In this document: in pieces, positions 1-64,000 of the stretch
Position numbering within the stretch: position 1 is the first letter of the stretch
Layout: each line of letters starts with the position of its first letter
The notes under the pieces: generated by a model
The model's input: the letters and a program-made list of their open reading frames with translations, nothing else
Databases searched by the model: none
What the model was told of the DNA's origin: nothing
Assembly: GCA_963843285.1 (NCBI GenBank)
Contig: CAWJJO010000012.1
Coordinates: forward strand, 140,399-204,398
Direction: 5' to 3'
Origin: an uncultured bacterium
GTDB taxonomy: Bacteria; Acidobacteriota; HRBIN11; JAKEFK01
DNA length: 64,000 bases
Translations under genes and position numbers: made by a program

Positions 1-2512
1 CGACAGGATAGCGAAGATCCCACACAAAACGATTGAGTCCTGCTTTTTTTCCCAGCTGGCGGTCGCCATCATATCGGCCCATAAAGTTATAGGGAAATTC
101 GGGATTTGGCGCCGGGAATTTTTCGCTGGAAAACTTCTGAATCAAAGTCCCGGCAGCATCTGCGATTTCCAGAGTTATCTCCTGCTTGGTTTCTTCCGGT
201 AGATAATAAAAAATGAGAGCGCCGTTGGGAGGATTTTGTTCTGATCTGGACATTCGCATTCGAAACGTATCGCGGGGTTTCAGAAGAAAGGGTTTCCGCC
301 CGGACAGGACTCCAGCCGCAATTTGCTGAAGCACAGTAAGGTCGTCCAGAATCCAAAAACTTCTTCCCTGTGTGGAAACAACTAGATCATTCTGATAGAC
401 ACGCAAATCCGTAACGGGAACGATGGGCAGATTGAGCTGAAGCGGCTCCCATCGTTTGCCGTCATCGAAAGAAACATCAATGCCTTTTTCTGTGCCTGCG
501 TAAAGCAGACCTCTGCGCGCGGGATCTTCACGAACTACGCGGGTGGGAGTATCCGCCGGAATTCCGTTTTTGCCATCGGTCAGTAGAGTCCAGGTCTTGC
601 CGAAATCATTCGTTCGAAAAACATATGGACGCAAATCTCCAAGACGATATTTGTGAACGACGACAAACGCGCGAGCCGGATCGTGTGGAGAGGGTTCCAC
701 GCTCTGTACTGTGCCCCATTCCGGCAAACCTTCGGGAGTCACATTTTGCCAGGATTTGCCGTCGTCTTTGGATACGTGAACAAGACCGTCATCACTGCCC
801 GCCCAAAACAATCCCGGCTGCACCGGAGATTCCTCGAAAGCGAGAACATTTCCATAGACCTCAACACCGGTATTTTCGTATGTGATGGGCTCTCCTGAGT
901 AGTCTTGTTTACTTTTGTCGTTTCGGGACAGGTCAGGACTGATGATCTGCCAGCTTTGTCCTTCGTCCGTTGACCGGTGGATGAATTGTGAAGCATAGTA
1001 GATTGCATTCGGATTATGACGTGACACCCGGAGAGGGGCGTTCCAGTTGAAACGATAACGCAGATCGCGCGCTGCCAGGCCTACTTCCATCTGCGGATAC
1101 GCCATTACATTGCGGAACTCCCCCGTCTTCAAGTTCGTTCTGGTAATTTCGCCACCGTAACTCCCCGCATAAACGATGTGCTCATGTTTGTAATCGAATC
1201 CGATATGGCCGCTTTCCCCACCCCCCAGATCGCGCCAGCTTTCATATGGAGTCAGTCCGCCGTATGTGCGACTCGGGAGTGAGATCGTTGAGTTGTCCTG
1301 TTGCGCGCCGTAGACGCGGTATGGAAACTCGACGCCAACCGTTACGTTGTAGATTTCAGCGGTCGGTTGATTGAGGAGCGTTGACCAGTTTTTCCCCTCG
1401 TCCAAAGTAACCGATGCGCCGCCGTCGGTGCCCATGATCATCACACGTGTGTCCTGCGGATTGATCCAGAGATCATGACCGTCTCCATGAGGCACCTCGA
1501 TGGTCTCGAAGGTCTGTCCGCCATCGCGCGACCGGAATTGATCGACATTTAAGATGTACAACTTTTGCTCATCGCGCGGATCCGCAAAGATGTGCATGTA
1601 GTACCAGGCTCTTTGGATGAGTCTGCGTTTCTGATTTGTCTCGAGACGCTTCCAGGTCTCACCCGCATCTTCGGAACGAAACAGGCCACCCTCTCCAGCT
1701 TCCACCAGCACCCACACCCGGTTCGGGTTTGCCGGCGAAACAGCAATCCCGATTTTTCCCAACATACCTTGCGGTAAGCCGCCGCTCAGTTTTTTCCAGG
1801 TATCGCCTCCGTCATTGCTTTTGAAAAGACCGCTTTCTTCGCTGCCCGAAACGATGGTCCATGGCTTACGTTCACCGGTCCAGGCAGCCGCATAAAGGAC
1901 ACGCGGGTTTACAGGATCCATGGCAAGATCTACAACACCCGTTTTTTCGCTAACGTAGAGAATTTTCTGCCACGTCTTACCGCCATCTTTTGAGCGGAAG
2001 AGGCCCCGATCTTCATTCGGAACAAATGCGTTTCCAACAGCCGCTAGATAGACAAGATCAGGATCTTGCGGATGGATCCGAATTTTCGCGATCTGGCCTG
2101 TTTGCCGAAGCCCCGAGTGGACCCATGTCTTTCCAGCATCCGTAGATTTATAAACACCCGCTCCCAGCGCTACGTTTCCGCGGATCGTAGCCTGTCCGGT
2201 ACCGACATAAATTACGTTTGGGTCTGATTCAGCCACGGCAATCGCCCCGATTGAACCGCTTTCGAAGAAACCGTCCGAGATGTTCTCCCAGCTCTGCCCG
2301 GCATTTACCGTCTTCCACACGCCGCCCGGGACGCCCATCAAGAATGCGTACGGCTCACCTGGCACGCCGGTAACTGCGCTGCAACGCCCACCGCGCGAAG
2401 GTCCGAGATTGCGGTATTTCAGCGCTTGAAATTCCAGATTCGCAGCGGTGGCTGCGAATAGATTCGAATGAATACAGATAAGGATGAGGATCAACAGCAC
2501 ATAACGACGCAT
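1..2512 (-). CDS. Secreted BNR/Asp-box repeat beta-propeller protein (sortilin/VPS10-like, glycoside-hydrolase-like). The C-terminus runs off the left edge.
   Basis: Absent from the ORF track because no stop lies inside the window. My own minus-strand translation from the ATG at 2512-2510 (GGAGGA about 6 nt upstream) stays open to position 2. The N-terminus MRRYVLLILILICIHSNLFAATAA looks like a signal peptide. Repeated Asp-box motifs are present: STDAGKTW, SKDGGKTW, SNDGGDTW, SEDAGETW, SRDGGQTF, STDEGQSW, SKDDGKSW, TNDFGKTW, FDDGKRW. Confidence 0.8.
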   Translation of the reverse strand, partial: MRRYVLLILILICIHSNLFAATAANLEFQALKYRNLGPSRGGRCSAVTGVPGEPYAFLMGVPGGVWKTVNAGQSWENISDGFFESGSIGAIAVAESDPNVIYVGTGQATIRGNVALGAGVYKSTDAGKTWVHSGLRQTGQIAKIRIHPQDPDLVYLAAVGNAFVPNEDRGLFRSKDGGKTWQKILYVSEKTGVVDLAMDPVNPRVLYAAAWTGERKPWTIVSGSEESGLFKSNDGGDTWKKLSGGLPQGMLGKIGIAVSPANPNRVWVLVEAGEGGLFRSEDAGETWKRLETNQKRRLIQRAWYYMHIFADPRDEQKLYILNVDQFRSRDGGQTFETIEVPHGDGHDLWINPQDTRVMIMGTDGGASVTLDEGKNWSTLLNQPTAEIYNVTVGVEFPYRVYGAQQDNSTISLPSRTYGGLTPYESWRDLGGGESGHIGFDYKHEHIVYAGSYGGEITRTNLKTGEFRNVMAYPQMEVGLAARDLRYRFNWNAPLRVSRHNPNAIYYASQFIHRSTDEGQSWQIISPDLSRNDKSKQDYSGEPITYENTGVEVYGNVLAFEESPVQPGLFWAGSDDGLVHVSKDDGKSWQNVTPEGLPEWGTVQSVEPSPHDPARAFVVVHKYRLGDLRPYVFRTNDFGKTWTLLTDGKNGIPADTPTRVVREDPARRGLLYAGTEKGIDVSFDDGKRWEPLQLNLPIVPVTDLRVYQNDLVVSTQGRSFWILDDLTVLQQIAAGVLSGRKPFLLKPRDTFRMRMSRSEQNPPNGALIFYYLPEETKQEITLEIADAAGTLIQKFSSEKFPAPNPEFPYNFMGRYDGDRQLGKKAGLNRFVWDLRYPV

Positions 2513-2531
2513 ACTTTCCTCCTTATGGAGC

Positions 2532-2719
2532 GCAGGCGTCCCGCCTGCATTATGGGCCGCAGGCCTCCCAAGCTGTGAAAAAATCGGCACGAGGCTGATT
2601 TACGGTTTGTAGCGCCGGCGTCTCGCCGGCAGAACTCGACGAGGAGCCGGCCGGAGGCCAGCGTTACAAACCGCAAACATGCGTCTTGCTTCGATTTTTT
2701 CACAGCTTCTCCGGCCTGC
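2532..2719. repeat. Composite palindromic intergenic repeat: a short GCAGGCG-tcc-CGCCTGC hairpin plus a roughly 160-bp imperfect long inverted repeat
   Basis: Hairpin stems at 2532-2538 and 2542-2548. The long arms span about 2559-2630 and 2646-2719 and include a perfect 16-nt inverted pair, agctgtgaaaaaatcg / cgattttttcacagct. The core motif cggtttgtagcgccggcgtctcgccggc recurs at 10347-10374 on the other strand. Confidence 0.75.
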
Positions 2720-2768
2720 GAAGCGTTACACAGCGGAATGATGACCGAAAACTGCGGAGATGTCATTC

Positions 2769-4223
2769 CTACTCCACTTCAGAATTCGCTGCTGTACGAA
2801 TCGCGCCGCGTAGCAGTGCCGATTCTACAGGGCGAATTTCTCCGGACAGATAAAATCCCAGAAGAATGAATACGGATATCACAAACAGTTTCACAATCAA
2901 CACAATGCCAGCGGCTGGCCAGAAAGCTGCCAGGGCATATCCAGCCGCCCCAAGAGCTACACTGCGAAAGAATGTCCCTACGGGAGGAACAATGCGCAAT
3001 AGCCGGTAGACCGGAATCAGGCTGACAAGCGCTCCCGCAACTGCAAATCCGGTCGTAACGGTGGCAGCTCCGATTGCGCCGTAGTGTGGAATCACTTTTA
3101 AATCGGCAAAAAACGCAAGCGGAACGAGTGGACCGCCCAGTAGAAACGTCAATACCGGCCTCCCGGCGGCGGTCAAAATGGCGGTTGTCACGGAGATCAT
3201 CGCAAGACCGATTGCTCCGAAAAATAGCATTGAAAAGAGCGGCCCTGAATCGACAAAGGCGGAGCCGAACACAAACCTCGCGATTTCACGAGAAGAGCCC
3301 GCAGCCATTCCCGCAAAAGACACCATGGCAATGACAACACGAAGGGAATTCCTTCCCATTTCCCTGGCTTGCTCTTCACGTCCGGCAATCAGTGCGCGGC
3401 TCATGCTGGAAAGAAGCAACGGAGAAAAGGAGAGCGCGAAAACCGCCGGGACAAGCGAGAGATTTTGCGCAGCGCCGTAAATTCCGGCTACTGCCGCGCT
3501 CCCACCCAGTGCCTTCAGCATTACAAGATCCAGCTTGTCATAAATACGCAAACTCAGCGCAAACAGAAACAAAGGCAGCGCGTAATCCCACAATCGGGAA
3601 AGGGGAAAGTCTGAACGATGAAAAAAAGCCGGGCGGATGTAGTAACGCGCAACTACCAACTCGATCAGCGAAGCGCCAATGCATCCCAGAATCGCTCCGC
3701 GGACAGACCAGCCGAAAAATAAGAATGCAAGGATCAAAACGAGGCGCGCGATCCAACGGACGGCACTCACAACCGCTCGTTCATGAAACGCGCCGATTCC
3801 GACCAGTATGTTACGGTGCGCCTGTGCCAGACTAAATAGCGGAATATCGATCGCAAACAATCGTAAATAACCCGCAAGATCGGGCTCCGTCAGGGCTCGA
3901 GATAAGGGAACGCTGGCAAGCCAGAGCAGCGCGGCGGAGACAAAACTGATCACGATATGTAGCCTGACGACAGTGGTTCCCACCGGCTTCCAATCCTTCG
4001 CTTCTCCTACAAACTTGAACGTTGCACGACCGAAAATAGCGGGAATGCTCCATTCGATCCAACTCACAATCACGGCCGAAAGTGTGAATAACCCGTAACC
4101 GGCGGGTCCCAGATTCCGGGTCAAATATGCTGCGGTGATCAGGCCGGTAGGAAACAAAAGCGCCTCGGAAAGGAATACGCGCACAGTCCCGCCAACCATG
4201 TTTCCTGCTCGAGAAGTGGACAT
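2769..4223 (-). CDS. Polysaccharide biosynthesis protein, MOP-superfamily (Wzx/RfbX-like) lipid-linked oligosaccharide flippase
   Basis: 484-aa ORF that is hydrophobic throughout, with about 12-14 predicted TM segments. The N-terminal pattern (LLFPTGLITAAYLTRNLGPAGYGLFTLSAVIVSWI) is typical of Wzx-type polysaccharide biosynthesis proteins. An alternative start lies at M9 (4199). Confidence 0.7.
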   Translation of the reverse strand: MSTSRAGNMVGGTVRVFLSEALLFPTGLITAAYLTRNLGPAGYGLFTLSAVIVSWIEWSIPAIFGRATFKFVGEAKDWKPVGTTVVRLHIVISFVSAALLWLASVPLSRALTEPDLAGYLRLFAIDIPLFSLAQAHRNILVGIGAFHERAVVSAVRWIARLVLILAFLFFGWSVRGAILGCIGASLIELVVARYYIRPAFFHRSDFPLSRLWDYALPLFLFALSLRIYDKLDLVMLKALGGSAAVAGIYGAAQNLSLVPAVFALSFSPLLLSSMSRALIAGREEQAREMGRNSLRVVIAMVSFAGMAAGSSREIARFVFGSAFVDSGPLFSMLFFGAIGLAMISVTTAILTAAGRPVLTFLLGGPLVPLAFFADLKVIPHYGAIGAATVTTGFAVAGALVSLIPVYRLLRIVPPVGTFFRSVALGAAGYALAAFWPAAGIVLIVKLFVISVFILLGFYLSGEIRPVESALLRGAIRTAANSEVE

Positions 4224-4266
4224 CTCGCAAATCCTATCACAAGTAAGTAAACTAGAGCCGCCGATG

Positions 4267-4299
4267 TGAATGATGAATTCGGAATAATGAATGATGAAT
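4267..4299. promoter_or_regulatory. Exact 12-nt direct repeat TGAATGATGAAT x2, spaced 21 bp start to start, in a 67-bp divergent intergenic region
   Basis: Copies lie at 4267-4278 and 4288-4299. The second copy contains the ATG (4291) of the DUF362 gene. The spacing equals two helical turns. Confidence 0.3.
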
Positions 4300-5334
4300 C
4301 AGGCTTCCACTGTAGCAATTCTTCCCGTTCAAGACAGCGTTCAAGATACCGTGCGGCGCGTCATGGATCTGGCCAACTGGAAAAGCTACCTAAAACCGAG
4401 CAAACCTACCGCCTTAAAAGTCAACCTCGGTTGGGATCTGTTTTTGCCGGGCTCAATCACATCTCCGTGGGTACTGGAAGGTGTGATCCAAACTGTAAGA
4501 GAGTATGTTGGGCCTCTGTACCTGGTGGAATCGGATCAGGTGCTGGAGAACATCGAAAAGGCCTTTCGCAAAGCTCGCCTTCAGGAACTATGCGACCGTT
4601 ATGGCGTCCGGTGGGTCAATCTCTCAAAGACCGAATATGTACGTCTTCCTGTTCAAAACGGCAAGGTATTTCCGCATCTGGATGTCCCGCGGATCCTGAC
4701 GGAAACTCAGATGATTACCATCCCGGTCATGAAAACCCACGCCAAGACACGAATCACCGGAGCGATCAAGAATCAATGGGGATGCATCAGCAAACTGCGT
4801 CATAACTATCATCTGGTGTTGACCGATGCGCTGGCGGATATCAACAGCGTGATCGGTCCCTCGTTTGCGGTAATGGACGCTACGATTGCATTAGAAGGAA
4901 ACGGTCCGAAGTCAGGCCGGCCAAAAGTCATTGACCGTGTGCTTGCTTCACATGATATTGTCGCGCTGGATACGATCCAGGCGAAGCTCATGGGACTGGA
5001 TCCGGCCACGATCGCCCACGTGCAGGCATGCGCAGAGCGGGGCCTTGGCGCCTCTGCACTTACCCAGATTGAAATTGTCGGAGAAAAGGATCTTGCTTCA
5101 TTTGATTTCATTCCCGCGCGTCACAACCTGGTATCACGTCTGGAAGAATCGCTGCGAAGATCCAGCCTGAAATGGCTCGTCTTTGACACCCCCGTTTTTT
5201 TGCTGATGTTGTTGGGCGCAAAACTCTGGTATTTACTCTGGCTTTATCTTTTTGGCGGAAACAAATACTGGGACATCGCCCTTCGTCATCCGGTTTACGG
5301 ACCGGAATGGCAACACCTGCGTGACAAACAGTGA
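4291..5334 (+). CDS. DUF362 domain protein with a C-terminal hydrophobic segment
   Basis: 347 aa. The layout KVNLGWD...ITSPWVLEGVI...IPVMKTHAKTRITGAIKNQWG...AVMDATIALEGNGP...IVALD matches my recollection of the DUF362 family. The C-terminal WLVFDTPVFLLMLLGAKLWYLLWLYLF looks like a TM segment. Its stop overlaps the next start by 4 nt. Confidence 0.65.
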   Translation: MMNQASTVAILPVQDSVQDTVRRVMDLANWKSYLKPSKPTALKVNLGWDLFLPGSITSPWVLEGVIQTVREYVGPLYLVESDQVLENIEKAFRKARLQELCDRYGVRWVNLSKTEYVRLPVQNGKVFPHLDVPRILTETQMITIPVMKTHAKTRITGAIKNQWGCISKLRHNYHLVLTDALADINSVIGPSFAVMDATIALEGNGPKSGRPKVIDRVLASHDIVALDTIQAKLMGLDPATIAHVQACAERGLGASALTQIEIVGEKDLASFDFIPARHNLVSRLEESLRRSSLKWLVFDTPVFLLMLLGAKLWYLLWLYLFGGNKYWDIALRHPVYGPEWQHLRDKQ

Positions 5335-6638
5335 GAGTTGCAATCATCGGAGGAGGAGCCGCCGGTCTTTCGGCCGGATATGAGCTTTCCAAACTCGGTG
5401 TGACGGTAGAATTATTTGAACGCGACAGCGCGCTTGGTGGCCTCGCCGGCTCCTTTCTGCTGGATGGCGGATATGTTGAAAAGTTTTATCACTTCATCTG
5501 TCTGAACGATTTTACATACCTGCAGACTTTGAAGGAGCTAGGATTGAATCATCGCCTTCGCTGGCGTTTGACTGAAATGGGGCAGCTTTACAATGGAACA
5601 CTGTATTCCTTTGGACGCCCGTTCGATCTCTTACGCTTCCCTCATCTGAAATGGAAAGACAAATTCCGGTTTGCGCGAAACGTCATGAAAATCAAATCCG
5701 CGCCATGGAAGGACTGGAAGAAGATTGAAGACATTCCGGTGGAGGAGTGGCTGCAGGATACGTTTGGGGCGCAGGTATATCGCACACTGCACGAACCGAT
5801 GGTACGGCTAAAATTCGGAAAGTACAAAGAGAAGCTGTCGGCATCCTGGATGTGGGCGCGGATTCACCGCCTGGGCAAATCGCGGACAAGGATCCGGCAA
5901 CGGGAAAAAGTAGGATATGTGGAAGGCGGAAGCCAGATCATTATGGACGCGCTCGGCGACGAAATCCGGAAACGCGGCGGCGTTCTTCATCTCAACGCCC
6001 AGGTTCAGCAACTCATTGTGAGCAACAACTCTGTGACCGGAATCATCGCAGATGGAAAAGAACGTAGCTACGATGCTGTTGTCTCTACGGTTCCGCTGCC
6101 TGCTTTTCTGCGACTGCTCCCCGCGTCTGTGGATGGCGATTACTGGAGACACTTGCGGAACATCGAATCGATCGGCGTGATGTGCGTTTTTTTGCGTACC
6201 GGCAAAAGTTTGACGAAGTTTTTCTGGACAAATATCAGCGATCCGCGAATCGAGCTTGCGGGTGTAATTGAATACACGAATCTGAATCCTCTGCCGCACT
6301 TGAATGGAGATAGCATCATCTATCTGCCGCAATATCTACCGTCCACAACAGAAAAATTCAAGAGGCAGGACGACGAAATCATCGAAGAATATCTGGGGTA
6401 TCTGAAATTGATCAACCCTGCCTTCAACACGGATCAGGTAAGACAGGCGCTTGTGTTTCGCGAGAAATATGCGCAGCCCATTTGCGAAGTCGGATTCACA
6501 AAAGACATTCCGGATTTCCGCACTCCTTTGCGCGGTCTCTATCTGACCGATTCTTCGCAGCTGCATCCGGACGACCGGACCATCAGCAACAGCCTCGGCC
6601 TGGGAAAATCAGCCGCCTCTGCAGTCCTGGATATGTAA
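5331..6638 (+). CDS. NAD(P)/FAD-dependent oxidoreductase (amine oxidase / phytoene desaturase / HemY-like fold)
   Basis: 435 aa with a GTG start overlapping the upstream stop. N-terminal Rossmann motif VAIIGGGAAGLSAGYEL...ELFERDSALGGLA. The length and C-terminal region are typical of this fold. Confidence 0.75.
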   Translation: MRVAIIGGGAAGLSAGYELSKLGVTVELFERDSALGGLAGSFLLDGGYVEKFYHFICLNDFTYLQTLKELGLNHRLRWRLTEMGQLYNGTLYSFGRPFDLLRFPHLKWKDKFRFARNVMKIKSAPWKDWKKIEDIPVEEWLQDTFGAQVYRTLHEPMVRLKFGKYKEKLSASWMWARIHRLGKSRTRIRQREKVGYVEGGSQIIMDALGDEIRKRGGVLHLNAQVQQLIVSNNSVTGIIADGKERSYDAVVSTVPLPAFLRLLPASVDGDYWRHLRNIESIGVMCVFLRTGKSLTKFFWTNISDPRIELAGVIEYTNLNPLPHLNGDSIIYLPQYLPSTTEKFKRQDDEIIEEYLGYLKLINPAFNTDQVRQALVFREKYAQPICEVGFTKDIPDFRTPLRGLYLTDSSQLHPDDRTISNSLGLGKSAASAVLDM

Positions 6639-6654
6639 CCATTTGGTTACATAT
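6631..6654. other. Perfect palindrome ATATGTAACCA-tt-TGGTTACATAT overlapping the stop codon of the oxidoreductase gene
   Basis: The 11-nt arms are exact reverse complements. It lies in the 77-bp gap between convergent genes. There is no flanking T-run, so terminator function is uncertain. A protein-binding site is equally possible. Confidence 0.4.
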
Positions 6655-6715
6655 CGTCCACAGCGCCCTTCCAGTAAAGTCTTCCTGTGGCGTCTTCAGA
6701 CCGATGGCAGATCCT

Positions 6716-7975
6716 TCATTCCTGCAATGTTCCCTGTTCGCGGACCTTCTTTTGTTCCTTGAGAACATGAATGATCCGGTGAATGATACTGAACGCAAGC
6801 AGCTGGAATCCAAGCAGAACCAGCAGACCGCCGCTAACTACGTAGCTCCAGTGAACCTGAATGTGAGCGGTGGTCACATATTGCGCGATCGCCCTGACAT
6901 TCAATGCAAGGGCGGCAATCAGAAACAGCAACCCGATGTATCCCAGCTTTCTGAGAAATGCTTTATCCAGCATTCGTTCAACTGCCGTATTCATCTCGTA
7001 GTTGTGAGCCAGATTGGTCATCGTCTGCGTAATCAAACCCAGCGAAATCATCTGGACGCCTGAAACGGCAGCAACGACAACAAAAATCAAACGATAGATC
7101 CGGTCCTCAGGCACATTTCGATACTCGATGTAGTGGATCAAAGTCGGAATTCCGTAGAAGAGAGCGGGGAGAAGGAACAGGATTCCGATGACTCCGAAAA
7201 GTCGCAACGGCTTGTAGGTAAAGGCGATTTCCAGGATCGTTTTCAAAAAGCCGATTCCATCCTGGATAATGCGAAGTTTCGAACTGCCGATGCGTTCTTC
7301 ATAGGGGATGGGGACCTCTTCAATGCGGATGTCGCGATCCAGGATCGCGCGAACGCTCATTGCGGGCGTAAAGTGTAACCCATCCGGAAGAGGATAGAGT
7401 TTGTGCAGGATGCTCTTCTTCAGCACTCTCATTCCGCTGGCAACATCGCTTACGCTCGAGCTGCCGATCGCGTTTACCAGATTGCGATACAGGATGTTGC
7501 CGACTCTGCGTGTTGCCGGCATCCGGCTGTTCGCATGCAACCGGCCGCCAATCACTATATCGGCATTCGTTTCGTTCATCTTTCGCAGAAACTCGATGAA
7601 CAAAAGCGGATCGCAAGTACCGTCGGCGTCCAGAAAACTCACAAGATCTCCGGAAGAAGCTTCGAATCCTGTAATAATAGCGGCCCCGTAACCACGATTT
7701 TTTGGGTAACTGATGAGATGGATCAAGCCGCGGTCTGCAAATTCTTTAGCGATTTCAGCCGTCCTGTCTTTGGAACCATCGCTTACAACGATCACTTCTA
7801 CGGATTCGACGCCCGCTTTTTGAATGATCCTGGGTGCAGCAGCGAGAGTGCGTTCGATGATACTCCGGATCGCTTCTTGCTCGTTGTAGGCGGGAATGAC
7901 GATAGACAACTTCTGCATGGCTTCATTGTCGCATAAAGCACATTCACGACGGTATGCTCTGATGGTGAGAGCCAT
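6716..7975 (-). CDS. GT2 polyprenyl-phosphate glycosyltransferase (GtrB/DPM1/ArnC-like) with C-terminal TM helices
   Basis: LSIVIPAYNEQEAI, VVSDGSKD, NRGYGAAI, LDADGTCDP, then four hydrophobic segments after about residue 255. The probable true start is MQKLSIV at 7918; the ORF-track start is 7975. Confidence 0.85.
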   Translation of the reverse strand: MALTIRAYRRECALCDNEAMQKLSIVIPAYNEQEAIRSIIERTLAAAPRIIQKAGVESVEVIVVSDGSKDRTAEIAKEFADRGLIHLISYPKNRGYGAAIITGFEASSGDLVSFLDADGTCDPLLFIEFLRKMNETNADIVIGGRLHANSRMPATRRVGNILYRNLVNAIGSSSVSDVASGMRVLKKSILHKLYPLPDGLHFTPAMSVRAILDRDIRIEEVPIPYEERIGSSKLRIIQDGIGFLKTILEIAFTYKPLRLFGVIGILFLLPALFYGIPTLIHYIEYRNVPEDRIYRLIFVVVAAVSGVQMISLGLITQTMTNLAHNYEMNTAVERMLDKAFLRKLGYIGLLFLIAALALNVRAIAQYVTTAHIQVHWSYVVSGGLLVLLGFQLLAFSIIHRIIHVLKEQKKVREQGTLQE

Positions 7976-8099
7976 GGTTGTGCTTGTGTGATGTTTGCCT
8001 GTCGAAGGGAAAGCAGCAACGTCTGCTACCTACGGGTCGGTCTCGCATTTGACAAGAGAACAAAATTGTTGCCAGATTATATGTCCAAATTATACGAGG

Positions 8100-8846
8100 A
8101 TGAAACTGCAACCTAACCCGGCTCCCATTTCAGGAAAAGAGCCTCACTCGCTTTCGATTGTAATGCCTGTGTTTAATGAGCAGGAAGTAATCGCTACGGT
8201 AGTTGCAGAGCTTGCAGAGGTGTTGGAAAAATTTCGAGACCACGAGTTTGTGATTGTAAACGATTGTAGCACCGATCAAACTCTTTCCATTCTTGAATTG
8301 CTTCAGTCCAAATATCCGTATGTTCGTTTGGTGACGTCGCAGCAAAACTGTGGACATGGTCCAACTCTGGCACGCGCTTACCGCGAATCCTCCGGTGAAT
8401 TCATATTTCATACCGATAGCGACCGTCAATTTTTCGCGGAGGATTTCTGGTTACTGTGGCAAAAAATGAAAAACGAGCAGTTGGATCTCGTCATTGGATA
8501 CCGTGAGGATCGCAAAGATCCCTTCGCGCGACTTGTATTCACAAAGCTGGTTCGGGTTTTCTTGCGGTTTCTATTCGGTGTCAATCTCCCGGACAGTAAT
8601 TCCCCATTCAGGTTGTATAACCGGAAGGCGTTGGATCAGTTATTGACTATTCTTCCCGCGGAACCAATGATACCATCGATTCTGATGGTGATTGCAGCAT
8701 ATAGGCAAGGAATGAAAGTGGGCTGGGTTGGTGTTCGTCATTTGGCTCGCAAGACGGGCAAGTCATTTCTTCGTAGTTGGAAGATATTTCGACTTTGCGT
8801 CCCTGCCGTAAAAGAAGTTCTAAGATTTCGACGCTCTTTTGCATGA
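8100..8846 (+). CDS. GT2 glycosyltransferase, DPM1/GtrB-like catalytic domain without TM anchor
   Basis: LSIVMPVFNEQEVI, VNDCSTD, HTDSDRQF, NSPFRLYNR. The ORF track begins at 7995, but the ATG at 8100 (MKLQPN) fits the domain boundary better. The stop overlaps the next gene start (ATGA at 8843-8846). Confidence 0.8.
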   Translation: MKLQPNPAPISGKEPHSLSIVMPVFNEQEVIATVVAELAEVLEKFRDHEFVIVNDCSTDQTLSILELLQSKYPYVRLVTSQQNCGHGPTLARAYRESSGEFIFHTDSDRQFFAEDFWLLWQKMKNEQLDLVIGYREDRKDPFARLVFTKLVRVFLRFLFGVNLPDSNSPFRLYNRKALDQLLTILPAEPMIPSILMVIAAYRQGMKVGWVGVRHLARKTGKSFLRSWKIFRLCVPAVKEVLRFRRSFA

Positions 8847-10228
8847 ATCCCCCGTCATCCAATTCCAAGATTGTGATCATCGGTATGGGCGCCTGCGGAC
8901 TTGGAGCTGCATGGAGGCTGCAGGAGCTCGGCCACGATTCTTTCAAGATTTTTGAAAGGAAACCTTATCCCGGTGGTCTGGCTTCTTCTGTAACAGATAA
9001 GAACGGCTTCACCTGGGACATTGGCGGTCATGTTCAGTTTTCGCATTACAGATACTTTGATGAGTTGATGGATTCGCTCATGGGGGAAGAATGGGTCTAT
9101 CACGAAAGAAGCTCCTGGATTTGGATCAAAGAGCGGTTCGTGCCTTATCCATTCCAAAACAACATCAGATATTTGCCGCGCGAAGACATCTGGAGTTGTC
9201 TATCCGGATTAATCGATTTATATCGGGAGCCGGCCTCCCAACCACACAATTTTCGGGAATGGATTCTCACAGTTTTCGGTAAAGGGATTGGCGAAGCCTT
9301 TATGATCCCTTACAACAAGAAGGTTTGGGCCTATGACCCGGAAAAACTCTCGTATAGCTGGATTGGCGACCGTGTCGCCACGGTCGATTTGGCCAGGATT
9401 TTGAAAAATATTGTATTTGAAAGAGACGACATTTCCTGGGGACCCAATAACCGTTTTCGCTTCCCTCTCAAGGGCGGAACGGGAGAAATTTGGAGAAGGT
9501 TATTTCAGCGTCTGGATTCTCAAAAAACTTTTCTCAATTGCGAATTGGAGGAAGTGAATACACGTAATAAGTACATCATGTTCTCCAATGGACAAAAGGA
9601 GCCTTACGATGTTCTGATCAGCACGATTCCGCTGGATCAACTCATTCTCTTATCAGATTTCAACGACAAGTCATACGCCAAAATGCTCCTGCACTCTTCA
9701 ACGAATATCGTTGGCGTCGGGTTAAAAGGCCAGCCGCCCGAACATCTAAAAACTAAATGCTGGATGTACTTTCCCGAATCCAACTGCCCTTATTACCGGG
9801 TTACCGTGTTCTCAAAATATTCTCCTTGCAATACTCCTGATCCGAACAGGTACTGGTCCTTGATGGCGGAAGTATCCGAATCTTCGGACAAGAAAGTGGA
9901 TCATGAATCGCTTTGCGCTGAGGTAGTGCAAGGAATGTTGCATACAAAATTGATCGAATCGCGAGAGGACATTGTCGACCTTTGGTATCATTTTGAACCC
10001 TACGGTTATCCCACGCCTTCTCTAGAAAGGGACGAGGCTCTGAAGGTGTTGAGAGCATTCGAGGAATGCAGCGTCTATTCGCGCGGCCGTTTTGGCGGTT
10101 GGAAATACGAGGTATCTAACCAGGATCATTCCTTAATGCAGGGTGTGGAGCTCATCAATCGACTCATTCTTCAGGAAAAAGAACTCACACTCTGGAATCC
10201 CCATGTAGCGAACCAGAGTGTTCGTTAG
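8843..10228 (+). CDS. glf: UDP-galactopyranose mutase, eukaryotic-type (FAD-dependent)
   Basis: By eye it matches motif after motif of fungal/protozoan UGM as I recall it. These are IGMGACGLGAA, PGGLASS, GGHVQFSHYRYFDE, VPYPFQNNIRYLP, WGPNNRFRFPLKGGTGEIW, CWMYFPESNCPYYRVTVFSKYSP, YWSLMAEVSESS, YGYPTPSLERD and SRGRFGGWKYEVSNQDHSLMQGVE. The start at MNPPSS (8843) is preferred over the ORF-track 8777. Confidence 0.85.
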   Translation: MNPPSSNSKIVIIGMGACGLGAAWRLQELGHDSFKIFERKPYPGGLASSVTDKNGFTWDIGGHVQFSHYRYFDELMDSLMGEEWVYHERSSWIWIKERFVPYPFQNNIRYLPREDIWSCLSGLIDLYREPASQPHNFREWILTVFGKGIGEAFMIPYNKKVWAYDPEKLSYSWIGDRVATVDLARILKNIVFERDDISWGPNNRFRFPLKGGTGEIWRRLFQRLDSQKTFLNCELEEVNTRNKYIMFSNGQKEPYDVLISTIPLDQLILLSDFNDKSYAKMLLHSSTNIVGVGLKGQPPEHLKTKCWMYFPESNCPYYRVTVFSKYSPCNTPDPNRYWSLMAEVSESSDKKVDHESLCAEVVQGMLHTKLIESREDIVDLWYHFEPYGYPTPSLERDEALKVLRAFEECSVYSRGRFGGWKYEVSNQDHSLMQGVELINRLILQEKELTLWNPHVANQSVR

Positions 10229-10242
10229 TTACCATCTGATCG

Positions 10243-10442
10243 CTAGTGCACTGTAACACATGGTTATTTTAGTGTTCCATTTCCGGCAAACGGTTTTGTA
10301 ACGCCGGCGTCCCCGCCGGCCCATTCACCTGTCCTCATCGAGATCTGCCGGCGAGACGCCGGCGCTACAAACCGAATGGCCTGCTCCTCAACTTTCAGAA
10401 TCTTTCTCAATCACTTTCGAACCTTGTGTTACAGTGCGCTAG
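10243..10442. repeat. MITE-like 200-bp palindromic element filling the gap between convergent genes
   Basis: Terminal 18-nt inverted repeats with one mismatch: ctagtgcactgtaacaca (10243-10260) and tgtgttacagtgcgctag (10425-10442). The inner inverted pair is cggttttgtaacgccggcgtccccgccggc (10291-10320) and gccggcgagacgccggcgctacaaaccg (10347-10374). That inner pair shares the core of the 2559-2719 element. Confidence 0.75.
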
Positions 10443-10458
10443 GCACAAGATAGCCCGG

Positions 10459-12063
10459 TTAAAACTTTTGGTCCATGTAAAATGCGGAATGTCTATCGTA
10501 AACGTCTTCAAGGTTATAACGATGGATCTTTCCTCCCTTCAGGCCTAGCACCACCGTTCTTTCAGGAATGAGACTTTTTTTCCGTTTCAAGTCTCCATAA
10601 AAGCGGCCATGAAAGTCAATGACTTCGATGGATGGATCTCGATGGACGTAGCGCAGGAAGTTCTTCCCCCGAAAAGCAGCCGAATCAATACCACGATACA
10701 GCGACGCCCCGGCTTCCACCCCATCAAAAACAAAAAGCGCGTTATTCGGCGGCTTTATCAACTCCTGCTGAACGTAAGAAAGCATCAGCCTCACGGTATC
10801 ACCTCGCTGTACCAGAGCGTTGGATCCGGAAAGGACAGGCGCTCTGAGCCCACTCCCCAAGAAAAGGTTGAAAGAGATAAAGTTTGAAAGGTATATCAGT
10901 ACGAGTGACACTCCGAAAATGGCCCCGATAGTTTTTCGTGATAAGAAAATTTCAAACGCAAGATTGAGAAACAGGACAACTACAAGAATAAAGGCAATGT
11001 AAGAATAAATTAGATAATACCGATATGCGTGGTTCGGCAGGAAAAGGACCGGTATCAAGCAAATAGCTCCCCAGGAGAAGAGAAAAAGGATCAGAGGATA
11101 ATTCTCAGCGAATTTGGAACGCAACACATTGCGATCGGAAGAATTTCTCCAAACCTTTTTCCGGAGCACGATGAACAGCGTCAATCCTATCAGCAGAATC
11201 AAGGCGGCGTAGAGCCTGTTTTCATGCAGGTTCGCGAATCCAGTCAAGGCCTCCAACGTCCAGACCAGATACTTGAAAATGTTCGTAAAGACATGCATCC
11301 CCAAAACGTGAATCTTGTAAGCTTTTGTTCCAGTAGGGAGGACCCCTGTTGACAGTGCCTCGAACCGTAGAAAGGAATAAATCAGTAGTACTATGCCATG
11401 CGGCAGTATCTTTTTTGAACAAAGAATCACCTTTTTCAGGCCGGAAGAAGATTTCTCCTCAAGCATAAATACATACAGGAACAGAATGATTGGTAGTAAG
11501 ATCGGTCCTTCCTTGAACAAAATTGCCACCAGGTAACAGGATGCAGATGCCCATCCTTTGTTTTTCAGGAATAGAAGGATGGACAATAAGAAAAAAAATA
11601 CACCTCCCAGGTCATACATTCCGGCCATCCACATCAGAGTGTCCATCCAGACAGTGCTGGAGAAGACGAACCATGCTCCCGACAACCAGGCCAGGGCGAT
11701 ATTGTTTAACAGGCGAAAGGCGATTTGTTCTGCAACGATGGCCGTACAGAAAACGATCAGGAGGTCCACCATCCGGAATCCAATGGGATTTGCCCCAAAG
11801 ATTTGAGCGATGAAGTAAAAATATAATTTCCCGAGAGGCCGGTAAAATGTCTCGCCGGAATCAATGAAAAACGTTCCAAGATAATCGAAGAAGTCCATCC
11901 GCTCTTCTGTGGAGGAAAAATGATACAGGTTGACCCAGTCATCCTGAATATAGGGGTAAGAAAACGTTTTCCAGTACAAGACAAGAAGGAGCAAGAACAA
12001 AAGGAGAGGAAACACAAAAGTGGTTTTTTTTGACAAACCCACAGCCTGGAGCATCTGATTCAT
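10459..12063 (-). CDS. Polytopic membrane protein, GT-C-like (PMT_2/TMTC-like N-terminal pattern)
   Basis: 534 aa. After the first TM segment come YPYIQDDWVNLYHF and later FYRPLGKLYF. This resembles the DD...N / (W/R)PL pattern of PMT_2-type glycosyltransferases. About 11 TM segments precede a C-terminal soluble domain of about 130 aa. Confidence 0.5.
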   Translation of the reverse strand: MNQMLQAVGLSKKTTFVFPLLLFLLLLVLYWKTFSYPYIQDDWVNLYHFSSTEERMDFFDYLGTFFIDSGETFYRPLGKLYFYFIAQIFGANPIGFRMVDLLIVFCTAIVAEQIAFRLLNNIALAWLSGAWFVFSSTVWMDTLMWMAGMYDLGGVFFFLLSILLFLKNKGWASASCYLVAILFKEGPILLPIILFLYVFMLEEKSSSGLKKVILCSKKILPHGIVLLIYSFLRFEALSTGVLPTGTKAYKIHVLGMHVFTNIFKYLVWTLEALTGFANLHENRLYAALILLIGLTLFIVLRKKVWRNSSDRNVLRSKFAENYPLILFLFSWGAICLIPVLFLPNHAYRYYLIYSYIAFILVVVLFLNLAFEIFLSRKTIGAIFGVSLVLIYLSNFISFNLFLGSGLRAPVLSGSNALVQRGDTVRLMLSYVQQELIKPPNNALFVFDGVEAGASLYRGIDSAAFRGKNFLRYVHRDPSIEVIDFHGRFYGDLKRKKSLIPERTVVLGLKGGKIHRYNLEDVYDRHSAFYMDQKF

Positions 12064-12069
12064 GTGTGC

Positions 12070-13305
12070 TCAAGACTCAGTGAGTCGGTCAGAAAGGGAT
12101 CGTAGGCCCGTATCCATTTCGATCTGCTGCGGTTTTCCCTTTCCCGCAATATAAACAAGGAAGACGAGTCCCATCAACCAGACGGAGACCTGAAGCGCTT
12201 CAAAGAGAATATTGAATGGTGCGTTGAAGGATAAGAGCCTCGCGGGCGCCAAAGCCGCTGCCCAATTGATTCCGAGAATAATGCCGGCGCATACTCTGTG
12301 CGAAGCGATTGAGTTTTGCCGGGCTATTTGAAATAAAGACACCATGGGAACGATTACGAGGAAATCATCATAGAGGCGGTGGTAAATCCAGAAGCGAGCA
12401 AAATAAGCGGTAACACCCATCAATAGCCAGAGATCGCTGTCCCGGTATCGAAAAATCCAGAGCCCCATCACCATCAGCAAAAGCAAAGAGGCAGGCAAGA
12501 TCCATTGCTGAAGTTGAAGCAGAGCGAGCCAGCTGTGAACATTCGCGTATCCGCCGCGCACAGCGGCTGCGGAACCACGGGCAAGCCAATCAGAAATCAG
12601 CGACGCTAAGGCAAAGTGTTGCGGAATAATTGCAATCATCGTCAGAAACGAATACCCAATCAAAGTTAATACAAAGGGTCGCCATCTGCGAGGAACAAAC
12701 ATAAGTATCCAGAAAAAAGGAGCAGCGATTGCAGGCTTCACCAAAGCCACCAGGAAAAACAATGTGGCCAGGAGATCTCTGGCCCAGGAATCTTTCCTTT
12801 GAATCAGGAGCATAGCCGTAATCAAAAAAGGAAGGAGATGGACAATCACCTGTCCGTTGCCAATGGTAGCGCCTGTTGCATAAATCGATGGGACCAGCAG
12901 CGCAACAAACAAACGTTGCGACAAACCTTCCGCCTGGCTCTCTTTCGTCATTAAAATCATCAGCCAAATCATGGCAGCTACGCTTGTTACTGCCCAGAGC
13001 CATCTTGCATGATCCTGGGTCAACCAACCAAGCAGCGGCCATAACATCAGATAACTCGCAGGCGGGTAAATGGCGTCTTTGTCTTGATAAACCGGAAGGC
13101 CGCCAAACCAGCGCTCGACGTCGTTGTAGCGATACTTCAGGTCAATCGCGCCATCCTTGCCCTGATCAAACAGCAGTCGATGAAATTCATTTGTGAGCCT
13201 TTGCGCGCTGGCCAGAATCATCAGAAACACAGCAACCCACAGCAGGGTGTTCCTGTACCGAATCCAGAATCGTTCGATAAAGATTTCCGGCTTTTGATTG
13301 GTCAT
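12070..13305 (-). CDS. DUF2029/GT87-like polytopic membrane glycosyltransferase (paralogue 1)
   Basis: 411 aa. Motifs shared with 18144-19349 and 19524-20783: GAIDLK, IYPPASY..WPLLGWL, IGNGQ, LVKPAIAAPFFW, GYANVHSW, ARFWIYHRLYDD. Size and topology fit my recollection of GT87 (PimE-type) proteins. Confidence 0.6.
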   Translation of the reverse strand: MTNQKPEIFIERFWIRYRNTLLWVAVFLMILASAQRLTNEFHRLLFDQGKDGAIDLKYRYNDVERWFGGLPVYQDKDAIYPPASYLMLWPLLGWLTQDHARWLWAVTSVAAMIWLMILMTKESQAEGLSQRLFVALLVPSIYATGATIGNGQVIVHLLPFLITAMLLIQRKDSWARDLLATLFFLVALVKPAIAAPFFWILMFVPRRWRPFVLTLIGYSFLTMIAIIPQHFALASLISDWLARGSAAAVRGGYANVHSWLALLQLQQWILPASLLLLMVMGLWIFRYRDSDLWLLMGVTAYFARFWIYHRLYDDFLVIVPMVSLFQIARQNSIASHRVCAGIILGINWAAALAPARLLSFNAPFNILFEALQVSVWLMGLVFLVYIAGKGKPQQIEMDTGLRSLSDRLTES

Positions 13306-13430
13306 TCTAAAATTTTCTCTTGCGTCCTAATATGGATATCACTATACATCCTCATATTTCAATTCGTACCTTCATTTGTAGCTGTCAATCTTCCGCAAGT
13401 GTTATCATGGAGGCGCATCGAGGGAACAGC

Positions 13431-14942
13431 ATGCAGTTCATGAAGACGAAGGTTTGCATCATTGGTTCGGGAATTGCCGGATGTCTTTGTGCAAAGTTTC
13501 TTTCCCGCAGCACTGACGACATTCTGATCGTGGAGCGCGGCGCTCGTGTCACTCATGAATGGAGAATGAGGACGGGTCGTCACGAAGAGCCTATTCCAAC
13601 CGCCGAACATCACCATTTAGTGAAAGGACCAATCAAGAAAAACATTCAATACGTTTACGCCATGGGAGGGACTACAAATCTTTGGATAGGGCATACTCCC
13701 CGCTTCGTACCCAACGATTTTCGGACGAAAACCATGTACGGAGTCATGGAGGATTGGCCCATCAGTTACGAGGATCTTGAACCTTACTACTGTCTGGCTG
13801 AAGAAGAAATGGCAATCGCGGGAGGGGACGACAATCAAAGAATTCCCCGTTCAAGACCGTATCCTCAGTTACCTCATCCCTTCAGCCCTGCCGATCATTT
13901 TGTTCAACAATGTTTTCCGCCAGGAGATGTTGTTTCGCTTCCCCAGGCCCGTCCTACCGAGACGGTGGGCAATCGCCCCGCCTGCTGCGGGTCGGCAGTT
14001 TGCGAATTGTGTCCGGTCGACGCAAAGTATACCCCCATGAATTCACATGTTCCTGAGCTGGAAATGAACCCGGCAGTCCGTTTCTTGCCCGAAACAGTTG
14101 TACTTTCCCTGGACTCGGATGGGGCGCGGCTGGTAAAGAGCGCGCGGGCGAAAACCGGGGATGGATCAGAAATTACAATTGAAGCCAAGACTTTCGTTCT
14201 GGCAGCAAATGCCGTTGAAAATCCTGCCATTATTCTTCGGAGTTCCGGAATCAAACAACATCCGCTGGTCGGTAGGTACCTGTTTGATCACCCTGTCTTT
14301 GTGCTGACTGCCAGAATCCGTCAGGATGGATTTCCCAATTATGGTTACAGCATTTCAACTGCTGTTTGTTACCATTTTGTGGACGGTGATTTCAGAAAGA
14401 AGCGGGCTTCTGCCCTGGGCCTTGTGAAAAACAATCACAATTTGAATGATTTCGTAAGAGAAATCGCTATCAGTAAACGTTTGCATGGAACGGATTTGCG
14501 CAAACGAGTGGCGTACGAGTTTCGCAATCAAATCGGTCTGACTTTCTTGCTGGACGATATCCCGAATGCCGATAACCTCGTTCAGATCGGAAAAGCTCGC
14601 AATCCTTTGGGGATTCCGCAAACCGAAATCTATTACAACAATCCTTCGCCCTACGCAGACGAGGCGCAACGGCACATTGCTGCTGAAGCCGAACGAATTT
14701 TTGCCCCGCTAAAACTACGAGGGATCGATGCAAACGTTCGCTACTTTGGAGGGCATCTCCTCGGTACCTGTAAAATGGGAAAAGGGGACCAGAGTGTTGT
14801 CGATGCTGACCTTCGCTATCATCCTTACGATAACCTTTTCGTTCTCGGAGGCTCAGCGTTCCCTACGTATTCTGCAGCGAATCCAACTCTGACAATTGCT
14901 GCCCTTGCCGTTCGCCTCGGATCGCATCTAAGAAATGTATAG
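13431..14942 (+). CDS. GMC-family FAD oxidoreductase (paralogue of 47400-48920 and 48920-50434)
   Basis: KVCIIGSGIAGCLCAKFL...ILIVERGA Rossmann motif. The C-terminal NLFVLGGSAFPTYSAANPTLTIAALAVRL is typical of GMC C-terminal domains. Conserved CCGSAVCELCPVDAKY loop. The ATG at 13431 (GAGGGA upstream) matches the N-termini of the paralogues; the ORF track starts at 13320. Confidence 0.85.
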   Translation: MQFMKTKVCIIGSGIAGCLCAKFLSRSTDDILIVERGARVTHEWRMRTGRHEEPIPTAEHHHLVKGPIKKNIQYVYAMGGTTNLWIGHTPRFVPNDFRTKTMYGVMEDWPISYEDLEPYYCLAEEEMAIAGGDDNQRIPRSRPYPQLPHPFSPADHFVQQCFPPGDVVSLPQARPTETVGNRPACCGSAVCELCPVDAKYTPMNSHVPELEMNPAVRFLPETVVLSLDSDGARLVKSARAKTGDGSEITIEAKTFVLAANAVENPAIILRSSGIKQHPLVGRYLFDHPVFVLTARIRQDGFPNYGYSISTAVCYHFVDGDFRKKRASALGLVKNNHNLNDFVREIAISKRLHGTDLRKRVAYEFRNQIGLTFLLDDIPNADNLVQIGKARNPLGIPQTEIYYNNPSPYADEAQRHIAAEAERIFAPLKLRGIDANVRYFGGHLLGTCKMGKGDQSVVDADLRYHPYDNLFVLGGSAFPTYSAANPTLTIAALAVRLGSHLRNV

Positions 14943-15064
14943 TCACTCCAGCTCATAGCCGGGTTTCAATACATACAAAGCGGAGCGCGACGTGGATCAG
15001 CAATACGATCAGAAGGTCACGCTAGCCCATTCCGGTTTCTGAATGCGGTGTGGGCGCGATCCCC

Positions 15065-16117
15065 TCAAAGCTTATTTTTGAGACTCTCTGCTACGAGGCG
15101 ATGCCCTTTCTCATTCCAGTGAATATCGTCGGGCAGAAAATAGTCCTGCCAGTCTCGCCTCGAACGAAAAACCGGCACGAGGTTGATTACCGGAATCTGT
15201 GCTCGGCGGGCAAACGCGCCAAAGATCGTCTCATATCTCGAAGGGCTTTTGCGGCTACGAATCTGAACTGGCCATGGATACAGAACCATCTTCATTTGCG
15301 CGCCGTTAGCTGCCGCCAGGCTTTTGATTCGCAGCAGGTTTTCTTTGCATCGCTGCACTCCGCGCCGGCCATATTCTTCGAATACTCTCTTGTCCTCAGT
15401 CCATCGATCGCGAGTAGAGTAGTACCGATTTTTTTCTTCCTTCGTCCCGAAAAGGATCACTTCCCAGAATCTCTGCCTTACAGGAGGCCTTCGTCCTTCG
15501 GGTACAGAAGAACGGAAGTTTTCATTTTCCGCCAGCAGGTGATATTCAGCGATGGCTTCGTCCTCTACATCCGAAATGTCCAGAAAAACAACGATCTCAT
15601 CTGCTCGATAGCCGCTTTCAAAAAATCGTTTCAACCTGCGGTATTCCAAAAACGGCGAATAGCTGGCAACGGCCCCGTTCAGAACCTCAATCGGTCTGCC
15701 GTCCTGATTGTACCAGTCCTCAAGGTAACCCGTTACGGTGTGTTCGTAAGCAACTCCAAGCCCTTCGAGAAATGAGTCCCCAAGCGCCACAATTCTTCGA
15801 TTGCCCGAGAACTTTGCGACCTGCCGGCACACACGATCGCGGAATCCTAGCGAGTTTGTAAAGTAGGGAACGGGACGGCGGCCCCAACGCAGGGTACCGG
15901 AGACGTTCGGTCGAAATCCATGATGCAGGTAAGGATCGAAGCAGCGAAGCTTTTTTGTGTCATCCACCGGCTTTTGTGCGCCGCGAAACAGGAATCCTGC
16001 GAGAACCAGGCCGGCGATTGTTCCAGTAAGAACGGCAATTGCGGCGAACGTCCTTTTCTTTGTGCCTGACGGCGAACGGTGAGGTTCGGATGATGAAGGT
16101 GTCGAACTCTGGCTCAT
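15065..16117 (-). CDS. Membrane-anchored SGNH/GDSL-type hydrolase (possible glycan O-acyl esterase/transferase)
   Basis: The N-terminal TM segment is FAAIAVLTGTIAGLVLAGFLF. Block I is VALGDSFLEG and block V-like is DDIHWNEKGHRL. Confidence 0.6.
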   Translation of the reverse strand: MSQSSTPSSSEPHRSPSGTKKRTFAAIAVLTGTIAGLVLAGFLFRGAQKPVDDTKKLRCFDPYLHHGFRPNVSGTLRWGRRPVPYFTNSLGFRDRVCRQVAKFSGNRRIVALGDSFLEGLGVAYEHTVTGYLEDWYNQDGRPIEVLNGAVASYSPFLEYRRLKRFFESGYRADEIVVFLDISDVEDEAIAEYHLLAENENFRSSVPEGRRPPVRQRFWEVILFGTKEEKNRYYSTRDRWTEDKRVFEEYGRRGVQRCKENLLRIKSLAAANGAQMKMVLYPWPVQIRSRKSPSRYETIFGAFARRAQIPVINLVPVFRSRRDWQDYFLPDDIHWNEKGHRLVAESLKNKL

Positions 16118-16384
16118 GAGGATCGAAAGCGAACCTATTCTATGGGGCTCGCAGCGCTACTTCGAGCGGTTCCATAGCCAGGTGATGAGTAATGTATCAT
16201 GATTGCTCATTTCCCCAAAGCCAGCTTGCCCACATCAGAATGTCTGGAACCTCAGCCCTGTGGCAAAGCGATTTTCACTCTCTTGCCTCTCCTATCCTCC
16301 ATCTCTGTCACGGCAGCACCTCCCTTCGCCGGTTCCCCCTCCATACTTTAATTCCACAAGTCTTACGAACCGATCAACTCCAAT

Positions 16385-18139
16385 TTATTGGTCCCTTGGG
16401 ATGAGCAAGGAAACTTTCAGCGAGCGGAGATCCACAACAGAAGGTTTGACTTCGATCTTAATCTCGCTCACTTCTTCATAAACCCAACAGGTGAAGCGAT
16501 CAAACTTGCTATCCTGGGGGTTTCGGGGAGGATTCCAGTAAAAACAGTGATGCAGGGGGCTGGAAGAACGCGAGTCGGATCCATTCCAAGACAGTGTGAT
16601 TTGCCAGCGTTCAGCCTGAAGGGGATATCCGCTGACGCGAATGCCATAAACAAAGAGTTGTTCGGATACTTCTGAGGGTTGCTCGACAGGCACTTCTTTA
16701 AAAACAGGATCTTGCCCCAAATTCGCAAACGTCACGTGGCCCGCCTTATGTAGAATATCTAACCAATGTCCAAGGCTGTCATGAAATGAAGCTCCTCCCC
16801 TTTCAGGATAGGGAAAGATTGCCCGCTGATGTCGGGCAATCACCTGCGATGGTGGACTTCCTTTCTCAATATCCGTCTCGAACGCTGAGAACTGTCGATC
16901 CTTCAAACGCGCGTATTCAAGTCCTGTAATGGAATTTCCATAAACCACCACTACGGAAAGCAAAGCCAGAGCTAACTGAACATATTTAGCTGGAAGAAAT
17001 TCTTTGTTTCTTACGCTCGCCAGAAACATCCAGCAGAAAATCGGAGCCGCTTGCAATGCATACCGTGAAGGGAAAGTGATGTTGTACAACAGGGAGATGC
17101 TGACTGCGCTAACGAGACCGGATAGACCGATCAGGAATAGAAGTGCTGCGATTGCAAAATGCCTCGAGACCCGTTCCTTCCAGGCCAGTTTCAAGACACC
17201 AAACAGACAGATTAGAATTAGCCCAGGAACCGCCAACGATGTCAAAGGAGCCAACGCGACTGCACCGGGTCCAAGGGCCTGAGCCACAAAGCGCGCTCCC
17301 GTTGAAGCGATGCCCGGCAAGTTTGCCAGAGAACGTCCGAGCATGTTGAACATTTCACCGCTGTATTTCTGGCTGGGATGAAGTCCGCTAAAGTAGACTG
17401 GGATTAAAAGCAACGAAAGACCCCCGCTAATTTGAGCAATCCTCCCGCTCGTTCGCCCGCTGGCGGTTCCGGACTTCCAACTTCGAGTGCCGGCAAGCAA
17501 GAGCCACGCAGCGAGCCCGGGCGTATAGGCCAGTCCATTAACGCCTGACAGCGGAAGCAGCACGATCCCCATACTTGAGAACATCAAAGCCCGAGCACCT
17601 GGGTGCAAGCCATTCTTCAACATTACTGACAAGATTGCGAGCACAATGACCACAGGGATCATCTGGTTTAATTGCCAGTTCCATAGCAGATAATCGAAAT
17701 TTCCCCAATGCAACAGAAATAGCGGGAAAAACAGATCGGCGTATGTGGTAACTCCGCGGATATATGCGGAAGTTCGAAGCAGCAGTGCCGTAACGAAAAT
17801 CAGTGCAAGTGCATTCAGGAACATGCCCGATCGAAAGTCCCAGCCTGTCGCTGACAAAAGGGAAAACAAAACAATTTTGGGGAAAGGAATCCGATGGGCG
17901 TTATGCTGTTGCCACAACCAGTCGGCGTCAAACTTTATGGATCCATCCAGCAGAGGAACGAGATTCCAATCATCATAGTAAGGCAAGTTATGACTGAAAC
18001 GAGCCACATAGGCGATCAAGGCAATGCTCATCACCGCCCACACACACCAGACGACTTTGGTCGGTCGGGATATCGAGACGAACGGTTGTGGATGGATTGT
18101 TGAGGAAACAGATGAACGCGCTTGGATTTCCTGGTCCAT
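16385..18139 (-). CDS. Polytopic membrane protein, GT-C-like, with a C-terminal soluble domain
   Basis: 584 aa. The first loop carries LPYYDDWNLVPLL and WQQHNAHRIPFPK. About 11 TM segments precede a hydrophilic C-terminal region of about 170 aa. It lies 4 nt downstream of the GT87-like gene. Confidence 0.45.
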   Translation of the reverse strand: MDQEIQARSSVSSTIHPQPFVSISRPTKVVWCVWAVMSIALIAYVARFSHNLPYYDDWNLVPLLDGSIKFDADWLWQQHNAHRIPFPKIVLFSLLSATGWDFRSGMFLNALALIFVTALLLRTSAYIRGVTTYADLFFPLFLLHWGNFDYLLWNWQLNQMIPVVIVLAILSVMLKNGLHPGARALMFSSMGIVLLPLSGVNGLAYTPGLAAWLLLAGTRSWKSGTASGRTSGRIAQISGGLSLLLIPVYFSGLHPSQKYSGEMFNMLGRSLANLPGIASTGARFVAQALGPGAVALAPLTSLAVPGLILICLFGVLKLAWKERVSRHFAIAALLFLIGLSGLVSAVSISLLYNITFPSRYALQAAPIFCWMFLASVRNKEFLPAKYVQLALALLSVVVVYGNSITGLEYARLKDRQFSAFETDIEKGSPPSQVIARHQRAIFPYPERGGASFHDSLGHWLDILHKAGHVTFANLGQDPVFKEVPVEQPSEVSEQLFVYGIRVSGYPLQAERWQITLSWNGSDSRSSSPLHHCFYWNPPRNPQDSKFDRFTCWVYEEVSEIKIEVKPSVVDLRSLKVSLLIPRDQ

Positions 18140-18143
18140 CGAA

Positions 18144-19349
18144 TCAAAAACCGGAAGGAAGAGCCTGAACTTTCCTGGTGTACTGTCCCAAGAAAAGTAG
18201 AACCAGTAACCATACGAGAGTGTGCCCCAGGGTGAAAATGTATTGCCACGGTGACGGGAAATCGATCATTCGCGCAGGCAAAACCATAAAGATCAGAGTC
18301 AGGGCTAGTAGCACTCCCGCAATCGTATCATAGTCGTTTTCTGTTTCGGGTCCGGAAGCTATTCGAAAGAGGCAGATCATCGGCAATAGAATCAGTGTAT
18401 CGTCATACACGTTGTGGTAGGTCCAGAATCGCGCAACGATAGCCGTAACAGCTAAAAGCAGCCAAACGTCCTTTTTCCGATGGAGAAAGATCCAAATGCC
18501 CAAAATCAGCAAAGTGATTCCGGAGGCAGGAGCGAGCCATTGGTAAAGTCCCAGAGTTGCCAGCCAGCTGTGCAGATTGGCATAGCCTTGTAAGACAACC
18601 CACTCTTGACTGCGAGTCATCCAATCTCTCATTAAGGAAATAAGACCAACCGGCTGAAAGGACGCCGACATTAGAGTTAAGAAAACATATCCTGATACCA
18701 CCAGAACGGCTGGCCAAATTGACAATGGAAGAAAGACAACCAACCAAAAGAAGGGAGCCGTGACATTGGGTTTCACTAAAGTGATCAAAAACATTCCGGC
18801 TGCACGAAGATGATTTGACCAGGTTGGATCTTGCTTACCCAGGATGAGTGCAACTGTAATCAGTAGAGGAAGCAGATGGAGAATGAGTTGCCCATTCCCG
18901 ATCGCTACGCCGGCTGCGTTCATGGACAAAAACATCAATGTCACAAAGACACGTTCCAACGGAGTTTTTGCTTTGCTTTCTCGAATGATCAGACGGCAAA
19001 GCCACACCAGTACGGCAGTTGTGACCAGTGCCCAAAGATAACGCGCTGAAGGCAAGGATAGCCAGCCGACGAAGGGCCAAAAGATCAGGAAGCTGGCGGG
19101 CGGGAAAGTGCTTCTGAGATTCCCATAAACCGGATCACCGGCAAACCAATGTTGAACACGCCTGAGGAACAGTTTCAGATCAATGGCGCCTGTAGGACCC
19201 TGTTCCCAGACGAGTCGCCTGTATTCATCAGAAAGTTTTAGCGCCGCGAGAAGGGTTAACAAAACCACTGCAACAAGAAGAACTGGTCGCTTATAGCGAC
19301 ACCATAATTGGCGCAACATTACCCCTGAAATTCGCTCAAAAACGTTCAT
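18144..19349 (-). CDS. DUF2029/GT87-like polytopic membrane glycosyltransferase (paralogue 2)
   Basis: 401 aa. GAIDLK, FPPASF..WPFVGWL, IGNGQLILHLLP, LVKPNVTAPFFW, GYANLHSW, ARFWTYHNVYDD. Confidence 0.6.
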   Translation of the reverse strand: MNVFERISGVMLRQLWCRYKRPVLLVAVVLLTLLAALKLSDEYRRLVWEQGPTGAIDLKLFLRRVQHWFAGDPVYGNLRSTFPPASFLIFWPFVGWLSLPSARYLWALVTTAVLVWLCRLIIRESKAKTPLERVFVTLMFLSMNAAGVAIGNGQLILHLLPLLITVALILGKQDPTWSNHLRAAGMFLITLVKPNVTAPFFWLVVFLPLSIWPAVLVVSGYVFLTLMSASFQPVGLISLMRDWMTRSQEWVVLQGYANLHSWLATLGLYQWLAPASGITLLILGIWIFLHRKKDVWLLLAVTAIVARFWTYHNVYDDTLILLPMICLFRIASGPETENDYDTIAGVLLALTLIFMVLPARMIDFPSPWQYIFTLGHTLVWLLVLLFLGQYTRKVQALPSGF

Positions 19350-19523
19350 AGACGAAAGACCCGGGTGTCGCTATTCTGAACACCGTGATCTTCCTTAAGG
19401 TTTCTCTTTCCCTTGAGTGATCTATTATACAATGCGAGTTTTATGGTTGAAGGCAGCTCTTGCGATTGACTGCGCAAAGTATTCGGAAGAGTATAAGAAG
19501 TTATTTCTTGCGGTGCGGGTAAA

Positions 19524-20783
19524 ATGAACCATAGGCTGCTGAACAAGTTCCGATCCCTGCGAATCCTATGGGAGCGATATGGAAACCGGATTCTTCGTTT
19601 GGCAGTTGTGTTGCTTGCTACGGCAGCGGCATTCCGTTTGCTGCACGAATCCTTTCGACTGGTTTTGGGAGACCCGCAAATTAATGGTCCTAACGATCTG
19701 AGAAATTTTCAGAATGCCATGAAGGGGTTGTTTGCGGGCCAGCCGATTTACCGCGAGCTACGAACCTCCCCGTACCCTCCAGCCAGCTACGCGATCTTCT
19801 GGCCATTGTTGGGCTGGTTGGACTTGGCCCAAGCACGATTGCTTTGGACCGCCAGCCTCATAGCGGTTTTAGCATGGATCATCGTGCTTTTCATCCGGGA
19901 AAGCAGGGCGAATTCGTCCCTGGAGCGCATTCTGGTAGCACTCCTTCTCCTGTCCATGAACGGCACTGGAGTCACCATCGGAAACGGGCAACTGGGATTA
20001 CATATCCTTGCAGCATTGCTCACCGCCCTCCTGCTGATTCGACAAGAGAACCCTTCCATCCTGAAGCAAATTTTAGCGGCCTTGCTTCTGCTTCTTGCGT
20101 TAGCCAAACCTACGATTTCGGCTCCATTCGTATGGATGGTGATGTTCGCACCTCATGGGAAACGGATGCTTTTTCTGACGGGCATTGGCTATCTCCTAAT
20201 AAGCTGGATTGCCGTATCGTATCAGCAAGAGCCGGCAGTGTCTGTTTTTCAAAGCTGGTTTACCCGAGCTTCGACGGTCGCCCTCGAAAAAGGCTACGGA
20301 AATCTTCACGCCCTTCTTAGCTCAGTCCACCTGAATCAATGGATGACACCTGCCTCCCTTGTGGTTTTCGGCCTGCTTGGATTCTGGGTATATTTCCACC
20401 GGAGTGTGGATTCGTGGCTTGTGATCGGAATCACAGCTATCACCGCGCGATTCTGGGCATATCACAGGTACTATGATGATTTACTCATCATTTTGCCGAT
20501 GATCTGTCTTTTAAGAATTGCTAAGACTTCTGGATCTGAAAACGCACGCGGTTGGATTGCCGGAACTTTGCTGGCAACGATTTCGTTTCTGAATCTGGCC
20601 CGCCTTCACAACATTTCAGCAATACGTTTTGAGCTGATCACCACAGCAAACGTTACTTTGTGGCTGCTGACCATTGCATTTCTCCTATGCCTTGCCGGAC
20701 GGCAAAGAGAAGCCAGATTGGTTTCACCTCATGAAGACAATTCACGAGTCCATGCACCTCATGGCGATCATGATAGAGCGTAA
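19524..20783 (+). CDS. DUF2029/GT87-like polytopic membrane glycosyltransferase (paralogue 3)
   Basis: 419 aa. YPPASYAIFWPLLGWL, IGNGQLGLH, LAKPTISAPFVW, GYGNLHAL, ARFWAYHRYYDD. Divergent from paralogue 2 across a 174-bp gap. Confidence 0.6.
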   Translation: MNHRLLNKFRSLRILWERYGNRILRLAVVLLATAAAFRLLHESFRLVLGDPQINGPNDLRNFQNAMKGLFAGQPIYRELRTSPYPPASYAIFWPLLGWLDLAQARLLWTASLIAVLAWIIVLFIRESRANSSLERILVALLLLSMNGTGVTIGNGQLGLHILAALLTALLLIRQENPSILKQILAALLLLLALAKPTISAPFVWMVMFAPHGKRMLFLTGIGYLLISWIAVSYQQEPAVSVFQSWFTRASTVALEKGYGNLHALLSSVHLNQWMTPASLVVFGLLGFWVYFHRSVDSWLVIGITAITARFWAYHRYYDDLLIILPMICLLRIAKTSGSENARGWIAGTLLATISFLNLARLHNISAIRFELITTANVTLWLLTIAFLLCLAGRQREARLVSPHEDNSRVHAPHGDHDRA

Positions 20784-20804
20784 AAACAGTACAAGACTAT
20801 TGGT

Positions 20805-22334
20805 TCAGTCTTTTCTCAGATAATAAGAAAAGACACGGCCATCCCGCCGTTCATAGCTGTCGCGCACCCATTGCTCGATTTGGGCACCGTGATCCACAGC
20901 TCGTAACCGCGACAGCCCGATCACTTTTGGCCGTTCCGCCTTCAAGCGTTGGAACCAGCCGTCGAAGCCGCCAGGCTCGACGTGTTTCAGGTAGGTGTCT
21001 TTGCCGTGATCAAAGAGAATGTATTTGCTGGCATTCGTCAACCCGGAAAGTACGAGCAGCTCGGTCTGCCCATGCACAAATATCTGATCGCCTGCTTCGA
21101 GATGCGAAAGGATTTCTCTGACGTTTTCGTCCTGATCCTGCAGTGTCGGGAAACTGAGCTGAAGATGGAAGGAGTCAGCCACGCTCATAAAAAACACCAG
21201 CACCATCACCGCCGCAAATGCCAGTCCGGCAAAAGGACGATTGCCCGAACCAGTCAGCATAGGCTGGATGCGGCTTGCGGCTTGGTCCAATGCGAATACT
21301 ACCAAAACGGCAAAGAAGATCGCGACAAACGGCAGCAGCGGAATTATATCCGGCGCACCCTGCAAACTAACCATGCAGAAGGAAAAATAAAACAGCGGTG
21401 CAATCCATACCGCATGATCATAGGACCGTTCCAGAAAATGGTTTGTGCCGTGTTGCTTGAACAGCCGAAGTTCCCTGACCAGTACAACGGTTAGACCAAT
21501 CGTGGAGACATAAAAGTAAAACGTTTCCTCAGCGTATCCGTAATTGACCAGGCCGATGAAATGCTTTAGGAAATGACCCGGTGTATGGATTTCGCCCGGC
21601 CCGTAAACGGTCAAGGGATAGTGGAAGCTCCACAGGCAAAAGTCCCACATCGCGCCGGCGATCCAGAAATATAAAAGAAGAACTACGAGCGGAACCGACG
21701 CGCCGATCACTAACCGGATCATTTTCCTGTCGCGCCATCTTGTCAGATAACGGGAAAAAGCAAGCCCTGCGACGCCGGCAAACAAGAGCCCCGGCTGCCA
21801 ACTGAGAGCCGAAAACATGCTGAAAACCCCCGCGATAAGTGGCCTGTTATTGATTATCGCCCACAACACCACAAGCCCGAATAATATCATCGGGGTCTTC
21901 GGTTGAACGCCGCTACTGTTGAATGAGGCAAAGGAGTCGAACGTAAGCAGAATCAGCGCGGCAAGCAGTCCCGTGCGCCGGCTTCTAAAATAGTCATGAG
22001 CTACCAGGAATGTAAATCCGGCAGTGAGCATAGCAAGTAACAAGTAGACAACCCGAATGGCCAGGATGTCACGGACGCCGAACGGCTGGGCGATCTTGAT
22101 TGCCGCCGCCCCGATGTAGGCTGAGAGCGGACCCTTGATTTCGACAACGTCGCGATAAGGAACGCCGCCACGGGCGATCACCTGAGCGACATAATCCCAG
22201 ACCGACCAATCGCCTCGGGTGGGTTGCTTCCAGAATTGAAACTGGCAATAGATCACGCCGGCCAGTACGAGCGTGAGGACGAACAACCTGCGGCCGTCAA
22301 GCCACAACGACCGTTCAAGGGTTGCCAGACTCAT
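20805..22334 (-). CDS. GT-C fold membrane glycosyltransferase (ArnT/PMT-like)
   Basis: 509 aa. The first loop GDWSVWDYVAQVIARGGVPYRDVVEIKGPLSAYIG follows the D..Y..A..G..PY.D..KxPL pattern of ArnT/GT39/GT83 enzymes. About 11 TM segments plus a C-terminal soluble domain. Confidence 0.55.
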   Translation of the reverse strand: MSLATLERSLWLDGRRLFVLTLVLAGVIYCQFQFWKQPTRGDWSVWDYVAQVIARGGVPYRDVVEIKGPLSAYIGAAAIKIAQPFGVRDILAIRVVYLLLAMLTAGFTFLVAHDYFRSRRTGLLAALILLTFDSFASFNSSGVQPKTPMILFGLVVLWAIINNRPLIAGVFSMFSALSWQPGLLFAGVAGLAFSRYLTRWRDRKMIRLVIGASVPLVVLLLYFWIAGAMWDFCLWSFHYPLTVYGPGEIHTPGHFLKHFIGLVNYGYAEETFYFYVSTIGLTVVLVRELRLFKQHGTNHFLERSYDHAVWIAPLFYFSFCMVSLQGAPDIIPLLPFVAIFFAVLVVFALDQAASRIQPMLTGSGNRPFAGLAFAAVMVLVFFMSVADSFHLQLSFPTLQDQDENVREILSHLEAGDQIFVHGQTELLVLSGLTNASKYILFDHGKDTYLKHVEPGGFDGWFQRLKAERPKVIGLSRLRAVDHGAQIEQWVRDSYERRDGRVFSYYLRKD

Positions 22335-22347
22335 CCTTCGAAAGCGC

Positions 22348-24024
22348 TCATTTCTCCGGACCCAAGCGGTAAAGTTGCATCAGTCCATTGTTTGATCGGT
22401 AGATCAGTTTGTATTTCTCTCCAATCTGTTCGGAGATTGATTTCACACTGGTATCATCGTGAGACGTTTCCGGAAATTTCCAAACCAACACGTAATCGAT
22501 CTTTTCAGATGTCCTCTTTTCAAACGATTCAAGCTGAACACGCGGCGGAACCTCTTCGATTCCGCCAAGAAACCTGTAGGGATTTAGCTCCTCACGAAAT
22601 TGGACCGGAAAATAATTACGGTTTCCTTCGTAATTATCAAATACGACAACGCGCCTGTAAGCCGCAATGTAACCGGATGTATGCCGAAACACCTTCACTC
22701 TTGTGGACATCTTCCCGGCGACAGATACATTTGCATTAGGAGAAAAGCATAGTGGCAGTAGAGTTGTATTTGGTTCAATCAGATCCTTTCCCGAAAGAAA
22801 CTCCTGTATGGGTTCCTGGAGTGCCCGGTACGCGGCAAAGTGAGAAAGAAGAAAAAAAAGACTCACCAAAACTGCGATTGCTCGTATTCCATGGATGAAC
22901 CGTGCGGAGTATGTCTGGCTGCCGAACCAGAGAATGAGGGTCAGGAATAAGAATAATGCCATACGATCGTTGACAAAACCGCCTTCAGTTGTACGTCCAG
23001 GAAGATAAAAGTAAAGAAGGAGATAAAACAAAGAGAGAAGCAGAAGGCCGTCCCACCGATTCCAGTTTCGGTGTAAAAGTTTAAACAGAATATTGTTGAT
23101 TAGAATCGAAGTAAAGAGGAAAACTACACACAGTGAAAGCCAGATTTCTCGCTCCGTAAAAGAAACGAGTTGTTCCAGATGCCAGAGATTGTTCCACAGT
23201 ACGCCGACCGATTGCTTGCCCAATACCCTTTTCTCTGCAGACCAGTAGAACGCGCCAGCCAACAGAAGAGCAGGTACTAGACTAAAGAGCGGTAGTAAGA
23301 AGCGGAAGACCATTGGTTTTCCAATCACCACCCCATTCCAATTGCGATCCTTTGCCTGTGATAAGAGCTCGAGCCAGGTAAACCATGTCCCGAGAAAAAG
23401 GATCGTCAGGCATGCCAGAAGAAGAGAAAAGAGGTGGGAGAAGTAGAGGGCGACTGCCAGCGCAGCAAACACAGCTGCCCGTTTCACTCCGAAATTTTTG
23501 TGGTGCTTCATCCAGTAGGCAAGTAGGACGAAGTACAACACTATCGAATAGCAGAAATTGTAAAAGCCTTTATGCAGCAGGTAATTGTAAAGAAAAGGAA
23601 AGACAAGAATGGACAGAGGACGCGACTCCGGACGAATCTGTCCAATAGCGAATCGGACGGAGACCGGAAGCATTAGAAGATAGATTGAAAGGACGATTTT
23701 TTCGGCAGTGAGCGGAGATATCACATACAAGAGCCCGGCAAGAAAACAATGAGTGATCCAATTTGGCACAGGTCGCTCATTGATTCGGTAGTACTTTTGG
23801 AAAATTGAAGTACGCGGCTCGTGATACTCCCGAATAATAGCGGCATTTCCAACATGAGAAGGTCCATCTTGAGATGGAAAATATCGGACGCCCCAGATGG
23901 GAAGCACATGAAGAACTAGCAGGAAGAAAAAGAGTAATCGCTCGCGGTCTTTCCACCAGAAAATGCTTGTAGAGGACCTACTGAATATATCCAAGAGAGC
24001 GAAGCTGCCGTTCCAACTCTTCAT
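22348..24024 (-). CDS. Polytopic membrane protein of unknown function (possible GT-C-like or polymerase)
   Basis: 558 aa. YFPSQDGPSHVGNAAIIREY follows the first TM segment. About 11 TM segments plus a soluble tail of about 150 aa. The annotated start overlaps the upstream gene by 47 nt, so the true start is uncertain. Confidence 0.35.
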   Translation of the reverse strand: MKSWNGSFALLDIFSRSSTSIFWWKDRERLLFFFLLVLHVLPIWGVRYFPSQDGPSHVGNAAIIREYHEPRTSIFQKYYRINERPVPNWITHCFLAGLLYVISPLTAEKIVLSIYLLMLPVSVRFAIGQIRPESRPLSILVFPFLYNYLLHKGFYNFCYSIVLYFVLLAYWMKHHKNFGVKRAAVFAALAVALYFSHLFSLLLACLTILFLGTWFTWLELLSQAKDRNWNGVVIGKPMVFRFLLPLFSLVPALLLAGAFYWSAEKRVLGKQSVGVLWNNLWHLEQLVSFTEREIWLSLCVVFLFTSILINNILFKLLHRNWNRWDGLLLLSLFYLLLYFYLPGRTTEGGFVNDRMALFLFLTLILWFGSQTYSARFIHGIRAIAVLVSLFFLLSHFAAYRALQEPIQEFLSGKDLIEPNTTLLPLCFSPNANVSVAGKMSTRVKVFRHTSGYIAAYRRVVVFDNYEGNRNYFPVQFREELNPYRFLGGIEEVPPRVQLESFEKRTSEKIDYVLVWKFPETSHDDTSVKSISEQIGEKYKLIYRSNNGLMQLYRLGPEK

Positions 24025-25999
24025 TGATTTTGCTTGTGTCCATTTGAGTGCGAGGCAAAGCGCGATATTTTTGTCTTTTCTGATTGAGCCAGTCCAACAG
24101 GATCCTTTCGTGCGGTTCTATTTTATCTTTGTTTCCCCCATGCAGAAGATTCTTTTGTTCCTTGGGATCGTTCGAGAGATCATAGAGTTCCTTTTCAAAG
24201 GATTCCAGATTCGCAATGAACTTTAAGTTTCCTGATTGTACAGCATAAAGGTCATGCCGGAGGCTGGCAAAGAGACTTCTATTCGAATTCGCCCGGCCCG
24301 CCTGAAGTGAGGACAATAATTCCTGTCCATCACTTTCGATAGGAACCTTCAGGCCGACGTAGTTCAAGATGGTCGGCATGATATCCAGGATACTGGCTGG
24401 TGAATCTGATATCTTGCCCTTCTGGAACTCGGCACTGGCAGGGAATTTGATAATGAACGGCACGCGCAATACTTCATCATAAAGCGTTCTTCTATGCCCC
24501 TTTCCGCCATGTTCTAAAAATTCGTCTCCGTGATCTGCCGTAAAGATGATGAGAGAGTTATCAAAAACGTTTAACTCCTGAAGTGTTGCGATCAATTTAC
24601 CAATATAGAAGTCGGTGAAAGCGATTTCTCCATCGTACAACGCCATGATGTGAGAGAGGTCTCTCCACTTCATGCCTTTCTTAACTTCTGGATTCAGATT
24701 GAAATTGCGTCCGTCGATTGTCCCCTGATATGTCCGATCGAACATCTGGTCGTAAGGAGGAGGGGGAATATAGTCGTAATGAACGTCCCAGTAATGAAGA
24801 AAAAGAAAAAACCTTCTTTCGTGATTCTCCCTTAGCCATTTCCGGATTGAGGAAGTTAATGCAGGAGAGGTGATTCCGCCATGTGCGAGGTGATTGGATT
24901 CTGAGATTTTATTTGGATCAAAGTTGATGGTGTAGTCATCGTAATGATCGAAGCCCTGATTATACCCGTAATAGGAATAGAGAAACGGAGCAGACACAAA
25001 ACCAGCAGTGACGTATCCATTTTGCTGGAGAATTTCCGCCAGAGTGATTCTTTCAGGATCAAGCCGATCATGAATGCCGTAGACACCGAGCGCCTCGGGC
25101 GTTAATGATGTCAACATAGAAAGATGAGCCGGCAGAGTCCAGGAGGTTACGCTGAGGGCGCGAGTGAACAAAGTACCTTCGCGTGCGAGCAAATCTACGT
25201 TCGGACTGGTTTTTCTTCGATATCCATAGCAGCTGAGATGATCGGCCCTAAGACTGTCCATGGAAATGAGGATAATATTCGGGTCATTCGCGACATTACT
25301 TGCCTGAATTGATGGAGCAAATATTGCAGGTTGTTTCTCATGACGGCTTTTCAAATTCGGAATCCAAATGCCCTGCAAGCATGTCGCCAGGACGAACAAC
25401 GTTGCCCCGAGCAAAGCACTTTTTCGCCTCAGTTGTGCTGGAAAGCTCTCAAGAAGCCGGGAGCTTATAGCGAAAAAGGATCCCGCCAGCAGCACAGAAG
25501 CCAGGATCAGACCACAGCATGCAAAGACCTGAAACAGAACAGAAATAGTTAGAAGATGTTTTTGGAAGACAGAAACAAGCAAATTCAGGAAACAGGCAAT
25601 ACCAAAGGCAACACTGAGATGGATCAGAAGCAGATTCCTTTTCTCATCATTTATCCTTGGGGAGCGGAAGAGAAGCCAGAGAGCACAACCCTGGAAAGCA
25701 CCGATCGAAATGCCAATCAGAGAATAAATCGAGGCAAGTTTTATCAGCAAAGGAAATTTGTTGAGCAAGCCAGGACCTAAATATTCGTTCAGAACCAGTG
25801 CAAGGGAAGTTGTTTTTCCAATGTGAAGGATCCATTCAAGAAGGGCAAAGACTTTAAAACGATAAATCAGGTCTATTGGACGAAAGATTTGATCTTTGTA
25901 AATGAATAAAACAAGGAACCATTCGCTGGTTGCCTGGAAAATTGCAAAAACAACGCAACTCACGAAGGCAAATTTCATATGATTCTTGAAGTGGATCAT
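23978..25999 (-). CDS. Multi-TM N-terminal domain fused to a sulfatase-fold (alkaline phosphatase superfamily) domain with a Thr nucleophile motif. Predicted phospho-transferase or hydrolase rather than sulfatase.
   Basis: 673 aa. About 6 TM segments lie in the first roughly 230 aa. Then come IILISMDSLRADHL (metal-ligand Asp), TSWTLPAHLSMLTS (T-x-P-x-H at the C/S-x-P-x-R position), FTADHGDEFLEHG and LYDLSNDPKEQKNLL. The C-terminus is LRSLGYIQ. Confidence 0.7.
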   Translation of the reverse strand: MIHFKNHMKFAFVSCVVFAIFQATSEWFLVLFIYKDQIFRPIDLIYRFKVFALLEWILHIGKTTSLALVLNEYLGPGLLNKFPLLIKLASIYSLIGISIGAFQGCALWLLFRSPRINDEKRNLLLIHLSVAFGIACFLNLLVSVFQKHLLTISVLFQVFACCGLILASVLLAGSFFAISSRLLESFPAQLRRKSALLGATLFVLATCLQGIWIPNLKSRHEKQPAIFAPSIQASNVANDPNIILISMDSLRADHLSCYGYRRKTSPNVDLLAREGTLFTRALSVTSWTLPAHLSMLTSLTPEALGVYGIHDRLDPERITLAEILQQNGYVTAGFVSAPFLYSYYGYNQGFDHYDDYTINFDPNKISESNHLAHGGITSPALTSSIRKWLRENHERRFFLFLHYWDVHYDYIPPPPYDQMFDRTYQGTIDGRNFNLNPEVKKGMKWRDLSHIMALYDGEIAFTDFYIGKLIATLQELNVFDNSLIIFTADHGDEFLEHGGKGHRRTLYDEVLRVPFIIKFPASAEFQKGKISDSPASILDIMPTILNYVGLKVPIESDGQELLSSLQAGRANSNRSLFASLRHDLYAVQSGNLKFIANLESFEKELYDLSNDPKEQKNLLHGGNKDKIEPHERILLDWLNQKRQKYRALPRTQMDTSKINEELERQLRSLGYIQ

Positions 26000-26139
26000 C
26001 TTTCGAGTGAATTTTCTGAGCTAATTCTACAGTACCATTCTCTATAAAAAAGCAGCGATAGTATAAGCCGATTATCTCTTTGTTCGCGATGTCGGGTCCA
26101 TGCAGTTAAACTGAAACGGAAGTGAGAGGCTGAACGCAA

Positions 26140-26711
26140 AGAGTATCATTCGCGCCGGCAAGATCATAAAGAACAGAGTCAGAGCCAGTCAAACTCCCGC
26201 GGAGCCCTCCAAAACAACCCACTCTCCACTGCGAGCCAGCCAATCTCTCATTAAAGAGAGGAGGCCAACCGTTTGAAATGATGCTGATATAAGGCTCAAG
26301 GCAATATATCCTGTTACCACCAGAACGGCAGGCCAGACCGATCCTGGAAGAAAGAGAACCAGCCAGAAAAACGGAGCCGTGACATTGGGTTTCACCAGCG
26401 CGATCAAAAAAATGCCGGCTGCGAGAAAATGATTCGACCATGTTGGCGGATCTTTTTTAGTTAAGATGAGTGCAACTGAAATCAGTAGAGGAAGCAGATG
26501 GAGAATCAATTGCCCATTTCCGATTGCTACACGGGCTGCATTCATAGATAAGAGCATCAATGTCGCAAAGATCCGTTCCAGCGGAGTTCGTGCTTTGCTT
26601 TCCCGCATGATCAGACGGCAGAGCCAGATCATCACGACAATTGTGGTGAGTGCCCAGAGATAACGCGCTGAAGACAAAGATAGCCAGCCGACAAAGGGGC
26701 CAGAAGATCAG
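26140..26711 (-). pseudogene. Decayed DUF2029/GT87-like paralogue: N-terminally truncated, one frameshift, internal deletion of about 260 bp
   Basis: ORF 26189-26677 (SSARYLWAL...LVKPNVTAPFFW...MRDWLARSGEWVVL) aligns by eye with residues of 18144-19349. Upstream homology continues to about 26711 with an extra C that shifts the frame (ctggcccctttgtcgg versus ctggcccttcgtcgg). Downstream, EWVVLEG joins directly to the LALTLFFMILPARMI tail region. Confidence 0.75.
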
Positions 26712-26724
26712 GTCGCAGCGAAGT

Positions 26725-28557
26725 ATGATAGGGTTTCAATTGATCAGCATGCAATTTTACACTACTCATAGAATTCTGTTTTTCCACGTATTTCTTGCAT
26801 TTGCCGCAACAGTCGCGCTTTTCTCCTGCCGCCGCCACGATGGTCCGGCTCTGGTTCGGCTCACCGCACCGCCCGTGCCATCAAAAGCCACCTGGGAGCG
26901 CATCAAAATCGGCAGAACTACACGCACAGGATTCATCGTCCCGGCATCATCATCTAGGCTCGAATTCAAGGTGAAGGTGCCTTATGGCAAGCCCCATCTG
27001 TTCTTTTCGGCAGGTCTTCAATCTGATGAAAAGAGTAAGCCGCATCCTGTCAATTTTCGTATCAGTGTCGTACACAAAGATTCTGTCACCGATATCTTCC
27101 AAATCTTAAACAAGCATGCCGGCTGGAAGGATGTCTCGATTGATTTGAGCAGGTTTGCGGGAAAAGAGGTGCTTCTTCAGCTATATACAGCCGCTGAAGC
27201 GGGAAACAATCAGACTGCTGTGTGGGGTTCTCCGGAAATTTACGACATTTCGGCAGCGCACAAGAGCCCCAATATTGTGCTCATATCGGTAGACACGCTA
27301 CGGCCTGACCGACTCGGAGCCTACGGATACGGGCTTCCCACAAGTCCAGCCATCGATTCCCTGGCCCGCAGGTCTCTTGTTTTCAAGAACGCGTTTTGCA
27401 CTTTTCCTCAGACTCTTCCTTCACATGCAACAGTCATGACAGGGCTTTATGCTGGTAAGCATAAAGTTGCTAAACCAACGCTATTCTTGCCCCGTTACGG
27501 AAGGATTCCACAGGACCTGGTGACAATCGCCGAACTTGCGTCCTCACGTGATTACTTTACAGTCGGGATTACCGATGGCGGTTACGTTTCAAGTATCTAT
27601 GGTTTTGATGATGGTTTTGCAGAATACAGCGGAAATATGAATGTCGTTAACCGCGATCCTACAGCAAACATCGATTACGCAATCCAGTGGCTGAAAAAAA
27701 ACCACAGTCGCCCGTTCTTTTTGTTCCTGCATACCTATCGCGTCCACGAACCGTATGAGGCTTCCATCAATGCATTCCGGCGGTTATTTCCAAACTATCC
27801 GCTCAAGGAAGAGAGCGCAGTTGTCGAAACGCCGCAGCGCTGGCTGAATCAACTTAGACGCGGAGTACTGGTCGCATCTGCGGAGGACAAGCAGTTCGTA
27901 AACCATTGTTATGATGCGGGCATTCTCGAATTCGACTGGAAATTCGGAAATTTTTTGACGGAACTGCAGCGGCTAAATCTTCAACAAAATACGGTGGTTC
28001 TCCTGTTCGGAGATCATGGTGAACAGCTATTCGATCGTGGCAACGGTTTAGGCCACGGAACATCGCTTCATCGCGAAGAAATTGCAGTACCTTTCATTTT
28101 GTACCTTCCGGGCAAAAAGCATGAACAAAAAAATGAGCTGGTTTCGCTTGTCGATGTTTATCCGACTCTTGCTCAGATCATGGGGGTGAATCCAATTCCT
28201 GCTACCGACGGCATCAGCGTTCTGGACCCACAATCGCAGAAGAAAAGAGCCGCAAGATGTATTTATTATGAAGTGATCAGAGAGGACCAGGCAAGCTGGG
28301 GGACGCAAACACATGAATTCAAGCTCGTGTTCAAGTTCAACACAAAAGAAGAATCCCTGTACGATTTAAGAAACGATCGTCAAGAGACCCGCGACGTCCG
28401 TTTTGAATTCGGGCGTCCCATGCAGGTTCTGAAAACTTCATTGAGCAGTTACATGAAAGAATCGATGAAACCGTTGCAGAAGAGTTCGAAGCATCAACAG
28501 CTGGAGGAAACTGAGGAGCTACGGGAACAACTTCGCTCGCTGGGTTATGTCAACTAA
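26725..28557 (+). CDS. Secreted or lipoprotein sulfatase-fold protein with a Thr nucleophile motif (no multi-TM domain)
   Basis: The signal-like N-terminus ILFFHVFLAFAATVALFSC is a weak lipobox. IVLISVDTLRPDRLGAYG, FPQTLPSHATVMTGLY (T-x-P-x-H), FGDHGEQLFDRG. The C-terminus is LRSLGYVN. The ORF-track start 26650 lies inside the pseudogene remnant, so ATG 26725 or 26749 is more plausible. Confidence 0.7.
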   Translation: MIGFQLISMQFYTTHRILFFHVFLAFAATVALFSCRRHDGPALVRLTAPPVPSKATWERIKIGRTTRTGFIVPASSSRLEFKVKVPYGKPHLFFSAGLQSDEKSKPHPVNFRISVVHKDSVTDIFQILNKHAGWKDVSIDLSRFAGKEVLLQLYTAAEAGNNQTAVWGSPEIYDISAAHKSPNIVLISVDTLRPDRLGAYGYGLPTSPAIDSLARRSLVFKNAFCTFPQTLPSHATVMTGLYAGKHKVAKPTLFLPRYGRIPQDLVTIAELASSRDYFTVGITDGGYVSSIYGFDDGFAEYSGNMNVVNRDPTANIDYAIQWLKKNHSRPFFLFLHTYRVHEPYEASINAFRRLFPNYPLKEESAVVETPQRWLNQLRRGVLVASAEDKQFVNHCYDAGILEFDWKFGNFLTELQRLNLQQNTVVLLFGDHGEQLFDRGNGLGHGTSLHREEIAVPFILYLPGKKHEQKNELVSLVDVYPTLAQIMGVNPIPATDGISVLDPQSQKKRAARCIYYEVIREDQASWGTQTHEFKLVFKFNTKEESLYDLRNDRQETRDVRFEFGRPMQVLKTSLSSYMKESMKPLQKSSKHQQLEETEELREQLRSLGYVN

Positions 28558-28561
28558 AACT

Positions 28562-28600
28562 TTTCGATCCTGCCTCGACTGCGTGCAGCGAGAATCGAAA
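28562..28600 (+). terminator. Nested hairpin just after the stop of 26725-28557
   Basis: TTTCGAT..CTCGaCTGC-gt-GCAGCGAG..ATCGAAA is a two-tier inverted repeat. No downstream T-run, so this is only a candidate. Confidence 0.3.
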
Positions 28601-28657
28601 GTAGTACAGTGGCCCCATGATTGCTATCACCAGTATTGAAAGGAGAAAAAAGGAACG

Positions 28658-30340
28658 GTGACCATCGTGAAGGCAGTCAAACGAAACGCGCTGGCAAGTA
28701 ATTTTGCGGAAGGGGCACCTAGCTTCCGGATCTTTCTAATCGCGTTGATGATCCAGGTGCCTCTCATGATTCTCGCAGGACTCAAGAACCCGGATCAGAT
28801 GAACCCTGATTCGATATCTTATCTGCGGGTGGCCCAGTATTATCTGCAGGGCAAGTATCATCTGGCTGTCAACGGCTACTGGGGACCGTTATTCAGTTGG
28901 CTCACTGTGCCAGTACTCCCGCTTGTGAATGATCCTGTGCTGGCGTTCCGCATTGTGGATTGGATGAGCGCGGTGATCTATCTATTCGGTGCGATCAGAG
29001 TACTTCGGGCACTGGGGTTTGATCAGGTTACTGTTGCTGTGGGTGGAATCCTGATTGCTTTGTTTTCTATTCAGTGGTCCATATTCTTCATCGGACCTGA
29101 CCTGCTGATGAGCGGATTGCTACTGGTTGCGTTGAGTTACACACTTGAATCCGATGGCCGTCCTTTTGTCGCGGGTCTTTTCTTTGGAACTGCCTGTCTG
29201 ACAAAGGCGGTCGCTTTACCGATAGCACTTTTATCTCTGCTCGGTATCGCCATCATCCGTGTCCTGGCGGGGATAGCATCATTTCGAACGGCTATATATA
29301 TGGTAGGACGCAGCGCGGTGAGTATGATCTTGCTGGTATTACCCTGGGTGATTGTACTTTCCTTCCATTATGGCCAACCAACATTTTCAACAAGCGCAAT
29401 ACTCAATCATGGTCTGGTTGGTCCTCATAACCCGAATTGGCTGCATCCCTCATCCGCAGTCTACAATGTGCCTGAAGCGGGACGGATCACAACCTGGGAA
29501 GATCCAACGGTGCTCCGCAATCATCCACTGTACAGGCCCTGGTCGCCGTTGAGCAGCTGGGCCAATTTTAAACATCAGATAAACGTAATTCTTTTTAATG
29601 CCCACGAGCAGTTTGATTATTTCAGAGAATTCGATGGATCCGGAGTCGGGATCATTGCAGCGGTCCTGGGATTCCTGTTTTTTTTCAGGCCATGGGTGCA
29701 GAGTTTTCAGACACATCCGTGGCGCTTCGGAGCAATCGCTATCGCTGCGATCACTTCCATCTATTTACCCGTGTACGGGATTGCACCCCGTTATTATCTG
29801 GCGTGTTATCCGTTTTTGTTTTCAGCTACTTTAGGACTGCTAACGGTTTTGGCAATGAGGATTCAATCTCGGTTCGGAACAAAAGAATCAGATCGGCCGG
29901 CACAAATCCGCAATCTTGTTCTCATTTTGACGATCATACTGTTTATTTATGGCTTGATTGGGCCGCTCAAGCGATCTCTTAGTAGTGAAGGATATGGCGA
30001 GGCCCCCTATTCAGTCGCAAGACAAATGGCCGGTTTATTGCCCTTTCATGGTCCTGTCGCTGCCGTAGGCGACGGGCGACGAGTCGCTCTCTATATTGCG
30101 TTTCTCACCGAACAACCCTATTACGGAGTTAAGGTGGTAGCGAACGTGAGCGTTGCCGATCTGCAAAAGATCGGTGCCGCATTTGTGGTCGTCAAGCGGG
30201 GTCTGCCCGTGGACCAGATGTTGTCTAAGGATTCTGCCGTCCGGTTGGTGTCGCCACAGACTCAAGATGATAAAGCATGGCCCGAACGGCTTTACTGTCT
30301 TAGACCGTTGCATCCCGACCCTTTGCAAAAAAAACCATGA
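28658..30340 (+). CDS. Polytopic membrane protein, GT-C-like
   Basis: 560 aa with a GTG start. The first loop is NPDSISYLRVAQYYLQGKYHLAVNGYWGPLFSWL (D..Y..A...G....YWxPL pattern). About 12 TM segments plus a C-terminal soluble region. Confidence 0.45.
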   Translation: MTIVKAVKRNALASNFAEGAPSFRIFLIALMIQVPLMILAGLKNPDQMNPDSISYLRVAQYYLQGKYHLAVNGYWGPLFSWLTVPVLPLVNDPVLAFRIVDWMSAVIYLFGAIRVLRALGFDQVTVAVGGILIALFSIQWSIFFIGPDLLMSGLLLVALSYTLESDGRPFVAGLFFGTACLTKAVALPIALLSLLGIAIIRVLAGIASFRTAIYMVGRSAVSMILLVLPWVIVLSFHYGQPTFSTSAILNHGLVGPHNPNWLHPSSAVYNVPEAGRITTWEDPTVLRNHPLYRPWSPLSSWANFKHQINVILFNAHEQFDYFREFDGSGVGIIAAVLGFLFFFRPWVQSFQTHPWRFGAIAIAAITSIYLPVYGIAPRYYLACYPFLFSATLGLLTVLAMRIQSRFGTKESDRPAQIRNLVLILTIILFIYGLIGPLKRSLSSEGYGEAPYSVARQMAGLLPFHGPVAAVGDGRRVALYIAFLTEQPYYGVKVVANVSVADLQKIGAAFVVVKRGLPVDQMLSKDSAVRLVSPQTQDDKAWPERLYCLRPLHPDPLQKKP

Positions 30341-30423
30341 GCTTGCTGCCTTCGATGGCGTACCGAACAGGAAATCCGCCGCGGACCTCGCGTCTGATTT
30401 ACAGTAGTGTACAATAATGTGGC

Positions 30424-30870
30424 ATGAAAGTGGCCATTATCGGGGCTGGGGCAGCAGGATTGTCCGCTGGCTATGATCTTGCCAGACGCGGTGTCGCCGT
30501 GGAGCTTTTCGAGTGCGACAAGGCGCTGGGAGGATTGGCCGGCTCCTTCCTGCTCGACGGGGGCTATGTCGAGAAATTCTACCATTTCATTTGTCTCAAT
30601 GATTTTACGTATCAACAAACACTCCGGGATTTAGGTCTGCACCACCTCCTCCGCTGGAGATTGACCGATATGGGTCAGTATTACAATGGACGAAATTACT
30701 CGCTCGGCAGGCCCTACGATGATCGCACGATCAGCAACAGTCTGGGGTTAGGCAAATCCGCCGCCTCACTCATTCTTTCGGATGAAGGAGCCATGATTGA
30801 TCCGGTGTCCGCGAGAAAATGCTATTTCCGTCATAAACCGGAGATCTTCCATCCAATTATTGAGACGTAA
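30424..30870 (+). pseudogene. Internally deleted paralogue of the 5331-6638 FAD oxidoreductase. The Rossmann N-terminus is fused in frame to the C-terminal tail.
   Basis: Residues 1-96 (MKVAIIGAGAAGLSAGYDL...GGYVEKFYHFICLNDFTY...GRPY) parallel 5331-6638 residues 1-96. The sequence then jumps to DDRTISNSLGLGKSAAS, which in the full-length gene lies about 310 residues later. Confidence 0.75.
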
Positions 30871-32546
30871 AAGTGAACAACTCATACTTTGGACCGCGGT
30901 GTTCTTCCACCAGTTTCATATTTTCTCGAAGCCACTCTTCTTCGGGGGCGGGCTCCTTCAAGTAATGAATCTTCAGAAGAACAATGCGCCGTCGGCCATG
31001 AACCAACCGCTGTATATCCTGTGGGACTTTTCGTTGGTTAAGCTGACCGACCCAGGAGGTAACAGGAATGGATTTCGTCAAGTATCGGGAGAGGCAAATA
31101 ACACCGGAAGGAATCGAATGCACGATAATCAAATCTCCAGGTTGAGCATTTGAAGAAATTTGAGCAGCCAACTCTCGAAAGTTGTTCCGAGCGCGCTGAG
31201 GGGCGTACCACATCGCCCAGGTTCCCATGATGTAACCTGCAATTAACAGTACAAGACACAGCTTCCGCGAAGCCGGCTTCAACCGGGCAATCCAATATCC
31301 AATCAACAACTGTGCCACAGGCAAACCGCTTAACGCATAACGGGACACCCAAGCCGCTCTCGTATGAAAAATCAGATCCAGGACTGACGGGCCAAGACAC
31401 GCCGCCAGCAGCCAGATCCATGGCCATAGCCGTCCGCCAAGCAAAGTTGCCCGGGGCAACTGAATTGCACCGGTACGAAATTTTCTTCGCAAATGTATTC
31501 TTCGGTGATTCACAAGAAAGATCGCGGATACAACAGGAAAAGCTACGAAAACATCGATGGCAATTTGGCCCTGCCACAACACAGAAGGAGAGAGTAAACG
31601 CCACCAGAGAAAAAAGGGAGCGATCAGAGTTGCCTCCCAGCGGCACGGGATGTCGTAGCCAATCTTTTGTAACCCTCCATCTGCCAAGACTCTCTGGAAC
31701 GTACGCATACCAGGGGGTGATAAGAATGACCATACAAAGAAACAACAACAACCATTTTGTGCGACTTAAATGTCCGGGATCGAACAGAACCCAAAAAGCA
31801 AATGCCAGAAAAACAAAAATAAAGTAGTAATGCGTAAGAAGACCGGATGTGCCCGTTAATACGAGCAGAGGTCCATTGATTTTGTGAAATCCATTTTTCC
31901 GTAGATTTAGAATCAACCAAACCATTGCGAGGACCAGAAACCATACGAGTGAGTACATGCGGCCTTCCACTGAGTATTGAAGCGCTACCGGAGAAAGAGA
32001 AAAGAACAGGCAGGAAAAGGCTGCGGTTCGACGTCCCCCTAACTGTCTTCCCAGGGACCAAAGCACGGGAAAGCAAGCAAGGGCAAAGAACAGGGAAAAT
32101 AAACGAAGCGCTATATCGGTAGTTCCCAACCATCTGGTCCAGTAATGAAGGAGCATGTAGTAGAGAGGTGGGTTCGTGTCCGAGATCAGGACTCCACGTA
32201 AAACGCGGGACAACGACGCTGGTGGATCTTCATGCTCGGAGTAGCGACGGAAATACGATGGGTCGACTGGCTGGGGCGGTTCCTGGAAATCACCGAATGA
32301 GGGATTCGCCTCGGAAGCAGGGTGCTCTAAACTGTGCCCCGTAGCCCCTGCAAGGGAAAAAACCTCATCAACCCACAATCCCTCACGCGTCAAAAGCACC
32401 GCGTCCAGCAATCCTGCAATTACAAGGCAAAACACAATGACAACGTTTCTGCGATAAAGATCCCCTTTCATTGCTTTGCTTAAAATATCAAAATCGTCAG
32501 CGAATAGGAAATTGTAGTTCTTCATGCTGAACTCATCCTGGAGCAT
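30857..32546 (-). pseudogene. GT-C (ArnT/PMT_2-like) membrane glycosyltransferase split by an apparent frameshift near 31640-31710
   Basis: ORF 31038-32546 is plausible for about 300 aa (WVDEVFSLAG, DTNPPLYYMLLHYW, YSVEGRMYSL) and then becomes Cys-rich nonsense. ORF 30857-31708, in another frame, carries the plausible continuation (TM segments, then FRELAAQISSNAQPGDLIIVHS). Confidence 0.6.
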
Positions 32547-32551
32547 TCTTT

Positions 32552-33961
32552 CTAGGCGTTCGGGTCTACGCGTTTAGGATGGGTGCAAATCAAGTAAATA
32601 TACTTTGCAAGTAAGAAACCAAAATACACGGAGGGCAACACAAAGAACGGCATGAACGGCTGGACGTACCTAACCTCACCAAAGAAAATCAATGTAATCA
32701 GCAAAATATTCAGCAGATAAACAACAGGAAAGATGGGAACTCTTTCGTCATCACTCCTGAACAAACGAATAAGATAGTATAAGAGCATACCGGCCATGAC
32801 CAGGGAAAAAGGGAGGCTCCTCTGCACCGGAAAAGCCTGCAACACCTTGTTCAAGAAAAACTTGGGAAGATCCTTTTTGTTTCGAGAATAGAATATGAAA
32901 ACCTTCCTGAACGGGGAGTAATCGGTATTCTTCAATTGGTTGTACAAATATACCCTATCCCCTGCTTTCGCAGTTCTCCACTCAGTATGCCTGCTTCCGT
33001 TTTTGAGAGAATCTTCGTTGTTCCCCTCAAAAAGAGCCGGCTTTGTTTGAGATGAAAGAAGGACAAACCGTCCGCTTTTCCAGCTCGCATAAACGCTCCA
33101 GGGCACAATGAGAGGAACCATTCCCAAACAGAAAATCGAGATCGGAAGCAATCGTCGGTGCGGTTTTCGAATCCGGAGCATCAGATGCAGGATTAAGAAG
33201 AAAGGAATGAAAATATTTAATCCTTTGATTAGAATCAGAACCGCCGAGACACCACCAAGAGCAAAAATCCTAAGAAGGCTCGGGTGCTTCTCCCAAAAAA
33301 TGAAAACCACAACCCACCAGGCCAATGCGAATGTACTGAGACTTTCCGCCAGGATCTTCACTGGCGGTGGGCAAAAGTAGTGCAGAAAGACAAAAGAAGA
33401 AACGATGCCGCTGGCAATTCCCCATTTTCCCCAATAATGACCGGCAATCCACGGCATCATGGTCGCAACCAGAGCCAGCAATATCACCTGGAAAATTTTT
33501 ACGACTCGAGGATGTACATCAAAGATCCTGTACACGAGTGCTAAGAAAAGCGGATAGCCTGGAGGTTTGTCAATCGTATAAGGCACGCGCTTGAGGAACG
33601 ATTCATAGTAAGTAACGGGTCTTCCATTCGGCGAATAACGATCGATATCGGAACGTTTCTTCGCTCTCTCATTAAACCGATAGGTCTCAAATGGCTCGAC
33701 TCCGCGATCCTGAAAACCATGACCGTAAAGAACATTGACGGCAAGAGTCTGGTAGGCCCAACCATCGCCTACGCCGAAGAATACCGTATCGTCGCTTAAG
33801 CCGGCTTTGTTTCTAATATATAAGTAAACAAACGCGGTGCACGATACCAGAAAATAGACCAAGACGAACCGGGCCTTCATGGGTTGCACCATTTTATACT
33901 GTGAGCGAATTCCCGATGTCAACAAGAACAGCTGCATCAGGCATCTTGCTTTCAACCGCAA
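32552..33961 (-). CDS. GT-C fold membrane glycosyltransferase (ArnT/PMT_2-like)
   Basis: GVGDGWAYQTLAVNVLYGHGF and DKPPGYPLFLALVY are hallmark first-loop patterns. About 11 TM segments. The probable start is M24 (33892) or M28 (33880) rather than 33961. Confidence 0.55.
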   Translation of the reverse strand: MRLKARCLMQLFLLTSGIRSQYKMVQPMKARFVLVYFLVSCTAFVYLYIRNKAGLSDDTVFFGVGDGWAYQTLAVNVLYGHGFQDRGVEPFETYRFNERAKKRSDIDRYSPNGRPVTYYESFLKRVPYTIDKPPGYPLFLALVYRIFDVHPRVVKIFQVILLALVATMMPWIAGHYWGKWGIASGIVSSFVFLHYFCPPPVKILAESLSTFALAWWVVVFIFWEKHPSLLRIFALGGVSAVLILIKGLNIFIPFFLILHLMLRIRKPHRRLLPISIFCLGMVPLIVPWSVYASWKSGRFVLLSSQTKPALFEGNNEDSLKNGSRHTEWRTAKAGDRVYLYNQLKNTDYSPFRKVFIFYSRNKKDLPKFFLNKVLQAFPVQRSLPFSLVMAGMLLYYLIRLFRSDDERVPIFPVVYLLNILLITLIFFGEVRYVQPFMPFFVLPSVYFGFLLAKYIYLICTHPKRVDPNA

Positions 33962-34056
33962 GCTGGTTCAATTGTTCTACCTCCCGCTCTACAAGTTACA
34001 ACTGAGACTATTTGGCTATTTGTGCGGAACTCATCCGGACTAGCCGGGCTGCCGGC

Positions 34057-35886
34057 TCAGTTGAAATAACCCAAACTCTTCAAACGCTCGATCTGGGCGG
34101 GAGACAAACCTTCAACCTCCCTGTGGACCTGATGTCCCAGCTGACGATTCAGAAAAGGCTCCAGCTGACGGCCGATTTCCGGTTCCTTGTTATAGAGATT
34201 CATCAGCTCATTTGGATCGGTGGAGAGATGATACAATTCATACGTTCTTTGAAGATCATCGTTGCGAATCAGCTTCCATTCATTCGTACGAACACAATGT
34301 TTGACAACCTGCCTGCGGAAGCAGTCCGTAACCATCACCCTGTGGGTTGAACTGAAACGCCCGCCGGCCAGACCTACCAGATCAACGGAATCTGGAGTCT
34401 GCTTCGATTCCAGCCCTGCAGCCGACATGATCGTCTGAAAAATATCCGTCAACGCCACCTGTTGAGTGATGATTGTTCCCGGTACAACTTTACCTGGATA
34501 CCGAACAATCAATGGTACGCGAATCACGGGATCATACACGCTTTTGTGCTCGTAGTAATGTCCGTGCTCCCCGAGATTCTCCCCATGGTCGGATGTAAAA
34601 ATCAACAAAGATTTGTCATAAATTCCTTTTTCTTTCAGAAATGAGACGATACGGCCGATTTGAGCATCAACAGTTTCGACTTCCATCCCATACAACTTTT
34701 TCTGGCGAGGCAAGTCTTCATGTTCTGCTCTCAACCTGCAGCACGAGTTTAGAATTCCTCCATAGGGAAAGTGAGGATCATAGTAGTGCAAAAAAAGAAA
34801 GAAAGGAGATTCGACGTTCTTTGCTAACCACTTGAGCGCGGAGTCCGTTGTCGGTCCGGCATCTCTGGACAAGTCCCTATTGAACAGTCCCAAATCTGAA
34901 ACAAATCTTCCACAGAAGCTTCCGTCGAAATAATCCATCCATGTGAAATTATCGTCATATCTCTGAAAACCTCGATCCAAACGAGAGTTGTAAATTTGCA
35001 ACGGCCATCCTGAGACAAAGCCTCCCGTCCGGTAACCGGCTCTTAGAAGATGATGAGTTACAGTGGAAATTTCGTCCGGAAGTACAAAACCGTTGATGAG
35101 AACACCATGGACCAATGGGGGAAGGCCGGTCAACATGCTCATATGAGAGGGGCCGGTTAGCGGCATAAAAGTAATGGCATTCTTGAAGAGTGCCCCTTCG
35201 GCTGCAATCCTGTCAATCACCGGGGTGCGTATATAAGGAGACCCATACGCACTGACATAATCAGAGCGCAGTGTATCCACACTGATCAAAATCACCTTGT
35301 CCGCAGAATCCGGTCGTTTCACACCCTGATGATAGGAATTGCTGACCCATGGAAGGAAAAGAACAATCAGGATCGGTCCGATGGTTGCAAAAATCGAAAT
35401 CCTCATGAGACGTCGAGGAGAGATTTTGACTATTACAGAACGATGAAACAGCCTGGCCATGATCATGCATCCAAGGTAAACCGGAGCCAGAATCACTAAT
35501 AGGAAAGCTTTCTGCACAATCATGGGAGATTGCTTCAGAGGAAATCGGTATCGCAGGACCCATATACAGATACCCAGTAAGGTAGTGGCAGCAACACCAA
35601 TGTGCGGCCATAGCAACTTGCGGGAAATAAAATCCTTTTTATCAAGCAATCCTGCCACTTTTAGTAAGCCATAATGAAGTACGGCCAGCAGTACGGCGCA
35701 AAGAAGGGAAAACGCGAGATTGCAGACTATAAAGAAGAATGCCTGCCCTGCAACCCACGGGGCATATTCCATCAGAACACGAGACGAGGATTCCCAGGAA
35801 GTACCCAGAGAAAAGCAAACCACCCAGGCTATCAGTACATTTGTAAACGAGGAAGAGGATCTCTTTTGGCTTAAACTCTCGTTCAT
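34057..35886 (-). CDS. Multi-TM plus sulfatase-fold protein with a Thr nucleophile motif (tandem paralogue A)
   Basis: 609 aa. About 5 TM segments in the first roughly 190 aa. VILISVDTLRSDYVSAYG, PLTGPSHMSMLTGLPPLVHGV (T-x-P-x-H...TG...HG), FTSDHGENLGEHG, LYHLSTDPNELMNL. The C-terminus is LKSLGYFN. Confidence 0.7.
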   Translation of the reverse strand: MNESLSQKRSSSSFTNVLIAWVVCFSLGTSWESSSRVLMEYAPWVAGQAFFFIVCNLAFSLLCAVLLAVLHYGLLKVAGLLDKKDFISRKLLWPHIGVAATTLLGICIWVLRYRFPLKQSPMIVQKAFLLVILAPVYLGCMIMARLFHRSVIVKISPRRLMRISIFATIGPILIVLFLPWVSNSYHQGVKRPDSADKVILISVDTLRSDYVSAYGSPYIRTPVIDRIAAEGALFKNAITFMPLTGPSHMSMLTGLPPLVHGVLINGFVLPDEISTVTHHLLRAGYRTGGFVSGWPLQIYNSRLDRGFQRYDDNFTWMDYFDGSFCGRFVSDLGLFNRDLSRDAGPTTDSALKWLAKNVESPFFLFLHYYDPHFPYGGILNSCCRLRAEHEDLPRQKKLYGMEVETVDAQIGRIVSFLKEKGIYDKSLLIFTSDHGENLGEHGHYYEHKSVYDPVIRVPLIVRYPGKVVPGTIITQQVALTDIFQTIMSAAGLESKQTPDSVDLVGLAGGRFSSTHRVMVTDCFRRQVVKHCVRTNEWKLIRNDDLQRTYELYHLSTDPNELMNLYNKEPEIGRQLEPFLNRQLGHQVHREVEGLSPAQIERLKSLGYFN

Positions 35887-35934
35887 CTCGATCTTTGCAC
35901 TGTGGAACTCATCCGGACGAGCCGGGTTGCCGGC

Positions 35935-37761
35935 TCAATTGACGTAACCTAACGCTTTTAGATTTTCGATCTGGGCCGGAGATAAATCATCAACCTCCCT
36001 GCTGAGCTGAAGTCCCAGTTGACGGTTCAAGAAAGGCTCCAGTTGGCGAGCCATTCCGATTTCCCTAGAATAGATATTGATCAGCTCACTTGGATCTGAG
36101 GAAAGATGATACAGTTCATACGTTTTTTGATTTTTTTCGGAGCGGATCAATTTCCATTCATTTGTCCGAACGGAATGCTTGACTCCTTTTCGATAACTGT
36201 TTGAGACAAGCACTCGATGGGGTGAGTCGAAACGCGCGTTTGCCAATCCTACCAGGTCGATCGAGTTTGGAGCTTGTTTGGATTCCACTTTTGTCGCCTC
36301 CAGGATCGTCCGGAAGATGTCAGTAAGCGCCACTTGCTGAGTAATGACGGTTCCCGGCACAATCTTTCCTGGATACCGAACAATCAGAGGAACTCGAATT
36401 ACGGGCTCATAAAGACTTGTGTGCCCGTAGAATTGTCCGTGTTCCCCGAGGCTCTCACCATGGTCGGATGTAAAAATCAATAAGCAGTTATCATACACAC
36501 CCTTCTCCTTCAGAAATGTAATCATTCGTCCTATTTGAGCATCTACTGTTTCCACTTCGATCCCATACAACTTCTTTTGGTGAGGCAAATCCTCGGGTGC
36601 GGCTGTGTCTGTATGATGCGATTTTACATGTCCTCCATAAGGAAAGTGAGGATCGTAGTAATGCAAGAAAAGAAAAAAAGGGGAATCAACATTCTTTTTT
36701 AGCCACTTGAGAGCAGAATCAGTCGCAGAGGGAGCATCTCTCGCCAGATCCCTGGTAAGAAAGGGAAGATCCGCAACAAATCTTCCACAGTAGCTTCCAT
36801 CAAAAAAATCAATCCAGCAGAAATTATCATCATATCTCTGGAAACCTCGATCCAAACGACAGTAATCCTGAAGCGGATTTCCGGAAACGAAGCCGCCGGT
36901 TCGGAAACCAGCCTTTCGAAGATACGTTGTTACCGTTGGAATGCCTTTGGGAAGACTATACCCGTTTATATGAACCCCATGAGTTAATGGAGAGAGGCCC
37001 GTCAGCATGCTCATATGGGACGGTGCGGTCTCAGGAATCAGAGAGACAGCTTGTTTGAAGAGTGCTCCTTCCGCGGCGATTTGGTCAATTACCGGTGTAC
37101 GAATGTACGGGGAACCATAGGCGCTTATAAAATCGCAACGCAGTGTATCCACGCTGATCAAAACCACGCGGTCAACTGAATTTTCCGATCGTTTCAGCGC
37201 CGGATGACCGGAATTGCGAACCCATTGAGCGACAAACACAATTCCGATTGGACCGAGGATCGCGAAAATCGAGATCTTAACGAGAAGTGACAAACCAACT
37301 CGGGAAAGGACATGGCGATGAAGTAATCTGGCAACCATCATGCATCCCATGTAAACCAGTATCAGAATCAAGACTAGGAGGCCACCCTGGACAATGACGG
37401 GAGTTTGCCTCAGAGGAAATCGGTAGCGAACAATCCATAAAGACATGCCCAGCAGAGTGGCGGCAGCCAATCCAATCTCAGGCCACAAGAACTTTCGAGA
37501 AATGGAATGCTCTTTATCCATCCATCCTGCAACTATGATCAACCCCTGATGAAGAACTGCCAAAAGGACGCTGCAAACAACTGCAACCACGAGATTGTTG
37601 ACCATGAAGGAAATGGTTTGTCCAACACCCCAAGAAGTATGTTCCGCCAGTATGCGAAATGCCGATTCCCAGGAAGTACCTGCGGAAAAGCAAACCACCC
37701 ACGCTATCAGTACACTTTGAAACCGATCAGGGGACCTCTTTTGGCTTGAACTTTCGTTCAT
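35935..37761 (-). CDS. Multi-TM plus sulfatase-fold protein with a Thr nucleophile motif (tandem paralogue B)
   Basis: 608 aa, collinear with 34057-35886 and roughly two-thirds identical by eye. PETAPSHMSMLTGLSPLTHGV. The C-terminus is LKALGYVN. Confidence 0.7.
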   Translation of the reverse strand: MNESSSQKRSPDRFQSVLIAWVVCFSAGTSWESAFRILAEHTSWGVGQTISFMVNNLVVAVVCSVLLAVLHQGLIIVAGWMDKEHSISRKFLWPEIGLAAATLLGMSLWIVRYRFPLRQTPVIVQGGLLVLILILVYMGCMMVARLLHRHVLSRVGLSLLVKISIFAILGPIGIVFVAQWVRNSGHPALKRSENSVDRVVLISVDTLRCDFISAYGSPYIRTPVIDQIAAEGALFKQAVSLIPETAPSHMSMLTGLSPLTHGVHINGYSLPKGIPTVTTYLRKAGFRTGGFVSGNPLQDYCRLDRGFQRYDDNFCWIDFFDGSYCGRFVADLPFLTRDLARDAPSATDSALKWLKKNVDSPFFLFLHYYDPHFPYGGHVKSHHTDTAAPEDLPHQKKLYGIEVETVDAQIGRMITFLKEKGVYDNCLLIFTSDHGESLGEHGQFYGHTSLYEPVIRVPLIVRYPGKIVPGTVITQQVALTDIFRTILEATKVESKQAPNSIDLVGLANARFDSPHRVLVSNSYRKGVKHSVRTNEWKLIRSEKNQKTYELYHLSSDPSELINIYSREIGMARQLEPFLNRQLGLQLSREVDDLSPAQIENLKALGYVN

Positions 37762-37769
37762 ATTCTGTG

Positions 37770-39288
37770 TTAGCTGTTCAGTATTTGATGCTCAGGTCGG
37801 CCTTTCATCTCGGCGGGAATCGGTACATTGAGAAGCGTCAGGAAGGTTGGAGCAAGATTCAGCAGTGGTACTTCTCCAATATGTCCTGCGCTGCGGATGT
37901 CCGGCCCCATTGCTGCAATAAAACCGAAATCGGAATGTCCGCTGTCCCGAATCGGATCCGGGTTTTGCTTCAGTTGAGCGCGAGGATGCTCCAACGTTTT
38001 CATCAGGTGGCTATGCGGTTTCCACTTCAAAAAAAGATCCGGAAGAATCTCAGGCGCCTGGACGCCAAATAACTGGTCACAAGTGAATAGCGAATGTACC
38101 GGACTCTGGCCAGTCGTGGGATCTAATAGTTTAGAAAACTCGCGTTGCAATTCTTCTATTAAGCCATCATATTCCTCTCGTGTAACGGTTCCCATGGGTT
38201 CACGTCCCTTCAGATTGATTCTTAGCCATCCCTGGTAAAAGGAAGGGGGTGCAAAAACGCTTGCTTTGGTCCAGTCCGTGCCTGCTGAGAATTGTTGCGA
38301 GATGATCCGTTCTCTTGTTTCGCGTGGAAAATGACGGCTGATCCCAATGCGCAACGATTCGGGCAGAATGCGACGCAGAATCGACATCGGATTTAAAGAG
38401 GGAGCACTTGAAGCGGGAAAAGGCTGATAGCCGAGTTCTCTGCAAAAGGATTCTACAAGTCCCGAAGTCGGGTAATGATTCTCCATACCTGCCGTGCTGA
38501 TGATGAATACCGTTGTGTCCGGGGGAAATTGCGCAAGTAATTCGTCGATTTCCTGATCGATCGCCTGGTAAATACTGAGAAGCGCCTTCATCATTTCTGC
38601 GTCTGGAACCTTCGGCGGCTTGCCTGATTCGGGTACATATTTCCAAAACTGATGACCACCGGTGTGCGATTCCCCAAAAGAAGCAACAATGAGATCAAAC
38701 GCGTCGGGTTTCAGCAGGTGTCGAAGTAAAATTCCCTTTTCTCACTCGCTGCATTAACTTACGGTACATCACGACTTCTTGATCGAAATCGTAGTACCAG
38801 TTGATTTCGGTCTTGATTTGAGGTCCGAAGACCCGGCGCACTTCCGAGAGGATTCCTTCCGGTTGCGCGGTCGGACCGAACGCCGGCTCATGAGTTGCCC
38901 AGTTGGAAATTTGAATACCGTCAAGCCCGGGAATCGGATACATTTCCTGCGCATCAACGATGGCTACTCTCTTGTTTTTGCCTCGAAGATGAAACCAGAA
39001 CGGGTTTGCTCTGGCATCTTTCGACGTTTTTAGTTCCAGTTGATATGTTCCCGGTTTCAATTGCCGGAAGTCATAGTAACCAGTCTGGTCGCGAGAAAGG
39101 CCACTCAGCATTGACACCCAGATGCCGTGTTCACTGATCATGTCCGATCCTGCCGTTGTTCCCCATGATCCCTTTTGCATGAAGCGGGAAAGCGTCGGCA
39201 AATGGCCTTCACCAGACCATTTCTGGATCAGACGCGGGTCTCCTGCATCAATTGCCAGGATCACTAAAGGCGTATTTTTTCGGCCCAT
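37770..39288 (-). pseudogene. Type I phosphodiesterase / nucleotide pyrophosphatase family (alkaline phosphatase superfamily) gene split by a 1-nt frameshift at an A4G3 run
   Basis: ORF 38695-39357 (VILAIDAGDPRLIQKWSGEGHLPTLSRF...) ends after MQRVRKGNFTS. Removing one A from the run at 38737-38740 (minus-strand AGAAAAGGG) gives ...RVRKGILLRHLLKPDAFDLIVASFGESHTGGHQFWKY.... This runs into ORF 37770-38594 (MMKALLSIYQAIDQEIDELL...IISTAGM...). The probable start is the ATG at 39288. Confidence 0.65.
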
Positions 39289-39316
39289 GCAATTACATCC
39301 CTTACTCTTTGCGGAC

Positions 39317-40495
39317 TCATGCTTGTTTGTGCAGAACGCGTTCGTAAAGAGCAACAAACCGCTCTACCGATTTATCTTCTGTCAGATGGTTTAATGCAAA
39401 GTCATGCGCCGCCTCACCTATTTGTCCTGCGAGGTCGCGATTGTTGAATGCTTTTAAGATTGCTTCAGCAAGCTGCAGATGGTCTCCGGGCTCAACGAGG
39501 AAGCCCGTGATGCCATCCTTGATGATTTCAGGAAGACCACCAATCCTTGATGCAACGACGACGGTCCCATTCATCATCCCTTCCATCGCTGCGATCGGCA
39601 ATGGCTCCGGCCACACAGAAGGTACAGCCTGGACCCATGCGGGAGCGAAGTGTTCTTGCACTTCATCTGGGGAAATTTGGCCAATGAAAGTAATCGAGGG
39701 ACTTATCTTTAGTTCATCCGCCATCCGTTTCAGTCGTTCCTGATCAGGACCATCTCCAGCAATCAGTAGGTGAGCATTTGAAATTTGATTTTTTACGATT
39801 CCGAAAGCTTGCAGCAATATGTCGCAGCCTTTTTCCTTTACCAGTCGTGCTGCAAAAACCACAAGAGGAGTAATGGACTTCCCTGGTCTTTTCTTTTGCA
39901 ATGCGACTCCGGGCCAGTTTACTTCGGTGGCAGGGACTCCTTCAGCCACAAGCCGGAGGCGAACCGATTCACTTACCGCGACAACCAGATCAAACACTCC
40001 CTGCCACCGGCGTTGCGCTTTCATCTGATACATCAGCGGAATCCAGTCGCGCACCGGAAGACACCCGGTTTGCAAACAAATTCTGCCGGCCGGATAGAAA
40101 CATGTACTCCTGTCTGGAAGCATTTTCGTTCCGAGAGGACAAATCGTTCGATACCAGACAGCGTAATAGATTGCCGGAATGTTTCGCAGCAACCGGAGGA
40201 TGAATGGAGAAAGTTGAGTGAGATAGATATTTGCGTGAACAATATCGGGACGAAACTCCGCGAGCACTCTTTTCAAAGATCGATAAGCCCATGGATTGCA
40301 GGACTGCAAAAGAGTCCGGAAACTCGAAGTCGTCCCAAAGCATTCATAATCCGAAAATGACGCCTGCTTACCCGCCGTGCTTGTAAACAAACGAGCGTCA
40401 TGCCCCCTTTTCCGCAATTCGTCCCGTAATCCCAGAAACTGCTTTTCCGCGCCCCCTCCGGGCGGAGGATTATCGTGAAGCAATAGAATTTTCAT
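39317..40495 (-). CDS. GT4-family (GT-B fold) glycosyltransferase
   Basis: MKILLLHDNPPPGGGAEKQ N-terminus. C-terminal EX7E motif (EPLPIAAMEGMMNGTVVVASRIGGLPEII..GITGFLV). Confidence 0.85.
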   Translation of the reverse strand: MKILLLHDNPPPGGGAEKQFLGLRDELRKRGHDARLFTSTAGKQASFSDYECFGTTSSFRTLLQSCNPWAYRSLKRVLAEFRPDIVHANIYLTQLSPFILRLLRNIPAIYYAVWYRTICPLGTKMLPDRSTCFYPAGRICLQTGCLPVRDWIPLMYQMKAQRRWQGVFDLVVAVSESVRLRLVAEGVPATEVNWPGVALQKKRPGKSITPLVVFAARLVKEKGCDILLQAFGIVKNQISNAHLLIAGDGPDQERLKRMADELKISPSITFIGQISPDEVQEHFAPAWVQAVPSVWPEPLPIAAMEGMMNGTVVVASRIGGLPEIIKDGITGFLVEPGDHLQLAEAILKAFNNRDLAGQIGEAAHDFALNHLTEDKSVERFVALYERVLHKQA

Positions 40496-40646
40496 AATGG
40501 TTTTTTCGTTTTCAACGCGACCAGGAGCCGCTTGCGCTATCCCATCTTCTGAAAAACAAAACAGTTTCGAACGAACATTTTCTCACAGTTTCAGCTTCTC
40601 AAGATAGGATACGAAAGGGCCGGGAAGGACTCGATCCGGTATTATT

Positions 40647-41900
40647 TCACAAACAGGACACTTCCTTTTTATTTGCAAAAACACCCAGACATAAAATGGA
40701 AAAAACGTATCCAATGTAATTGTCATGTAAGAATCTCGAAAAATACAGTAATCCAAGAGAAAGGATTCCGTAATTTACAAGCATAAGATTGATCGTATTA
40801 TTTTTTATCTGTCTCCTTAATAAGAAATACAACAACGGCAGTCCCAGTATGAACTGCAGGTATTTGAACGGGAAATAGTCATTCGTTGAGAATCCCGCAT
40901 ACAGGAGGAGGTTTGCAAATCCAAATCCGGGTGTCCCTCCCAAAGGATAACTCTCATCCCAGTGAAAGATGTCCTCTTTAAAAGAATGAAAATCCCACAG
41001 AAGAAAGGGAAGAACGAAGATTAGAAATATGAGCACTAGCGGGTATGCCCGATTCATGAGAAAAGATAATTTCCCCCTTACAGAGGACGATTCATTCTTT
41101 TTATTCAGGATATAGGCAACAAAAAACGGAATCAGAAACCAGGCTGTGGGTTTGCTGACACAGGCAAACCCGAGAAAAGCAGAAGCAGTCCAGGGCTTAT
41201 CACGTTGTAGAAACAGTACGCTGAGAATGATCCAGAACAGGAGGAACACATCGTTCCTCCCGGCAGCAATGAAAGAGGTGAAAAAAGGGTTCAAGGCAAA
41301 GGTAATGAGAAGAAGGGCTTTATTCTGATTACTACCGGTAAGCGTAGGGAGAAGGCAAAGAGAAATGATGAACATCAGAAGGTAGATAAATCTCATATCA
41401 AACCAGCCTATAACAGCTTTTGATAAAACATAAAATGGCGCCGGCAGGATAAATGTGAGCGGCAGATAGGTGTAGTGGCGCATGAGTGAGTTCTTGATCT
41501 CATCAAGCTTATATACTGTGTAGTACTCATCCAGTGCCGTCTTATAGTAATCTTCATGGTATGGATTCTTGCCATTCAGAAAATACTGAACAGCCTCTTC
41601 CGTCTGAATCACCCCGCCGTCGTGAGCAAATTCGTAAGGTTTCCCATGATGTTTCAAAGAGATTCTATGGAGACACGGTACGACAGCTATAAGAAATATG
41701 ATGGAAATAATGATCGTGAATTTACAACGGTAAACGGAATCTTCACCTCTTGTATTAAGAAATACGTCAATGAAAATATAAATTCCGAGGAGAAACAGGA
41801 GAATGGGGTAAAGGATTGGCTTAGCAGGGACGGATTTGATTACAGACAGAGATGCGAGAAAGAGAATTACTGTATCTATTGAAATGATATTTGTTTTCAC
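40647..41900 (-). CDS. Polytopic membrane protein, distant DUF2029/GT-C-like, in the low-GC island
   Basis: 417 aa. HDGGVIQTEEAVQYFLNGKNPYHEDY...YTYLPLTF, GRNDVF and VSKPTAWFLIPFF parallel the D..G..PY / Y(P/L)P / KP architecture of the GT87-like paralogues. Confidence 0.4.
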   Translation of the reverse strand: MKTNIISIDTVILFLASLSVIKSVPAKPILYPILLFLLGIYIFIDVFLNTRGEDSVYRCKFTIIISIIFLIAVVPCLHRISLKHHGKPYEFAHDGGVIQTEEAVQYFLNGKNPYHEDYYKTALDEYYTVYKLDEIKNSLMRHYTYLPLTFILPAPFYVLSKAVIGWFDMRFIYLLMFIISLCLLPTLTGSNQNKALLLITFALNPFFTSFIAAGRNDVFLLFWIILSVLFLQRDKPWTASAFLGFACVSKPTAWFLIPFFVAYILNKKNESSSVRGKLSFLMNRAYPLVLIFLIFVLPFLLWDFHSFKEDIFHWDESYPLGGTPGFGFANLLLYAGFSTNDYFPFKYLQFILGLPLLYFLLRRQIKNNTINLMLVNYGILSLGLLYFSRFLHDNYIGYVFSILCLGVFANKKEVSCL

Positions 41901-42047
41901 GGATATACCCCAAAGACCCGATCCGACGATCCCCCATGCGCCTTTTGCGCATGAAATGTGACAGGGGAACCTGCTGTCTATTGCCAGCCCGACGCAGGAC
42001 GAAAGTTAAACGGCCGGTTTTTTTGCCAAAATGCTAAATCCTATCTA

Positions 42048-43916
42048 TCAACCAATACAATCTTGAATTTTCCATTTTTGTACACAGTTTGGAATTTTGT
42101 GTTTGTCTCCGCATATAACACCGCGTATGAAAAGTTGTACTTTTGTTTGCAGGGATTTAAGACCTTCATCATTCATATGCTTATATTTTTGATTCATTTC
42201 AGGGATCATTTCAAAACCATGATTCCTTGGATTTCCATAACAGTCCAACATCCGGTTGTACCATTCTTCCATCGCTTTATCTGAAAAAGGAAATGCCTTG
42301 AAATCAACCACAATCGCCCTTCTTGCCAGGAGACGAAACTCACCCCAGTTCGGCGGCGTTAAGAAGACTGATTCTTCAGGCATATTCAGTAAAGCATACT
42401 TCTCAACGTCGACTCTGCTATTGTATGTTCCGTAGTTATAATCCAATTTCATACTATTCTGGATTTCATTCAATGATCTCAGTCTTTTTACCACCGGAAG
42501 GTGTTTATGGGTGAACACAAGGACAATGAATAATAAGACCATCAGCAAGGAGGCTGCAGCCACTTTTTTAAATGAAAGAGCGTCGATCAGATAGATAGCG
42601 ATCATAAAGCTGCTGAACACCGCTATAGAAGTAGGAGTAATTGATTGACTTACATAAAGAATTACCAATAACACTACAGCAGGAACATATTCGATATTTC
42701 TATATTTCCACTCGCTTCTGAACCTATCTTTCACTTTTTCCGACAACACGAAAGCTGCAATCGACAATGGGTTCAGCATAAAAGGAAGATACCTTTTCCT
42801 AATACCTTCCCTTGTTCCGGATTCAACGAGCATTCCCGCAAATAAAACGAGACCCACCCATTTCACAAAGAATAACAATCGAAACACCTGGGCAATCACC
42901 CAGATTCTTACAGGAATCAGCTCCACAAACACATATCCACCGATGCATATAACAATTGCCGAATAAATAAACATTGCTGAATATTTCGCACCTGGATTAT
43001 TCTGCAATCTTATGAAGTGATGGGAAATAACCAATATCGCAGTTACAAATACAACCCCTTTCACATAATCCAACATTCTAAAAGTACTTGGAATATAGTG
43101 ATGGGGATGTCGGAAATACGCGGTTATGTAAATAAACAAATCGGTTTTTATCTTTGCTTGAGAAAATTGTGGTATGGCGAAGAAGATAAATACTGTTGTG
43201 ATCGTAAAAAGACTCAGTGATATGGTTACGATTTCCTTTTTTGTAAATATGTTCCCTTCGATGAACTGATTAAAAGAATATGTAAAAAGCAACAGCCCAG
43301 CCATTTCCAGGCCAATCAAAGGCTGAACGAAGCTGGACAAGCAGCACAGAATCACGCCGATCAAAAGATTGCCTTGAAATATCGTCATGATCCCGCCAAG
43401 AGCCATAGGAGTAGCGATTGTTGAGGGCGTTAGAAGCCTGCTGTATATAACCTCAAAGTACCCTAATTCGAACGTTGGAATCACCATTACGATTGCAGAT
43501 GCGAGGATTCCTGCCATATCAGATTTATTGAAGATCATTCTTCCGAAATAAAATGTGATGATAGAGACGGAAATATTTGAGATATATGTCAACAACATAA
43601 AGACCAATGGCAAATTTCTTTCCGATCCGGATAGGAAGGCTAATATCTTTGAATAATGAATTCTGGCGAGTGAATTTGCATTTACATTGGTAAAGAAATC
43701 GTTACTCAGAAACGAACCGTCCAACAATCTATAGATCATTGGCAGTTGTTCCACATGATCGCTGACCCCATACCCGATGTATGTCAATAAGGTAGAAATG
43801 CAGCCGAATAAAATTGATAGAAATATGTATTTTCCGTTCCTCATAGGAATTTGCTTTTCGGGAACCGGCACTGAACTCGTCCGTCGAATGCAGTGATTGG
43901 CGTTTACAAACGTCAT
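42048..43916 (-). CDS. Large polytopic membrane protein of unknown function (possible glycan polymerase or GT-C-like), in the low-GC island
   Basis: 622 aa. SDHVEQLPMIYRLLDGSFLSNDFF follows the first TM segment. At least 12 TM segments plus a soluble C-terminal domain of about 130 aa. The likely start is M25 (43844). Confidence 0.35.
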   Translation of the reverse strand: MTFVNANHCIRRTSSVPVPEKQIPMRNGKYIFLSILFGCISTLLTYIGYGVSDHVEQLPMIYRLLDGSFLSNDFFTNVNANSLARIHYSKILAFLSGSERNLPLVFMLLTYISNISVSIITFYFGRMIFNKSDMAGILASAIVMVIPTFELGYFEVIYSRLLTPSTIATPMALGGIMTIFQGNLLIGVILCCLSSFVQPLIGLEMAGLLLFTYSFNQFIEGNIFTKKEIVTISLSLFTITTVFIFFAIPQFSQAKIKTDLFIYITAYFRHPHHYIPSTFRMLDYVKGVVFVTAILVISHHFIRLQNNPGAKYSAMFIYSAIVICIGGYVFVELIPVRIWVIAQVFRLLFFVKWVGLVLFAGMLVESGTREGIRKRYLPFMLNPLSIAAFVLSEKVKDRFRSEWKYRNIEYVPAVVLLVILYVSQSITPTSIAVFSSFMIAIYLIDALSFKKVAAASLLMVLLFIVLVFTHKHLPVVKRLRSLNEIQNSMKLDYNYGTYNSRVDVEKYALLNMPEESVFLTPPNWGEFRLLARRAIVVDFKAFPFSDKAMEEWYNRMLDCYGNPRNHGFEMIPEMNQKYKHMNDEGLKSLQTKVQLFIRGVICGDKHKIPNCVQKWKIQDCIG

Positions 43917-44187
43917 TGTCTCACAAAGCTGCTGTACCGGACGGAGGACTTGTCGGTCCGGGGGTCGCCGGGCAGGTGGAACTTTGCTCCTTTTCAGCCG
44001 AGGACTGCCCTGGACAATGGGCTCGAAAGCCCTGTTATTGGGGCATCAATCGAGCATTGAAAAACCATGATGCTTGAGGTGGGCATTTCTTGCTTGAAAA
44101 CGTGAACAAAATCTGAGATTCTGCAAGGACATTTTTTTATAATTTCCAGAGTCCGCCTCTGGGTCGGTTTGGCGCGGTATCAAAGCG

Positions 44188-45294
44188 ATGTTCTGTGTTT
44201 CAACTTTATTTAAGGATCAAAAGAGAATGACGAGAATGACAAGAACAAAAAAAATAGTCTCGATCCTATTTATTAATCTCGTGCTATTTACATTTTTTAT
44301 CTATTCTTTCGAATCCCTTTTTAGTCCCTATTCTGATTTGCCCGTAAATGGCATCGTGAATGGTGAATGGTATACGTGGGGTCACCGGGTAAAGAACAAT
44401 AGACACGGTTTTCGAGAAAAGGATTTTTCATATCCTAAACCCACGGGCACCATCAGGATCATGGTCTTGGGGGATTCTTTTACCTGGGGCGAAGGCCTTG
44501 CTGTTCACGAACGATATACTGCGATCGCAGAAAAACTCTTAAATGAGAATTTTCCTGACAGGAAGTTTGAGGTGTTGAATTTTGGTATCAGAAATGTAGC
44601 AACGACTAAAGAGCGTGACGTATTGCATAATTTTCATAGCAAAGTTGATCCGGATCTCATCGTTGTAGGTTTTTGTTTAAACGATCCTCAACCAAGAAGT
44701 CAAAGTTACAGTATTGAAAGAGAAAAGCTACAAAAGAGTGGACTTGGTCAATTTGTTCAGGACACATCACTTCAATTACGACACACCGGCGTTCCATATA
44801 CCGGCAAACTTATCTTTAACTCATTTTATAGAGCAGCTGAGTTACTCGACATCATTCCCGCCTGGCAAGTTTCGCTTCAACGAAGCTATGAACCATCATC
44901 CAACGATTGGAAAAATTTTATCATCGCACTAAAAGATATAAAAAACATAACTGATAAGTTAAACCTTCCCCCTCCTTTTTTTATCGTATTAAATCAGGGG
45001 ACTTCTACCAAATTACCGACGAACTATATGAATCCCGATGAAAATCTTAAACTTTACTTAAAATGGTATTCTCAGGCGGAAGAAGCAGCAAAAGAAATCG
45101 GTTTCATTTCACATAACCATGAATATGAAATCTCTCATCAGTTGCAGAACGAATCGCTTGCTGTCAATGTTCTTGATGGTCATCCATCAGCGAATCTCAA
45201 TCGTGTATATGGGAAAAAACTTTATGAACAAATAATCACGAAAAAAGTTCTTGCTGCACCTGGTGGCGCATACCGAGCATTAAAAGAGAATTAG
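44188..45294 (+). CDS. Membrane-anchored SGNH/GDSL hydrolase, in the low-GC island
   Basis: TM anchor IVSILFINLVLFTFFIYSF. Block I is VLGDSFTWGEG, block III is GFCLNDP and block V is LDGHPS. The likely start is 44227 or 44236. Confidence 0.7.
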   Translation: MFCVSTLFKDQKRMTRMTRTKKIVSILFINLVLFTFFIYSFESLFSPYSDLPVNGIVNGEWYTWGHRVKNNRHGFREKDFSYPKPTGTIRIMVLGDSFTWGEGLAVHERYTAIAEKLLNENFPDRKFEVLNFGIRNVATTKERDVLHNFHSKVDPDLIVVGFCLNDPQPRSQSYSIEREKLQKSGLGQFVQDTSLQLRHTGVPYTGKLIFNSFYRAAELLDIIPAWQVSLQRSYEPSSNDWKNFIIALKDIKNITDKLNLPPPFFIVLNQGTSTKLPTNYMNPDENLKLYLKWYSQAEEAAKEIGFISHNHEYEISHQLQNESLAVNVLDGHPSANLNRVYGKKLYEQIITKKVLAAPGGAYRALKEN

Positions 45295-45296
45295 AG

Positions 45297-47327
45297 TTGG
45301 GTGATTATGATGAGCGCGGTACGAAGGTTTTAACCCTTGCAACGTACCTGAGTATCGGATTGGTAACTGCCTTTTTTGGCGGGGTTTTCTTGCTTTCCCC
45401 TCTGTGCGCATGGGACACCCCGGGCCATGTTTTTGCGGCAACGTACTTTGAACAACACCTTTGGCCCTGGTTTTCCGGCTGGAATTCTCTGGCATTCGGC
45501 GGATTTCCTCAGGGGTATTTTTATCCTTCGCTTTTCCACTGGCTCGCGGGCGGTCTGGGGAAAATGCTCGGAGTAACTGCGAGTCTGAAACTCTTGATCG
45601 TTTTCTCTCTTGCGTTACTTCCTTTCAGTCTAAATGCATTTTTGGAAAGTTTGGGCGTCCGAGGTTTTGACAAACTCCTCGCACTTACGTGGATTTTTAT
45701 TTTTTTAACTGTCGCGCCAGTCTTGTTCGGGGGCACCTTCCAAGGTTTGATCATGGGCGGGCTTCTGACCCATCAATTTGCCATGCCGCTTTATTTTTTT
45801 TATCTCACGTGCTTGAAGGGCGGGAAGGACAGTACACGTAAGCTTGTGGCGGCTGGCGCGTTGCTAGCCTTGATCATTTTGGCTCATGCATTTGTTGCCC
45901 TTGGGGCCGCCCTCGCCTCGTTGATCTACTTATTCCTTTTTTACAGAAGCAAAAAGCTGGCAATCCGGTATGGCGCCCATGTGCTGGTGGCCTTCATCCT
46001 TTCACTATTATGGACCGCCCCCTTCTTTTTATTCCACGAATTTCAGAGCGGTCGGTATCTCGATAAATATGAACCGCTGTGGTTTTACATGGCAGTCCTT
46101 GTAACGATCATTGGCTTTGCAATTGCAAGAACCAAGGAAGGCAATCCGATGAAGACAATTGCGTTCCTTCTTTCGGGATTGCTGTTTCCATTCTGGTTGA
46201 GCGGCGTGATTTTTCCCCGTTTCAATTTCCTCTACCCGTTGCACATGCATCGATTGTGGGGGTTCGTCATGATCTACGTAGTGATCATTTTAGCTTTGGC
46301 AACCAACAGACTCCGCCGGAGCAATCTTGTCCTGGGGCTCTCGATCATCATCTTCATCGGGGTATTTCTGCGTGTTTATGATGCGGCAGGGCTTGAAAAA
46401 AGCGCACGTGTGTTTCTTCCGCAGCCGTTTTTCAATCACCAGCTTGGACTGATTGCAGTTCCCGGGGGTATTGCAAATGAAAACGATCTGCTGAGGCAGG
46501 CGAATGCGCGACATCTTCTAACCCATTCTTTCTTGTTGCAGGGCGCGCGGTTGCTGAACGGTCTCTTTGTAGAATCTGCGGCGAATAGCGCTGCTATCAA
46601 CAGCACTCTCGTGGAACTTATGGGAAAGCCTTTCACCTGGGGGGTATCCGCTTATGAATCAAACGGCGAGCTACTTGCGGAGCACTTGAAGTATCTTGGA
46701 GTCTGTTGGATCGGTAGTTTCCATCCAGAGATGATTGAGTCATCAATGAAAAGATTGGGTGCCGGCAAGCCATTCCTGGTTTCGGTACCAATGCAAATCA
46801 ACAATCAATCTATCCAGAGAGATTTATCGGTTTATCGCATACCATGTGCGCGAGGAGAGGTTATTTCCTCGCCTGAGTTTGTGCCGGATGCAGAATGGAA
46901 AAGACGTATCGAACAATGGTGGCCCAGCAAGCGCGCGCTTTCGAGCGTCCTGGTGAGCAATCCTCGCGGTGTTTCCGTTGATGCCTCACAAGTTTCTTTT
47001 GACCCAGGAACACCGGTGCGAGTCGAAGAAATTTCGGCGGAACATTTTAGAGTGTTGATTGACAGCCCGGTCGAGCAGTTCGTATATCTTAAGGTGCCGT
47101 ACTTCCCGAATTGGCATGCGTACCAGAATGGAAGCGAGATACCACTTTTCCGCGCAGCACCGAACCAAATGGTCATCAAGGCCAAAGGCATCATTGAGTT
47201 GAGATTCAAGCGGTCTATCGTTGAACTGGTCTCTTACGCGCTTTCTCTCCTGGGCTGGCTAGTGGTTGTGGGATGGTTTATCTGGAAGTCCATTATGTCC
47301 CGAAGGTTTGGAATTAATGGCGAATGA
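45297..47327 (+). CDS. Polytopic membrane protein, YfhO/COG5617-like (GT-C-like) with a C-terminal soluble domain and a terminal TM segment
   Basis: 676 aa with a TTG start 2 nt after the upstream stop. There is no in-frame ATG near the N-terminus, so the start is uncertain. The pattern is AWDTPGHVFAATYFEQHLWPWFSGWNSLAFGGFPQGYFYPSLFHWL. Confidence 0.45.
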   Translation: MGDYDERGTKVLTLATYLSIGLVTAFFGGVFLLSPLCAWDTPGHVFAATYFEQHLWPWFSGWNSLAFGGFPQGYFYPSLFHWLAGGLGKMLGVTASLKLLIVFSLALLPFSLNAFLESLGVRGFDKLLALTWIFIFLTVAPVLFGGTFQGLIMGGLLTHQFAMPLYFFYLTCLKGGKDSTRKLVAAGALLALIILAHAFVALGAALASLIYLFLFYRSKKLAIRYGAHVLVAFILSLLWTAPFFLFHEFQSGRYLDKYEPLWFYMAVLVTIIGFAIARTKEGNPMKTIAFLLSGLLFPFWLSGVIFPRFNFLYPLHMHRLWGFVMIYVVIILALATNRLRRSNLVLGLSIIIFIGVFLRVYDAAGLEKSARVFLPQPFFNHQLGLIAVPGGIANENDLLRQANARHLLTHSFLLQGARLLNGLFVESAANSAAINSTLVELMGKPFTWGVSAYESNGELLAEHLKYLGVCWIGSFHPEMIESSMKRLGAGKPFLVSVPMQINNQSIQRDLSVYRIPCARGEVISSPEFVPDAEWKRRIEQWWPSKRALSSVLVSNPRGVSVDASQVSFDPGTPVRVEEISAEHFRVLIDSPVEQFVYLKVPYFPNWHAYQNGSEIPLFRAAPNQMVIKAKGIIELRFKRSIVELVSYALSLLGWLVVVGWFIWKSIMSRRFGINGE

Positions 47328-47336
47328 GATCCCGTT

Positions 47337-47359
47337 CCTCCCCCTTATTAAGGGGGAGG
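47337..47359. terminator. Strong hairpin CCTCCCCCTT-att-AAGGGGGAGG between convergent genes
   Basis: A 10-bp perfect stem lies in the 72-bp convergent gap. A third G-rich copy (GGAGGGGG, 47363-47370) could form an alternative pairing. No T-run on either strand. Confidence 0.4.
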
Positions 47360-47399
47360 TTAGGAGGGGGTGTTGAGCCGCATCAATTGCAAGTGGGTG

Positions 47400-48920
47400 T
47401 TAAACTCCTCCCAGGTAGTCGGCAAGGCGAATAGCCAGAGCAGCAATCGTCAAAGTTGGGTTGGCAGGGGAGTATGTCGGAAAAGCAGATCCACCCAGAA
47501 TGAACAGGTTGTCGAGCAGATGATACCGGAGAGACGGATCAACTACTCCATTCTTTTCGTCACCCATACGGCACGTTCCCAAAAGATGACCGGCGACCGT
47601 ACCTGGCTTCACTTTGGGTATCACCTTTTTAGGGCCGAGGCTCGACAGCAATTTTGGCATCTCATTCACAATGTTCTGCTTGCAGCTTTCGAGATAGAAG
47701 GAGAAAGGAGGATTGTATACCTCTGAAAGAGGAATCCCCAATTGATTGCGCTTCCTGCCGATCCGAATGTGCCGGTGTGGGTTCGGAATGTCATCCAGGA
47801 GAAAATTTATGCTTACCTGTTGTCGAAATCGATTTGTCGTTTCCTCTCGCAACCGTTTGCCGCTCAGACCTGTTTCGAGAGCAACCAAAGGATTTATATC
47901 GTGTACAGGCAGTCCCGGAATGTTCATGACATCTCCGAGAGCGCCTGCCCTTTTATCGCGAAAGCCTCCGTCGTAGAAGTAATAGCAATTAGCGGTAAAG
48001 AAACTATTTCCGTAATATGGGAACCCGTCTTTCGATATTAACGTAGAGACAATCAAAACCGGGTGATCAAACAAATATTTACCGGTTAAAGAATGCTGTG
48101 GAAACACGCCACTTCGAAGTAGGATGGCTGGATTTTCCAAAGCATTTGCGGCCAAAACAAACAGGTCTGCTTCGATAACGACTTCGCGTCCATCCCCTTT
48201 TTTGGCCAGAGCGGAATGTACGGTTCTTCCTGAACTCTTCAGTTCGAGAACGACAGTCTCGGTTTGAATTCGAACGTTGGAAAGCGCTTCCAGTTGGGGA
48301 ATATGAGTGTTCAACGGAGTGTATTTAGAATCCACCGGACACAGATAACATCGCGCTGAGCCGCAGCACGCCGGTCGATTGTTGACGTCCTGCGTGGGAC
48401 GAGCCTGGGGACATGCCACAACCGATCCGGTTGGAAGACATTGCTTTACAAGTAAATCTACGGGGCTGAACGGATGAGGAGGCAGGGGGTAAGGTCTCGA
48501 TCGCGGAGTCCGTGGATTGTCGGAAGCGCCCGCAATGGCCAATTCTTCTTCTGCCAGAGAGTAAAAGGGCTCCAGATCTTCGTAAGAAATCGGCCAATCA
48601 TCCATGATTCCATACAGGGATTTCATTCTAAAGTCATTCGGAATGAGCCGTGGAGACTGACCTGTCCAGTGATTGACTGTTCCGCCTAAAGCGTAAAGAT
48701 ATGAGAATTTATCTTGCCTGCCATCTACAACGTTGTGATGATGCTCCGCGGTCGGCACGGCCTTCTCATGCTTCCCGGTTCGCATGGACCAATCATGGCT
48801 GACCGATGCCCCTCTTTCCACAATAAGAATATCGTCCAACTTCTTCGCAAGATATTTGGCACAAAGACATCCTGCAATGCCCGAACCGACAATGCACACC
48901 TTCGTTTTGATTCTGTCCAT
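47400..48920 (-). CDS. GMC-family FAD oxidoreductase (tandem copy 2)
   Basis: 506 aa. KVCIVGSGIAGCLCAKYL, CCGSARCYLCPVDSKY, NLFILGGSAFPTYSPANPTLTIAALAIRL. The start overlaps the upstream stop (TAATG). Confidence 0.85.
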   Translation of the reverse strand: MDRIKTKVCIVGSGIAGCLCAKYLAKKLDDILIVERGASVSHDWSMRTGKHEKAVPTAEHHHNVVDGRQDKFSYLYALGGTVNHWTGQSPRLIPNDFRMKSLYGIMDDWPISYEDLEPFYSLAEEELAIAGASDNPRTPRSRPYPLPPHPFSPVDLLVKQCLPTGSVVACPQARPTQDVNNRPACCGSARCYLCPVDSKYTPLNTHIPQLEALSNVRIQTETVVLELKSSGRTVHSALAKKGDGREVVIEADLFVLAANALENPAILLRSGVFPQHSLTGKYLFDHPVLIVSTLISKDGFPYYGNSFFTANCYYFYDGGFRDKRAGALGDVMNIPGLPVHDINPLVALETGLSGKRLREETTNRFRQQVSINFLLDDIPNPHRHIRIGRKRNQLGIPLSEVYNPPFSFYLESCKQNIVNEMPKLLSSLGPKKVIPKVKPGTVAGHLLGTCRMGDEKNGVVDPSLRYHLLDNLFILGGSAFPTYSPANPTLTIAALAIRLADYLGGV

Positions 48921-50434
48921 TATGCCAGATGGGATGCCAGGCGTATGGCCAGAGCCGCAATCGTCAGTGTTGGATTGGCCGGCGAGTATGTGGGAAAGGC
49001 AGATCCACCCAGGATGAACAAATTATCGACCGGATGATATCTGAGGGATGTATCAACTACCCCATGCCTTTCATCGCTCATACGGCAAGTACCCAACAAA
49101 TGACCGGCACCCGCTCCTTTCTTCATATTGGGAATCACTTTCTTCGGACCTAAGCTTGATAGAAGCTTTGGTATCTCTTGAATGATCTGGTTCTTGCCAT
49201 TTTCGAGATACTGTGAAAAAGGAGAATTATATATTTCTGTTTCTGGAATCCCTAATCGATTGCGTTTCTTGCTGATCCGGATCAGGCGATTCGGATCAGG
49301 TATGTCATCAAGCAAGAATGCAAGACTTACCTGTTTTCGAAATCGATTTGCTGTTTCTTCTCGCAACCGTTTGCCGCTCAGGCTTGTTTCGACTGCCACC
49401 AAAGCAGCCATGTCAAAGGGAGGCAAACCGGGAGTGTTCATGATATCTCCGAGCGCGCCTGCCCTTTGATTGCGAAACGTTCCATCGTAGAAATAGTAAC
49501 AGCTGGCTGTAATGAAACTATTACCGTAATAGGGGAATCCATCTTTTGATATCAACGTAGAAACAATCAAGACCGGGTGATCAAATAAAAATCTGCCGGT
49601 TAAAGGATGCTGGGGAAGCTGACTGCTGCGTAAAAGGATGGCAGGATTTTCAAGAGCGTTTGCGGCCAAAACAAACAGGTCGGCTTCAATGACCAATTCG
49701 CGGCCATCTCCTTTCTTTGCGACGGCAGATTGGACCTTCTTCCCGGAGCTCTTCAATTCAAGAACGACCGTCTCGGTCAGGATTCTCACATTGGAAAGCG
49801 CTTCCAGCTGGGGAACATGAGTATTCAACGGTGTGTATTTGGAATCCACCGGGCACCGGGAACAGGTGGCCGAGCCGCAGCAGGCTGGTCGAAGATTCAC
49901 GTCTTGAGTGGGACGTGCCTGAGGGGAGGCAACCACCGAACCAGCAGGGAAACATTGCTTTGCCAGTAGATCCGCGGGGCTAAAAGGATGAGGAGGCAGG
50001 GGGTAAGGCTTCGATCGCGGGGACCAGGGATTGTCTGAAGCCCCCGCAATGGCCAATTCTTCTTCCGCAAGACAGTAAAAGGGCTCCAGATCGTCGTAAG
50101 AAATGGGCCAGTCGTCCATAATTCCATACAGGGACCGCATTTTGAAATCATTGGGCAGGAACCGAGGTGACTGGCCAGTCCAGTGATTGGTTGTTCCGCC
50201 AAGTGTGTAGAGATAGGCAAATTGGTCTTGACGTCCTTCTGCAACGATATGATGGTGCTGCGCAGTCGGCACAGCTTTCTCATGGTGCCCAGTTTGCATG
50301 GTCCATTCATGGCTGACCGATGCTCCCCTTTCAACAATGAGAATATCGTCTACTTTCTTCGCAAGAAACTTGGCACAGAGGCATCCTGCAATTCCAGAGC
50401 CGACAATGCACACCTTTGTCTTGATTTTGTCCAC
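48920..50434 (-). CDS. GMC-family FAD oxidoreductase (tandem copy 1)
   Basis: 504 aa, collinear with 47400-48920 and highly similar by eye. CCGSATCSRCPVDSKY. Confidence 0.85.
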   Translation of the reverse strand: MDKIKTKVCIVGSGIAGCLCAKFLAKKVDDILIVERGASVSHEWTMQTGHHEKAVPTAQHHHIVAEGRQDQFAYLYTLGGTTNHWTGQSPRFLPNDFKMRSLYGIMDDWPISYDDLEPFYCLAEEELAIAGASDNPWSPRSKPYPLPPHPFSPADLLAKQCFPAGSVVASPQARPTQDVNLRPACCGSATCSRCPVDSKYTPLNTHVPQLEALSNVRILTETVVLELKSSGKKVQSAVAKKGDGRELVIEADLFVLAANALENPAILLRSSQLPQHPLTGRFLFDHPVLIVSTLISKDGFPYYGNSFITASCYYFYDGTFRNQRAGALGDIMNTPGLPPFDMAALVAVETSLSGKRLREETANRFRKQVSLAFLLDDIPDPNRLIRISKKRNRLGIPETEIYNSPFSQYLENGKNQIIQEIPKLLSSLGPKKVIPNMKKGAGAGHLLGTCRMSDERHGVVDTSLRYHPVDNLFILGGSAFPTYSPANPTLTIAALAIRLASHLA

Positions 50435-50453
50435 GCGGATCCTTGATTGTTCG

Positions 50454-50891
50454 TCACTGTTTGGAGGGTCGAATCAATCCATCACAAGCGGGATCATCCC
50501 CAACAATAGGATAATCGATGTACGCCCACGCGATACTGCGGTGGGAAAATACTCTCCAGCTCCAATAATTGATTACCCGAAATTCTATTCGGCGAGGAAT
50601 CAGGACACGGAGTCCCCAATCCACCAGAGTAAAGAAACCCACTGTTGCCAAAAACCAGGTCGTGTGTTCTCGTTTCAGGAGTTCCAATTCTTCTTGAATG
50701 ATTTGCCTCGTCTTATCCTCAAGCGCAAAAAACTCCTGGATCGATTTTGCCGTGGCATTGCGCCGATAGAACCAGGCAACCGATCCGAAAATCGCGCCTA
50801 AAACAATCACGATAAATAATCTGCGGGTGACTTTTCCTTTTCCGGTAGTTTTCGGCAGGGATTGCATTTGGATCTGGTCCTTATCGATCAT
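50454..50891 (-). CDS. Small protein with a twin-arginine-like signal. Candidate small subunit or escort for the downstream GMC flavoproteins.
   Basis: 145 aa. KVTRRLFIVIVLGAIFGSVAWFYRRNATAKS combines T-R-R-x-F, a hydrophobic core and an A-x-A site (ATA). It has a second hydrophobic segment, TWFLATVGFFTLVDWGLRVLI. It lies 19 nt upstream of the GMC pair. Confidence 0.45.
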   Translation of the reverse strand: MIDKDQIQMQSLPKTTGKGKVTRRLFIVIVLGAIFGSVAWFYRRNATAKSIQEFFALEDKTRQIIQEELELLKREHTTWFLATVGFFTLVDWGLRVLIPRRIEFRVINYWSWRVFSHRSIAWAYIDYPIVGDDPACDGLIRPSKQ

Positions 50892-50940
50892 TGTTTCACG
50901 AATAAGGTGATTCTATTAAAAATACGCCACATTGAAAAGG

Positions 50941-52422
50941 CTATTTGTTTCTCGATTTTCCGCCGATAGTCCTTTTGGGCCCCACGATCCGAAGAACGAT
51001 GCTTGTGAATTCCTGAGCTTGAAATAGCCGCGAAGCAACCGCCGGCGTATTCGAACCCTGTGTGATGATTGTGTTGGCTAACAACGGAACTACTACTGAA
51101 TCCGTACGAAAAAGTTCCTGGATCCGATAACCAGCCGCCAGTAATTGTACCTGTTCATCAAGATCGTGGCTGTAGAAACTATGAAGTACGATGATGTCAT
51201 CGGATCTGTAGACTCGATGAGGAACATAACGAAATACCTTACTCCCGGTGTAGTAAGATTCCTTGAATTGATCATTCGAAAAGACGCGGGAACCGGGAAG
51301 ATTGGATCGAATATACTCTCCCGTGCGTCTGATGTCGCCGAATGTATCTCTCTGATAGTAGAGAGCCACCATCGCAAAAAGGACGGAACCTGTTATGGAT
51401 GCTGCGATCAGGACTTTCGATAGAAACTTTGGCGCACGATCTGCAAACCGCTCGATTCCGGCGGCGACTTCCACAAACAGCAGAGTCATGGGAAATGTCA
51501 GAAAACGGGTAGTCCAGGCCCAGTGGACTGAGAATAAGGCAAGAAAACCGCAATGCACGTAAGTGACCAGCAGGAGCCACACTCTACGTTTGGATGTGAA
51601 TCCCCGAAACTGGTTATAAACCGCAAAAAGAAATAAAGGGCAAAAAACCAAATACGGATAAACCCACACGTAGGTCCAGGAATTTCTCAGTAATCTCCCA
51701 GGGCTCAATGAATGAACACTCCTCAGCATGTCATTTCCGTAACTGGACCCGCCTTGATAGATCATCCATGCGCCGAGGAACCAGAGTAATAAAGGTGCTA
51801 TCGAGAGAACCAGGGGTCTTGTCCGTCTCAGATGTACGGCCCTGTAGATTCCAAAAATACATAATGGTGCAAATACAAGTGCTTCGGGACGAGTTAAGGT
51901 TGCAAGTCCGGAGAAAAGGATCAGCCACAGTAAGGAATCCGTATCCGAATCGGAAAACAGACGGAATGCATGTAGAATCGTGGCCAGTGAGAAAGCCAGA
52001 AATAATGGTTCACTCAGAACCCGGGTTGTCAGGAAAAGAATCTGTGCGGAGATCGTAAAGAGAATGGAAGCCAGGAGCGCCTCGCGTCGTCCATAAACTT
52101 CCAGGCACAGGCTATACAGCGGGAAAAGGCAAAAGAATCCGGCAAAAGTCGAAATCAATCGACCTGAAACAATGGGATCGAGAAACCATGCTGGAAGTCG
52201 AATCAGCAGTGGATAAACAGGCAAATGTTTGCTGGATACATGATAGAAACCATCTGCGCTCAGGCTGAAGGACCAATTGATAAAAGCATACCCATCGGTA
52301 AATTCGGCCTGGTTGTAGTTCAGCAACAGTAAGCGCGATGCAAGAAAAAGGGCACAGATCAAATAAAAAGGGAGCACGCTCTGTTTTGAAATACCATCTT
52401 GTTGCTGGATCACGTGGTGCAT
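50941..52422 (-). CDS. GT-C fold membrane glycosyltransferase (PMT_2/ArnT-like)
   Basis: 493 aa. NQAEFTDGYAFINW...KHLPVYPLLIRL. About 11 TM segments plus a C-terminal soluble domain of about 130 aa. Confidence 0.55.
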   Translation of the reverse strand: MHHVIQQQDGISKQSVLPFYLICALFLASRLLLLNYNQAEFTDGYAFINWSFSLSADGFYHVSSKHLPVYPLLIRLPAWFLDPIVSGRLISTFAGFFCLFPLYSLCLEVYGRREALLASILFTISAQILFLTTRVLSEPLFLAFSLATILHAFRLFSDSDTDSLLWLILFSGLATLTRPEALVFAPLCIFGIYRAVHLRRTRPLVLSIAPLLLWFLGAWMIYQGGSSYGNDMLRSVHSLSPGRLLRNSWTYVWVYPYLVFCPLFLFAVYNQFRGFTSKRRVWLLLVTYVHCGFLALFSVHWAWTTRFLTFPMTLLFVEVAAGIERFADRAPKFLSKVLIAASITGSVLFAMVALYYQRDTFGDIRRTGEYIRSNLPGSRVFSNDQFKESYYTGSKVFRYVPHRVYRSDDIIVLHSFYSHDLDEQVQLLAAGYRIQELFRTDSVVVPLLANTIITQGSNTPAVASRLFQAQEFTSIVLRIVGPKRTIGGKSRNK

Positions 52423-52520
52423 CAGAATTCTATCATCAATTGGCTGCGTGATTTTCGTAAAGCGTCAATTCACTTAAGAAAGCACGAAGAAGATTTCGCC
52501 TGTACGATAAGGAGAGTAGA

Positions 52521-54008
52521 ATGAGTCCACATGGTATGAATACCATCAAAGAGAATCCGTCGCGGTTCATTTCCCTGAGAGACATCTCGCTCTTCCTTGC
52601 TTTAACTGTGATGGGCGCCATCGCCATGCTGTGGCTTGAGATTTACAACGGGTATCCGCTCTTGTATTTCGATTCGGCAGGTTACATCCATGATTGGACG
52701 CAGCAAATGAGGCCGATTGGATATAACATTTTTATCCGGATCACTTCCTTGGACGTTTCTTTGTGCTTCACGGTGTTCGCTCAAGCCTTGATTACCTCTT
52801 ATCTGATGATGAGAACGGCAGTGATCATTCTGGGTCAGGATTCTCCAACGACCACTTGGGCGGCTTTTGCAATTCTGCTATCCGTCATTCTGCTAACCAA
52901 TTTGTCTAAATATGCCAGCTGGTTAATGCCCGATATTTTTGCGAGTTGGATCTTCTTCGGATGTTTTCTTTTTTTGATGGGCCTGGCATGGCATGACCGG
53001 GTGGTGGCGACAGTGGCCCTGTTCCTTTCGCTTTTCAGTCATTTATCGCACCTTCCCTTGTCGATTGCCGTTGTGGCAGTAGTTGCGACGGCAAACCTAT
53101 GCTCTGCTAAAGTCCGTGAAGTAATCGGATGGGCGAGACTCATCAAATTGATCACAGTGTGCTTTGTAATTGTCTTGTCGATTTGCAGCTTCAACTATGT
53201 CCGCGGCGGGTTTTTTGCTTTGTCCTATCAAAGATCGGGCAACTTCTTTTTAAGCCACATGATTAGCTGGGGTGTGGCACAAGAGGTGTTGAAAGAAGAA
53301 TGTGCCGTTCGGAAGTGGAAATTATGCGCCTATCAGGATGTGCTGCAAAAAGCAGACGGAAAGAGGCACGACTGGTTTTTATGGAACAAGCACTCACCTC
53401 TTAGGAAGGTCGGGAACTGGCGGGATCAGGGGGAACAAAGTGAGATCGTACGATTGGCGTTCCGACACCACCTTGGGGAGATTATTTTGTTTGCCCTTCG
53501 AGATGGAACAAGACAGTTGTTCACTTTTCGAAGTACGGACCGTTTCCTGGCTTCGAAAGAGATCCTGCTGAAAGATGGCGGATATAACATTTTCTACTTG
53601 CCGATTGTCGATCATTACCCGGGCGATGCGCAGCGCTTAGATCACAGTAGACAGTCCCAGGGCACACTGAATTTCAATCGGGTGATCCCGTTTTATATCA
53701 CTGTTGCGATCGGATGGGTAATCAGCTTAATCACAATCATTGTTTTTACTTCAAAAAAACAATTCTTCCTGCTGACATTTGTAGGATCCTCCGCGATATT
53801 TGTAATTTTGAATGCTTTTGTGACCGGCGGGCTGGCGGGCGTAGCCAACCGCAAGCAGGGAAGAGTGGCCTGGGTAGTGCTGTACTGCGTTCTGACATCA
53901 ATTGCCGCTTACACTTTGAAACATCGAAAAGAGAATTCAGCGAAAATGATTTCTCCTGTACGGGGCTTTATTGAACCCTCCGGGTCTGACGAATCCACTC
54001 GGTCATAA
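52521..54008 (+). CDS. Polytopic membrane protein, GT-C-like
   Basis: 495 aa. NGYPLLYFDSAGYIHDW..MRPIGYNIF follows the first TM segment. There are multiple TM segments with a central soluble loop. The 3' end overlaps the convergent GT2 gene by 41 nt. Confidence 0.4.
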   Translation: MSPHGMNTIKENPSRFISLRDISLFLALTVMGAIAMLWLEIYNGYPLLYFDSAGYIHDWTQQMRPIGYNIFIRITSLDVSLCFTVFAQALITSYLMMRTAVIILGQDSPTTTWAAFAILLSVILLTNLSKYASWLMPDIFASWIFFGCFLFLMGLAWHDRVVATVALFLSLFSHLSHLPLSIAVVAVVATANLCSAKVREVIGWARLIKLITVCFVIVLSICSFNYVRGGFFALSYQRSGNFFLSHMISWGVAQEVLKEECAVRKWKLCAYQDVLQKADGKRHDWFLWNKHSPLRKVGNWRDQGEQSEIVRLAFRHHLGEIILFALRDGTRQLFTFRSTDRFLASKEILLKDGGYNIFYLPIVDHYPGDAQRLDHSRQSQGTLNFNRVIPFYITVAIGWVISLITIIVFTSKKQFFLLTFVGSSAIFVILNAFVTGGLAGVANRKQGRVAWVVLYCVLTSIAAYTLKHRKENSAKMISPVRGFIEPSGSDESTRS

Positions 54009-54864
54009 ATCCTGCGGTACTTGCCATCTCAGAAATCAGCAACAATATGCAAAGCGAAAGCGCTCTCCATTTGCTATGTTGTGAAAATGGATACCAAACC
54101 ATCCTCCAATAAAACGATGTGGATTCCAATTCCATCGGTTTTTTCTCTCGCCGTGCAAGCTTGCGTCGAAAGAGAAAAGCACCGCGTCCGTAATGAAAGT
54201 GCTGCTGCCAGAAAGTGCGAAAAGATAGCATGTGCCTGTGGTAGATGACAGCTTCGGGAGCATAAATCATTCGATAACCTTGATGACGCCATCGGTCACA
54301 AAAATCACGGTCTTCTGAAGTACGCAGGATCGGATCAAAACCGCCGATCGCATGGAATCGGTCTCGTGGCATGGCCAGGTTATTCGACGCGAAGAAACGC
54401 GCCTTGCTTGAGTCAATATTGTAGTGGGCATATACGAAATCAATAATTGTTTGGCTTGCAGTAGAGAACAAATTGCCGGAAAGTCCGTTGATCGTTCGTC
54501 CACCGATAGCGCAATCCGGTGCATAGGCAAAGCAGGAGGCCAGGCTGGAGAGCCACCCTGGTGCGGGACAACAATCGTCATCCGTGAAGGCCAGATACTC
54601 ACCCTTTGCTCGCGCTGCGCCGGCGTTACGAGCCGCTGCTGGACCGGCGTTTGACTGCGTAATCAGCGTGATGTCGATCTCCTTCGCAAGTGAAGCAACC
54701 ACAGCCTCCGGCGACACATCGCTGCCATCATCCACAACAATGACCTCAAAATTGTCCTTGCCGTAGTCCAAGTCGACTATAGATTGAAGGCAGGCCGCCA
54801 GTTGTTCCCCGTGATTGTGGGTGGGAATTACGACCGAGAAAAAAATCTTCTTCTCGCTGATCAT
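53968..54864 (-). CDS. GT2 glycosyltransferase (paralogue of 56834-57721)
   Basis: FSVVIPTHNHGEQL, VVDDGSD, AGPAAARNAG, LAFTDDDCCPAPGWL, SEDRDFCDRW. The start overlaps the upstream stop (ATGA). Confidence 0.85.
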   Translation of the reverse strand: MISEKKIFFSVVIPTHNHGEQLAACLQSIVDLDYGKDNFEVIVVDDGSDVSPEAVVASLAKEIDITLITQSNAGPAAARNAGAARAKGEYLAFTDDDCCPAPGWLSSLASCFAYAPDCAIGGRTINGLSGNLFSTASQTIIDFVYAHYNIDSSKARFFASNNLAMPRDRFHAIGGFDPILRTSEDRDFCDRWRHQGYRMIYAPEAVIYHRHMLSFRTFWQQHFHYGRGAFLFRRKLARREKKPMELESTSFYWRMVWYPFSQHSKWRALSLCILLLISEMASTAGFMTEWIRQTRRVQ

Positions 54865-56651
54865 AAACCGGAATATGCGCTTCTATTGTAGACCGTGAAA
54901 TTCCCGAATTCTTGAACCGGTTTGTAATTTTCTCTTATATAGTCATCCAGGATTCTCGCGCCTTTATAGTTTCTTCTTTCGAAGTCCTCATCGCCTGTAC
55001 GATTGCTTCGAAGAATCATCCACACAACTTTTCTGTTCTTCAAATCGGTAATCATCTGTCGTTGGATAGATTCTTCCGTGGTAAGTCCGGGTTCCAGCAT
55101 GTAGTGTTTCACACCTGCGTTACGGCCTGTGATCCAGAACAATCTTGTTGGACTCATATACACTCTCGAATGATCGTTCAGGCCAATGTAAATGGCATCT
55201 TCCGGAGTCGTGTGCGCTGCTACGAACCTTGCCGCTTCTAGTTCCTCATTTCCAGGATAAAGGCGGGCGAACGGAGTGGAGGAAAGGTCGGAAGACATCA
55301 AGAAATCGCTATCGCTTCTCCTTCCTAATTCCCTTCTCAATTTCAGGATCTCCCAGCTATTTGAAAGATCTTCGCGGGGATGAGTAACAATTGCTTTCAG
55401 GTGCCAGTAAGTTGGGGATGCGCATAATGCGATAATGAAAACGCCGGCAGAATATTGCGCCATTTTGCTCAGTGTTTGATTGCCCGGATGCTCCTTTTTC
55501 TGAAGCAAATAGGGAATCAGAATAACCGCTACGGGAACCAGAACAGTAAAATGCCCTGCATCCATCCGGCTTAGAAAATAATTCGTAAAAAGTGAATAGA
55601 CTATCAGTGTGGTAAATTCACCCTTCTCCACACGAAAATAGACCACCTCAAGAAGGACCAGAATCGTTGTAGTGATGAGAAAGAATTTAGGAAGAAGGTG
55701 CTGATACTGTGTTCCGAGAACAAAAAGAACAGCAAGGCTTAAAGCTGCAGAGGAAAACGCGACGAAAGCACAACGGTCAAATCTCGAGGTTAACTGCGCG
55801 GAGCGAAGCCCCATCCAGATCAGGGGAAAGACAGCGGAAATGAGACTTCCATAACGGTTCAGTCCTTGAGGTAACGTCAGGATTCGATGTTGTTCGAGAT
55901 TTTGAGATGGAAAGATCAGAATCTGATTCAACACTTCTGTTGCCGAAGTACCATAAGGAATCAGATATGCTAAGAAGCAAAGAAAAACTGGTAACAGAAA
56001 GAAAAGCATCTTTCGGATTCCCTCTGCTCGAGATACTTTAGTTCGTAGAGTCTCGATTGCCAAACCTATTAAGATGGCCATGACGATATATGAACCGAAA
56101 TTCAGTTTGGTCAGGCAGGCCAGGCCGGTCAGAAATCCACTTATGAAAAGGAACAGGATCTCGTGGCTCTTTTTCTGAAGGCTGACGATATAAAGCCACA
56201 GACCAAGAAAAGCAAGGGCGTAGGCGTTCCACCACACGTAGGTAAAAGCATTTGCCATTAAGATGGTGGAGATCAACGCGAAATTTAAACTAAATAGGCT
56301 TCCCCGAGAGACAAAGGCCTGAAAACCAAAATACAGGCAGATCACCAGGAGAGTATAAAGAAATTCCTGCAGGAGCCTTGCTGAAATTGCAGAGGGTCCG
56401 AGCCAGGAAAATACAAAGGAAATCAGATAATAATTCAAAGCGGGATACATGGACCAGAAGTCAATGTGCGGACTAAAGCCTCTGGAAATCAGGAATGCTC
56501 CCGTGAGTGGTATTGACTCATCGAGGCTCTCAACTTTTGCCAAGAGAAAGTGACAGAAAGAAAGCAAAAGATAAGAAATAAGAACAGCAAGACTTACAAT
56601 TGCAAAGAGCTTGCTCGAAATCGATTTTGGAGCGAATTGCACGGTTGACAA
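54861..56651 (-). CDS. GT-C fold membrane glycosyltransferase (ArnT/PMT-like)
   Basis: 596 aa. The first loop is VESLDESIPLTGAFLISRGFSPHIDFWSMYPALNYYL. About 12 TM segments plus a C-terminal soluble domain of about 190 aa. Confidence 0.5.
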   Translation of the reverse strand: MSTVQFAPKSISSKLFAIVSLAVLISYLLLSFCHFLLAKVESLDESIPLTGAFLISRGFSPHIDFWSMYPALNYYLISFVFSWLGPSAISARLLQEFLYTLLVICLYFGFQAFVSRGSLFSLNFALISTILMANAFTYVWWNAYALAFLGLWLYIVSLQKKSHEILFLFISGFLTGLACLTKLNFGSYIVMAILIGLAIETLRTKVSRAEGIRKMLFFLLPVFLCFLAYLIPYGTSATEVLNQILIFPSQNLEQHRILTLPQGLNRYGSLISAVFPLIWMGLRSAQLTSRFDRCAFVAFSSAALSLAVLFVLGTQYQHLLPKFFLITTTILVLLEVVYFRVEKGEFTTLIVYSLFTNYFLSRMDAGHFTVLVPVAVILIPYLLQKKEHPGNQTLSKMAQYSAGVFIIALCASPTYWHLKAIVTHPREDLSNSWEILKLRRELGRRSDSDFLMSSDLSSTPFARLYPGNEELEAARFVAAHTTPEDAIYIGLNDHSRVYMSPTRLFWITGRNAGVKHYMLEPGLTTEESIQRQMITDLKNRKVVWMILRSNRTGDEDFERRNYKGARILDDYIRENYKPVQEFGNFTVYNRSAYSGL

Positions 56652-56833
56652 GGCCCTATTCTATAGCAAAAAAAGCTCTACACGAGAACCAGTGATGCAA
56701 TTGTCACGACCAGCGAGGCGGCAAAACGGTTGTCATATTCCCGGCAGGAAGTAGATGTCGACAAGATGATACAGATGTATCGCGCTCTGATAGAATAAGC
56801 ATCTGTTATCGTCCGGAAACACTGCCGCCGCTA

Positions 56834-57721
56834 ATGGAAAAATATCCACCTACGTTTTCGGTTATTGTTCCCACCTATGGAAGGCATAGACAATTAGGCT
56901 CGTGCCTTCAGGCTTTGGCACAGCTCGACTACCCCCGCGAATTCTTTGAGGTAATTATCGTTGATGACGGCAGCGAAATTTCGGCCGAATCGAGCCTCGA
57001 GTCGTTTCGAGACAAAATTGATATTCAATTTGTCAGACAGGATCATGCCGGGCCCGCAACCGCGCGAAACAGGGGCGCGCAACATGCGAAAAAGGAATTT
57101 CTCGCCTTTACCGATGACGACTGTGCGCCTGCGTCTGATTGGTTGAGGAAGCTGGCCTCCCGCTTTCAAGAGTTACCGGATCATGGCATCGGAGGGCGAA
57201 TTCTGAATTCACTTACGAAGAACCTTTATTCTTCCGCCGGCCAATTGCTGACCGATTACCTGTACGCTTATTACCATGATTCCACAGGGAATGTTCGTTT
57301 CTTCGCATCCAATAACCTCGCTTTTCCTGCGAAACGATTCCGGGAAATTGGCGGCTTTGACCAGAGTTTCCCTTTGCCGGCAGCCGAGGATCGCGAGTTG
57401 TGTGACCGTTGGCTCCGCAAGGGTTACAGTTTGACGTATGCGCCGGATGTTGTCGTTTATCATAGCCATGATCTAACGTTTCGGACTTTTTGGAGGCAAC
57501 ACTTCAATTACGGGCGCGGCGCTTTGTTCTTTCAGCAAATCCGGCCGGAACCAACTCGCGTCGAGCCATTATCGTTTTATCTGAAGTTGCTGCAATATCC
57601 TTTTCGCCAATCCAGCAGGCATGGATTGATGCTTTCGGCATTGCTGGCTCTTTCGCAAGTAGCTAACGCAACCGGTTTTTTTTGGGAGAAGAAATCTGGA
57701 AGGAACCCCGGACGCGGATGA
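56834..57721 (+). CDS. GT2 glycosyltransferase (paralogue of 53968-54864)
   Basis: FSVIVPTYGRHRQL, IVDDGSE, AGPATARNRG, LAFTDDDCAPASDWL, AEDRELCDRW. Collinear with 53968-54864. Confidence 0.85.
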   Translation: MEKYPPTFSVIVPTYGRHRQLGSCLQALAQLDYPREFFEVIIVDDGSEISAESSLESFRDKIDIQFVRQDHAGPATARNRGAQHAKKEFLAFTDDDCAPASDWLRKLASRFQELPDHGIGGRILNSLTKNLYSSAGQLLTDYLYAYYHDSTGNVRFFASNNLAFPAKRFREIGGFDQSFPLPAAEDRELCDRWLRKGYSLTYAPDVVVYHSHDLTFRTFWRQHFNYGRGALFFQQIRPEPTRVEPLSFYLKLLQYPFRQSSRHGLMLSALLALSQVANATGFFWEKKSGRNPGRG

Positions 57722-57747
57722 AAGGTGGAGGGCATCCGTCCATCACA

Positions 57748-59322
57748 TTACGCATGAAAATTGGAGCTCAAAATATAATCGCAGGCTCGTAAGGCAAGAG
57801 CCATCGTAGTCAGGGTGGGGTTCTGAAAACTGATCGTGGGAAAACAGGAGGAATCAACAACAAATAGGTTGGGAATCTCCCACATCTGATTGTGTCCATT
57901 GAGCACAGATTCTTTTTCGGTTCGCCCCATCCGCACTCCACCGCTTTCATGAATGGCACTTCCAGGCACCGGGCGATCACTAATGATTCCGGTACGGCGA
58001 ACGAAAGCGGAAAGCATGCGAATCGGCAGCGGCAAGAATTCGCGTGATCTGGAAAATCCTGCTGCATCCGCAAGTTCTTGCATAGTCCGGACAGCATCCG
58101 CACACAAAGCTTTTTCATTCTCTGAATACGAGCATTCAATGTGCGCCGCGGGTATTCCCCACCTATCTTTTACCTTCCGGTTCAACGTAACCCGGTTCTC
58201 TTTTTTCGGCAGCATTTCACCGACCGCTGCAAGTGACCAGAACATTCCGGCTCGCCCCAGAGATCCCTGAATCCCGTAGGTACCCCGGAAACCGCCATCC
58301 TCAAACTGGCGTTTTCTGATTCGTGGCAGGTACACCCCCATATCCGAGGAGAGATTAAACCAATTCGGAGCTATGTGACTGCTTTCAGTCGTGGATCCAA
58401 TTTGCCAAACGCTGATATGATCCATGACGTAACAACCGAGAACTCCGGATGAATTTCCCAGTCCGCCTGGATGCTTTCCTGAAGAAAAGTTTAGCAAAAT
58501 CCGGATCGTTTCAATCGTGGACGCACAACAGACTACAACGTCGCTATAGAAATTGAGGCGTGTACCGGCAAGGCAGTCAACGCAGGATACGCCTACTGCG
58601 CGCTTTTCTTCCGGATCCATCAGTATGGAATCGACCGCCATGGATGGCCTCAACTCCGCGCGTCCGGTTTCGAGGGCGCTCTGCAGCATAGGAGATACCG
58701 GACCGCAAGGATAACCCAGAACCCGGATTGGAATCACAACTCTACCGGGCCACTTTTTCTCAACAGAAACCTTAAAATGATGTTCTGTTGGAGTAATCTC
58801 ATGATTTCTTACGTAGTGTCCATCCGGCAATCCATCGATGCCGTCTTTTTGGCCTTCCAGCATCAAGAATTCTTCGATGCGACCGTAATGGGTCTCAAGA
58901 TCGCTATAGGAAATCGGCCAGGCTGCGCCGTCTTCCGCTTCGTATTGAAAGTCTTCCGGCGCGAATCTGAGAGCGAGTCGTCCCCAGGTATGACCTCTGC
59001 CGCCTACCTGTCTGCCACGGAACCATCGAAATGGCTTCTCTTTCGGGAATGTGTACGGGTTTTGCCTTTCATCGACATAGAAGTGTTGCGTTGCGGAATT
59101 CAATACGGCGGCGCTGGCGATTCGCCGATGGCCACCCAAAAGGAAGCCTGCCCGCTGGACAATGCCGTCTTTTGGAGTTCGAACAAAGTCGGCTTCCTTC
59201 ATCACCGGGCCAGCCTCCAGAATCAATACACGAAGCCCTCCTTCCGATAAACCTTTGGCCATCCATTCTCCATTCAATCCGGCTCCAATTACGATTGCGT
59301 CGTAGTGATTGTGTTTATTCAT
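57748..59322 (-). CDS. GMC-family FAD oxidoreductase (divergent fourth copy)
   Basis: 524 aa. YDAIVIGAGLNGEWMAKGL..VLILEAGP. C-terminal NLFVVDSSCFPTISFQNPTLTTMALALRA. The start overlaps the upstream GT2 gene by 8 nt. Confidence 0.85.
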   Translation of the reverse strand: MNKHNHYDAIVIGAGLNGEWMAKGLSEGGLRVLILEAGPVMKEADFVRTPKDGIVQRAGFLLGGHRRIASAAVLNSATQHFYVDERQNPYTFPKEKPFRWFRGRQVGGRGHTWGRLALRFAPEDFQYEAEDGAAWPISYSDLETHYGRIEEFLMLEGQKDGIDGLPDGHYVRNHEITPTEHHFKVSVEKKWPGRVVIPIRVLGYPCGPVSPMLQSALETGRAELRPSMAVDSILMDPEEKRAVGVSCVDCLAGTRLNFYSDVVVCCASTIETIRILLNFSSGKHPGGLGNSSGVLGCYVMDHISVWQIGSTTESSHIAPNWFNLSSDMGVYLPRIRKRQFEDGGFRGTYGIQGSLGRAGMFWSLAAVGEMLPKKENRVTLNRKVKDRWGIPAAHIECSYSENEKALCADAVRTMQELADAAGFSRSREFLPLPIRMLSAFVRRTGIISDRPVPGSAIHESGGVRMGRTEKESVLNGHNQMWEIPNLFVVDSSCFPTISFQNPTLTTMALALRACDYILSSNFHA

Positions 59323-60250
59323 TGATTGGACCTACAGAACTTAGTTGAGCTTGAATTCTTCTCCCCTGCTCCAGATCAAAAATCCTGAATTTTGCAAGAC
59401 TCCATTTCTGCAGACGATAACTCAAAGAAACTCTAAGTACTCCGAAGCCGTATTTCACGCTTCGCTTAAAACTGATGCTGCTGGCCTCTTTATGATACTT
59501 TGCCGGACAACTTACTTCTCCAATTTCATACCCGGCGTATGCAATCTGGGCCAATATTTCGTTATCAAACACAAAGTCATCCGAGTTTTCTTCCAGCGGA
59601 AGCTTTAAGAGAATCTCTTTGTCAAAAGCCCTGTACCCTGTGTGGTATTCGGCCAGCTTCTGGTTCAACAGGATGTTTTGAAAAAGGGTGAGCAGCCGAT
59701 TCGATACATACTTGTAAAACGGCATGCCTCCTTTTAATGCACCCTTTCCGAGGATTCTAGATCCCAACATTGCGGCAAATAGGCCTCGGACAACCGGATA
59801 CACCATGGCCTCCATTAACAATGGAGTATATTGATAATCCGGGTGCAACATGACTACAATGTCTGCTCCTGCTGCTAAAGCTTCGCGGTAACAGGTTTTC
59901 TGGTTGCCACCATAACCCCGGTTCTTTTCGTGACGGATTATTTTTTGTATCCCAAGCTTTTTTGCCAGCTCCACCGTGTCATCGAGAGAGAAATCATCCA
60001 CCAGTATGATTTCGTCCACAATATCAAACGGAATCTGTCGATAGGTAAGTTCCAGAGTTCTTTCGGCGTTGTAGGCCGGCATCACAACGATGATTTTCTT
60101 TCCCTCAATCATTGAAAAATATGCTCGATCGATTGCTTTTCCACCAGACAAGATAACAACAAATAGACCGACAAGCCGTTCAACAAGTTTCTGCACCGCA
60201 AAACGTCTGTCACAGCGAAACCTTGCTTCAGAATACCACTGAATACGCAT
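59315..60250 (-). CDS. GT2 glycosyltransferase, DPM1/GtrB-like
   Basis: KIIVVMPAYNAERTL, LVDDFSLDDT, NRGYGGNQK, VMLHPDYQYTP. The core domain starts at MIEGKK (60112). The longer ORF from 60250 adds a possible N-terminal hydrophobic segment. Confidence 0.8.
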   Translation of the reverse strand: MRIQWYSEARFRCDRRFAVQKLVERLVGLFVVILSGGKAIDRAYFSMIEGKKIIVVMPAYNAERTLELTYRQIPFDIVDEIILVDDFSLDDTVELAKKLGIQKIIRHEKNRGYGGNQKTCYREALAAGADIVVMLHPDYQYTPLLMEAMVYPVVRGLFAAMLGSRILGKGALKGGMPFYKYVSNRLLTLFQNILLNQKLAEYHTGYRAFDKEILLKLPLEENSDDFVFDNEILAQIAYAGYEIGEVSCPAKYHKEASSISFKRSVKYGFGVLRVSLSYRLQKWSLAKFRIFDLEQGRRIQAQLSSVGPINE

Positions 60251-60304
60251 CGGTCTTCATCGGGACTTCATATTCACCAGGCACTCCTGGTGTAGTATTA
60301 ACAC

Positions 60305-61219
60305 ATGCCGAAGACAAGAATTGCACTCCTGATTCCCTGTTACAACGAGGAAATCACGATCGGCGAAGTGGTGCAAAGTTTCCGGAATCAGTTGCCCGAT
60401 GCAGCCGTGTACGTGTTTGATAACAACTCTTCGGATGGCACCATGGAAAGAGCGACGGAAGCGGGGGCCACCGTGCTGCTGGAGCGCAGACAGGGAAAGG
60501 GATACGTGGTTCAATCGATGTTCCGGCTGGTGGAAGCTGATGTTTATGTCATGGTAGATGGCGATGGAACATATCCGGCAGAAGCTGTGCACAAAATTCT
60601 CGCGCCCGTATTGAGCGGAGAAGCGGACATGGTTGTTGGATCGCGGCTCCACCCGGAATCACAAAGCCAATTCAAGACGCTCAACCGCTTCGGCAATCGT
60701 TGTATCACAACGCTATTGCGCCGCATCTTCCATGTGAAGCTCACAGACATCCTTTCCGGCTATCGCGCATTTAACCGCGATTTCGTTAAAGGAATTCCGC
60801 TGTTTGGCGGAGGTTTTGAGATCGAAACAGAGCTGACCATCAAAGCGCTCGAACGCGGCTACCGGATGGTTGAAGTGCCGATCGATCTGACATCGCGTCC
60901 TGCAGGCTCACAATCTAAAATTCGTTTGGTACGCGATGGGTTTCTGATTCTCAACACGATCCTGGCTTTTTTTCGCGATTACAAACCGCTCACCTTTTTT
61001 GGTTTCACCGGTCTGGCTCTTGCGATCACAGGAATTGTGCTGAGTGTGTTTTTTTCCACGTCCGCGTTGTACCTGGCGCTTGTGCTTTCGGGTTTGCTTC
61101 TGATGATTGCCGGACTGATCCTGCATACAATCGTGCGACGCTTCCAGGAGCTCGATCACCAGATCCGGGTCCAAAAACCACCGCTATTGTCTCAGGAAAC
61201 GGACCGAAACAAACGATAA
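60305..61219 (+). CDS. GT2 polyprenyl-phosphate glycosyltransferase (GtrB/ArnC-like) with two C-terminal TM helices
   Basis: IALLIPCYNEEITI, VFDNNSSDGT, VMVDGDGTYPA, LSGYRAF, then the TM segments LTFFGFTGLALAITGIVLSVFF and LYLALVLSGLLLMIAGLIL. Confidence 0.85.
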   Translation: MPKTRIALLIPCYNEEITIGEVVQSFRNQLPDAAVYVFDNNSSDGTMERATEAGATVLLERRQGKGYVVQSMFRLVEADVYVMVDGDGTYPAEAVHKILAPVLSGEADMVVGSRLHPESQSQFKTLNRFGNRCITTLLRRIFHVKLTDILSGYRAFNRDFVKGIPLFGGGFEIETELTIKALERGYRMVEVPIDLTSRPAGSQSKIRLVRDGFLILNTILAFFRDYKPLTFFGFTGLALAITGIVLSVFFSTSALYLALVLSGLLLMIAGLILHTIVRRFQELDHQIRVQKPPLLSQETDRNKR

Positions 61220-62047
61220 TCCCAGGTTGCGGCGATCCGCCTTTGATTTGATCGGTACAAAAGTTTGCGAACGGATTAACAGACTGTGAATTTCTGGAAT
61301 CTCCTTCCCGTCAACCTGAAAATGATACTCACCTGCCTCACTCTTCAGCAAAGTTGCAGCAGTTGTGCCATTTATAATCAATTCCGGGTTTCCGCCGCCC
61401 GCCGGAAATCTTTTGATCGTTGACAGGATCAGCGTCGTGTCCTTTCCTTCCGTGTGAAACGTAAAGTCAGTGATCTCACTGGCCCCTGTAGTCCACCGCC
61501 ACCCCCTTTCCTGCGAATAGAAGTTCAGAAATGTCACATCCTGATCATCAAAACGAATTCCACTCTTTTCAGGCGGGGCTTCCTTCTCAGAGATCCGATA
61601 AACATCCAGATTCATGGAACTGTTTTGGGGGGGATCAGGAAACGAATCTTGATTTACCTTAGGAATATACACAAAGGAAATGTGAAAACCTGTTCGTTTT
61701 TCGACACGAAAAATCCTCTGCGACTTCAACGCTGTGAGACTGGAAGGGTCCAGGATCGCAAAAAGAGGTCTTCGTTGACGCTTCAAATAGGAATCAACGA
61801 TCGCTTTGAATCGGGGAGATAGTTGCCGATCAAAAGGCAATAGTAGCACATCGCGATCTAGAAAATACTGAAGCGGCGTCTCCAGGTGAATCCCTGCATA
61901 ATTATCGGCAACCAGAAGTAGCGCATTCGCCGGGACATGATCGTCCAGAGTCTTCGTCTGCGCAAGTACATCTTTATATAGCCGCTGCGCCAGTAGATCG
62001 TAAGAGTTAGTAATAAAGACGCACGCAATCGCACCAACAAAAATCAC
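61184..62047 (-). CDS. Soluble (probably extracytoplasmic) domain protein. Likely the C-terminal part of the 62007-63761 membrane protein, or a separate overlapping gene.
   Basis: 287 aa from a GTG start. The short N-terminal hydrophobic stretch IFVGAIACVFI becomes a full TM segment (IDFLFVIFVGAIACVFI) only if the frame is extended upstream, where it meets a stop at about 62099. Confidence 0.45.
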   Translation of the reverse strand: MIFVGAIACVFITNSYDLLAQRLYKDVLAQTKTLDDHVPANALLLVADNYAGIHLETPLQYFLDRDVLLLPFDRQLSPRFKAIVDSYLKRQRRPLFAILDPSSLTALKSQRIFRVEKRTGFHISFVYIPKVNQDSFPDPPQNSSMNLDVYRISEKEAPPEKSGIRFDDQDVTFLNFYSQERGWRWTTGASEITDFTFHTEGKDTTLILSTIKRFPAGGGNPELIINGTTAATLLKSEAGEYHFQVDGKEIPEIHSLLIRSQTFVPIKSKADRRNLGLSFVSVRFLRQ

Positions 62048-63761
62048 GAAAAGAAAATCGATCGTGTTCCCGAATTGGAACGCGGTGCATCTTGCCCGTT
62101 AGACTAATTGCGTGCACTTTCGTCGCCGGCGGGCTGAAAGCGCGAGCTCCATTTGCCCGCGGTCCGAATCGAATCAGAGCCTGGCGCCAGCCGCTGACAC
62201 CAAAAAGGAACAGCAGCGGAAACACAACCGGAACAAATCTGCGGATCGTCCAAGGCTGATACTGAAATACGATCAGCGGAAAGATCAGGAGTGAGATCAA
62301 GTGTACCGGCAAAAACAGAAAAGCGCTCCGGGCAGGAAGGGAATCACTTTGCAGATAAAGGAACAGAACAGCCCCTATGAGCAAAAGCCCGAGGACTGCA
62401 GGAGAGGTGTAAAGAGAGAGCCAGCCGGTGTGCTGAAAGATGTCCGTCCAGTGAAAGCGCCGACGAAATAAAGACGACATCATCACGGCGATCGTCAAAA
62501 TACAAATGAGAATTCGTAAGCCACGTTTCCTCTCCACTGCACTCATGAGAACACTCGAGAGCGGGACTAGAAGAGCATATAGCGCCATCAGGAGCAGTCC
62601 TCCGATCCAGCGTTGCTGCAACAAGAAAGAGCCGAACTGCCGCAGCGACTCCGCCCAAACTTTCGTCACATTCTTATGTCCAAAGAAGGTCCCGACATAC
62701 AGGTATTCCTGGACCGTAAGCTGTTGGTACAGCGCCAGGAATCCACACGCGACCAGACAAACAAACAGCGTCCGCCATCTGGAAAGATTTTCTGCCAGAG
62801 GGCGCAGCATCGCAAAAACAAGCACCAGGCACAACGATCCATAAAAAAGCGAAAGGACGTGGCAGAGAAAAGTGGAGCCCCAGAGCATACCCACTACGAG
62901 CTGGTGTCCATGCTGCATCGTGCCGTCCGCACGCAATCCGCTGACAAAAACCCACAGACCGCTCAGAAATAGTGCTTGACCCAACCCCTCCGAGGTTGGC
63001 ATCCGCAAGAAATAAATCTCCGGATAAAAGCACAGAAAAAGCAGGGGTAAGGCGATGCCGGTTAACAGACCGCCGAATCTCCTCCCCAGCAGAAAAATCG
63101 CGGTCAAGCTCAGGATATAAAAGAAGGTGAGCAGAAGGAGAAATTGCTGTTGGCCCAGAATGGGAATCGCTGCCCCAAGCCAGACAGGAAACATGTGATA
63201 GAAGCCAAAAGTAACAGTCCCTTTGGAAACATCGATAAGCCTCACCCCACCTGGAAATCGCGCATCGACTCCCGTGGTGTCAAGCTTGAAACGGTTAAAA
63301 AACAAGCTCTTCCGTTCATTCTGACTCATCTCAAGAACAAGTGGATCGGTATAGAAAAGTCCTCCTGATTTGGCAATCTGTCCGGCGGTTGAAAGATAGA
63401 CCGATGCGTCATCGCCCTGCAAAAATGCTTCATACGGCGGACATAGTCTTGAAAATGCCATGACGGAGAAACCAATTGCAAGACAAAAAAGGATGTAGGA
63501 GACGGAGACACGTCTTTTCACGATCAGAAGCGACAGGAAGACAAGCAGAGCCGACGCAATGGCCACGGGCCTGAGGTAGCCGAAAAAGGCAAGAAGAAAA
63601 AAAATCAAAGAGCAAAGCCCAACTCCGGCAACAAAAATCTGAAACAGATCGGCAAAGGAGAGTTTCTTAGATTCGGATATTGTTGGAAACAAGAGGTGGA
63701 AAAACCACCCGGCGAGGCCGATGAAGAGAATAAAACCGATCAGTTTTAATTCATTGATCAA
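62007..63761 (-). CDS. Polytopic membrane protein, GT-C-like
   Basis: 584 aa. The loop is PPYEAFLQGDDASVYLSTAGQIAKSGGLFYTDP. About 13 TM segments. The last roughly 45 residues (..HRVPIREHDRFSFRDFCWCDCVRLYY) look non-native. Confidence 0.5.
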   Translation of the reverse strand: MINELKLIGFILFIGLAGWFFHLLFPTISESKKLSFADLFQIFVAGVGLCSLIFFLLAFFGYLRPVAIASALLVFLSLLIVKRRVSVSYILFCLAIGFSVMAFSRLCPPYEAFLQGDDASVYLSTAGQIAKSGGLFYTDPLVLEMSQNERKSLFFNRFKLDTTGVDARFPGGVRLIDVSKGTVTFGFYHMFPVWLGAAIPILGQQQFLLLLTFFYILSLTAIFLLGRRFGGLLTGIALPLLFLCFYPEIYFLRMPTSEGLGQALFLSGLWVFVSGLRADGTMQHGHQLVVGMLWGSTFLCHVLSLFYGSLCLVLVFAMLRPLAENLSRWRTLFVCLVACGFLALYQQLTVQEYLYVGTFFGHKNVTKVWAESLRQFGSFLLQQRWIGGLLLMALYALLVPLSSVLMSAVERKRGLRILICILTIAVMMSSLFRRRFHWTDIFQHTGWLSLYTSPAVLGLLLIGAVLFLYLQSDSLPARSAFLFLPVHLISLLIFPLIVFQYQPWTIRRFVPVVFPLLFLFGVSGWRQALIRFGPRANGARAFSPPATKVHAISLTGKMHRVPIREHDRFSFRDFCWCDCVRLYY

Positions 63762-63788
63762 CAGTCAGAGTATAGCATTGAACCCAGA

Positions 63789-63838
63789 GGGAGCGCAGGC
63801 TTCCAGCCCGCATTATGGGTCGCAGGCATCCTGCCTGT
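63789..63838. repeat. Third copy of the GAGCGCAGGC..GCATTATGGG.CGCAGGC hairpin repeat
   Basis: gagcgcaggcttccagcccgcattatgggtcgcaggcatcctgcctg aligns by eye with 2528-2566 (gagcgcaggcgtcccgcctgcattatgggccgcaggcctcc). It contains the CAGGCA-tcc-TGCCTG hairpin. Confidence 0.7.
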
Positions 63839-63928
63839 CACATTTTCATAGCACATAAACAATTACAAAGCGAAATCTTTTCCTTTGTGAACTTTGTGGC
63901 TTTGTGGTGAATTTTTGGAAGGAGTAGG

Positions 63929-63951
63929 GGGCGCGCGTTTCGCGCGCGCCC
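63929..63951. other. All-GC 9-bp hairpin GGGCGCGCG-tttcg-CGCGCGCCC near the right edge
   Basis: The stem is exact. It sits about 14 nt from a possible minus-strand stop at 63965-63967 of a gene lying beyond the window, so it may be that gene's terminator. No T-run. Confidence 0.3.
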
Positions 63952-64000
63952 GCAGAACATTAATTTAGATAACTGGCCAGAGCATCCACGGAGTTCGATT

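Follow-up and report, generated by a model that had tools for sequence, protein, structure and literature searches.

The part of the window that we analyzed, positions 2769-63761 (61 kb) of 64,000 nucleotides from the genome of an uncultured bacterium, holds ∼42 genes, among which we counted 17 GT-C-like polytopic membrane proteins of 401 to 676 aa. Besides these it holds one MOP/Wzx protein and three TM-anchored members of the alkaline-phosphatase superfamily. Six GT2 genes are present, and the Leloir-type transferases at the locus number three (a GT4 and two ordinary GT2s). A sequence-only reading of this DNA had claimed about 17 polytopic membrane genes among about 45, together with a UDP-galactopyranose mutase (UGM), GMC flavoenzymes, alkaline-phosphatase-family enzymes, and SGNH enzymes; we found all of its gene classes in the window, at the same or close coordinates. 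Since whole genomes of planctomycetes rich in CAZymes are listed with only two to six GT83 genes each (PMC5352709), a set of ∼17 GT-C-like genes within 61 kb far exceeds chance. Two genes are frameshifted and two to three are fragments, so the stretch contains some decay or sequencing error.

The first gene of this part encodes a MOP-superfamily (Wzx-like) flippase (2769-4223, − strand) with 8 to 11 TM segments and Pfam matches over cut-off to Polysacc_synt (58 bits) and Polysacc_synt_3 (42.6 bits). The stop codon of the following DUF362 gene (4291-5334, +; Pfam DUF362, 137.6 bits) overlaps the start of, and translationally couples it to, a gene for an FAD oxidoreductase of the amine-oxidase/phytoene-desaturase class (5331-6638, +). 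This enzyme belongs to the PRK07233 family (NCBIfam NF005560, 470 bits, cut-off 252), and its best PDB matches were 3ka7, an uncharacterised oxidoreductase, and phytoene desaturase, which ruled it out as the UGM. The UGM is instead encoded at 8777-10228 (+) and is of eukaryotic type, matching the Trypanosoma cruzi UGM 4dsg (E 1.2e-135) and the Aspergillus fumigatus UGM (E 1e-123) over its full length by phmmer. An N-terminal piece of a gene paralogous to 5331-6638 lies at 30424-30870 (+; 79% aa identity over 99 residues; N-terminal parts of Pfam NAD_binding_8 and Amino_oxidase only). Four GMC flavoenzymes are sugar-dehydrogenase-like. GMC1 (13320-14942, +; Pfam GMC_oxred_C/N; 58-59% identity to GMC2 and GMC3) has its true start ∼37 codons downstream and lacks a signal peptide. 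The best PDB matches of GMC2 (47400-48920, −) were FAD-glucose dehydrogenase 6a2u (E 1.5e-58) and the fructose dehydrogenase large subunit (E 1e-46), and GMC3 (48920-50434, −; Pfam GMC) is its tandem duplicate at 81% aa identity. Lastly, GMC4 lies at 57748-59322 (−; Pfam GMC_oxred_C, 90 bits).

Four of the GT2 enzymes most resemble the ArnC/GtrB/DPMS/AglJ type and are putative makers of polyprenyl-phosphate sugars, with every match to a named polyprenyl-phosphate synthase falling below the NCBIfam equivalog cut-off. The polyprenyl-phosphate glycosyltransferase-like enzyme at 6716-7975 (−) carries four C-terminal TM helices (TM segments within residues 262-398); its best PDB matches were ArnC (E 1e-21, residues 15-319), DPMS 5mlz, and GtrB 5ekp, and its best NCBIfam matches AglJ, PgfS, ArnC, and Dol-P-hexose transferase. 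A small GT2 (7995-8846, +; Pfam GT2, 80 bits) overlaps and adjoins the UGM gene, and this pair is kept in the related clusters L001 and L015; PgfS and ArnC were its best NCBIfam matches, and its assignment is ambiguous. The DPMS/AglJ-like enzyme at 59315-60250 (−) was closest in the PDB to dolichol-monophosphate mannose synthase (5mlz, E 9e-10), with NCBIfam matches to AglJ and PpgS. The fourth, AglJ/DPMS-like and with one C-terminal TM segment (60305-61219, +), matched AglJ at 232 bits (cut-off 325) and Dol-P-hexose transferase at 99 bits in NCBIfam, and DPMS 5mlz (E 6e-14) followed by ArnC in the PDB. Thus, the four GT2s singled out earlier do look polyprenyl-phosphate-type, but the GT2 total is six, not four. 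The remaining two are ordinary GT2s, one MftF/EpsD-like (53968-54864, −; Pfam GT2, 105 bits; NCBIfam MftF 172 and EpsD 150 bits, both under cut-off) and the other its paralogue at 49% aa identity (56834-57721, +; Pfam GT2, 89 bits). A GT4 (GT-B) cytoplasmic glycosyltransferase is encoded at 39317-40495 (−; Pfam Glycos_transf_1, 142 bits, and Glyco_transf_4).

Support for the 17 GT-C-like proteins was strong for eight, moderate for five (by profile), weak for two, and limited to motifs for two. The strong tier comprises four GT87 and two PMT_2 proteins that pass their Pfam cut-offs (25 and 26.1 bits, respectively) and two orphans that were modeled with AlphaFold. The GT87 proteins are GT87a (12070-13305, −; 33.4 bits; 40-44% identity to two GT87 paralogues), GT87b (18144-19349, −; 25.4 bits), GT87c (19524-20783, +; 43.3 bits), and a divergent GT87/PIG-U-like GT87d (40647-41900, −; GT87 26.0 bits, PIG-U 21 bits). 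A GT87 gene fragment at 26189-26677 (−) is a partial copy of 18584-19076, forming a direct repeat at 80-84% nucleotide identity and sharing 77% aa identity with GT87b. The PMT_2 proteins lie at 31038-32546 (−; 38 bits) and 50941-52422 (−; 33.1 bits), and a third, PMT_2-like protein at 54861-56651 (−) scored 22.5 bits, under the cut-off.

Both modeled orphans pointed to GT-C enzymes, which made up almost all of their significant Foldseek matches (ArnT, PglB/STT3, AftD, AftA). MP-A (10459-12063, −; IQDDW..FYRPL motif) has only eight homologues in 5.8 billion clusters, among which D41, D42, W43, and R75 are invariant. Its AF2 model is of moderate confidence (pLDDT 73, pTM 0.79), and its top matches were STT3, ArnT, ALG9, PglB, DPY19, PMT, and Emb/Aft at TM-scores of ∼0.4. 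MP-G (45297-47327, +), a GT-C of the YfhO/PTPS_related/AftD-like family whose C-terminal domain is rich in beta structure, gave a model with pLDDT 93.5 and pTM 0.94 that best matched AftD (E 5e-8), AftA, ArnT, AftB, AglB, and OST. Its homologues (452 in all) match Pfam PTPS_related, YfhO, and DUF6541, and conservation of D40 in the family is 90% or higher.

Profile comparison by hhalign linked further proteins to the MP-G family (profile A2) at 84-96%. For instance, MP-D (22348-24024, −), kin of this MP-G/YfhO-like family, matched A2 at 95.5% (E 1.6e-8) with N-termini in register, and the profile of the DUF6798 protein (A3; 42048-43916, −; Pfam DUF6798, 65 bits) matched at 96.5% (E 7e-10) over 300 columns in register from the N-terminus; the latter protein reached only 16 bits for Wzy_C against a cut-off of 31.7. 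MP-E (28658-30340, +; PDSISY..YWGPL) matched A2 at 84.5% (E 7e-6) and faintly matched Pfam GT87 (E 0.012). Weaker links to GT-C families were found for four proteins. MP-C (20805-22334, −; GDW..KGPL; Pfam Mannosyl_trans4, 28.5 bits, under the cut-off of 33) aligned in register with the DUF6798 family at 72%, MP-F (32552-33961, −; GDGWAY..KPPGYPLF), a probable PMT_2-like GT-C with no Pfam match, aligned in register with the three PMT_2 paralogues at 61% (E 8e-5), and the third PMT_2-like protein aligned in register with A2 at 58%. The fourth, MP-I (61184-63761, −; GDDASVY), is a membrane protein of ∼860 aa interrupted by a 1-nt frameshift near 62040; its homologues (819-860 aa) span both ORFs, the gene is intact in L014, and MP-I is possibly PMT_2-related because one homologue carries PMT_2. 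The distant homologues of MP-A and MP-I are solitary and lie in unrelated gene contexts, and enzymes of these types are therefore evidently functional without such a cluster.

The earlier GT-C reading of the polytopic proteins held for most, but at the level of motif and architecture only for MP-B (16385-18139, −; YYDDW) and at that of motif only for MP-H (52521-54008, +; Y-x-D-[ST]-x-G-Y .. P-[IL]-G-Y). Neither has a Pfam or NCBIfam match or a significant hhalign match to the other GT-C-like families. MP-B has a syntenic ortholog in L002 at 83% identity, and all eight MP-H relatives retain the Asp of D-[ST]-x-G-Y. None of the testable polytopic proteins was a transporter, and the Wzx protein, included as a negative control in hhalign, scored 0.6%.

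We also examined the acidic and Pro motifs that the sequence-only reading had quoted and placed in an outward-facing loop. The motifs IQDDW..YRPL, YYDDW, GDW, PDSISY, WVDEVFS..NPPLYY, GDGWAY..KPPGYPLF, EFTDGY, LDESIP, GDDASVY, YFDSAGY, and YPPAS are present in the translations, directly past the first hydrophobic segment. When all 17 proteins are counted together, the 18 residues preceding TM1 contain 50 K/R versus 18 D/E, and the 43 residues following it contain 55 K/R versus 78 D/E. This charge balance fits a predicted N-terminus inside and loop 1 outside, and the acidic loop-1 residue is conserved wherever a family alignment exists. Taken together, the Pfam matches, the Foldseek searches, and the hhalign comparisons show that the locus encodes between 13 and 17 membrane glycosyltransferases of GT-C fold, which fall into nine or more sequence families.

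Among the accessory enzymes, four alkaline-phosphatase-superfamily proteins align with sulfatases, and in all four a Thr stands at the site of the catalytic sulfatase Cys (T-x-P-S-H versus C-x-P-x-R). Enzyme 1 (23978-25999, −; Pfam Sulfatase, 166 bits) has a five-TM anchor and reads SWTLPAH at the C-x-P-x-R position, and enzyme 2 (26650-28557, +; 157 bits) has a lipoprotein-like signal (..ALFSC) and the motif T-L-P-S-H. The TM-anchored enzyme 3 (34057-35886, −; 154 bits; T-G-P-S-H), whose closest PDB entries are S1 sulfatases, and enzyme 4 (35935-37761, −), also TM-anchored, are tandem duplicates at 67% aa identity, forming direct repeats with 1875-nt spacing. The fifth gene (37770-39357, −), of the Type I phosphodiesterase family (PF01663; Pfam Phosphodiest, N-terminal part), lacks a signal peptide and is split by a 1-nt frameshift into ORFs 38695-39357 and 37770-38594; its ortholog in L015 is intact (507 aa). 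Two membrane-anchored SGNH proteins were found, an SGNH/AlgX-like hydrolase or acyltransferase with one N-terminal TM segment (15065-16117, −; Lipase_GDSL_2 45 bits, ALGX 27 bits) and a hydrolase (44188-45294, +; Lipase_GDSL_2 30.8 bits, slightly under the cut-off of 32.9) whose ortholog in L010 (74%) adjoins the MP-G ortholog. A small membrane protein of unassigned function (50454-50891, −) has no Pfam match and is conserved at 50-86% identity in clusters L001, L014, and L015.

The gene content of the cluster is conserved in related metagenome genomes at 50-94% protein identity. The same families are grouped on one 66.6-kb contig of GCA_975752425.1 (50-77% identity) and on contigs of closer relatives (68-97%), with the modules GT87-GMC-GT87-MP-A and GT2-UGM-GT2 retained. 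This co-occurrence and these modules suggest that the genes form a functionally coherent locus. Its background appears non-actinobacterial, as had been proposed, and is probably acidobacterial, the closest genome being an Acidobacteriota MAG. In the window, neither an initiating phosphoglycosyltransferase nor any Wzy, Wzz, OPX, ABC transporter, or synthase was detectable, in line with the sequence-only reading. That absence applies to the window only, since a close relative has an additional GT87 gene past its right-hand end; with no initiating enzyme in the window, the pathway cannot be complete there.

We consider it fairly probable (∼65%) that this is a conserved envelope-glycan locus acting mainly on the outside of the cytoplasmic membrane with lipid-linked single sugars as donors. 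In such a pathway, the GT2 enzymes would transfer sugars from nucleotide sugars to polyprenyl phosphate at the cytoplasmic face, and the UGM would provide UDP-galactofuranose, so Galf is presumably part of the glycan. A sugar or a lipid-linked sugar could be altered ahead of export by the CrtI-like flavoenzyme and by the GMC enzymes, which lack signal peptides. The MOP protein may act as flippase for the lipid-linked donors, for a short primer built by the GT4 and ordinary GT2s, or for both, and the extra TM domain of the GT2 at 6716-7975 may share in flipping. Each GT-C enzyme would then form one kind of sugar linkage on the growing glycan outside the membrane, where a lipid anchor, a polysaccharide, or a protein may serve as acceptor. 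Elsewhere, GacH/LtaS/EptA-like enzymes add phospho-substituents and AlgX-like enzymes handle acyl groups; here, the alkaline-phosphatase-type enzymes may attach phospho-substituents and the SGNH enzymes may attach or strip acyl groups.

The locus shares its donor-synthase, flippase, and GT-C logic with Gtr-type three-component systems, with the wall polysaccharides of streptococci, and with mycobacterial arabinogalactan/LAM. The GT-C enzymes, donor synthases, and accessory enzymes of the earlier interpretation are thus largely supported, but the absences cannot be extended beyond the window, and its "undescribed pathway type" was overstated, since the combination of a polyprenyl-phosphate-sugar synthase, flippase, and GT-C with LtaS-like decorators is established three-component/mycobacterial logic (PMC11127046). 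What makes the locus unusual is its density of GT-C enzymes and its many orphan families; the enzyme logic itself is known.

Our six-frame ORF map resolved about 42 genes and gene fragments at 2769-63761, with hardly any space left over, and the tight gene spacing and overlapping stop and start codons indicate that the genes are arranged in operons. The Pfam scan, which covered all ORFs of the window, bore out the gene inventory drawn up in the sequence-only reading. The cluster encodes 17 polytopic membrane proteins of 401-676 aa as GT-C-like candidates, a MOP/Wzx-like protein (2769-4223), six GT2 genes, one GT4 (39317-40495), four GMC flavoenzymes (GMC1 to GMC4; 13320-14942, 47400-48920, 48920-50434, and 57748-59322), two further FAD enzymes, and a DUF362 protein. 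Two SGNH proteins have one N-terminal anchor apiece. Of four PF00884 "Sulfatase"-domain proteins, three have N-terminal TM bundles and the fourth a lipoprotein-like signal, and a further protein belongs to PF01663. Neither the Rfam nor the tRNA scan gave a match anywhere in the window.

Several damaged or flanking elements accompany these genes. At 26189-26677 (minus strand), a 163-codon fragment duplicates the middle of a GT87 gene, GT87b (18584-19076; 77% amino acid and 80-84% nucleotide identity), and overlaps the start of the next gene; it appears to be a duplication remnant. Similarly, 30424-30870 (plus strand) encodes a 148-aa N-terminal fragment of a second copy of the FAD oxidoreductase at 5331-6638 (79% identity over 99 aa), and short unassigned ORFs follow it up to 31153. 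At the left edge of the cluster, a 91-codon ORF at 2491-2766 (minus strand) beginning MTSPQFSVIIPLCN resembles a GT2 N-terminus, had no Pfam match, and may be another truncated gene. Beyond it, 2-2590 (minus strand) encodes a large secreted protein with BNR/Asp-box and sortilin-Vps10 repeats and an N-terminal hydrophobic segment; nothing evident ties it to the cluster, and none of the related loci fetched conserves it. The membrane protein MP-I (61184-63761, minus strand) is split into two overlapping ORFs by a frame change near 62040, with an apparent single extra base (ATGCACCGCG). In homologues, a single protein of 819-860 aa takes the place of the two ORFs, and the copy in a related contig, L014, is intact; the frameshift marks either a recent pseudogene or an assembly error. 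In the PF01663 gene (37770-39357, minus strand), a frameshift lies near 38650, and the motif DLIVASFGESHTGGH runs on in another frame upstream of the ATG of the second ORF; the ortholog on contig L015 is intact at 507 aa. Since both 1-nt frameshifts are absent from relatives, they may be assembly errors. The G+C content is 0.40-0.44 at 40000-46000 versus ∼0.48-0.51 elsewhere in the window, and this segment, comprising the GT87d/PIG-U-like gene, the DUF6798 gene, and the SGNH gene SGNH2, may have been acquired separately. The stretch at 63762-64000, past the last gene, is intergenic and includes a G+C-rich palindrome (ggcgcgcgtttcgcgcgcgcc, 63928-63950) that looks like the terminator of a gene beyond the window.

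The GT-C superfamily is defined by a core of 7 to 13 TM helices and by juxtamembrane helices in the extracytoplasmic loop that follows TM1 (PMC11127046). All 17 membrane proteins had been proposed to be GT-C-like; in our tally, support is strong for eight, moderate for five, and weak for two, and the remaining two share motifs only. Six of the 17 passed the Pfam cut-off, namely GT87 (PF09594) at 12070-13305, 18144-19349, 19524-20783, and 40647-41900 (GT87a-d; 33.4, 25.4, 43.3, and 26.0 bits against a cut-off of 25, two of them marginal) and PMT_2 at 31038-32546 and 50941-52422 (PMT2a/b), and their family membership would give all six a GT-C fold. Two others fell just below it, with PMT_2 for 54861-56651 (PMT2c) and Mannosyl_trans4 for 20805-22334 (MP-C). 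The other nine had no Pfam or NCBIfam assignment, and relaxing Pfam to E 10 added noise and a faint GT87 match for MP-E (28658-30340); NCBIfam likewise returned nothing for ten orphan membrane proteins. A profile of the GT87 paralogues found no match among PDB sequences, PimE included, and the window holds no genes of the PIM pathway. PDB sequence searches with the profile of MP-A (10459-12063) and with PMT2a were also without match. Of the Pfam families expected from the sequence alone, GT87, PMT_2, GT2, and PF00884 were found, but PF02366 (PMT) was not matched by any window protein.

Two orphans, MP-A and MP-G (45297-47327), were modeled with AlphaFold2, and the models were compared to the PDB by Foldseek. 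MP-A has only eight homologues among 5.8 billion protein clusters, and within this family D41, D42, W43, and R75 of the motif IQDDW..FYRPL are invariant. Its model, derived from the homologue alignment (pLDDT 73, pTM 0.79), had STT3, ArnT, ALG9, PglB, AglB, DPY19, PMT, and a GPI-transamidase subunit among its best 20 PDB matches, with TM-scores of ∼0.4; EmbC, AftA, and AftD were found lower down the list. MP-G has 452 homologues in the representative library, some of which match Pfam PTPS_related, YfhO, or DUF6541. Its model (pLDDT 93.5, pTM 0.94) matched AftD (E 5e-8), AftA, ArnT, AftB, AglB, OST, ALG12, DPY19, and PglB. The ArnT, PglB, and Emb/Aft-type enzymes that the sequence-only reading had named were thus recovered, and the models predict a GT-C fold for both proteins.

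Profile comparisons by hhalign extended the assignment. Against the MP-G family profile, MP-D (22348-24024) reached 95.5%, MP-E 84.5%, and the family of the DUF6798 protein (42048-43916) 96.5% (E 7e-10), with 300 columns in register from the N-terminus; the three PMT_2 proteins, as positive controls, gave ∼60%, and the Wzx protein, as negative control, gave 0.6%. These values lend moderate support to a putative GT-C fold in MP-D, MP-E, and the DUF6798 protein. The same fold is weakly suggested for MP-C (72% with the DUF6798 family), MP-F (32552-33961; 61% with the PMT_2 paralogues), PMT2c, and MP-I, one of whose homologues of ∼860 aa carries PMT_2. MP-B (16385-18139) did not align significantly to the MP-A profile, their common DDW motif notwithstanding. 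For MP-H (52521-54008), a metagenome scan yielded six relatives and a conserved motif, and profile links to other families were not significant. Both MP-B and MP-H have a conserved Asp motif after TM1. Family alignments point to a conserved acidic residue in the predicted first extracytoplasmic loop: conservation of D40 is 90% or higher in the MP-G family, and the Asp is kept in D-A-S-[VI]-Y of the MP-I family and in D-[ST]-x-G-Y of the MP-H family. Across the 17 proteins, we counted 50 K/R and 18 D/E before TM1 versus 55 K/R and 78 D/E in the 43 residues after it. This change from net-positive to net-negative charge is as predicted for an outside-facing loop 1 and fits the proposed external position of the acidic motifs.

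Four GT2s had been described as GtrB/DPM1-like. Their best PDB and NCBIfam relatives are of the GtrB/ArnC/DPMS/AglJ type, but every NCBIfam equivalog score fell below its cut-off, and one of the four would also fit the ordinary GT2s. The GT2 at 6716-7975 aligned over its full length, including two TM helices, to ArnC (E 1e-21), DPMS, and GtrB, and has two further TM helices. Dolichol-phosphate mannose synthase was the best PDB match of both 59315-60250 and 60305-61219, the latter scoring 232 bits on the NCBIfam AglJ model against a cut-off of 325. The small GT2 at 7995-8846, GT2(b), matched PgfS and ArnC best and ordinary GT2 families as well. C-terminal TM segments are found in 6716-7975 and 60305-61219. 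The co-location of these genes with the putative GT-C genes supports the prediction that lipid-phosphate-linked sugars are the donors.

Overlapping the small GT2 gene is a UDP-galactopyranose mutase (UGM) gene at 8777-10228 (plus strand), and the GT2-UGM-GT2 module recurs in a relative. Its product matched the UGM of T. cruzi (E 1.2e-135 over residues 30-479) and that of A. fumigatus (E 1e-123), and it had no match to the Pfam GLF domain. By these alignments, it is predicted to be a eukaryotic-type UGM, as solved from trypanosomes and Aspergillus, and not the short bacterial Glf type. The product of 5331-6638 was also considered as a UGM and rejected as a member of a PRK07233/CrtI-like family.

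The GMC proteins have no signal peptides, and because their nearest relatives are sugar dehydrogenases (FAD-glucose dehydrogenase, E 1.5e-58, and fructose dehydrogenase), we read them as putative sugar-oxidizing enzymes. The four Sulfatase-domain proteins match PF00884, and their nearest relatives by sequence are S1 sulfatase structures, not EptA or LtaS. Where sulfatases have the formylglycine motif C-x-P-x-R, however, they carry T-L-P-A-H, T-L-P-S-H, T-G-P-S-H, and T-A-P-S-H; the Cys motif is absent from all four, and we rejected them as S1 formylglycine sulfatases. In the alkaline-phosphatase superfamily, Thr in this place is the mark of the phosphoryl-transfer branch (NPP, EptA, LtaS, and GacH), which suggests extracytoplasmic phospho-transfer or phosphodiesterase enzymes. 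The SGNH proteins gave AlgX-like matches. A galactofuranose component of the glycan is likely, as are phospho- and acyl-type decorations.

Mycobacteria have a multi-GT-C version of the logic in which a synthase, a flippase, and a GT-C act together. The logic itself is established (PMC11127046), and the earlier term "undescribed pathway type" was too strong. In three-component systems (GtrA/GtrB/GtrC of Shigella and Salmonella, CsbB/GtcA/YfhO, GacI/J/K/L, and PPPRS/MATE/GT136 of Citrobacter; PMC11127046), as predicted for the cluster, a GT2-type polyprenyl-phosphate sugar synthase and a flippase, possibly of MATE or MOP type, are paired with an outside-acting GT-C and with cytoplasmic redox or epimerase helpers on the lipid-linked sugar. 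Streptococcal GacI/J/K/L with its GroP transferase GacH further resembles the cluster in having LtaS/alkaline-phosphatase-type decorators, which are predicted here. Each of those systems pairs a single GT-C with a single synthase and decorates a polymer from a separate, recognizable pathway. The cluster, in contrast, has four synthase-like GT2s for ∼17 GT-C-like genes, and its 61 kb show neither a recognizable backbone pathway nor a GtrA-family protein.

Mycobacterial arabinogalactan/lipoarabinomannan assembly (Emb, AftA-D, PimE/GT87, Ppm1, Glf, and DprE1/E2) shares with the cluster many GT-Cs, an outside polymer and polyprenyl-phosphate monosaccharides (here predicted), GT87 members, UGM/Galf, and flavoenzymes at the locus, and AftD and AftA are the best structural matches of the MP-G model. 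However, the flavoenzymes here are of GMC and CrtI types whereas DprE1 is a VAO-type FAD enzyme, the UGM is of eukaryotic type and not bacterial Glf, and the host is apparently Acidobacteriota-like and not actinobacterial; the genes here lie in one locus, and several GT-C families are orphans. UbiA, FAD_binding_4, and short-chain dehydrogenase had no match in any window protein. With neither a UbiA-type decaprenyl-phosphoribose synthase nor DprE1/DprE2 recognized in the window, an arabinofuranose branch is probably absent. From the lipid A modification system ArnC/ArnT, ArnC is most similar to the 6716-7975 GT2 and both models have ArnT among their top structural matches, yet the other Arn genes are absent. 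TM-anchored alkaline-phosphatase-superfamily enzymes with Thr at the nucleophile position recall EptA/LtaS-type phospho-transfer, although their domains here are nearer to S1 sulfatases. To our knowledge, the cluster would be the densest concentration of GT-C genes, and our literature search found no description of such a cluster. CAZyme-rich planctomycete genomes have 2-6 GT83 genes per whole genome (PMC5352709).

In the cluster, GT-Cs (13-17) far outnumber Leloir enzymes (3), and its gene content supports a predicted outer-face glycosylation that uses polyprenyl-phosphate monosaccharide donors. We give a chance of roughly one in four to the fuller reading that the locus is a self-contained, non-actinobacterial, GT-C-driven assembly line. 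It would make a LAM/arabinogalactan-like product, that is, a Galf-containing, phospho- and acyl-decorated lipoglycan or wall polymer built almost wholly outside the membrane from polyprenyl-phosphate monosaccharides, without Wzy, ABC transporter, or synthase. At least eight of its GT-C families would be absent from Pfam and NCBIfam, and the GMCs would remodel lipid-linked sugars in a DprE1-like manner.

Consistent with the sequence-only reading, no window protein matched an initiating phosphoglycosyltransferase (Bac_transf, MraY/WecA-type), Wzz/PCP, OPX (Poly_export), an ABC transporter, or a processive synthase, and the MOP/Wzx-like protein is the sole member of the Wzx/Wzy-pathway gene set found in the window. 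This absence holds for Pfam within the window only; past its right end, a roughly 90%-identical relative, L014, has a further GT87 gene. The only Wzy-like signal was Wzy_C on the DUF6798 protein (16 bits against a cut-off of 31.7, E 0.0099); we rejected this protein as a Wzy since the 96.5% in-register alignment of its family to a GT-C family outweighs the faint match. An ordinary Wzx/Wzy-type or similar locus is a rather unlikely alternative. In this case, the GT-Cs would add nothing but side-chain sugars after polymerization, as in Gtr systems, and the initiator, polymerase, chain-length regulator, and exporter would be encoded beyond the window or be found among membrane proteins without assignment. 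The Wzx-like MOP, the one GT4, two ordinary GT2s (53968-54864 and 56834-57721), the lack of family assignment for MP-B and MP-H, and the undefined right end of the cluster all fit this alternative, and GT2 and GT-C pairs are known most often from three-component decoration (PMC11127046). Nevertheless, O-antigen and EPS loci normally show the opposite of the ratio here, 17 GT-C-like genes to three Leloir transferases, and PGT, Wzz, and OPX are absent both from the 61 kb here and from the families reported in the fetched ∼39 kb of a related 66.6-kb contig.

We find it improbable that the locus serves protein O-glycosylation, with PMT_2/YfhO/Pgf-like GT-Cs moving sugars from polyprenyl-phosphate donors straight onto secreted or surface proteins and further GT-Cs extending them. 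Three PMT_2-type proteins and YfhO/PTPS_related-like proteins are in the cluster, PgfS and AglJ, which its GT2s match, belong to protein-glycosylation pathways, oligosaccharyltransferases and PMTs are among the structural neighbors of MP-A, and the secreted repeat protein at 2-2590 adjoins. However, lipids and teichoic acids are also acceptors for PMT_2 and YfhO families, and MIR domains, like PMT (PF02366) matches, are absent from the window proteins. A complex polymer is a better fit than short protein glycans to so many and such diverse GT-Cs, to the phospho-transferase-like enzymes, and to the UGM, and the related loci share no conserved candidate for an acceptor gene.

The closest genome fragment, an Acidobacteriota MAG contig, has GT87b, MP-B, GMC1, GT87a, and MP-A in the same order at 83-94% protein identity. 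On the Logan contig L014 (mostly ∼86-97% identity, one ortholog 68%), the intact MP-I is followed by GT2(e), GMC4, PMT2c, GT2(c), TM-GT2, a small conserved protein, and GMC3, and a further GT87-like gene lies past the 5′ end of MP-I. In a more distant unclassified bacterium (GCA_975752425.1, also GCA_022615055.1), orthologs at 50-77% identity are found on one 66.6-kb contig: MP-E, a GT87, TM-AP4 (a Sulfatase-domain protein, here 35935-37761), DUF6798, MP-H, SGNH2 (here 44188-45294), MP-G, GMC4, MP-F, the intact PF01663 gene, GT4, GT87c, GMC1, GT87a, MP-A, a TM-AP gene, GT2(b), UGM, and GT2(d). The cluster on that contig stops at a STAND-kinase gene. The clustering of orthologs in relatives implies that the gene set travels together, its order rearranged and its sub-modules kept. 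An IS200-type (Y1_Tnp) transposase lies in the GCA_975752425.1 cluster between the PF01663 gene and GT4 (L015, 3822-4424), and on contig L010 the same cluster is interrupted by glyoxalase and AraC-type regulator genes. More distant MP-A homologues, from TA06, Binatia, Krumholzibacteriota, Lentisphaerales, Myxococcales, and proteobacterial MAGs, are all in unrelated neighborhoods, as is a 37%-identical MP-I homologue. The MP-A family, at eight protein clusters, is extremely rare and scattered over very different phyla, including Acidobacteriota, which suggests horizontal spread. That the locus is not one pathway at all, but independently acting and partly decaying membrane-transferase paralogues accumulated through duplication and transfer, is very improbable: tandem duplicates (GMC2/3; TM-AP3/4, 34057-35886 and 35935-37761), the two fragments, the two frameshifted genes, the low-GC segment at 40-46 kb, the transposase in the related cluster, and solitary homologues elsewhere speak for it, but the same families stay together across relatives at 50-94% protein identity with sub-modules conserved, the frameshifts may be assembly errors, and the spacing indicates operons.

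What is unusual about the putative assembly line is its scale, its concentration in a single locus, its apparently acidobacterial host, its many orphan GT-C families, the pairing of GMC and GT87 genes, and its eukaryote-type UGM. GT-C enzymes are hard to recognize, and outside pathogens we know of few bacterial ones with a known product; some families of the cluster, such as that of MP-A, have very few known relatives. Should the locus make a single glycan, actinobacteria would not be alone in using lipid-linked monosaccharides for large-scale assembly outside the membrane, and the cluster would offer to biochemistry new GT-C families, a eukaryote-type UGM from a bacterium, and candidate flavoenzymes for lipid-linked sugars.

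Follow-up and report, generated by a model that had tools for sequence, protein, structure and literature searches.

Sulfatase-fold proteins with a threonine at the nucleophile position, encoded in an envelope-glycan island, as candidate phosphoryl-transfer enzymes

The products of four paralogous genes, here called copies A to D, fall into a large and experimentally uncharacterised clade within the alkaline-phosphatase (AP) superfamily, in which the S1 arylsulfatase scaffold seems to have been kept while the sulfatase site would have been exchanged for a His-rich metal site with a Thr nucleophile, fit for phosphoryl transfer. Taken as a whole, the explanation that they are extracytoplasmic Thr-nucleophile phosphoryl-transfer enzymes with a transferase role on the glycan of the locus has, in our judgment, about an even chance of being right. 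The genes lie in a 64-kb window (the whole stretch of DNA analyzed here), which is a GT-C-rich envelope-glycan island building a cell-surface sugar polymer; it holds at least nine GT-C-like genes, several GT2 genes, one GT4 gene and one gene for a Wzx-like flippase.

Four paralogs and their domain architecture

The open reading frames (ORFs), their domains and a fifth AP-superfamily gene that adjoins copy D are located as follows:

23978..25999, minus strand: copy A, 673 aa (ORF, Pfam)
25280-25999, minus strand: copy A multi-TM N-terminal part, residues 1-240, with five hydrophobic segments
Residues 241-673 of copy A, minus strand: catalytic domain
26650..28557, plus strand: copy B, 635 aa (ORF, PF00884 6.5e-46)
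Residues 208-635 of copy B, plus strand: catalytic domain
34057..35886, minus strand: copy C, 609 aa (ORF, Pfam)
35299-35886, minus strand: copy C five-helix membrane domain, residues 1-196 (AlphaFold2)
Residues 197-609 of copy C, minus strand: catalytic domain
35935..37761, minus strand: copy D, 608 aa (ORF, Pfam)
37171-37761, minus strand: copy D membrane domain, residues 1-197
37770..39357, minus strand: fifth AP-superfamily gene (PF01663 type), interrupted by a single frameshift

Copies C and D form a recent tandem pair (67% identity), and A and B are deep paralogs with 26–32% identity to C and D. The fifth gene matched PF01663 in its N-terminal ORF (1.4e-06), and its change of frame was visible in a three-frame translation. 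Copy B starts with one hydrophobic segment, signal- or lipobox-like (…ATVALFSC), followed by a region of about 150 aa; a PDB sequence search with its residues 1-200 gave no match, and translation probably begins at an internal Met, either M26 or M33.

For copies A, C and D, the initial annotation had counted about 5–6 transmembrane (TM) helices and had called the N-termini LtaS/EptA-like. The multi-helix hydrophobic N-termini were indeed found, with a count of 3–5 segments by Kyte-Doolittle analysis, and the AlphaFold2 model of copy C, which was confident (pLDDT 89.4, pTM 0.88), placed five membrane helices at residues 14-39, 46-81, 95-114, 122-150 and 157-183. The positive-inside count of copy C was 12 versus 4, and copies A, C and D are predicted to have their N-terminus inside and their catalytic domain outside the cytoplasm. 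Of 47 multi-TM members, 37 share a Glu in TM1, these three copies among them. As for the likeness to LtaS and EptA, it is one of architecture, with no homology detected: Pfam gave no match to the N-terminal membrane region, hhalign against the membrane domains of EptA and OpgB returned probabilities of 0.1% and 0.5%, respectively, and a Foldseek search with the isolated domain matched no PDB structure (best E 0.9, EptA absent). The idea of a lipid donor, discussed below, therefore draws on this analogy of architecture.

A sulfatase scaffold without the sulfatase active site

The proposal that the catalytic domains are built on an arylsulfatase-like rather than an LtaS-like scaffold was borne out. 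PF00884 matched the copies with E-values of about 1e-45 to 1e-49, SGSH_C was matched as well (PF00884 plus SGSH_C, E of about 1e-45) and PF16347 scored above cut-off; in copy A, the Pfam matches were PF00884 (1.1e-48), PF01663 (8.9e-13) and SGSH_C (2.4e-12). Likewise, hhalign gave a probability of 99.7% for AslA, compared with 96.5% for EptA and 95.2% for OpgB (E 2.5e-8 for the latter), and the Foldseek top 50 consisted of S1 sulfatases throughout, with a target-normalised TM of about 0.7. The S1 sulfatases and phosphonate monoester hydrolases (AslA, 9fo1, 7p24, 2vqr) are thus the strongest match in both sequence and fold, including SGSH_C, and have in common with the clade the first metal-ligand Asp, the Asp-His/Asn pair and HisB (H372 in copy C).

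In contrast, the sulfatase active site itself is missing. Alignment to solved sulfatases and to E. coli AslA placed Thr on the Cys/Ser and His on the Arg of C/S-x-P-x-R, as the initial annotation had read from the sequence. Furthermore, Thr replaces the second metal Asp, His replaces LysB, and the LysA/HisA pair (the Lys/His of GKxxH) is gone: K-W-H of AslA (GKWH) aligns to S/G, G/A and F/Y/W in the clade, and 'gkwhle' of 7p24 aligns to 'sgwplq'. Two further residues, an invariant His (H367) and an Asp (D370), set the clade apart from the S1 sulfatases. Given the Thr nucleophile, the exchange of the FGE-motif Arg for His and the absence of the GKxxH pair, copies A–D are very likely not formylglycine sulfatases, in agreement with what had been claimed for them. 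That they are genuine sulfatases nonetheless, as the Pfam name says and as the top Pfam, PDB and Foldseek matches would suggest, is hardly credible, since the Cys/Ser nucleophile, the maturation-motif Arg and LysA/HisA are all lacking and all NCBIfam sulfatase models (arylsulfatase, choline-sulfatase, PehA) stayed far under their cut-offs (best 166 vs 481 bits). Moreover, conversion of Thr to formylglycine has never been shown (PMC5066984), and no FGE or anSME gene was found among the scanned ORFs of at least 180 aa in the 64-kb window. Unlike for S1 sulfatases, a maturase would be neither needed nor possible for this clade.

The active-site residues resemble those of Thr-type phosphoryl-transfer enzymes

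Reading back all four ORFs reproduced the motifs reported earlier, namely T-x-P-x-H-x4-T(G/S) at the position of the sulfatase signature, the upstream IS-x-D-(S/T)-LR-x-D (ISMDSLRAD in A, ISVDTLRPD in B, ISVDTLRSD in C and ISVDTLRCD in D) and the downstream DHG(E/D), which is DHGD in copy A and DHGE in copies B, C and D. The motifs and the neighboring conserved segments lie at these positions:

25106..25138, minus strand: copy A nucleophile motif TLPAHLSMLTS (T288)
27412..27444, plus strand: copy B nucleophile motif TLPSHATVMTG (T255)
35125..35157, minus strand: copy C nucleophile motif TGPSHMSMLTG (T244)
36997-37029, minus strand: copy D nucleophile motif TAPSHMSMLTG
34771..34791, minus strand: copy C LHYYDPH (H367, D370, H372), aligned with EptA LH…H-G-P
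27727..27747, plus strand: copy B LHTYRVH
24494..24535, minus strand: copy A DHGDEFLEHGGKGH, metal-ligand Asp-His and His at +12, aligned to EptA SDHGESLGENGIYLH
34546..34590, minus strand: copy C DHGENLGEHGHYYEH, with D433, H434, G435, E436 … H447
36421-36465, minus strand: copy D DHGESLGEHGQFYGH

T244 of copy C forms the N-terminus of helix 244-253 in the AlphaFold2 model. The motifs of nucleotide pyrophosphatase-type (NPP) enzymes are D-(G/T)-L-R-x-D and T-x-P-x-H-x4-TG…HG, and both are common to the clade. Against PF01663, the NPP family, scores of 49–67 bits were obtained (cut-off 23); the match runs from profile position 1 to about 220 of 342 and leaves the C-terminal third of the profile unmatched. 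On the protein side, it spans the first two-thirds of the catalytic domain. The C-terminal half and subdomain of the clade proteins are sulfatase-like instead, and PF00884 scores far above PF01663. The clade also carries H-x-x-D-x-H and a His 12–13 residues past DHG. In NPP enzymes, the distal His follows DHG by about 100 residues; the spacing in the clade is that of EptA.

By hhalign and hmmalign, the clade residues fall on GE-T-S-R, the nucleophile Thr, LH…H-G-P and SDHGESLGENGIYLH of E. coli EptA, a one-to-one mapping onto the EptA/MCR-1 catalytic set (Glu/Asp, Thr, His, Asp-His-Gly-Glu, His). In copy C, D204, T244, D433 and H434 align with EptA metal-ligand/nucleophile positions, and H372, H447 and E436 share columns with further EptA residues (MCR-1 H395, H478 and Glu468), such that D433-H434-G435-E436…H447 corresponds to D465-H466-G-E468…H478 of MCR-1. 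In MCR-1, Glu246, Thr285, Asp465 and His466 belong to the Zn1 site, His395 and His478 to a putative Zn2 site, and Glu468 is a further counterpart (PMC5216409). The likeness to EptA, LptA and MCR-1 therefore comprises the Thr nucleophile, the acidic, Asp and His metal ligands, LH…H and DHGE…(+12)His in register, together with the order of domains, a five-helix N-terminal membrane part and then a periplasmic catalytic domain. However, overall similarity to EptA is weak (hhalign E 7.5e-10; NCBIfam 15–38 bits against cut-offs of 500–1250), the surroundings of the Thr differ (T-x-P-x-H versus G-T-x-T-A), the clade has an arylsulfatase-type C-terminal subdomain, and the membrane domains are unrelated by sequence and predicted fold. 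LtaS and OpgB resemble the clade in architecture and presumed logic only, i.e., a multi-TM part with an outward AP-superfamily domain, a Thr nucleophile and a lipid-headgroup donor, while their nucleophile lies in T-x-N-x-E (PMC5066984) rather than T-x-P-x-H, the score of the LtaS NCBIfam model, about 20 bits, fell far below the 970-bit cut-off, and the OpgB membrane domain is not detectably related. The N-terminal segment also matched, weakly, the NCBIfam models of PafA and PhnA, both of them Thr-type enzymes. With PF01663 above threshold and the mapping onto EptA/MCR-1, the earlier assignment of Thr-type phosphoryl-transfer residues holds, and phosphoryl-transfer chemistry through the Thr is likely.

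Conservation across a large clade

The features had been described as a peculiarity of the four genes, which they are not; instead, they are the hallmarks of a clade with at least 597 loci in species-representative genomes, mainly metagenome-assembled genomes (MAGs) of Acidobacteriota and Planctomycetota, whose hosts are soil bacteria. No characterised member was found in the literature. Among 124 aligned members, with per-column figures taken over ungapped sequences, the Thr nucleophile and the motif His were each present in 121/122, H367 and H372 (copy C numbering) in 122/122, H447 in 121/122 and E436 in 120/122. Thr, His, LH-x-x-D-x-H, DHGE, the His 12–13 residues beyond and LGY were each at least 98% conserved, and D204, T244, P246, H248, H367, D370, H372, D433, H434, G435, E436 and H447 were (near-)invariant, with overall identity among the 124 sequences going down to 26–30%. 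At the D370 position, copy B alone among 122 ungapped members has Arg, and all others have Asp or Glu. With this Arg and no membrane domain, copy B sits poorly with the transferase model.

Proposed mechanism and alternative explanations

A divalent metal on D204, T244, D433 and H434 (copy C numbering) could activate Thr244, which would attack a phosphodiester to give a covalent phospho-Thr intermediate. H367, D370, H372 and H447 might be second-metal ligands or bind the phosphoryl and leaving groups directly, with E436 orienting H447. Resolution of the intermediate by an acceptor hydroxyl would amount to transfer, and by water to hydrolysis. The catalytic domains would face the periplasm, those of A, C and D held by the five-helix domain, whose conserved Glu sits where TM1 reaches the outer side, and copy B tethered via a signal peptide or lipid anchor. 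For the membrane-anchored copies, the most likely reaction would be one in which a membrane phospholipid donates a phospho-substituent (e.g. phosphoethanolamine or phosphoglycerol) to the glycan that the neighboring GT-C enzymes would assemble at the periplasmic face. If true, these proteins would be independently arisen functional analogues of EptA, OpgB and LtaS.

That they decorate the glycan of the locus is plausible, though tentative, and is argued from context. This role, put forward in the initial annotation, is favored by the neighborhoods of the close membrane-anchored subclade and not by those of the wider family: a GT87, PMT or PMT_2 gene lies within 10 kb in all 4 of the close multi-TM relatives examined, while GT-C genes of the window type are nearly absent across 80 more distant clade loci, 23 of which adjoin a gene for a TonB-dependent-receptor-like outer-membrane protein. 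The latter favors hydrolysis, in the sense of scavenging, in some clade members at least. Thus, the four proteins might be hydrolases rather than transferases, i.e., extracytoplasmic phosphodiesterases or phosphomonoesterases in organophosphate scavenging or glycan trimming, with water resolving the phospho-Thr. The active-site evidence for this is identical to that for a transferase. In the wider family, 69 of the 116 motif-bearing members carry a signal or anchor and nothing more, and many have TPR repeats; copy B is without a membrane domain, and a gene of the PF01663 phosphodiesterase type stands beside copy D. Nevertheless, we consider it rather unlikely for these copies, as three of the four have the conserved five-helix domain with its intramembrane Glu, superfluous for a simple hydrolase, and close relatives of A, C and D neighbor GT-C genes and not uptake systems.

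Alternatively, the chemistry could involve sulfate, added to or removed from the locus glycan independently of formylglycine. In Halobacterium salinarum, N-glycan sulfation depends genetically on VNG1056C and VNG1057C, two sulfatase-like AP-superfamily proteins from a glycosylation cluster, the former being membrane-bound with a single predicted TM segment and the latter cytosolic (PMC11980604). By analogy, the S1-sulfatase-like scaffold and the location inside a glycan-assembly cluster would fit; however, copies A, C and D have more than the one or no TM segment of the archaeal pair, whose catalytic residues are not given in that paper, so that the likeness does not imply membership of the Thr clade. 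As the sulfate-binding Lys/His pair of S1 enzymes is absent, LysB is His, the conserved residues fit phosphoryl-transfer enzymes and no sulfate-activation genes were found among the scanned window ORFs, this explanation is improbable. Even less probable is a role as inactive pseudoenzymes in sensing or scaffolding of envelope assembly, in the manner discussed for YejM/PbgA. Weak NCBIfam matches to YejM and the TPR fusions of relatives, which suggest protein-protein interactions, would be in line with such a role, but conservation of at least 98% at some twelve putative catalytic positions, in sequences of such low identity, is what an active enzyme typically shows.

The C-terminal LGY motif marks the end of the domain

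Consistent with the earlier reading, all four copies terminate in L(R/K)(S/A)LGY-xx with the stop codon directly after:

23981-24004, minus strand: copy A tail LRSLGYIQ
28531-28554, plus strand: copy B tail LRSLGYVN
34060..34083, minus strand: copy C tail LKSLGYFN
35938-35961, minus strand: copy D tail LKALGYVN

LGY was present in 119/119 ungapped clade members. Of the two roles suggested for it, a recognition tag can be set aside and a domain-end motif retained, because in many relatives TPR repeats come after LGY, which then lies inside the protein; this argues against a sorting tag.

Four sulfatase-fold paralogues with a threonine-type active site

The four sulfatase-fold ORFs that the initial annotation had described as threonine-type, together with their motifs, were all recovered at the following positions:

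23978-25999, minus strand, copy A
26650-28557, plus strand, copy B
34057-35886, minus strand, copy C
35935-37761, minus strand, copy D

All four products matched PF00884 (Sulfatase; E-values of 1e-45 to 1e-49) and the sulfatase C-terminal subdomain PF16347 in Pfam, and they also matched PF01663 (type I phosphodiesterase) with 49-67 bits at a cut-off of 23. The motifs T-x-P-x-H-x4-T(G/S), IS-x-D-(S/T)-LR-x-D and DHG(E/D) were present in 4/4 copies, and each protein ended in L(R/K)(S/A)LGY plus two further residues before the stop codon. In alignments with solved sulfatases and E. coli AslA, Thr fell on the Cys/Ser nucleophile column and His on the Arg of C/S-x-P-x-R. Copies C and D, which lie in tandem and share 67% identity, are a recent tandem pair, and copies A and B, with 26-32% identity, are old paralogues.

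A sulfatase scaffold with an EptA-like residue set

The scaffold of the clade is S1-sulfatase-like. In hhalign, the family profile matched AslA with 99.7% probability (E 3.5e-27), EptA with 96.5% (E 7.5e-10) and OpgB with 95.2% (E 2.5e-8), and when the AlphaFold2 model of copy C (pLDDT 89.4, pTM 0.88) was searched against the PDB with Foldseek, the best 50 matches were S1 sulfatases without exception (50/50). The proposal of an arylsulfatase-like rather than an LtaS-like scaffold is therefore upheld by Pfam, by the hhalign ranking and by Foldseek. None of the NCBIfam sulfatase models came near its cut-off for copies A-D (for example, 166 versus 481 bits).

The active site differs from that of S1 sulfatases at several positions (residue numbers refer to copy C). 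Where sulfatases have a Cys/Ser nucleophile and the motif Arg, the clade has Thr and His; the second metal-binding Asp of sulfatases is Thr in the clade (D-T for D-D); the G-K-x-x-H signature has lost its sulfate-binding Lys/His; and the sulfatase LysB position is taken, to within one alignment column, by an invariant H447. In the copy C model, T244 sits at a helix N-terminus, where enzymes of the alkaline-phosphatase superfamily canonically have their nucleophile. Moreover, the motifs of NPP enzymes resemble the first two motifs of the clade (D-T-L-R-x-D and T-x-P-x-H-x4-TG…HG), consistent with the PF01663 matches and with weak matches to PafA and PhnA, both of which are Thr-type enzymes.

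The active-site residues of the phosphoethanolamine transferase EptA find counterparts throughout the clade: the Glu of its G-E-T-S-R aligned with D204, its nucleophile Thr with T244, its L-H-x-x-x-x-H-G-P with L-H367-x-x-D-x-H372, and its S-D-H-G-E-S-L-G-E-N-G-I-Y-L-H with S-D433-H434-G-E436-x-L-G-E-H-G-x-x-x-H447. In MCR-1, Zn1 is bound by Glu246, Thr285, Asp465 and His466, while His395 and His478 are putative contacts of Zn2 or phosphate, His478 being oriented by Glu468 (PMC5216409); all of these correspond to EptA residues matched by the clade. Earlier work on SulfAtlas had pointed out that Thr is found in half of the PF00884 seed sequences and that these cannot count as sulfatases, because Thr would yield a ketone and not formylglycine (PMC5066984). 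This principle is thus already known; the present T-x-P-x-H clade, with its arylsulfatase-type scaffold, does not feature in that work.

A widespread and generically annotated clade

With copy C as the query, more than 4,000 relatives were found at E<=1e-10, and nearly all of the best 120 of these carried the Thr/His motif, with LGY about 340 residues downstream. When each species was represented by a single genome, the scan yielded at least 597 family loci. The hosts among the matches listed were mostly MAGs of Acidobacteriota, Planctomycetota, Gemmatimonadota, Eisenbacteria and Aminicenantes, and the nearest of them was an Acidobacteriota MAG with 60% identity. An uncultured acidobacterium is therefore the probable source of the window. 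Conservation was counted on 124 sequences aligned to the family HMM, considering at each position ungapped sequences only.

Conservation of clade residues in the family HMM alignment (copy C numbering)
D204: 122/122
T244: 121/122, one Ser
P246: 121/122
H248: 121/122
H367: 122/122
D370: 114 Asp and 7 Glu; the lone Arg is copy B
H372: 122/122
D433-H434-G435: 122/122
E436: 120/122
H447: 121/122
LGY: 119/119

Judged by these sequence patterns, the T-x-P-x-H and LGY features mark a clade and extend beyond a single locus. Database names of the family proteins were limited to ‘sulfatase-like hydrolase/transferase’ or ‘arylsulfatase A-like enzyme’, and no characterised T-x-P-x-H member was found in the literature searched, whose pertinent results were limited to the SulfAtlas remark and a study of sulfation in Halobacterium. 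Given that the clade is both widespread and generically annotated, copies A-D are members of an existing, uncharacterised group. The public sequencing runs matching this locus were soil and freshwater-sediment DNA metagenomes (at most 18% of sampled words), with no RNA runs among them. One relative from the copy C search, P0036 (919 aa), contains two T-x-P-x-H catalytic domains in one polypeptide, with motifs at residues 77 and 529.

N-terminal domains and the LGY tail

Copies A, C and D have a long N-terminal region, as do 47 of the 116 family members that bear the motif; in 45 of these 47 it contains 3-7 hydrophobic segments. The copy C model has five long N-terminal helices, and its Lys and Arg residues number 12 in the predicted cytoplasmic loops versus 4 in the periplasmic loops, which would place the catalytic domain outside the cytoplasm. 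These N-termini had been called LtaS/EptA-like, yet the likeness is one of architecture only: no Pfam family matched the N-terminal regions of A, C and D, the membrane domains of EptA and OpgB scored 0.1% and 0.5% probability in hhalign against the 47-sequence N-terminal profile, and the separately modelled membrane domain (pLDDT 79) had no significant PDB neighbour in Foldseek (best E 0.9, EptA absent). Homology of the membrane domain to that of EptA or OpgB was rejected on the basis of the hhalign and Foldseek results, both of which were negative. Only one polar residue of this domain is strongly conserved, a Glu located where TM1 ends on the periplasmic side. It was found in 37 of the 47 multi-TM members (A, C and D among them), and its conservation suggests that the domain is more than an anchor. 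In copy C this residue is encoded at:

~35791-35793, minus strand, E32, the TM1 Glu, with equivalents in A and D

Copy B is built differently, with a single signal or lipobox-like segment (…ATVALFSC) followed by a stretch of about 150 residues; its residues ~60-200 had no Pfam or PDB sequence match. Since the ORF begins at a GTG well upstream of the likely signal/lipobox (MQFYTTHRILFFHVFLAFAATVALFSC), the true start is probably internal to the following segment:

26650-27270, plus strand, residues 1-207, N-terminal part of the copy B ORF

The shared LGY tail had been proposed to be either a domain-end motif or a recognition tag, of which the former reading stands. LGY closes the catalytic domain in every ungapped family member and is internal in many TPR-fused relatives, where the repeats come after it. 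Furthermore, eight ORFs at related loci that lack the exact T-x-P-x-H-x4-T[GS] motif also end in L-x-x-LGY (one in L061 at 9397, plus strand, and seven more in L025, L030, L051, L058, L059 and L080), and 1/8 was confirmed to be a PF01663-type phosphodiesterase-like enzyme. A C-terminal sorting tag was rejected because LGY lies internally in the TPR fusions and also ends a PF01663-type enzyme. The tail may instead be shared among several periplasmic alkaline-phosphatase-superfamily enzymes of these phyla.

Genomic context

The whole window (1-64000) is one envelope-glycan island. It contains at least six GT2 genes and one GT4 gene, at least nine GT-C-like membrane glycosyltransferases (GT87, PMT_2, Mannosyl_trans4) and two GDSL/AlgX-like esterases, along with the following features:

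2769-4223, Wzx-like flippase
42048-43916, DUF6798/Wzy-like protein
13320, 47400, 48920, 57748 and others, GMC oxidoreductases (five in the window)
5331 and 8777, amine-oxidase-type flavoproteins (two)
37770-39357, minus strand, fifth alkaline-phosphatase-superfamily gene (PF01663, type I phosphodiesterase-like), immediately downstream of copy D

Large multi-TM proteins at 16385, 22348, 32552, 45297, 52521 and 62007 had no Pfam match. GT-C enzymes work at the periplasmic face with polyprenyl-phosphate-linked sugars, that is, in the compartment predicted for the four catalytic domains. Each of the four close multi-TM relatives examined (P0008, P0011, P0012 and P0029) had, within 10 kb, a gene of the GT87, PMT or PMT_2 type; a tandem paralogue was present in two of the four. 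On the contig of P0012 (L088), at 2814-12732, a distant multi-TM relative is followed by a second paralogue and a PMT-like GT-C gene; NTP_transferase+GT2, HAD-hydrolase and CofD-like genes lie nearby, a set that could make an activated phospho-compound.

Near 80 more distant family loci, a phmmer search with 26 window proteins found almost no GT-C genes of the window type, a weak negative given the low single-sequence sensitivity for GT-C proteins; the GT-C association can therefore not be generalised to the wider family. At 23 of these 80 loci the family gene was adjacent to a TonB-dependent-receptor-like outer-membrane protein, and 24 of the 80 had at least two paralogues. The clade is probably functionally split into a membrane-anchored branch linked to glycan assembly and soluble/TPR branches linked to uptake.

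Possible activities of the four proteins

The Thr/His replacement, the loss of the sulfate-binding Lys/His and the EptA/MCR-1-like residue set are solid in-silico evidence for the earlier proposal that these proteins are not sulfatases and that their arylsulfatase scaffold bears a phosphoryl-transfer site of the Thr type: copies A-D are very probably not formylglycine enzymes, and despite their S1-like fold we consider true sulfatase activity scarcely credible. Sulfate chemistry of another kind would rest on analogy with sulfatase-fold proteins of Halobacterium required for N-glycan sulfation, but that work gives no catalytic residues for them (PMC11980604), and we regard this reading as improbable. 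It is highly improbable, too, that copies A-D are pseudoenzymes, the putative nucleophile and metal-site residues being almost invariant across the clade.

Phosphoryl-transfer chemistry is the likely alternative. A metal-activated Thr244 would attack a phosphodiester to give a phospho-Thr intermediate, whose acceptor would be either a glycan hydroxyl (transfer) or water (hydrolysis), and in A, C and D the membrane domain would present the lipid donor. That the four are glycan-decorating transferases, as initially suggested, is a reasonable reading of their context, which we hold tentatively; that they are plain phosphodiesterases or phosphatases seems rather unlikely. A further reading is that the T-x-P-x-H/LGY clade forms, beside the LtaS/OpgB and EptA types, a third class of phospho-substituent transferases anchored in the membrane, one that evolved independently and has an arylsulfatase scaffold and its own five-helix lipid-engaging domain with a conserved intramembrane Glu. 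In Acidobacteriota and neighbouring phyla it would attach phosphate-linked decorations to an envelope glycan that GT-C enzymes assemble in the periplasm, and its soluble/TPR branches would have become scavenging phosphodiesterases. As a whole, this reading is possible but doubtful.

In soil and sediment phyla, Acidobacteriota, Planctomycetota and Gemmatimonadota among them, hundreds to thousands of genes bear the label ‘sulfatase’ or ‘arylsulfatase A-like’. Should the clade perform phosphoryl chemistry, such labels overstate sulfated-glycan degradation and mask phosphorus-cycling or envelope-modifying activity. The clade would also be a natural S1 scaffold with an EptA/NPP-type Thr and His site, useful for studying specificity switches within the alkaline-phosphatase superfamily, and for these largely uncultured bacteria it offers a specific candidate that could attach phosphate-linked groups to an unknown glycan built by GT-C enzymes.

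Interrupted and partial genes in the window

A single frameshift interrupts the PF01663-type gene at 37770-39357: frame 0 reads ‘…MQRVRKGNFTS…’ and ends at a stop codon, and frame +1 goes on with ‘…LLKPDAFDLIVASFGESHTGGHQFW…’. Either the gene is a pseudogene, or the break is a homopolymer assembly error. The PMT_2-type GT-C gene at 30857-32546 (minus strand) is represented by two overlapping ORFs (31038-32546 and 30857-31708), a pattern suggestive of a further frameshift. Lastly, a 162-aa ORF at 26189-26677 (minus strand), between the divergent copies A and B, is similar to the central part of the GT87 protein encoded at 19524-20783 (shared letters ‘RES…LER I…LLLSMN…GNGQL’) and looks like the remnant of a duplicated GT87 gene.

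Follow-up and report, generated by a model that had tools for sequence, protein, structure and literature searches.

The region described here is best explained by a two-gene module, formed by a soluble family 2 glycosyltransferase (GT2a) and a flavoenzyme of the GMC type (GMC 57748), in which a cytoplasmic GMC enzyme would oxidise a biosynthetic intermediate of the envelope glycan made by its locus, an explanation in which we place about even confidence. The module lies within a 64,000-nt stretch of DNA, hereafter the window, from an uncultured Acidobacteriota bacterium of sediment or soil, in an envelope-glycan locus that is very large and rearranges fast, and comprises:

59315..60112, minus strand: GT2a, a soluble GT-A-fold family 2 glycosyltransferase of 265 aa
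57748..59322, minus strand: GMC 57748, a GMC FAD oxidoreductase (subfamily A) of 524 aa, intact
59315..59322, minus strand: the 8-nt overlap ATGAATAA, with the GMC start codon within the last GT2a codons

In the mechanism we propose, the intact FAD enzyme, probably retained in the cytoplasm, would most likely convert a sugar hydroxyl into a keto or aldehyde group on a biosynthetic glycan intermediate, the candidate substrates being a nucleotide sugar, a glycolipid or, possibly, a lipid-linked sugar. GT2a is a lineage-specific neighbour, drawn from a highly conserved and otherwise stand-alone soluble GT-A family that resembles the polyprenyl-phosphate sugar synthases.

The gene map of the window includes about 42 genes, six of them encoding GT2 enzymes; glycosyltransferases and GT-C-like polytopic proteins together account for more than half, with many genes GT-C-like by Pfam and hydropathy. 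Among the 41 window genes scanned, none contains an SDR/epimerase, aminotransferase or cytochrome c domain, in agreement with the preliminary description, which had recognised no DprE2-like SDR; an epimerisation would thus be left without its second half here. A promoter and terminator scan of positions 57500-60500 returned no more sites than shuffled sequence. The sequencing runs that hold related sequence resemble DNA metagenomes, the shared fraction of sampled words being no higher than 20%.

GMC 57748 matches the Pfam families GMC_oxred_C (2.1e-25, 90.3 bits; cut-off 24.6) and GMC_oxred_N (7.6e-6, 26.3 bits; cut-off 23), with DAO and FAD_binding_2 also matching residues 8-40. The GxGxxG motif of the N-terminal FAD-binding beta-alpha-beta fold is intact in VIGAGLNG (residues 11-18), where G13, G15 and G18 are invariant in an alignment of 26 sequences; H458 (AIHESGG) is invariant and QNPTLT is retained in the consensus of the family alignment, positions presumed to be the catalytic pair that GMC enzymes carry near the C-terminus, one His plus either another His or an Asn. 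The top Foldseek matches of the AF2 model (pLDDT 86) are all sugar-oxidising GMCs (TM 0.68-0.77), the best being the fructose dehydrogenase large subunit (TM 0.77), FAD-glucose dehydrogenase alpha, pyranose 2-oxidase and glycoside 3-oxidase. The earlier suggestion that the enzyme oxidises sugars is therefore supported at the level of the fold, all relatives with biochemistry lying at or under about 25% identity. The protein displays neither a signal peptide nor a TM segment and is devoid of the CCx4Cx2-3C Cys cluster; an HMM built from the 17 small subunits of relatives found no small subunit among the window ORFs, and the only B-type small ORF is the one at 50454-50891. Such a subunit is absent in the 25 nearest genome relatives of the GMC and present in 17 more distant ones, with Gluconate_2-dh3 making up 19 of the 62 same-strand neighbours of 80 GMC relatives. 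These features favour a cytoplasmic location of GMC 57748.

The biosynthetic role is suggested by the gene neighbourhoods of relatives outside the lineage. Polysaccharide-biosynthesis clusters hold four of the five nearest outside relatives examined (42-44% identity), namely (i) P0004 (43%), with a GT4 nearby and a 4-nt overlap between the GMC start and the gene of a DegT aminotransferase; (ii) P0013, with a GT4 and an AMP-binding protein; (iii) P0010, with Gfo/Idh/MocA and the only adjacent SDR epimerase; and (iv) P0019, with WecG, epimerase fragments and Wzz. These clusters, together with the DegT overlap, make a biosynthetic step yielding a keto- or aldehyde-sugar plausible for the GMC.

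The GT2a ORF belongs to PF00535 (2.4e-17) and contains the motifs VVMPAYNAE, VDDFSLDDT and LHPDYQYTP. The preliminary description placed this gene at 59315-60250; its assignment as a GT2 and the motifs quoted for it stand, and its start very probably does not. The longest ORF extends to 60250, but all 23 homologues of 247-285 aa align from the Met of MIEGKK, three of them carrying N-terminal extensions of their own that are mutually unrelated. Translation most likely starts at M47 (MIEGKK, position 60112), as judged from this alignment, with the upstream extension to 60250 left untranslated, so that the gap to the divergent gene at 60305 measures 192 nt and not 54 nt. The protein has no TM segment by hydropathy, and its AF2 model (pLDDT 85) ends in a C-terminal amphipathic helix. 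GT2a is 70-78% identical to Bacteroidota proteins. Its family is strongly conserved, usually stands alone and has been given a function name by no source; in other organisms, the gene is found in housekeeping surroundings, e.g. beside genes for ribosomal proteins, or for TerC and acetate kinase.

Wherever the junction is readable in close relatives of the GMC (74-94% GMC identity), GT2a lies next to it; both gene orders occur, and the flanks take four different forms, those of the window, L174, L001 and L003-5. The junction is also covered by contigs from runs X2 and X3. The pair is kept only in genomes that are closely related. Between the window and L003, roughly one in two gene adjacencies is retained, so that retention of the pair is weak evidence. 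In the metagenome scan for close GMC relatives, L174 was the only locus found. Outside this lineage, 80 genome loci of 30-40% GMC relatives contain no GT2a homologue within 6 kb of the GMC, 80 genome loci of 61-76% GT2 relatives contain no GMC within 5 kb of the GT2, and the two closest outside relatives of GT2a (83-87%) likewise lack a GMC. The GT2a copies linked to a GMC do not form a single clade, a grouping without the L003 copy receiving 100/100 bootstrap support, which, with the differing gene order, is compatible with two independent juxtapositions. The pairing is confined to a narrow lineage and is not a conserved system, which largely counts against the earlier reading, the preliminary description having named a pairing not conserved in relatives as refuting it. 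L002 was set aside as evidence of pairing; of the GMC, this locus contains no more than the last 236 residues at the C-terminus, fused to DNA of unrelated sequence, and is uninformative because the gene is truncated or the contig chimeric.

The 8-nt overlap itself, read directly as the sequence ATGAATAA common to the GT2a stop codon and the GMC start codon, is as first reported, but it does not indicate a coupling that has been conserved. In L174, a 92% relative, GT2a ends at the usual ...RIQV-stop of the family, followed by a 99-nt spacer, and a deletion of about 100 nt that removes this stop is common only to the window and L001 (94% relative). The overlap is a derived feature resulting from this recent deletion.

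The genes flanking the module comprise:

56834..57721, plus strand: GT2b, an EpsD/MftF-like GT2, convergent with and downstream of the GMC (PF00535, 3e-25)
60305..61219, plus strand: GT2c, an AglJ/GtrB-type GT2, divergent from GT2a, with two C-terminal TM helices
61184-62047, minus strand: a 287-aa protein, upstream of GT2a on the same strand, with no Pfam match
62007-63761, minus strand: a protein of 584 aa, also upstream, for which hydropathy predicts 13 hydrophobic segments, with no Pfam match

GT2c matches TIGR04182 AglJ (233 bits) and the dolichyl-phosphate hexose transferase family (1.6e-28), both under the curated cut-offs. It is a better GtrB/AglJ-like enzyme than GT2a and, among the genes of this locus, the leading candidate for a polyprenyl-phosphate hexose synthase. 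The preliminary description makes no mention of it. The gene is a presence/absence polymorphism among strains, missing from X1 and X3 contigs and from L174, where about 60117/60134 is joined to 61180/61183. In strains without GT2c, the 584-aa and 287-aa genes run directly into GT2a-GMC (L174, X3 contig), the order in L174 being 584-aa protein, 287-aa protein, GT2a and GMC on one strand. The position of GT2b, which matches EpsD with 152 bits, under the cut-off, is retained in L174 and L002.

The model first advanced for this gene pair, in which GT2a would make a polyprenyl-phosphate sugar at the cytoplasmic face and the GMC would oxidise it to a keto-sugar, used by a GT-C or reduced elsewhere to the epimer, appears unlikely to us. 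The best solved sequence relative of GT2a is the dolichyl-phosphate-mannose synthase from P. furiosus (PfDPMS; 1.5e-12 with the family profile), and its best NCBIfam matches are AglJ (62 bits; cut-off 325), PpgS (41.5; 370) and dolichyl-phosphate hexose transferase (34.7; 375), all under their curated cut-offs. In PfDPMS, D91 and Q93 are metal ligands, R117, R131 and S135 are acceptor-phosphate ligands, and K178 enters the same comparison (PMC5526996). Compared with dolichyl-phosphate-mannose synthase, GtrB and ArnC (5mlz; PMC5526996; ArnC, 9asc), GT2a shows the same GT-A fold and preserves the equivalents of D91, Q93 and R117, with R131 replaced by Lys, but its metal motif reads HPDYQY instead of DADLQH (D89 to His, H94 to Tyr), S135 becomes Asn and K178 becomes Val. 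The Arg, Lys and Asn that match R117, R131 and S135 are invariant in the GT2a family. GT2a also differs from these enzymes by the absence of a TM domain for membrane anchoring, the two C-terminal TM helices typical of such GT2s being present in its neighbour GT2c, and by the absence of a regular GT-C partner in its family neighbourhoods (PMT_2 in 3 of 72 neighbours, GtrA in 2 of 72). Bona fide polyprenyl-phosphate GT2s without TM helices exist, e.g. human DPM1, and the C-terminal amphipathic helix of GT2a speaks for the same model. The classification as DPM1/GtrB-like holds for the closest solved sequence, but not for the anchor and only in part for the acceptor-phosphate residues; the fold does not discriminate, dolichyl-phosphate-mannose synthase and ArnC being no closer to GT2a than GpgS is, nor more distant.

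The genomic context also bears on this model. In L003, the gene of a PMT_2-like GT-C shares 4 nt with the start of the GMC, and 67 nt separate the GMC from the GT2a gene behind it, an order (GT-C, GMC, GT2a) equal to the predicted three-gene set; the window contains many GT-C-like genes requiring lipid-linked donors, and one relative (P0010) has the adjacent SDR. Against this stand the absence of the pairing from the 83-87% GT2a relatives and from all 160 outside loci, be they of the GMC or the GT2a family, the lack of a reductase in the window, and the lack, in the literature library searched, of any paper linking GMC enzymes with polyprenyl or undecaprenyl phosphate, its sugars or DprE1.

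Quite improbable is a reading in which GT2a would be GpgS/MpgS-like, the GMC would oxidise the resulting soluble glycoside or some other free sugar or glycoside, in the way of glycoside 3-oxidases and pyranose oxidases, and the placement in a glycan locus would be an accident of rearrangement. The top Foldseek matches of GT2a are indeed glucosyl-3-phosphoglycerate synthases (E about 1e-11), the protein is soluble with housekeeping contexts in other organisms, and the locus rearranges quickly. In addition, the 35-40% GMC relatives show mixed contexts, some of them catabolic, with five xylose-isomerase-like TIM barrels, two C-glycoside deglycosidase beta subunits and sugar transporters as neighbours. 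However, the family profile places GpgS (4e-4) far under dolichyl-phosphate-mannose synthase, the pair stays intact through four rearrangements within glycan loci, the nearest GMC relatives lie in biosynthetic and not catabolic clusters, and no transporter or deglycosidase gene was found near the GT2a-GMC pair in the window.

The window encodes further GMC enzymes, which bear on another alternative:

13320..14942, plus strand: third subfamily-B GMC, divergent from the GT87-like gene at 12070-13305
47400-48920, minus strand: subfamily-B GMC, in the operon 47400..50891
48920-50434, minus strand: subfamily-B GMC, in the same operon
50454-50891, minus strand: small subunit ORF of 145 aa with a twin-arginine-like N-terminus, between the GT-C gene at 50941-52422 and GMC 48920

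The earlier observation that other GMC genes sit beside glycosyltransferases is correct, both for the GT87-like gene, a divergent arrangement retained in L003, and downstream of the PMT_2-like GT-C, but treating the GMCs of the window as one group pooled two unrelated subfamilies, the three B enzymes being only 24-25% identical to GMC 57748. GMCs 47400 and 48920 are 81% identical to each other, and GMC 13320, whose true start is probably M38 (13431) in view of this alignment, is 58-59% identical to both from residue 38 onward. All three match FAD-GDH alpha over the full length (1.5e-58) and carry CCx4Cx2C at residues 185-194, presumably the 3Fe-4S cluster ligands, as in 6a2u. A 56% relative is preceded by an ORF of 128 aa (SRRAFL) that shows homology to the 145-aa ORF (1.9e-21), and the latter has no match in PDB and Pfam searches; a genome scan with the subfamily-B profile returned only remote relatives (≤35%) of the ordinary FAD-GDH type, without GT-C neighbours.

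For the unusually large set of GT-Cs in the locus, these two kinds of GMC might provide polyprenyl-phosphate sugars in oxidised form (keto or epimerised), or might act on the nascent glycan as oxidases, a proposal that we regard as quite doubtful; subfamily A would probably act in the cytoplasm, coupled to GT2a, and subfamily B, with its Fe-S-type motif, would probably be exported by the TAT route with the small subunit. If correct, it would represent a DprE1-like step reinvented on a GMC fold outside the Actinobacteria.

It is very unlikely that the two genes have no link at all, their adjacency and overlap being neutral in a shuffled locus dense in glycosyltransferases, with the GMC playing a redox role outside glycans, e.g. 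as an MftG-like cofactor dehydrogenase. With six GT2s among about 42 genes, a random window gene has an estimated chance of about 23% of a GT2 neighbour, so that glycosyltransferase adjacency in the window is, by this estimate, close to chance expectation; the overlap is a recent deletion; NCBIfam gives weak scores for the GMC against MftG (62 bits) and for GT2b against MftF (160 bits); and the 50% GMC relative (P0003) adjoins a radical-SAM/SPASM gene, with no glycosyltransferase nearby. Nevertheless, these scores are far under the cut-offs (387 and 280 bits, respectively), the pair is retained in both gene orders and four flanking contexts, and polysaccharide clusters surround the nearest GMC relatives. 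The mycofactocin system itself is rejected on the same scores and on the absence of radical-SAM, mftA-E or other mft genes from the window.

The preferred reading, a cytoplasmic GMC acting on a biosynthetic intermediate of the envelope glycan, is a reasonable hypothesis on a lineage-restricted gene pair and, if true, would offer a way into the cell envelopes of Acidobacteriota, which have hardly been studied. The gene identities, the fold class, the lack of export signals, how the overlap arose and where the pairing occurs are shown by the analysis, and the biosynthetic role and the class of substrate are inferred from them. Beyond the pair itself, two results may prove useful more widely, (i) the GT2a family, 70-78% identical across phyla, and (ii) the B GMCs with a new small TAT-type subunit, among GT-C genes.

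Comparison with known systems places GMC 57748 among sugar-acting flavoenzymes. It shares the architecture of the FAD-glucose dehydrogenase from Burkholderia cepacia (6a2u/8grj) and the fructose dehydrogenase from Gluconobacter japonicus (7w2j/8jej), the flavoprotein subunits of which, both sugar-acting, are its best PDB match by sequence (1.8e-21) and fold (TM 0.75-0.77), although it is only 21-23% identical to them and lacks the 3Fe-4S Cys cluster, the TAT-signal small subunit and the cytochrome c partner; the three B GMCs are far closer (1.5e-58, CCx4Cx2C and small subunit). Glycoside 3-oxidases and pyranose 2-oxidases are stand-alone, subunit-less GMCs that oxidise C2 or C3 of glycosides (PMC10646112, PMC10807413). 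GMC 57748 resembles them (PsG3Ox, 7qf8/7qfd; POx/CGOx) with a match of 5e-12 and a TM of about 0.7, the sequence similarity being limited to the C-terminal catalytic segment, but its context is biosynthetic instead of catabolic and the window has no deglycosidase.

Among the aminoglycoside GMC oxidases, 6'''-hydroxyparomomycin C oxidase (7dve) matches GMC 57748 with 3e-9, and the DegT overlap of P0004 is alike; here, however, the window lacks an aminotransferase and the pathway is that of an envelope glycan, not a secondary metabolite. In aminoglycoside biosynthesis, a GMC oxidises a sugar hydroxyl and a paired aminotransferase uses the carbonyl. DprE1/DprE2 epimerise decaprenyl-phosphate-ribose to decaprenyl-phosphate-arabinose, DprE1 having the VAO fold. 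The logic proposed for the lipid-linked case is similar, an FAD oxidation of a lipid-linked sugar feeding a GT-C, and GT-C-like genes abound here, but with a GMC instead of a VAO fold and no DprE2-like SDR in the window, the likeness is one of concept only. The known routes to unusual lipid-linked sugar donors rely on VAO-fold (DprE1), SDR or Gfo/Idh/MocA enzymes; a GMC flavoenzyme in an envelope-glycan pathway, if true, would add an enzyme class new to bacterial glycan diversification.

The pair under study comprises a family-2 glycosyltransferase gene, GT2a, and the GMC flavoenzyme gene GMC 57748, flanked by two further GT2 genes, as follows:

56834-57721, plus strand: GT2b, a convergent GT2
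57748-59322, minus strand: GMC 57748, an oxidoreductase of 524 residues matching GMC_oxred_C (2.1e-25) and GMC_oxred_N (7.6e-6)
59315-60250, minus strand: GT2a, longest open reading frame, matching PF00535 (2.4e-17)
60305-61219, plus strand: GT2c, a divergent AglJ/GtrB-type GT2

The Pfam matches bear out the gene identities proposed in the preliminary description, and all the motifs quoted there for the glycosyltransferase are present in the translated sequence. Because the alignment of all 23 GT2a homologues (247-285 residues) begins at M47 (MIEGKK), and the N-terminal extensions found in three of them are unrelated to each other and to that of the window, the real GT2a gene most likely starts at 60112 and spans 59315-60112 (265 residues). 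At the opposite end, the junction reads ...CCA ATC AAT GAA TAA, with the GMC ATG inside the end of GT2a, hence an overlap of 8 nt. The overlap noted earlier therefore exists, but its age is that of a deletion of ca. 100 nt common to the window and locus L001 (94%), which removed the usual GT2a stop, so that GT2a reads ten extra codons, into the GMC start. In locus L174 (92% identical), GT2a stops at the family's usual ...RIQV-stop, followed by a 99-nt spacer and the GMC gene.

Against the models for AglJ and dolichyl-phosphate hexose transferase, GT2c scores far above GT2a, and it displays two C-terminal TM helices. The gene corresponds to a presence/absence polymorphism of ca. 1.05 kb (window 60118-61180), inserted or deleted at strain level: in contigs of sequencing runs X1 and X3, as in locus L174, 60117/60134 is followed immediately by 61180/61183, and a strain of run X2 carries GT2c as in the window.

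GT2a shares 70-78% identity with Bacteroidota proteins, e.g., from Cytophaga hutchinsonii. The GT2a family (loci L092-L171) comprises soluble proteins of ca. 250 residues bearing the HPDYQY motif, with 60-78% identity across Acidobacteriota, Bacteroidota, Eisenbacteria, KSB1, Nitrospirae, Planctomycetota, and Desulfuromonadota and about one third of the alignment columns invariant; it is a strongly constrained enzyme, encoded mostly by a stand-alone gene, to which no source gives a functional name. The nearest solved protein by sequence is the dolichyl-phosphate-mannose synthase from P. furiosus (9e-10 when the single sequence is searched and 1.5e-12 with the family profile, vs 4e-4 for GpgS); in fold comparison, GpgS, ArnC, and dolichyl-phosphate-mannose synthase score alike (TM 0.64-0.68). 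Mapping of the synthase residues described in PMC5526996 onto the GT2a sequence alignment discloses that D91, Q93, and R117 are conserved, with R131, S135, K178, and D89 replaced by Lys, Asn, Val, and His, respectively; hydropathy analysis reveals no TM helix in GT2a. Given this mixed evidence, 'DPM1-like' is the best available label, though a tentative one: the nearest solved sequence favours the earlier assignment to a DPM1/GtrB-like group, the fold fits GpgS equally well, the synthase residues are partly kept, and a TM anchor is lacking.

Within 5 kb of the GT2a relatives (61-76% identity), none of 80 genome loci contains a GMC gene or any gene homologous to the GT-C genes of the window. 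Their neighbours are scattered (PMT_2 in 3/72 and GtrA in 2/72), the C. hutchinsonii relative lying in a stretch of ribosomal and Fe-S genes. In the outside relatives closest to GT2a (83-87%), the arrangement is GT2a-TerC-acetate kinase, without GMC, so the conservation of the pairing that the earlier model calls for largely fails. GT2a-GMC adjacency is nevertheless kept in four arrangements:

Arrangements of GT2a and the GMC gene
Window: GT2c (divergent) / GT2a -> GMC, 8-nt overlap
L001: GT87-like (divergent) / GT2a -> GMC, 8-nt overlap
L174 and run X3: 584-residue TM protein, 287-residue protein, GT2a, 99-nt spacer, GMC
L003-5 (GMC 74% identical): PMT_2-like GT-C -> GMC (4-nt overlap), 67 nt, GT2a

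By our own count, about one in two gene adjacencies is retained when the window is compared with L003, and retention of the pair alone is therefore weak evidence; the swapped gene order in L003-5 and the GT2a tree add something beyond retention. In the tree, the window copy groups with the GMC-less P0122-P0126 (100/100 bootstrap) in a clade that excludes the L003 copy, a topology compatible both with two independent juxtapositions and with the pairing having been lost in intermediate lineages. An IS200-type Y1 transposase, located within the orthologous glycan locus in the 74% relatives (L003/L004/L005, about 6369-6971), fits the heavy gene-order shuffling between those genomes. Separately, locus L002 (1-1290, on a contig assigned to Anaerolineales by binning) retains of the GMC only residues 289-524, fused to unrelated sequence and followed by orthologues of GT2b, GT-C 54861, and GT2d; probably the gene is truncated, or the contig is chimeric or mis-binned.

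The window derives from an uncultured bacterium; its closest genome contigs are labelled Acidobacteriota, and related DNA occurs in metagenomes of freshwater sediment, soil, and cave. The 64-kb window comprises about 42 genes. Six encode GT2 and one encodes GT4 glycosyltransferases, seven or more show weak matches to GT87, PMT_2, or Mannosyl_trans4, and about ten others encode polytopic membrane proteins that lack annotation. Also present are four proteins of the sulfatase/phosphodiesterase type (23978, 34057, and 35935 with 4-5 predicted N-terminal TM segments, 26650 with one), two GDSL hydrolases, one Wzx-like flippase, and four GMCs. The density of polytopic proteins between 10459 and 56651 is exceptional, with at least 17 of 6-13 predicted TM segments, only some of which reach weak GT87, PMT_2, Mannosyl_trans4, or Wzy_C/DUF6798 matches; the region resembles a very large envelope-glycan locus built around GT-C enzymes. 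At 37770-39357 (minus strand), a Phosphodiest-family gene appears as two ORFs, the reading frame shifting near 38737/38738 (tblastn frames -2 and -3); its L003 orthologue is a single 507-residue ORF, and the split reflects either an assembly error or the decay of the gene into a pseudogene. FAD enzymes adjoin glycosyltransferases in a second place, 4291-10228, where two more GT2 genes, 6716-7975, with about five C-terminal TM segments, and 7995-8846, lie between two flavoproteins of the amine-oxidase type (5331-6638 and 8777-10228), with a DUF362 protein also flanking them.

The preliminary description pointed to GMC genes beside glycosyltransferases elsewhere in the window; four GMCs do lie in this GT-rich window, but the other three form a separate subfamily, B, only 24-25% identical to GMC 57748 (subfamily A). 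The subfamily-B GMCs (47400-50891, minus strand, and 13320-14942, plus strand), which sit among GT-C genes, share 58-81% identity, match FAD-glucose dehydrogenase alpha over their full length (1.5e-58), and contain a CCx4Cx2C motif at residues 185-194. An unannotated 145-residue ORF (50454-50891, minus strand) with a twin-arginine-like N-terminus (TRRLFI) heads the operon 50891-47400 and is homologous (1.9e-21) to a 128-residue ORF (SRRAFL) upstream of a 56% relative. Subfamily B thus looks like a TAT-exported, Fe-S-containing flavoprotein dehydrogenase; no cytochrome c subunit was found among the window genes scanned. Subfamily A lacks the CCx4Cx2C motif, with no small-subunit ORF found for it in the window. 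GT2 ORFs lie close to distant (30-34%) subfamily-B-type relatives in Mesorhizobium and Caulobacter (L181-L183, L186, L190, L191), in most cases immediately downstream of the GMC, a pairing unrelated to that of GT2a and GMC 57748.

The GMC 57748 family conserves the FAD motif and His458, and the GMC 57748 sequence shows neither signal peptide nor TM segment. The Gluconate_2-dh3 small subunit is absent from the 25 nearest of 80 genome loci (30-40% relatives) and present in 17 more distant ones. The neighbours of those 25 are mixed, including xylose-isomerase-like TIM barrels, C-glycoside deglycosidase beta subunits, sugar transporters, aldo-keto reductases, DegT aminotransferases, and GT2s. The best metagenomic relatives display more uniform contexts, those examined (42-44%; L086/L087, L255, L256, L257) lying in polysaccharide-type clusters: P0004 (43%, L086/L087), whose start is overlapped by a DegT aminotransferase gene by 4 nt, with a GT4 alongside, suggestive of a putative oxidise-then-transaminate route to an amino sugar; P0013, adjoining a GT4; P0010, adjoining a Gfo/Idh/MocA enzyme and an SDR epimerase; and P0019, adjoining WecG, epimerase fragments, and Wzz. 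The exception is P0003 (50%), next to a radical-SAM/SPASM gene. The most probable reading, at roughly even odds, makes GMC 57748 a cytoplasmic enzyme that oxidises sugars and has been drawn into envelope-glycan biosynthesis, where it would turn a pathway intermediate into a keto or aldehyde sugar.

The model put forward previously, in which GT2a makes a polyprenyl-phosphate sugar that GMC 57748 oxidises, fits the L003 gene order well and, if true, would be new, the literature searched containing no link between GMC enzymes and such sugars; with no SDR reductase among the 41 window genes scanned, a pair that lacks conservation, and an uncertain GT2a acceptor, we regard it as unlikely. A soluble-glycoside pathway for both enzymes seems more doubtful still. 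A neutral neighbourhood of unlinked genes is improbable, even though GMC-glycosyltransferase adjacency in this window is close to chance expectation (estimated at about 23% where the neighbour is a GT2, and nearly certain for glycosyltransferases of all kinds). Taken as a whole, the proposal drawn from the GT2a-GMC neighbourhood is a plausible hypothesis based on a lineage-restricted gene pair.

Compared with known systems, the AF2 model of GMC 57748 (pLDDT 86) most closely resembles the fructose dehydrogenase large subunit and FAD-GDH alpha (TM 0.75-0.77), followed by pyranose 2-oxidases and one glycoside 3-oxidase. All of these top fold matches are sugar-oxidising enzymes, in agreement, at the fold level, with the sugar-oxidising kind of GMC originally proposed.
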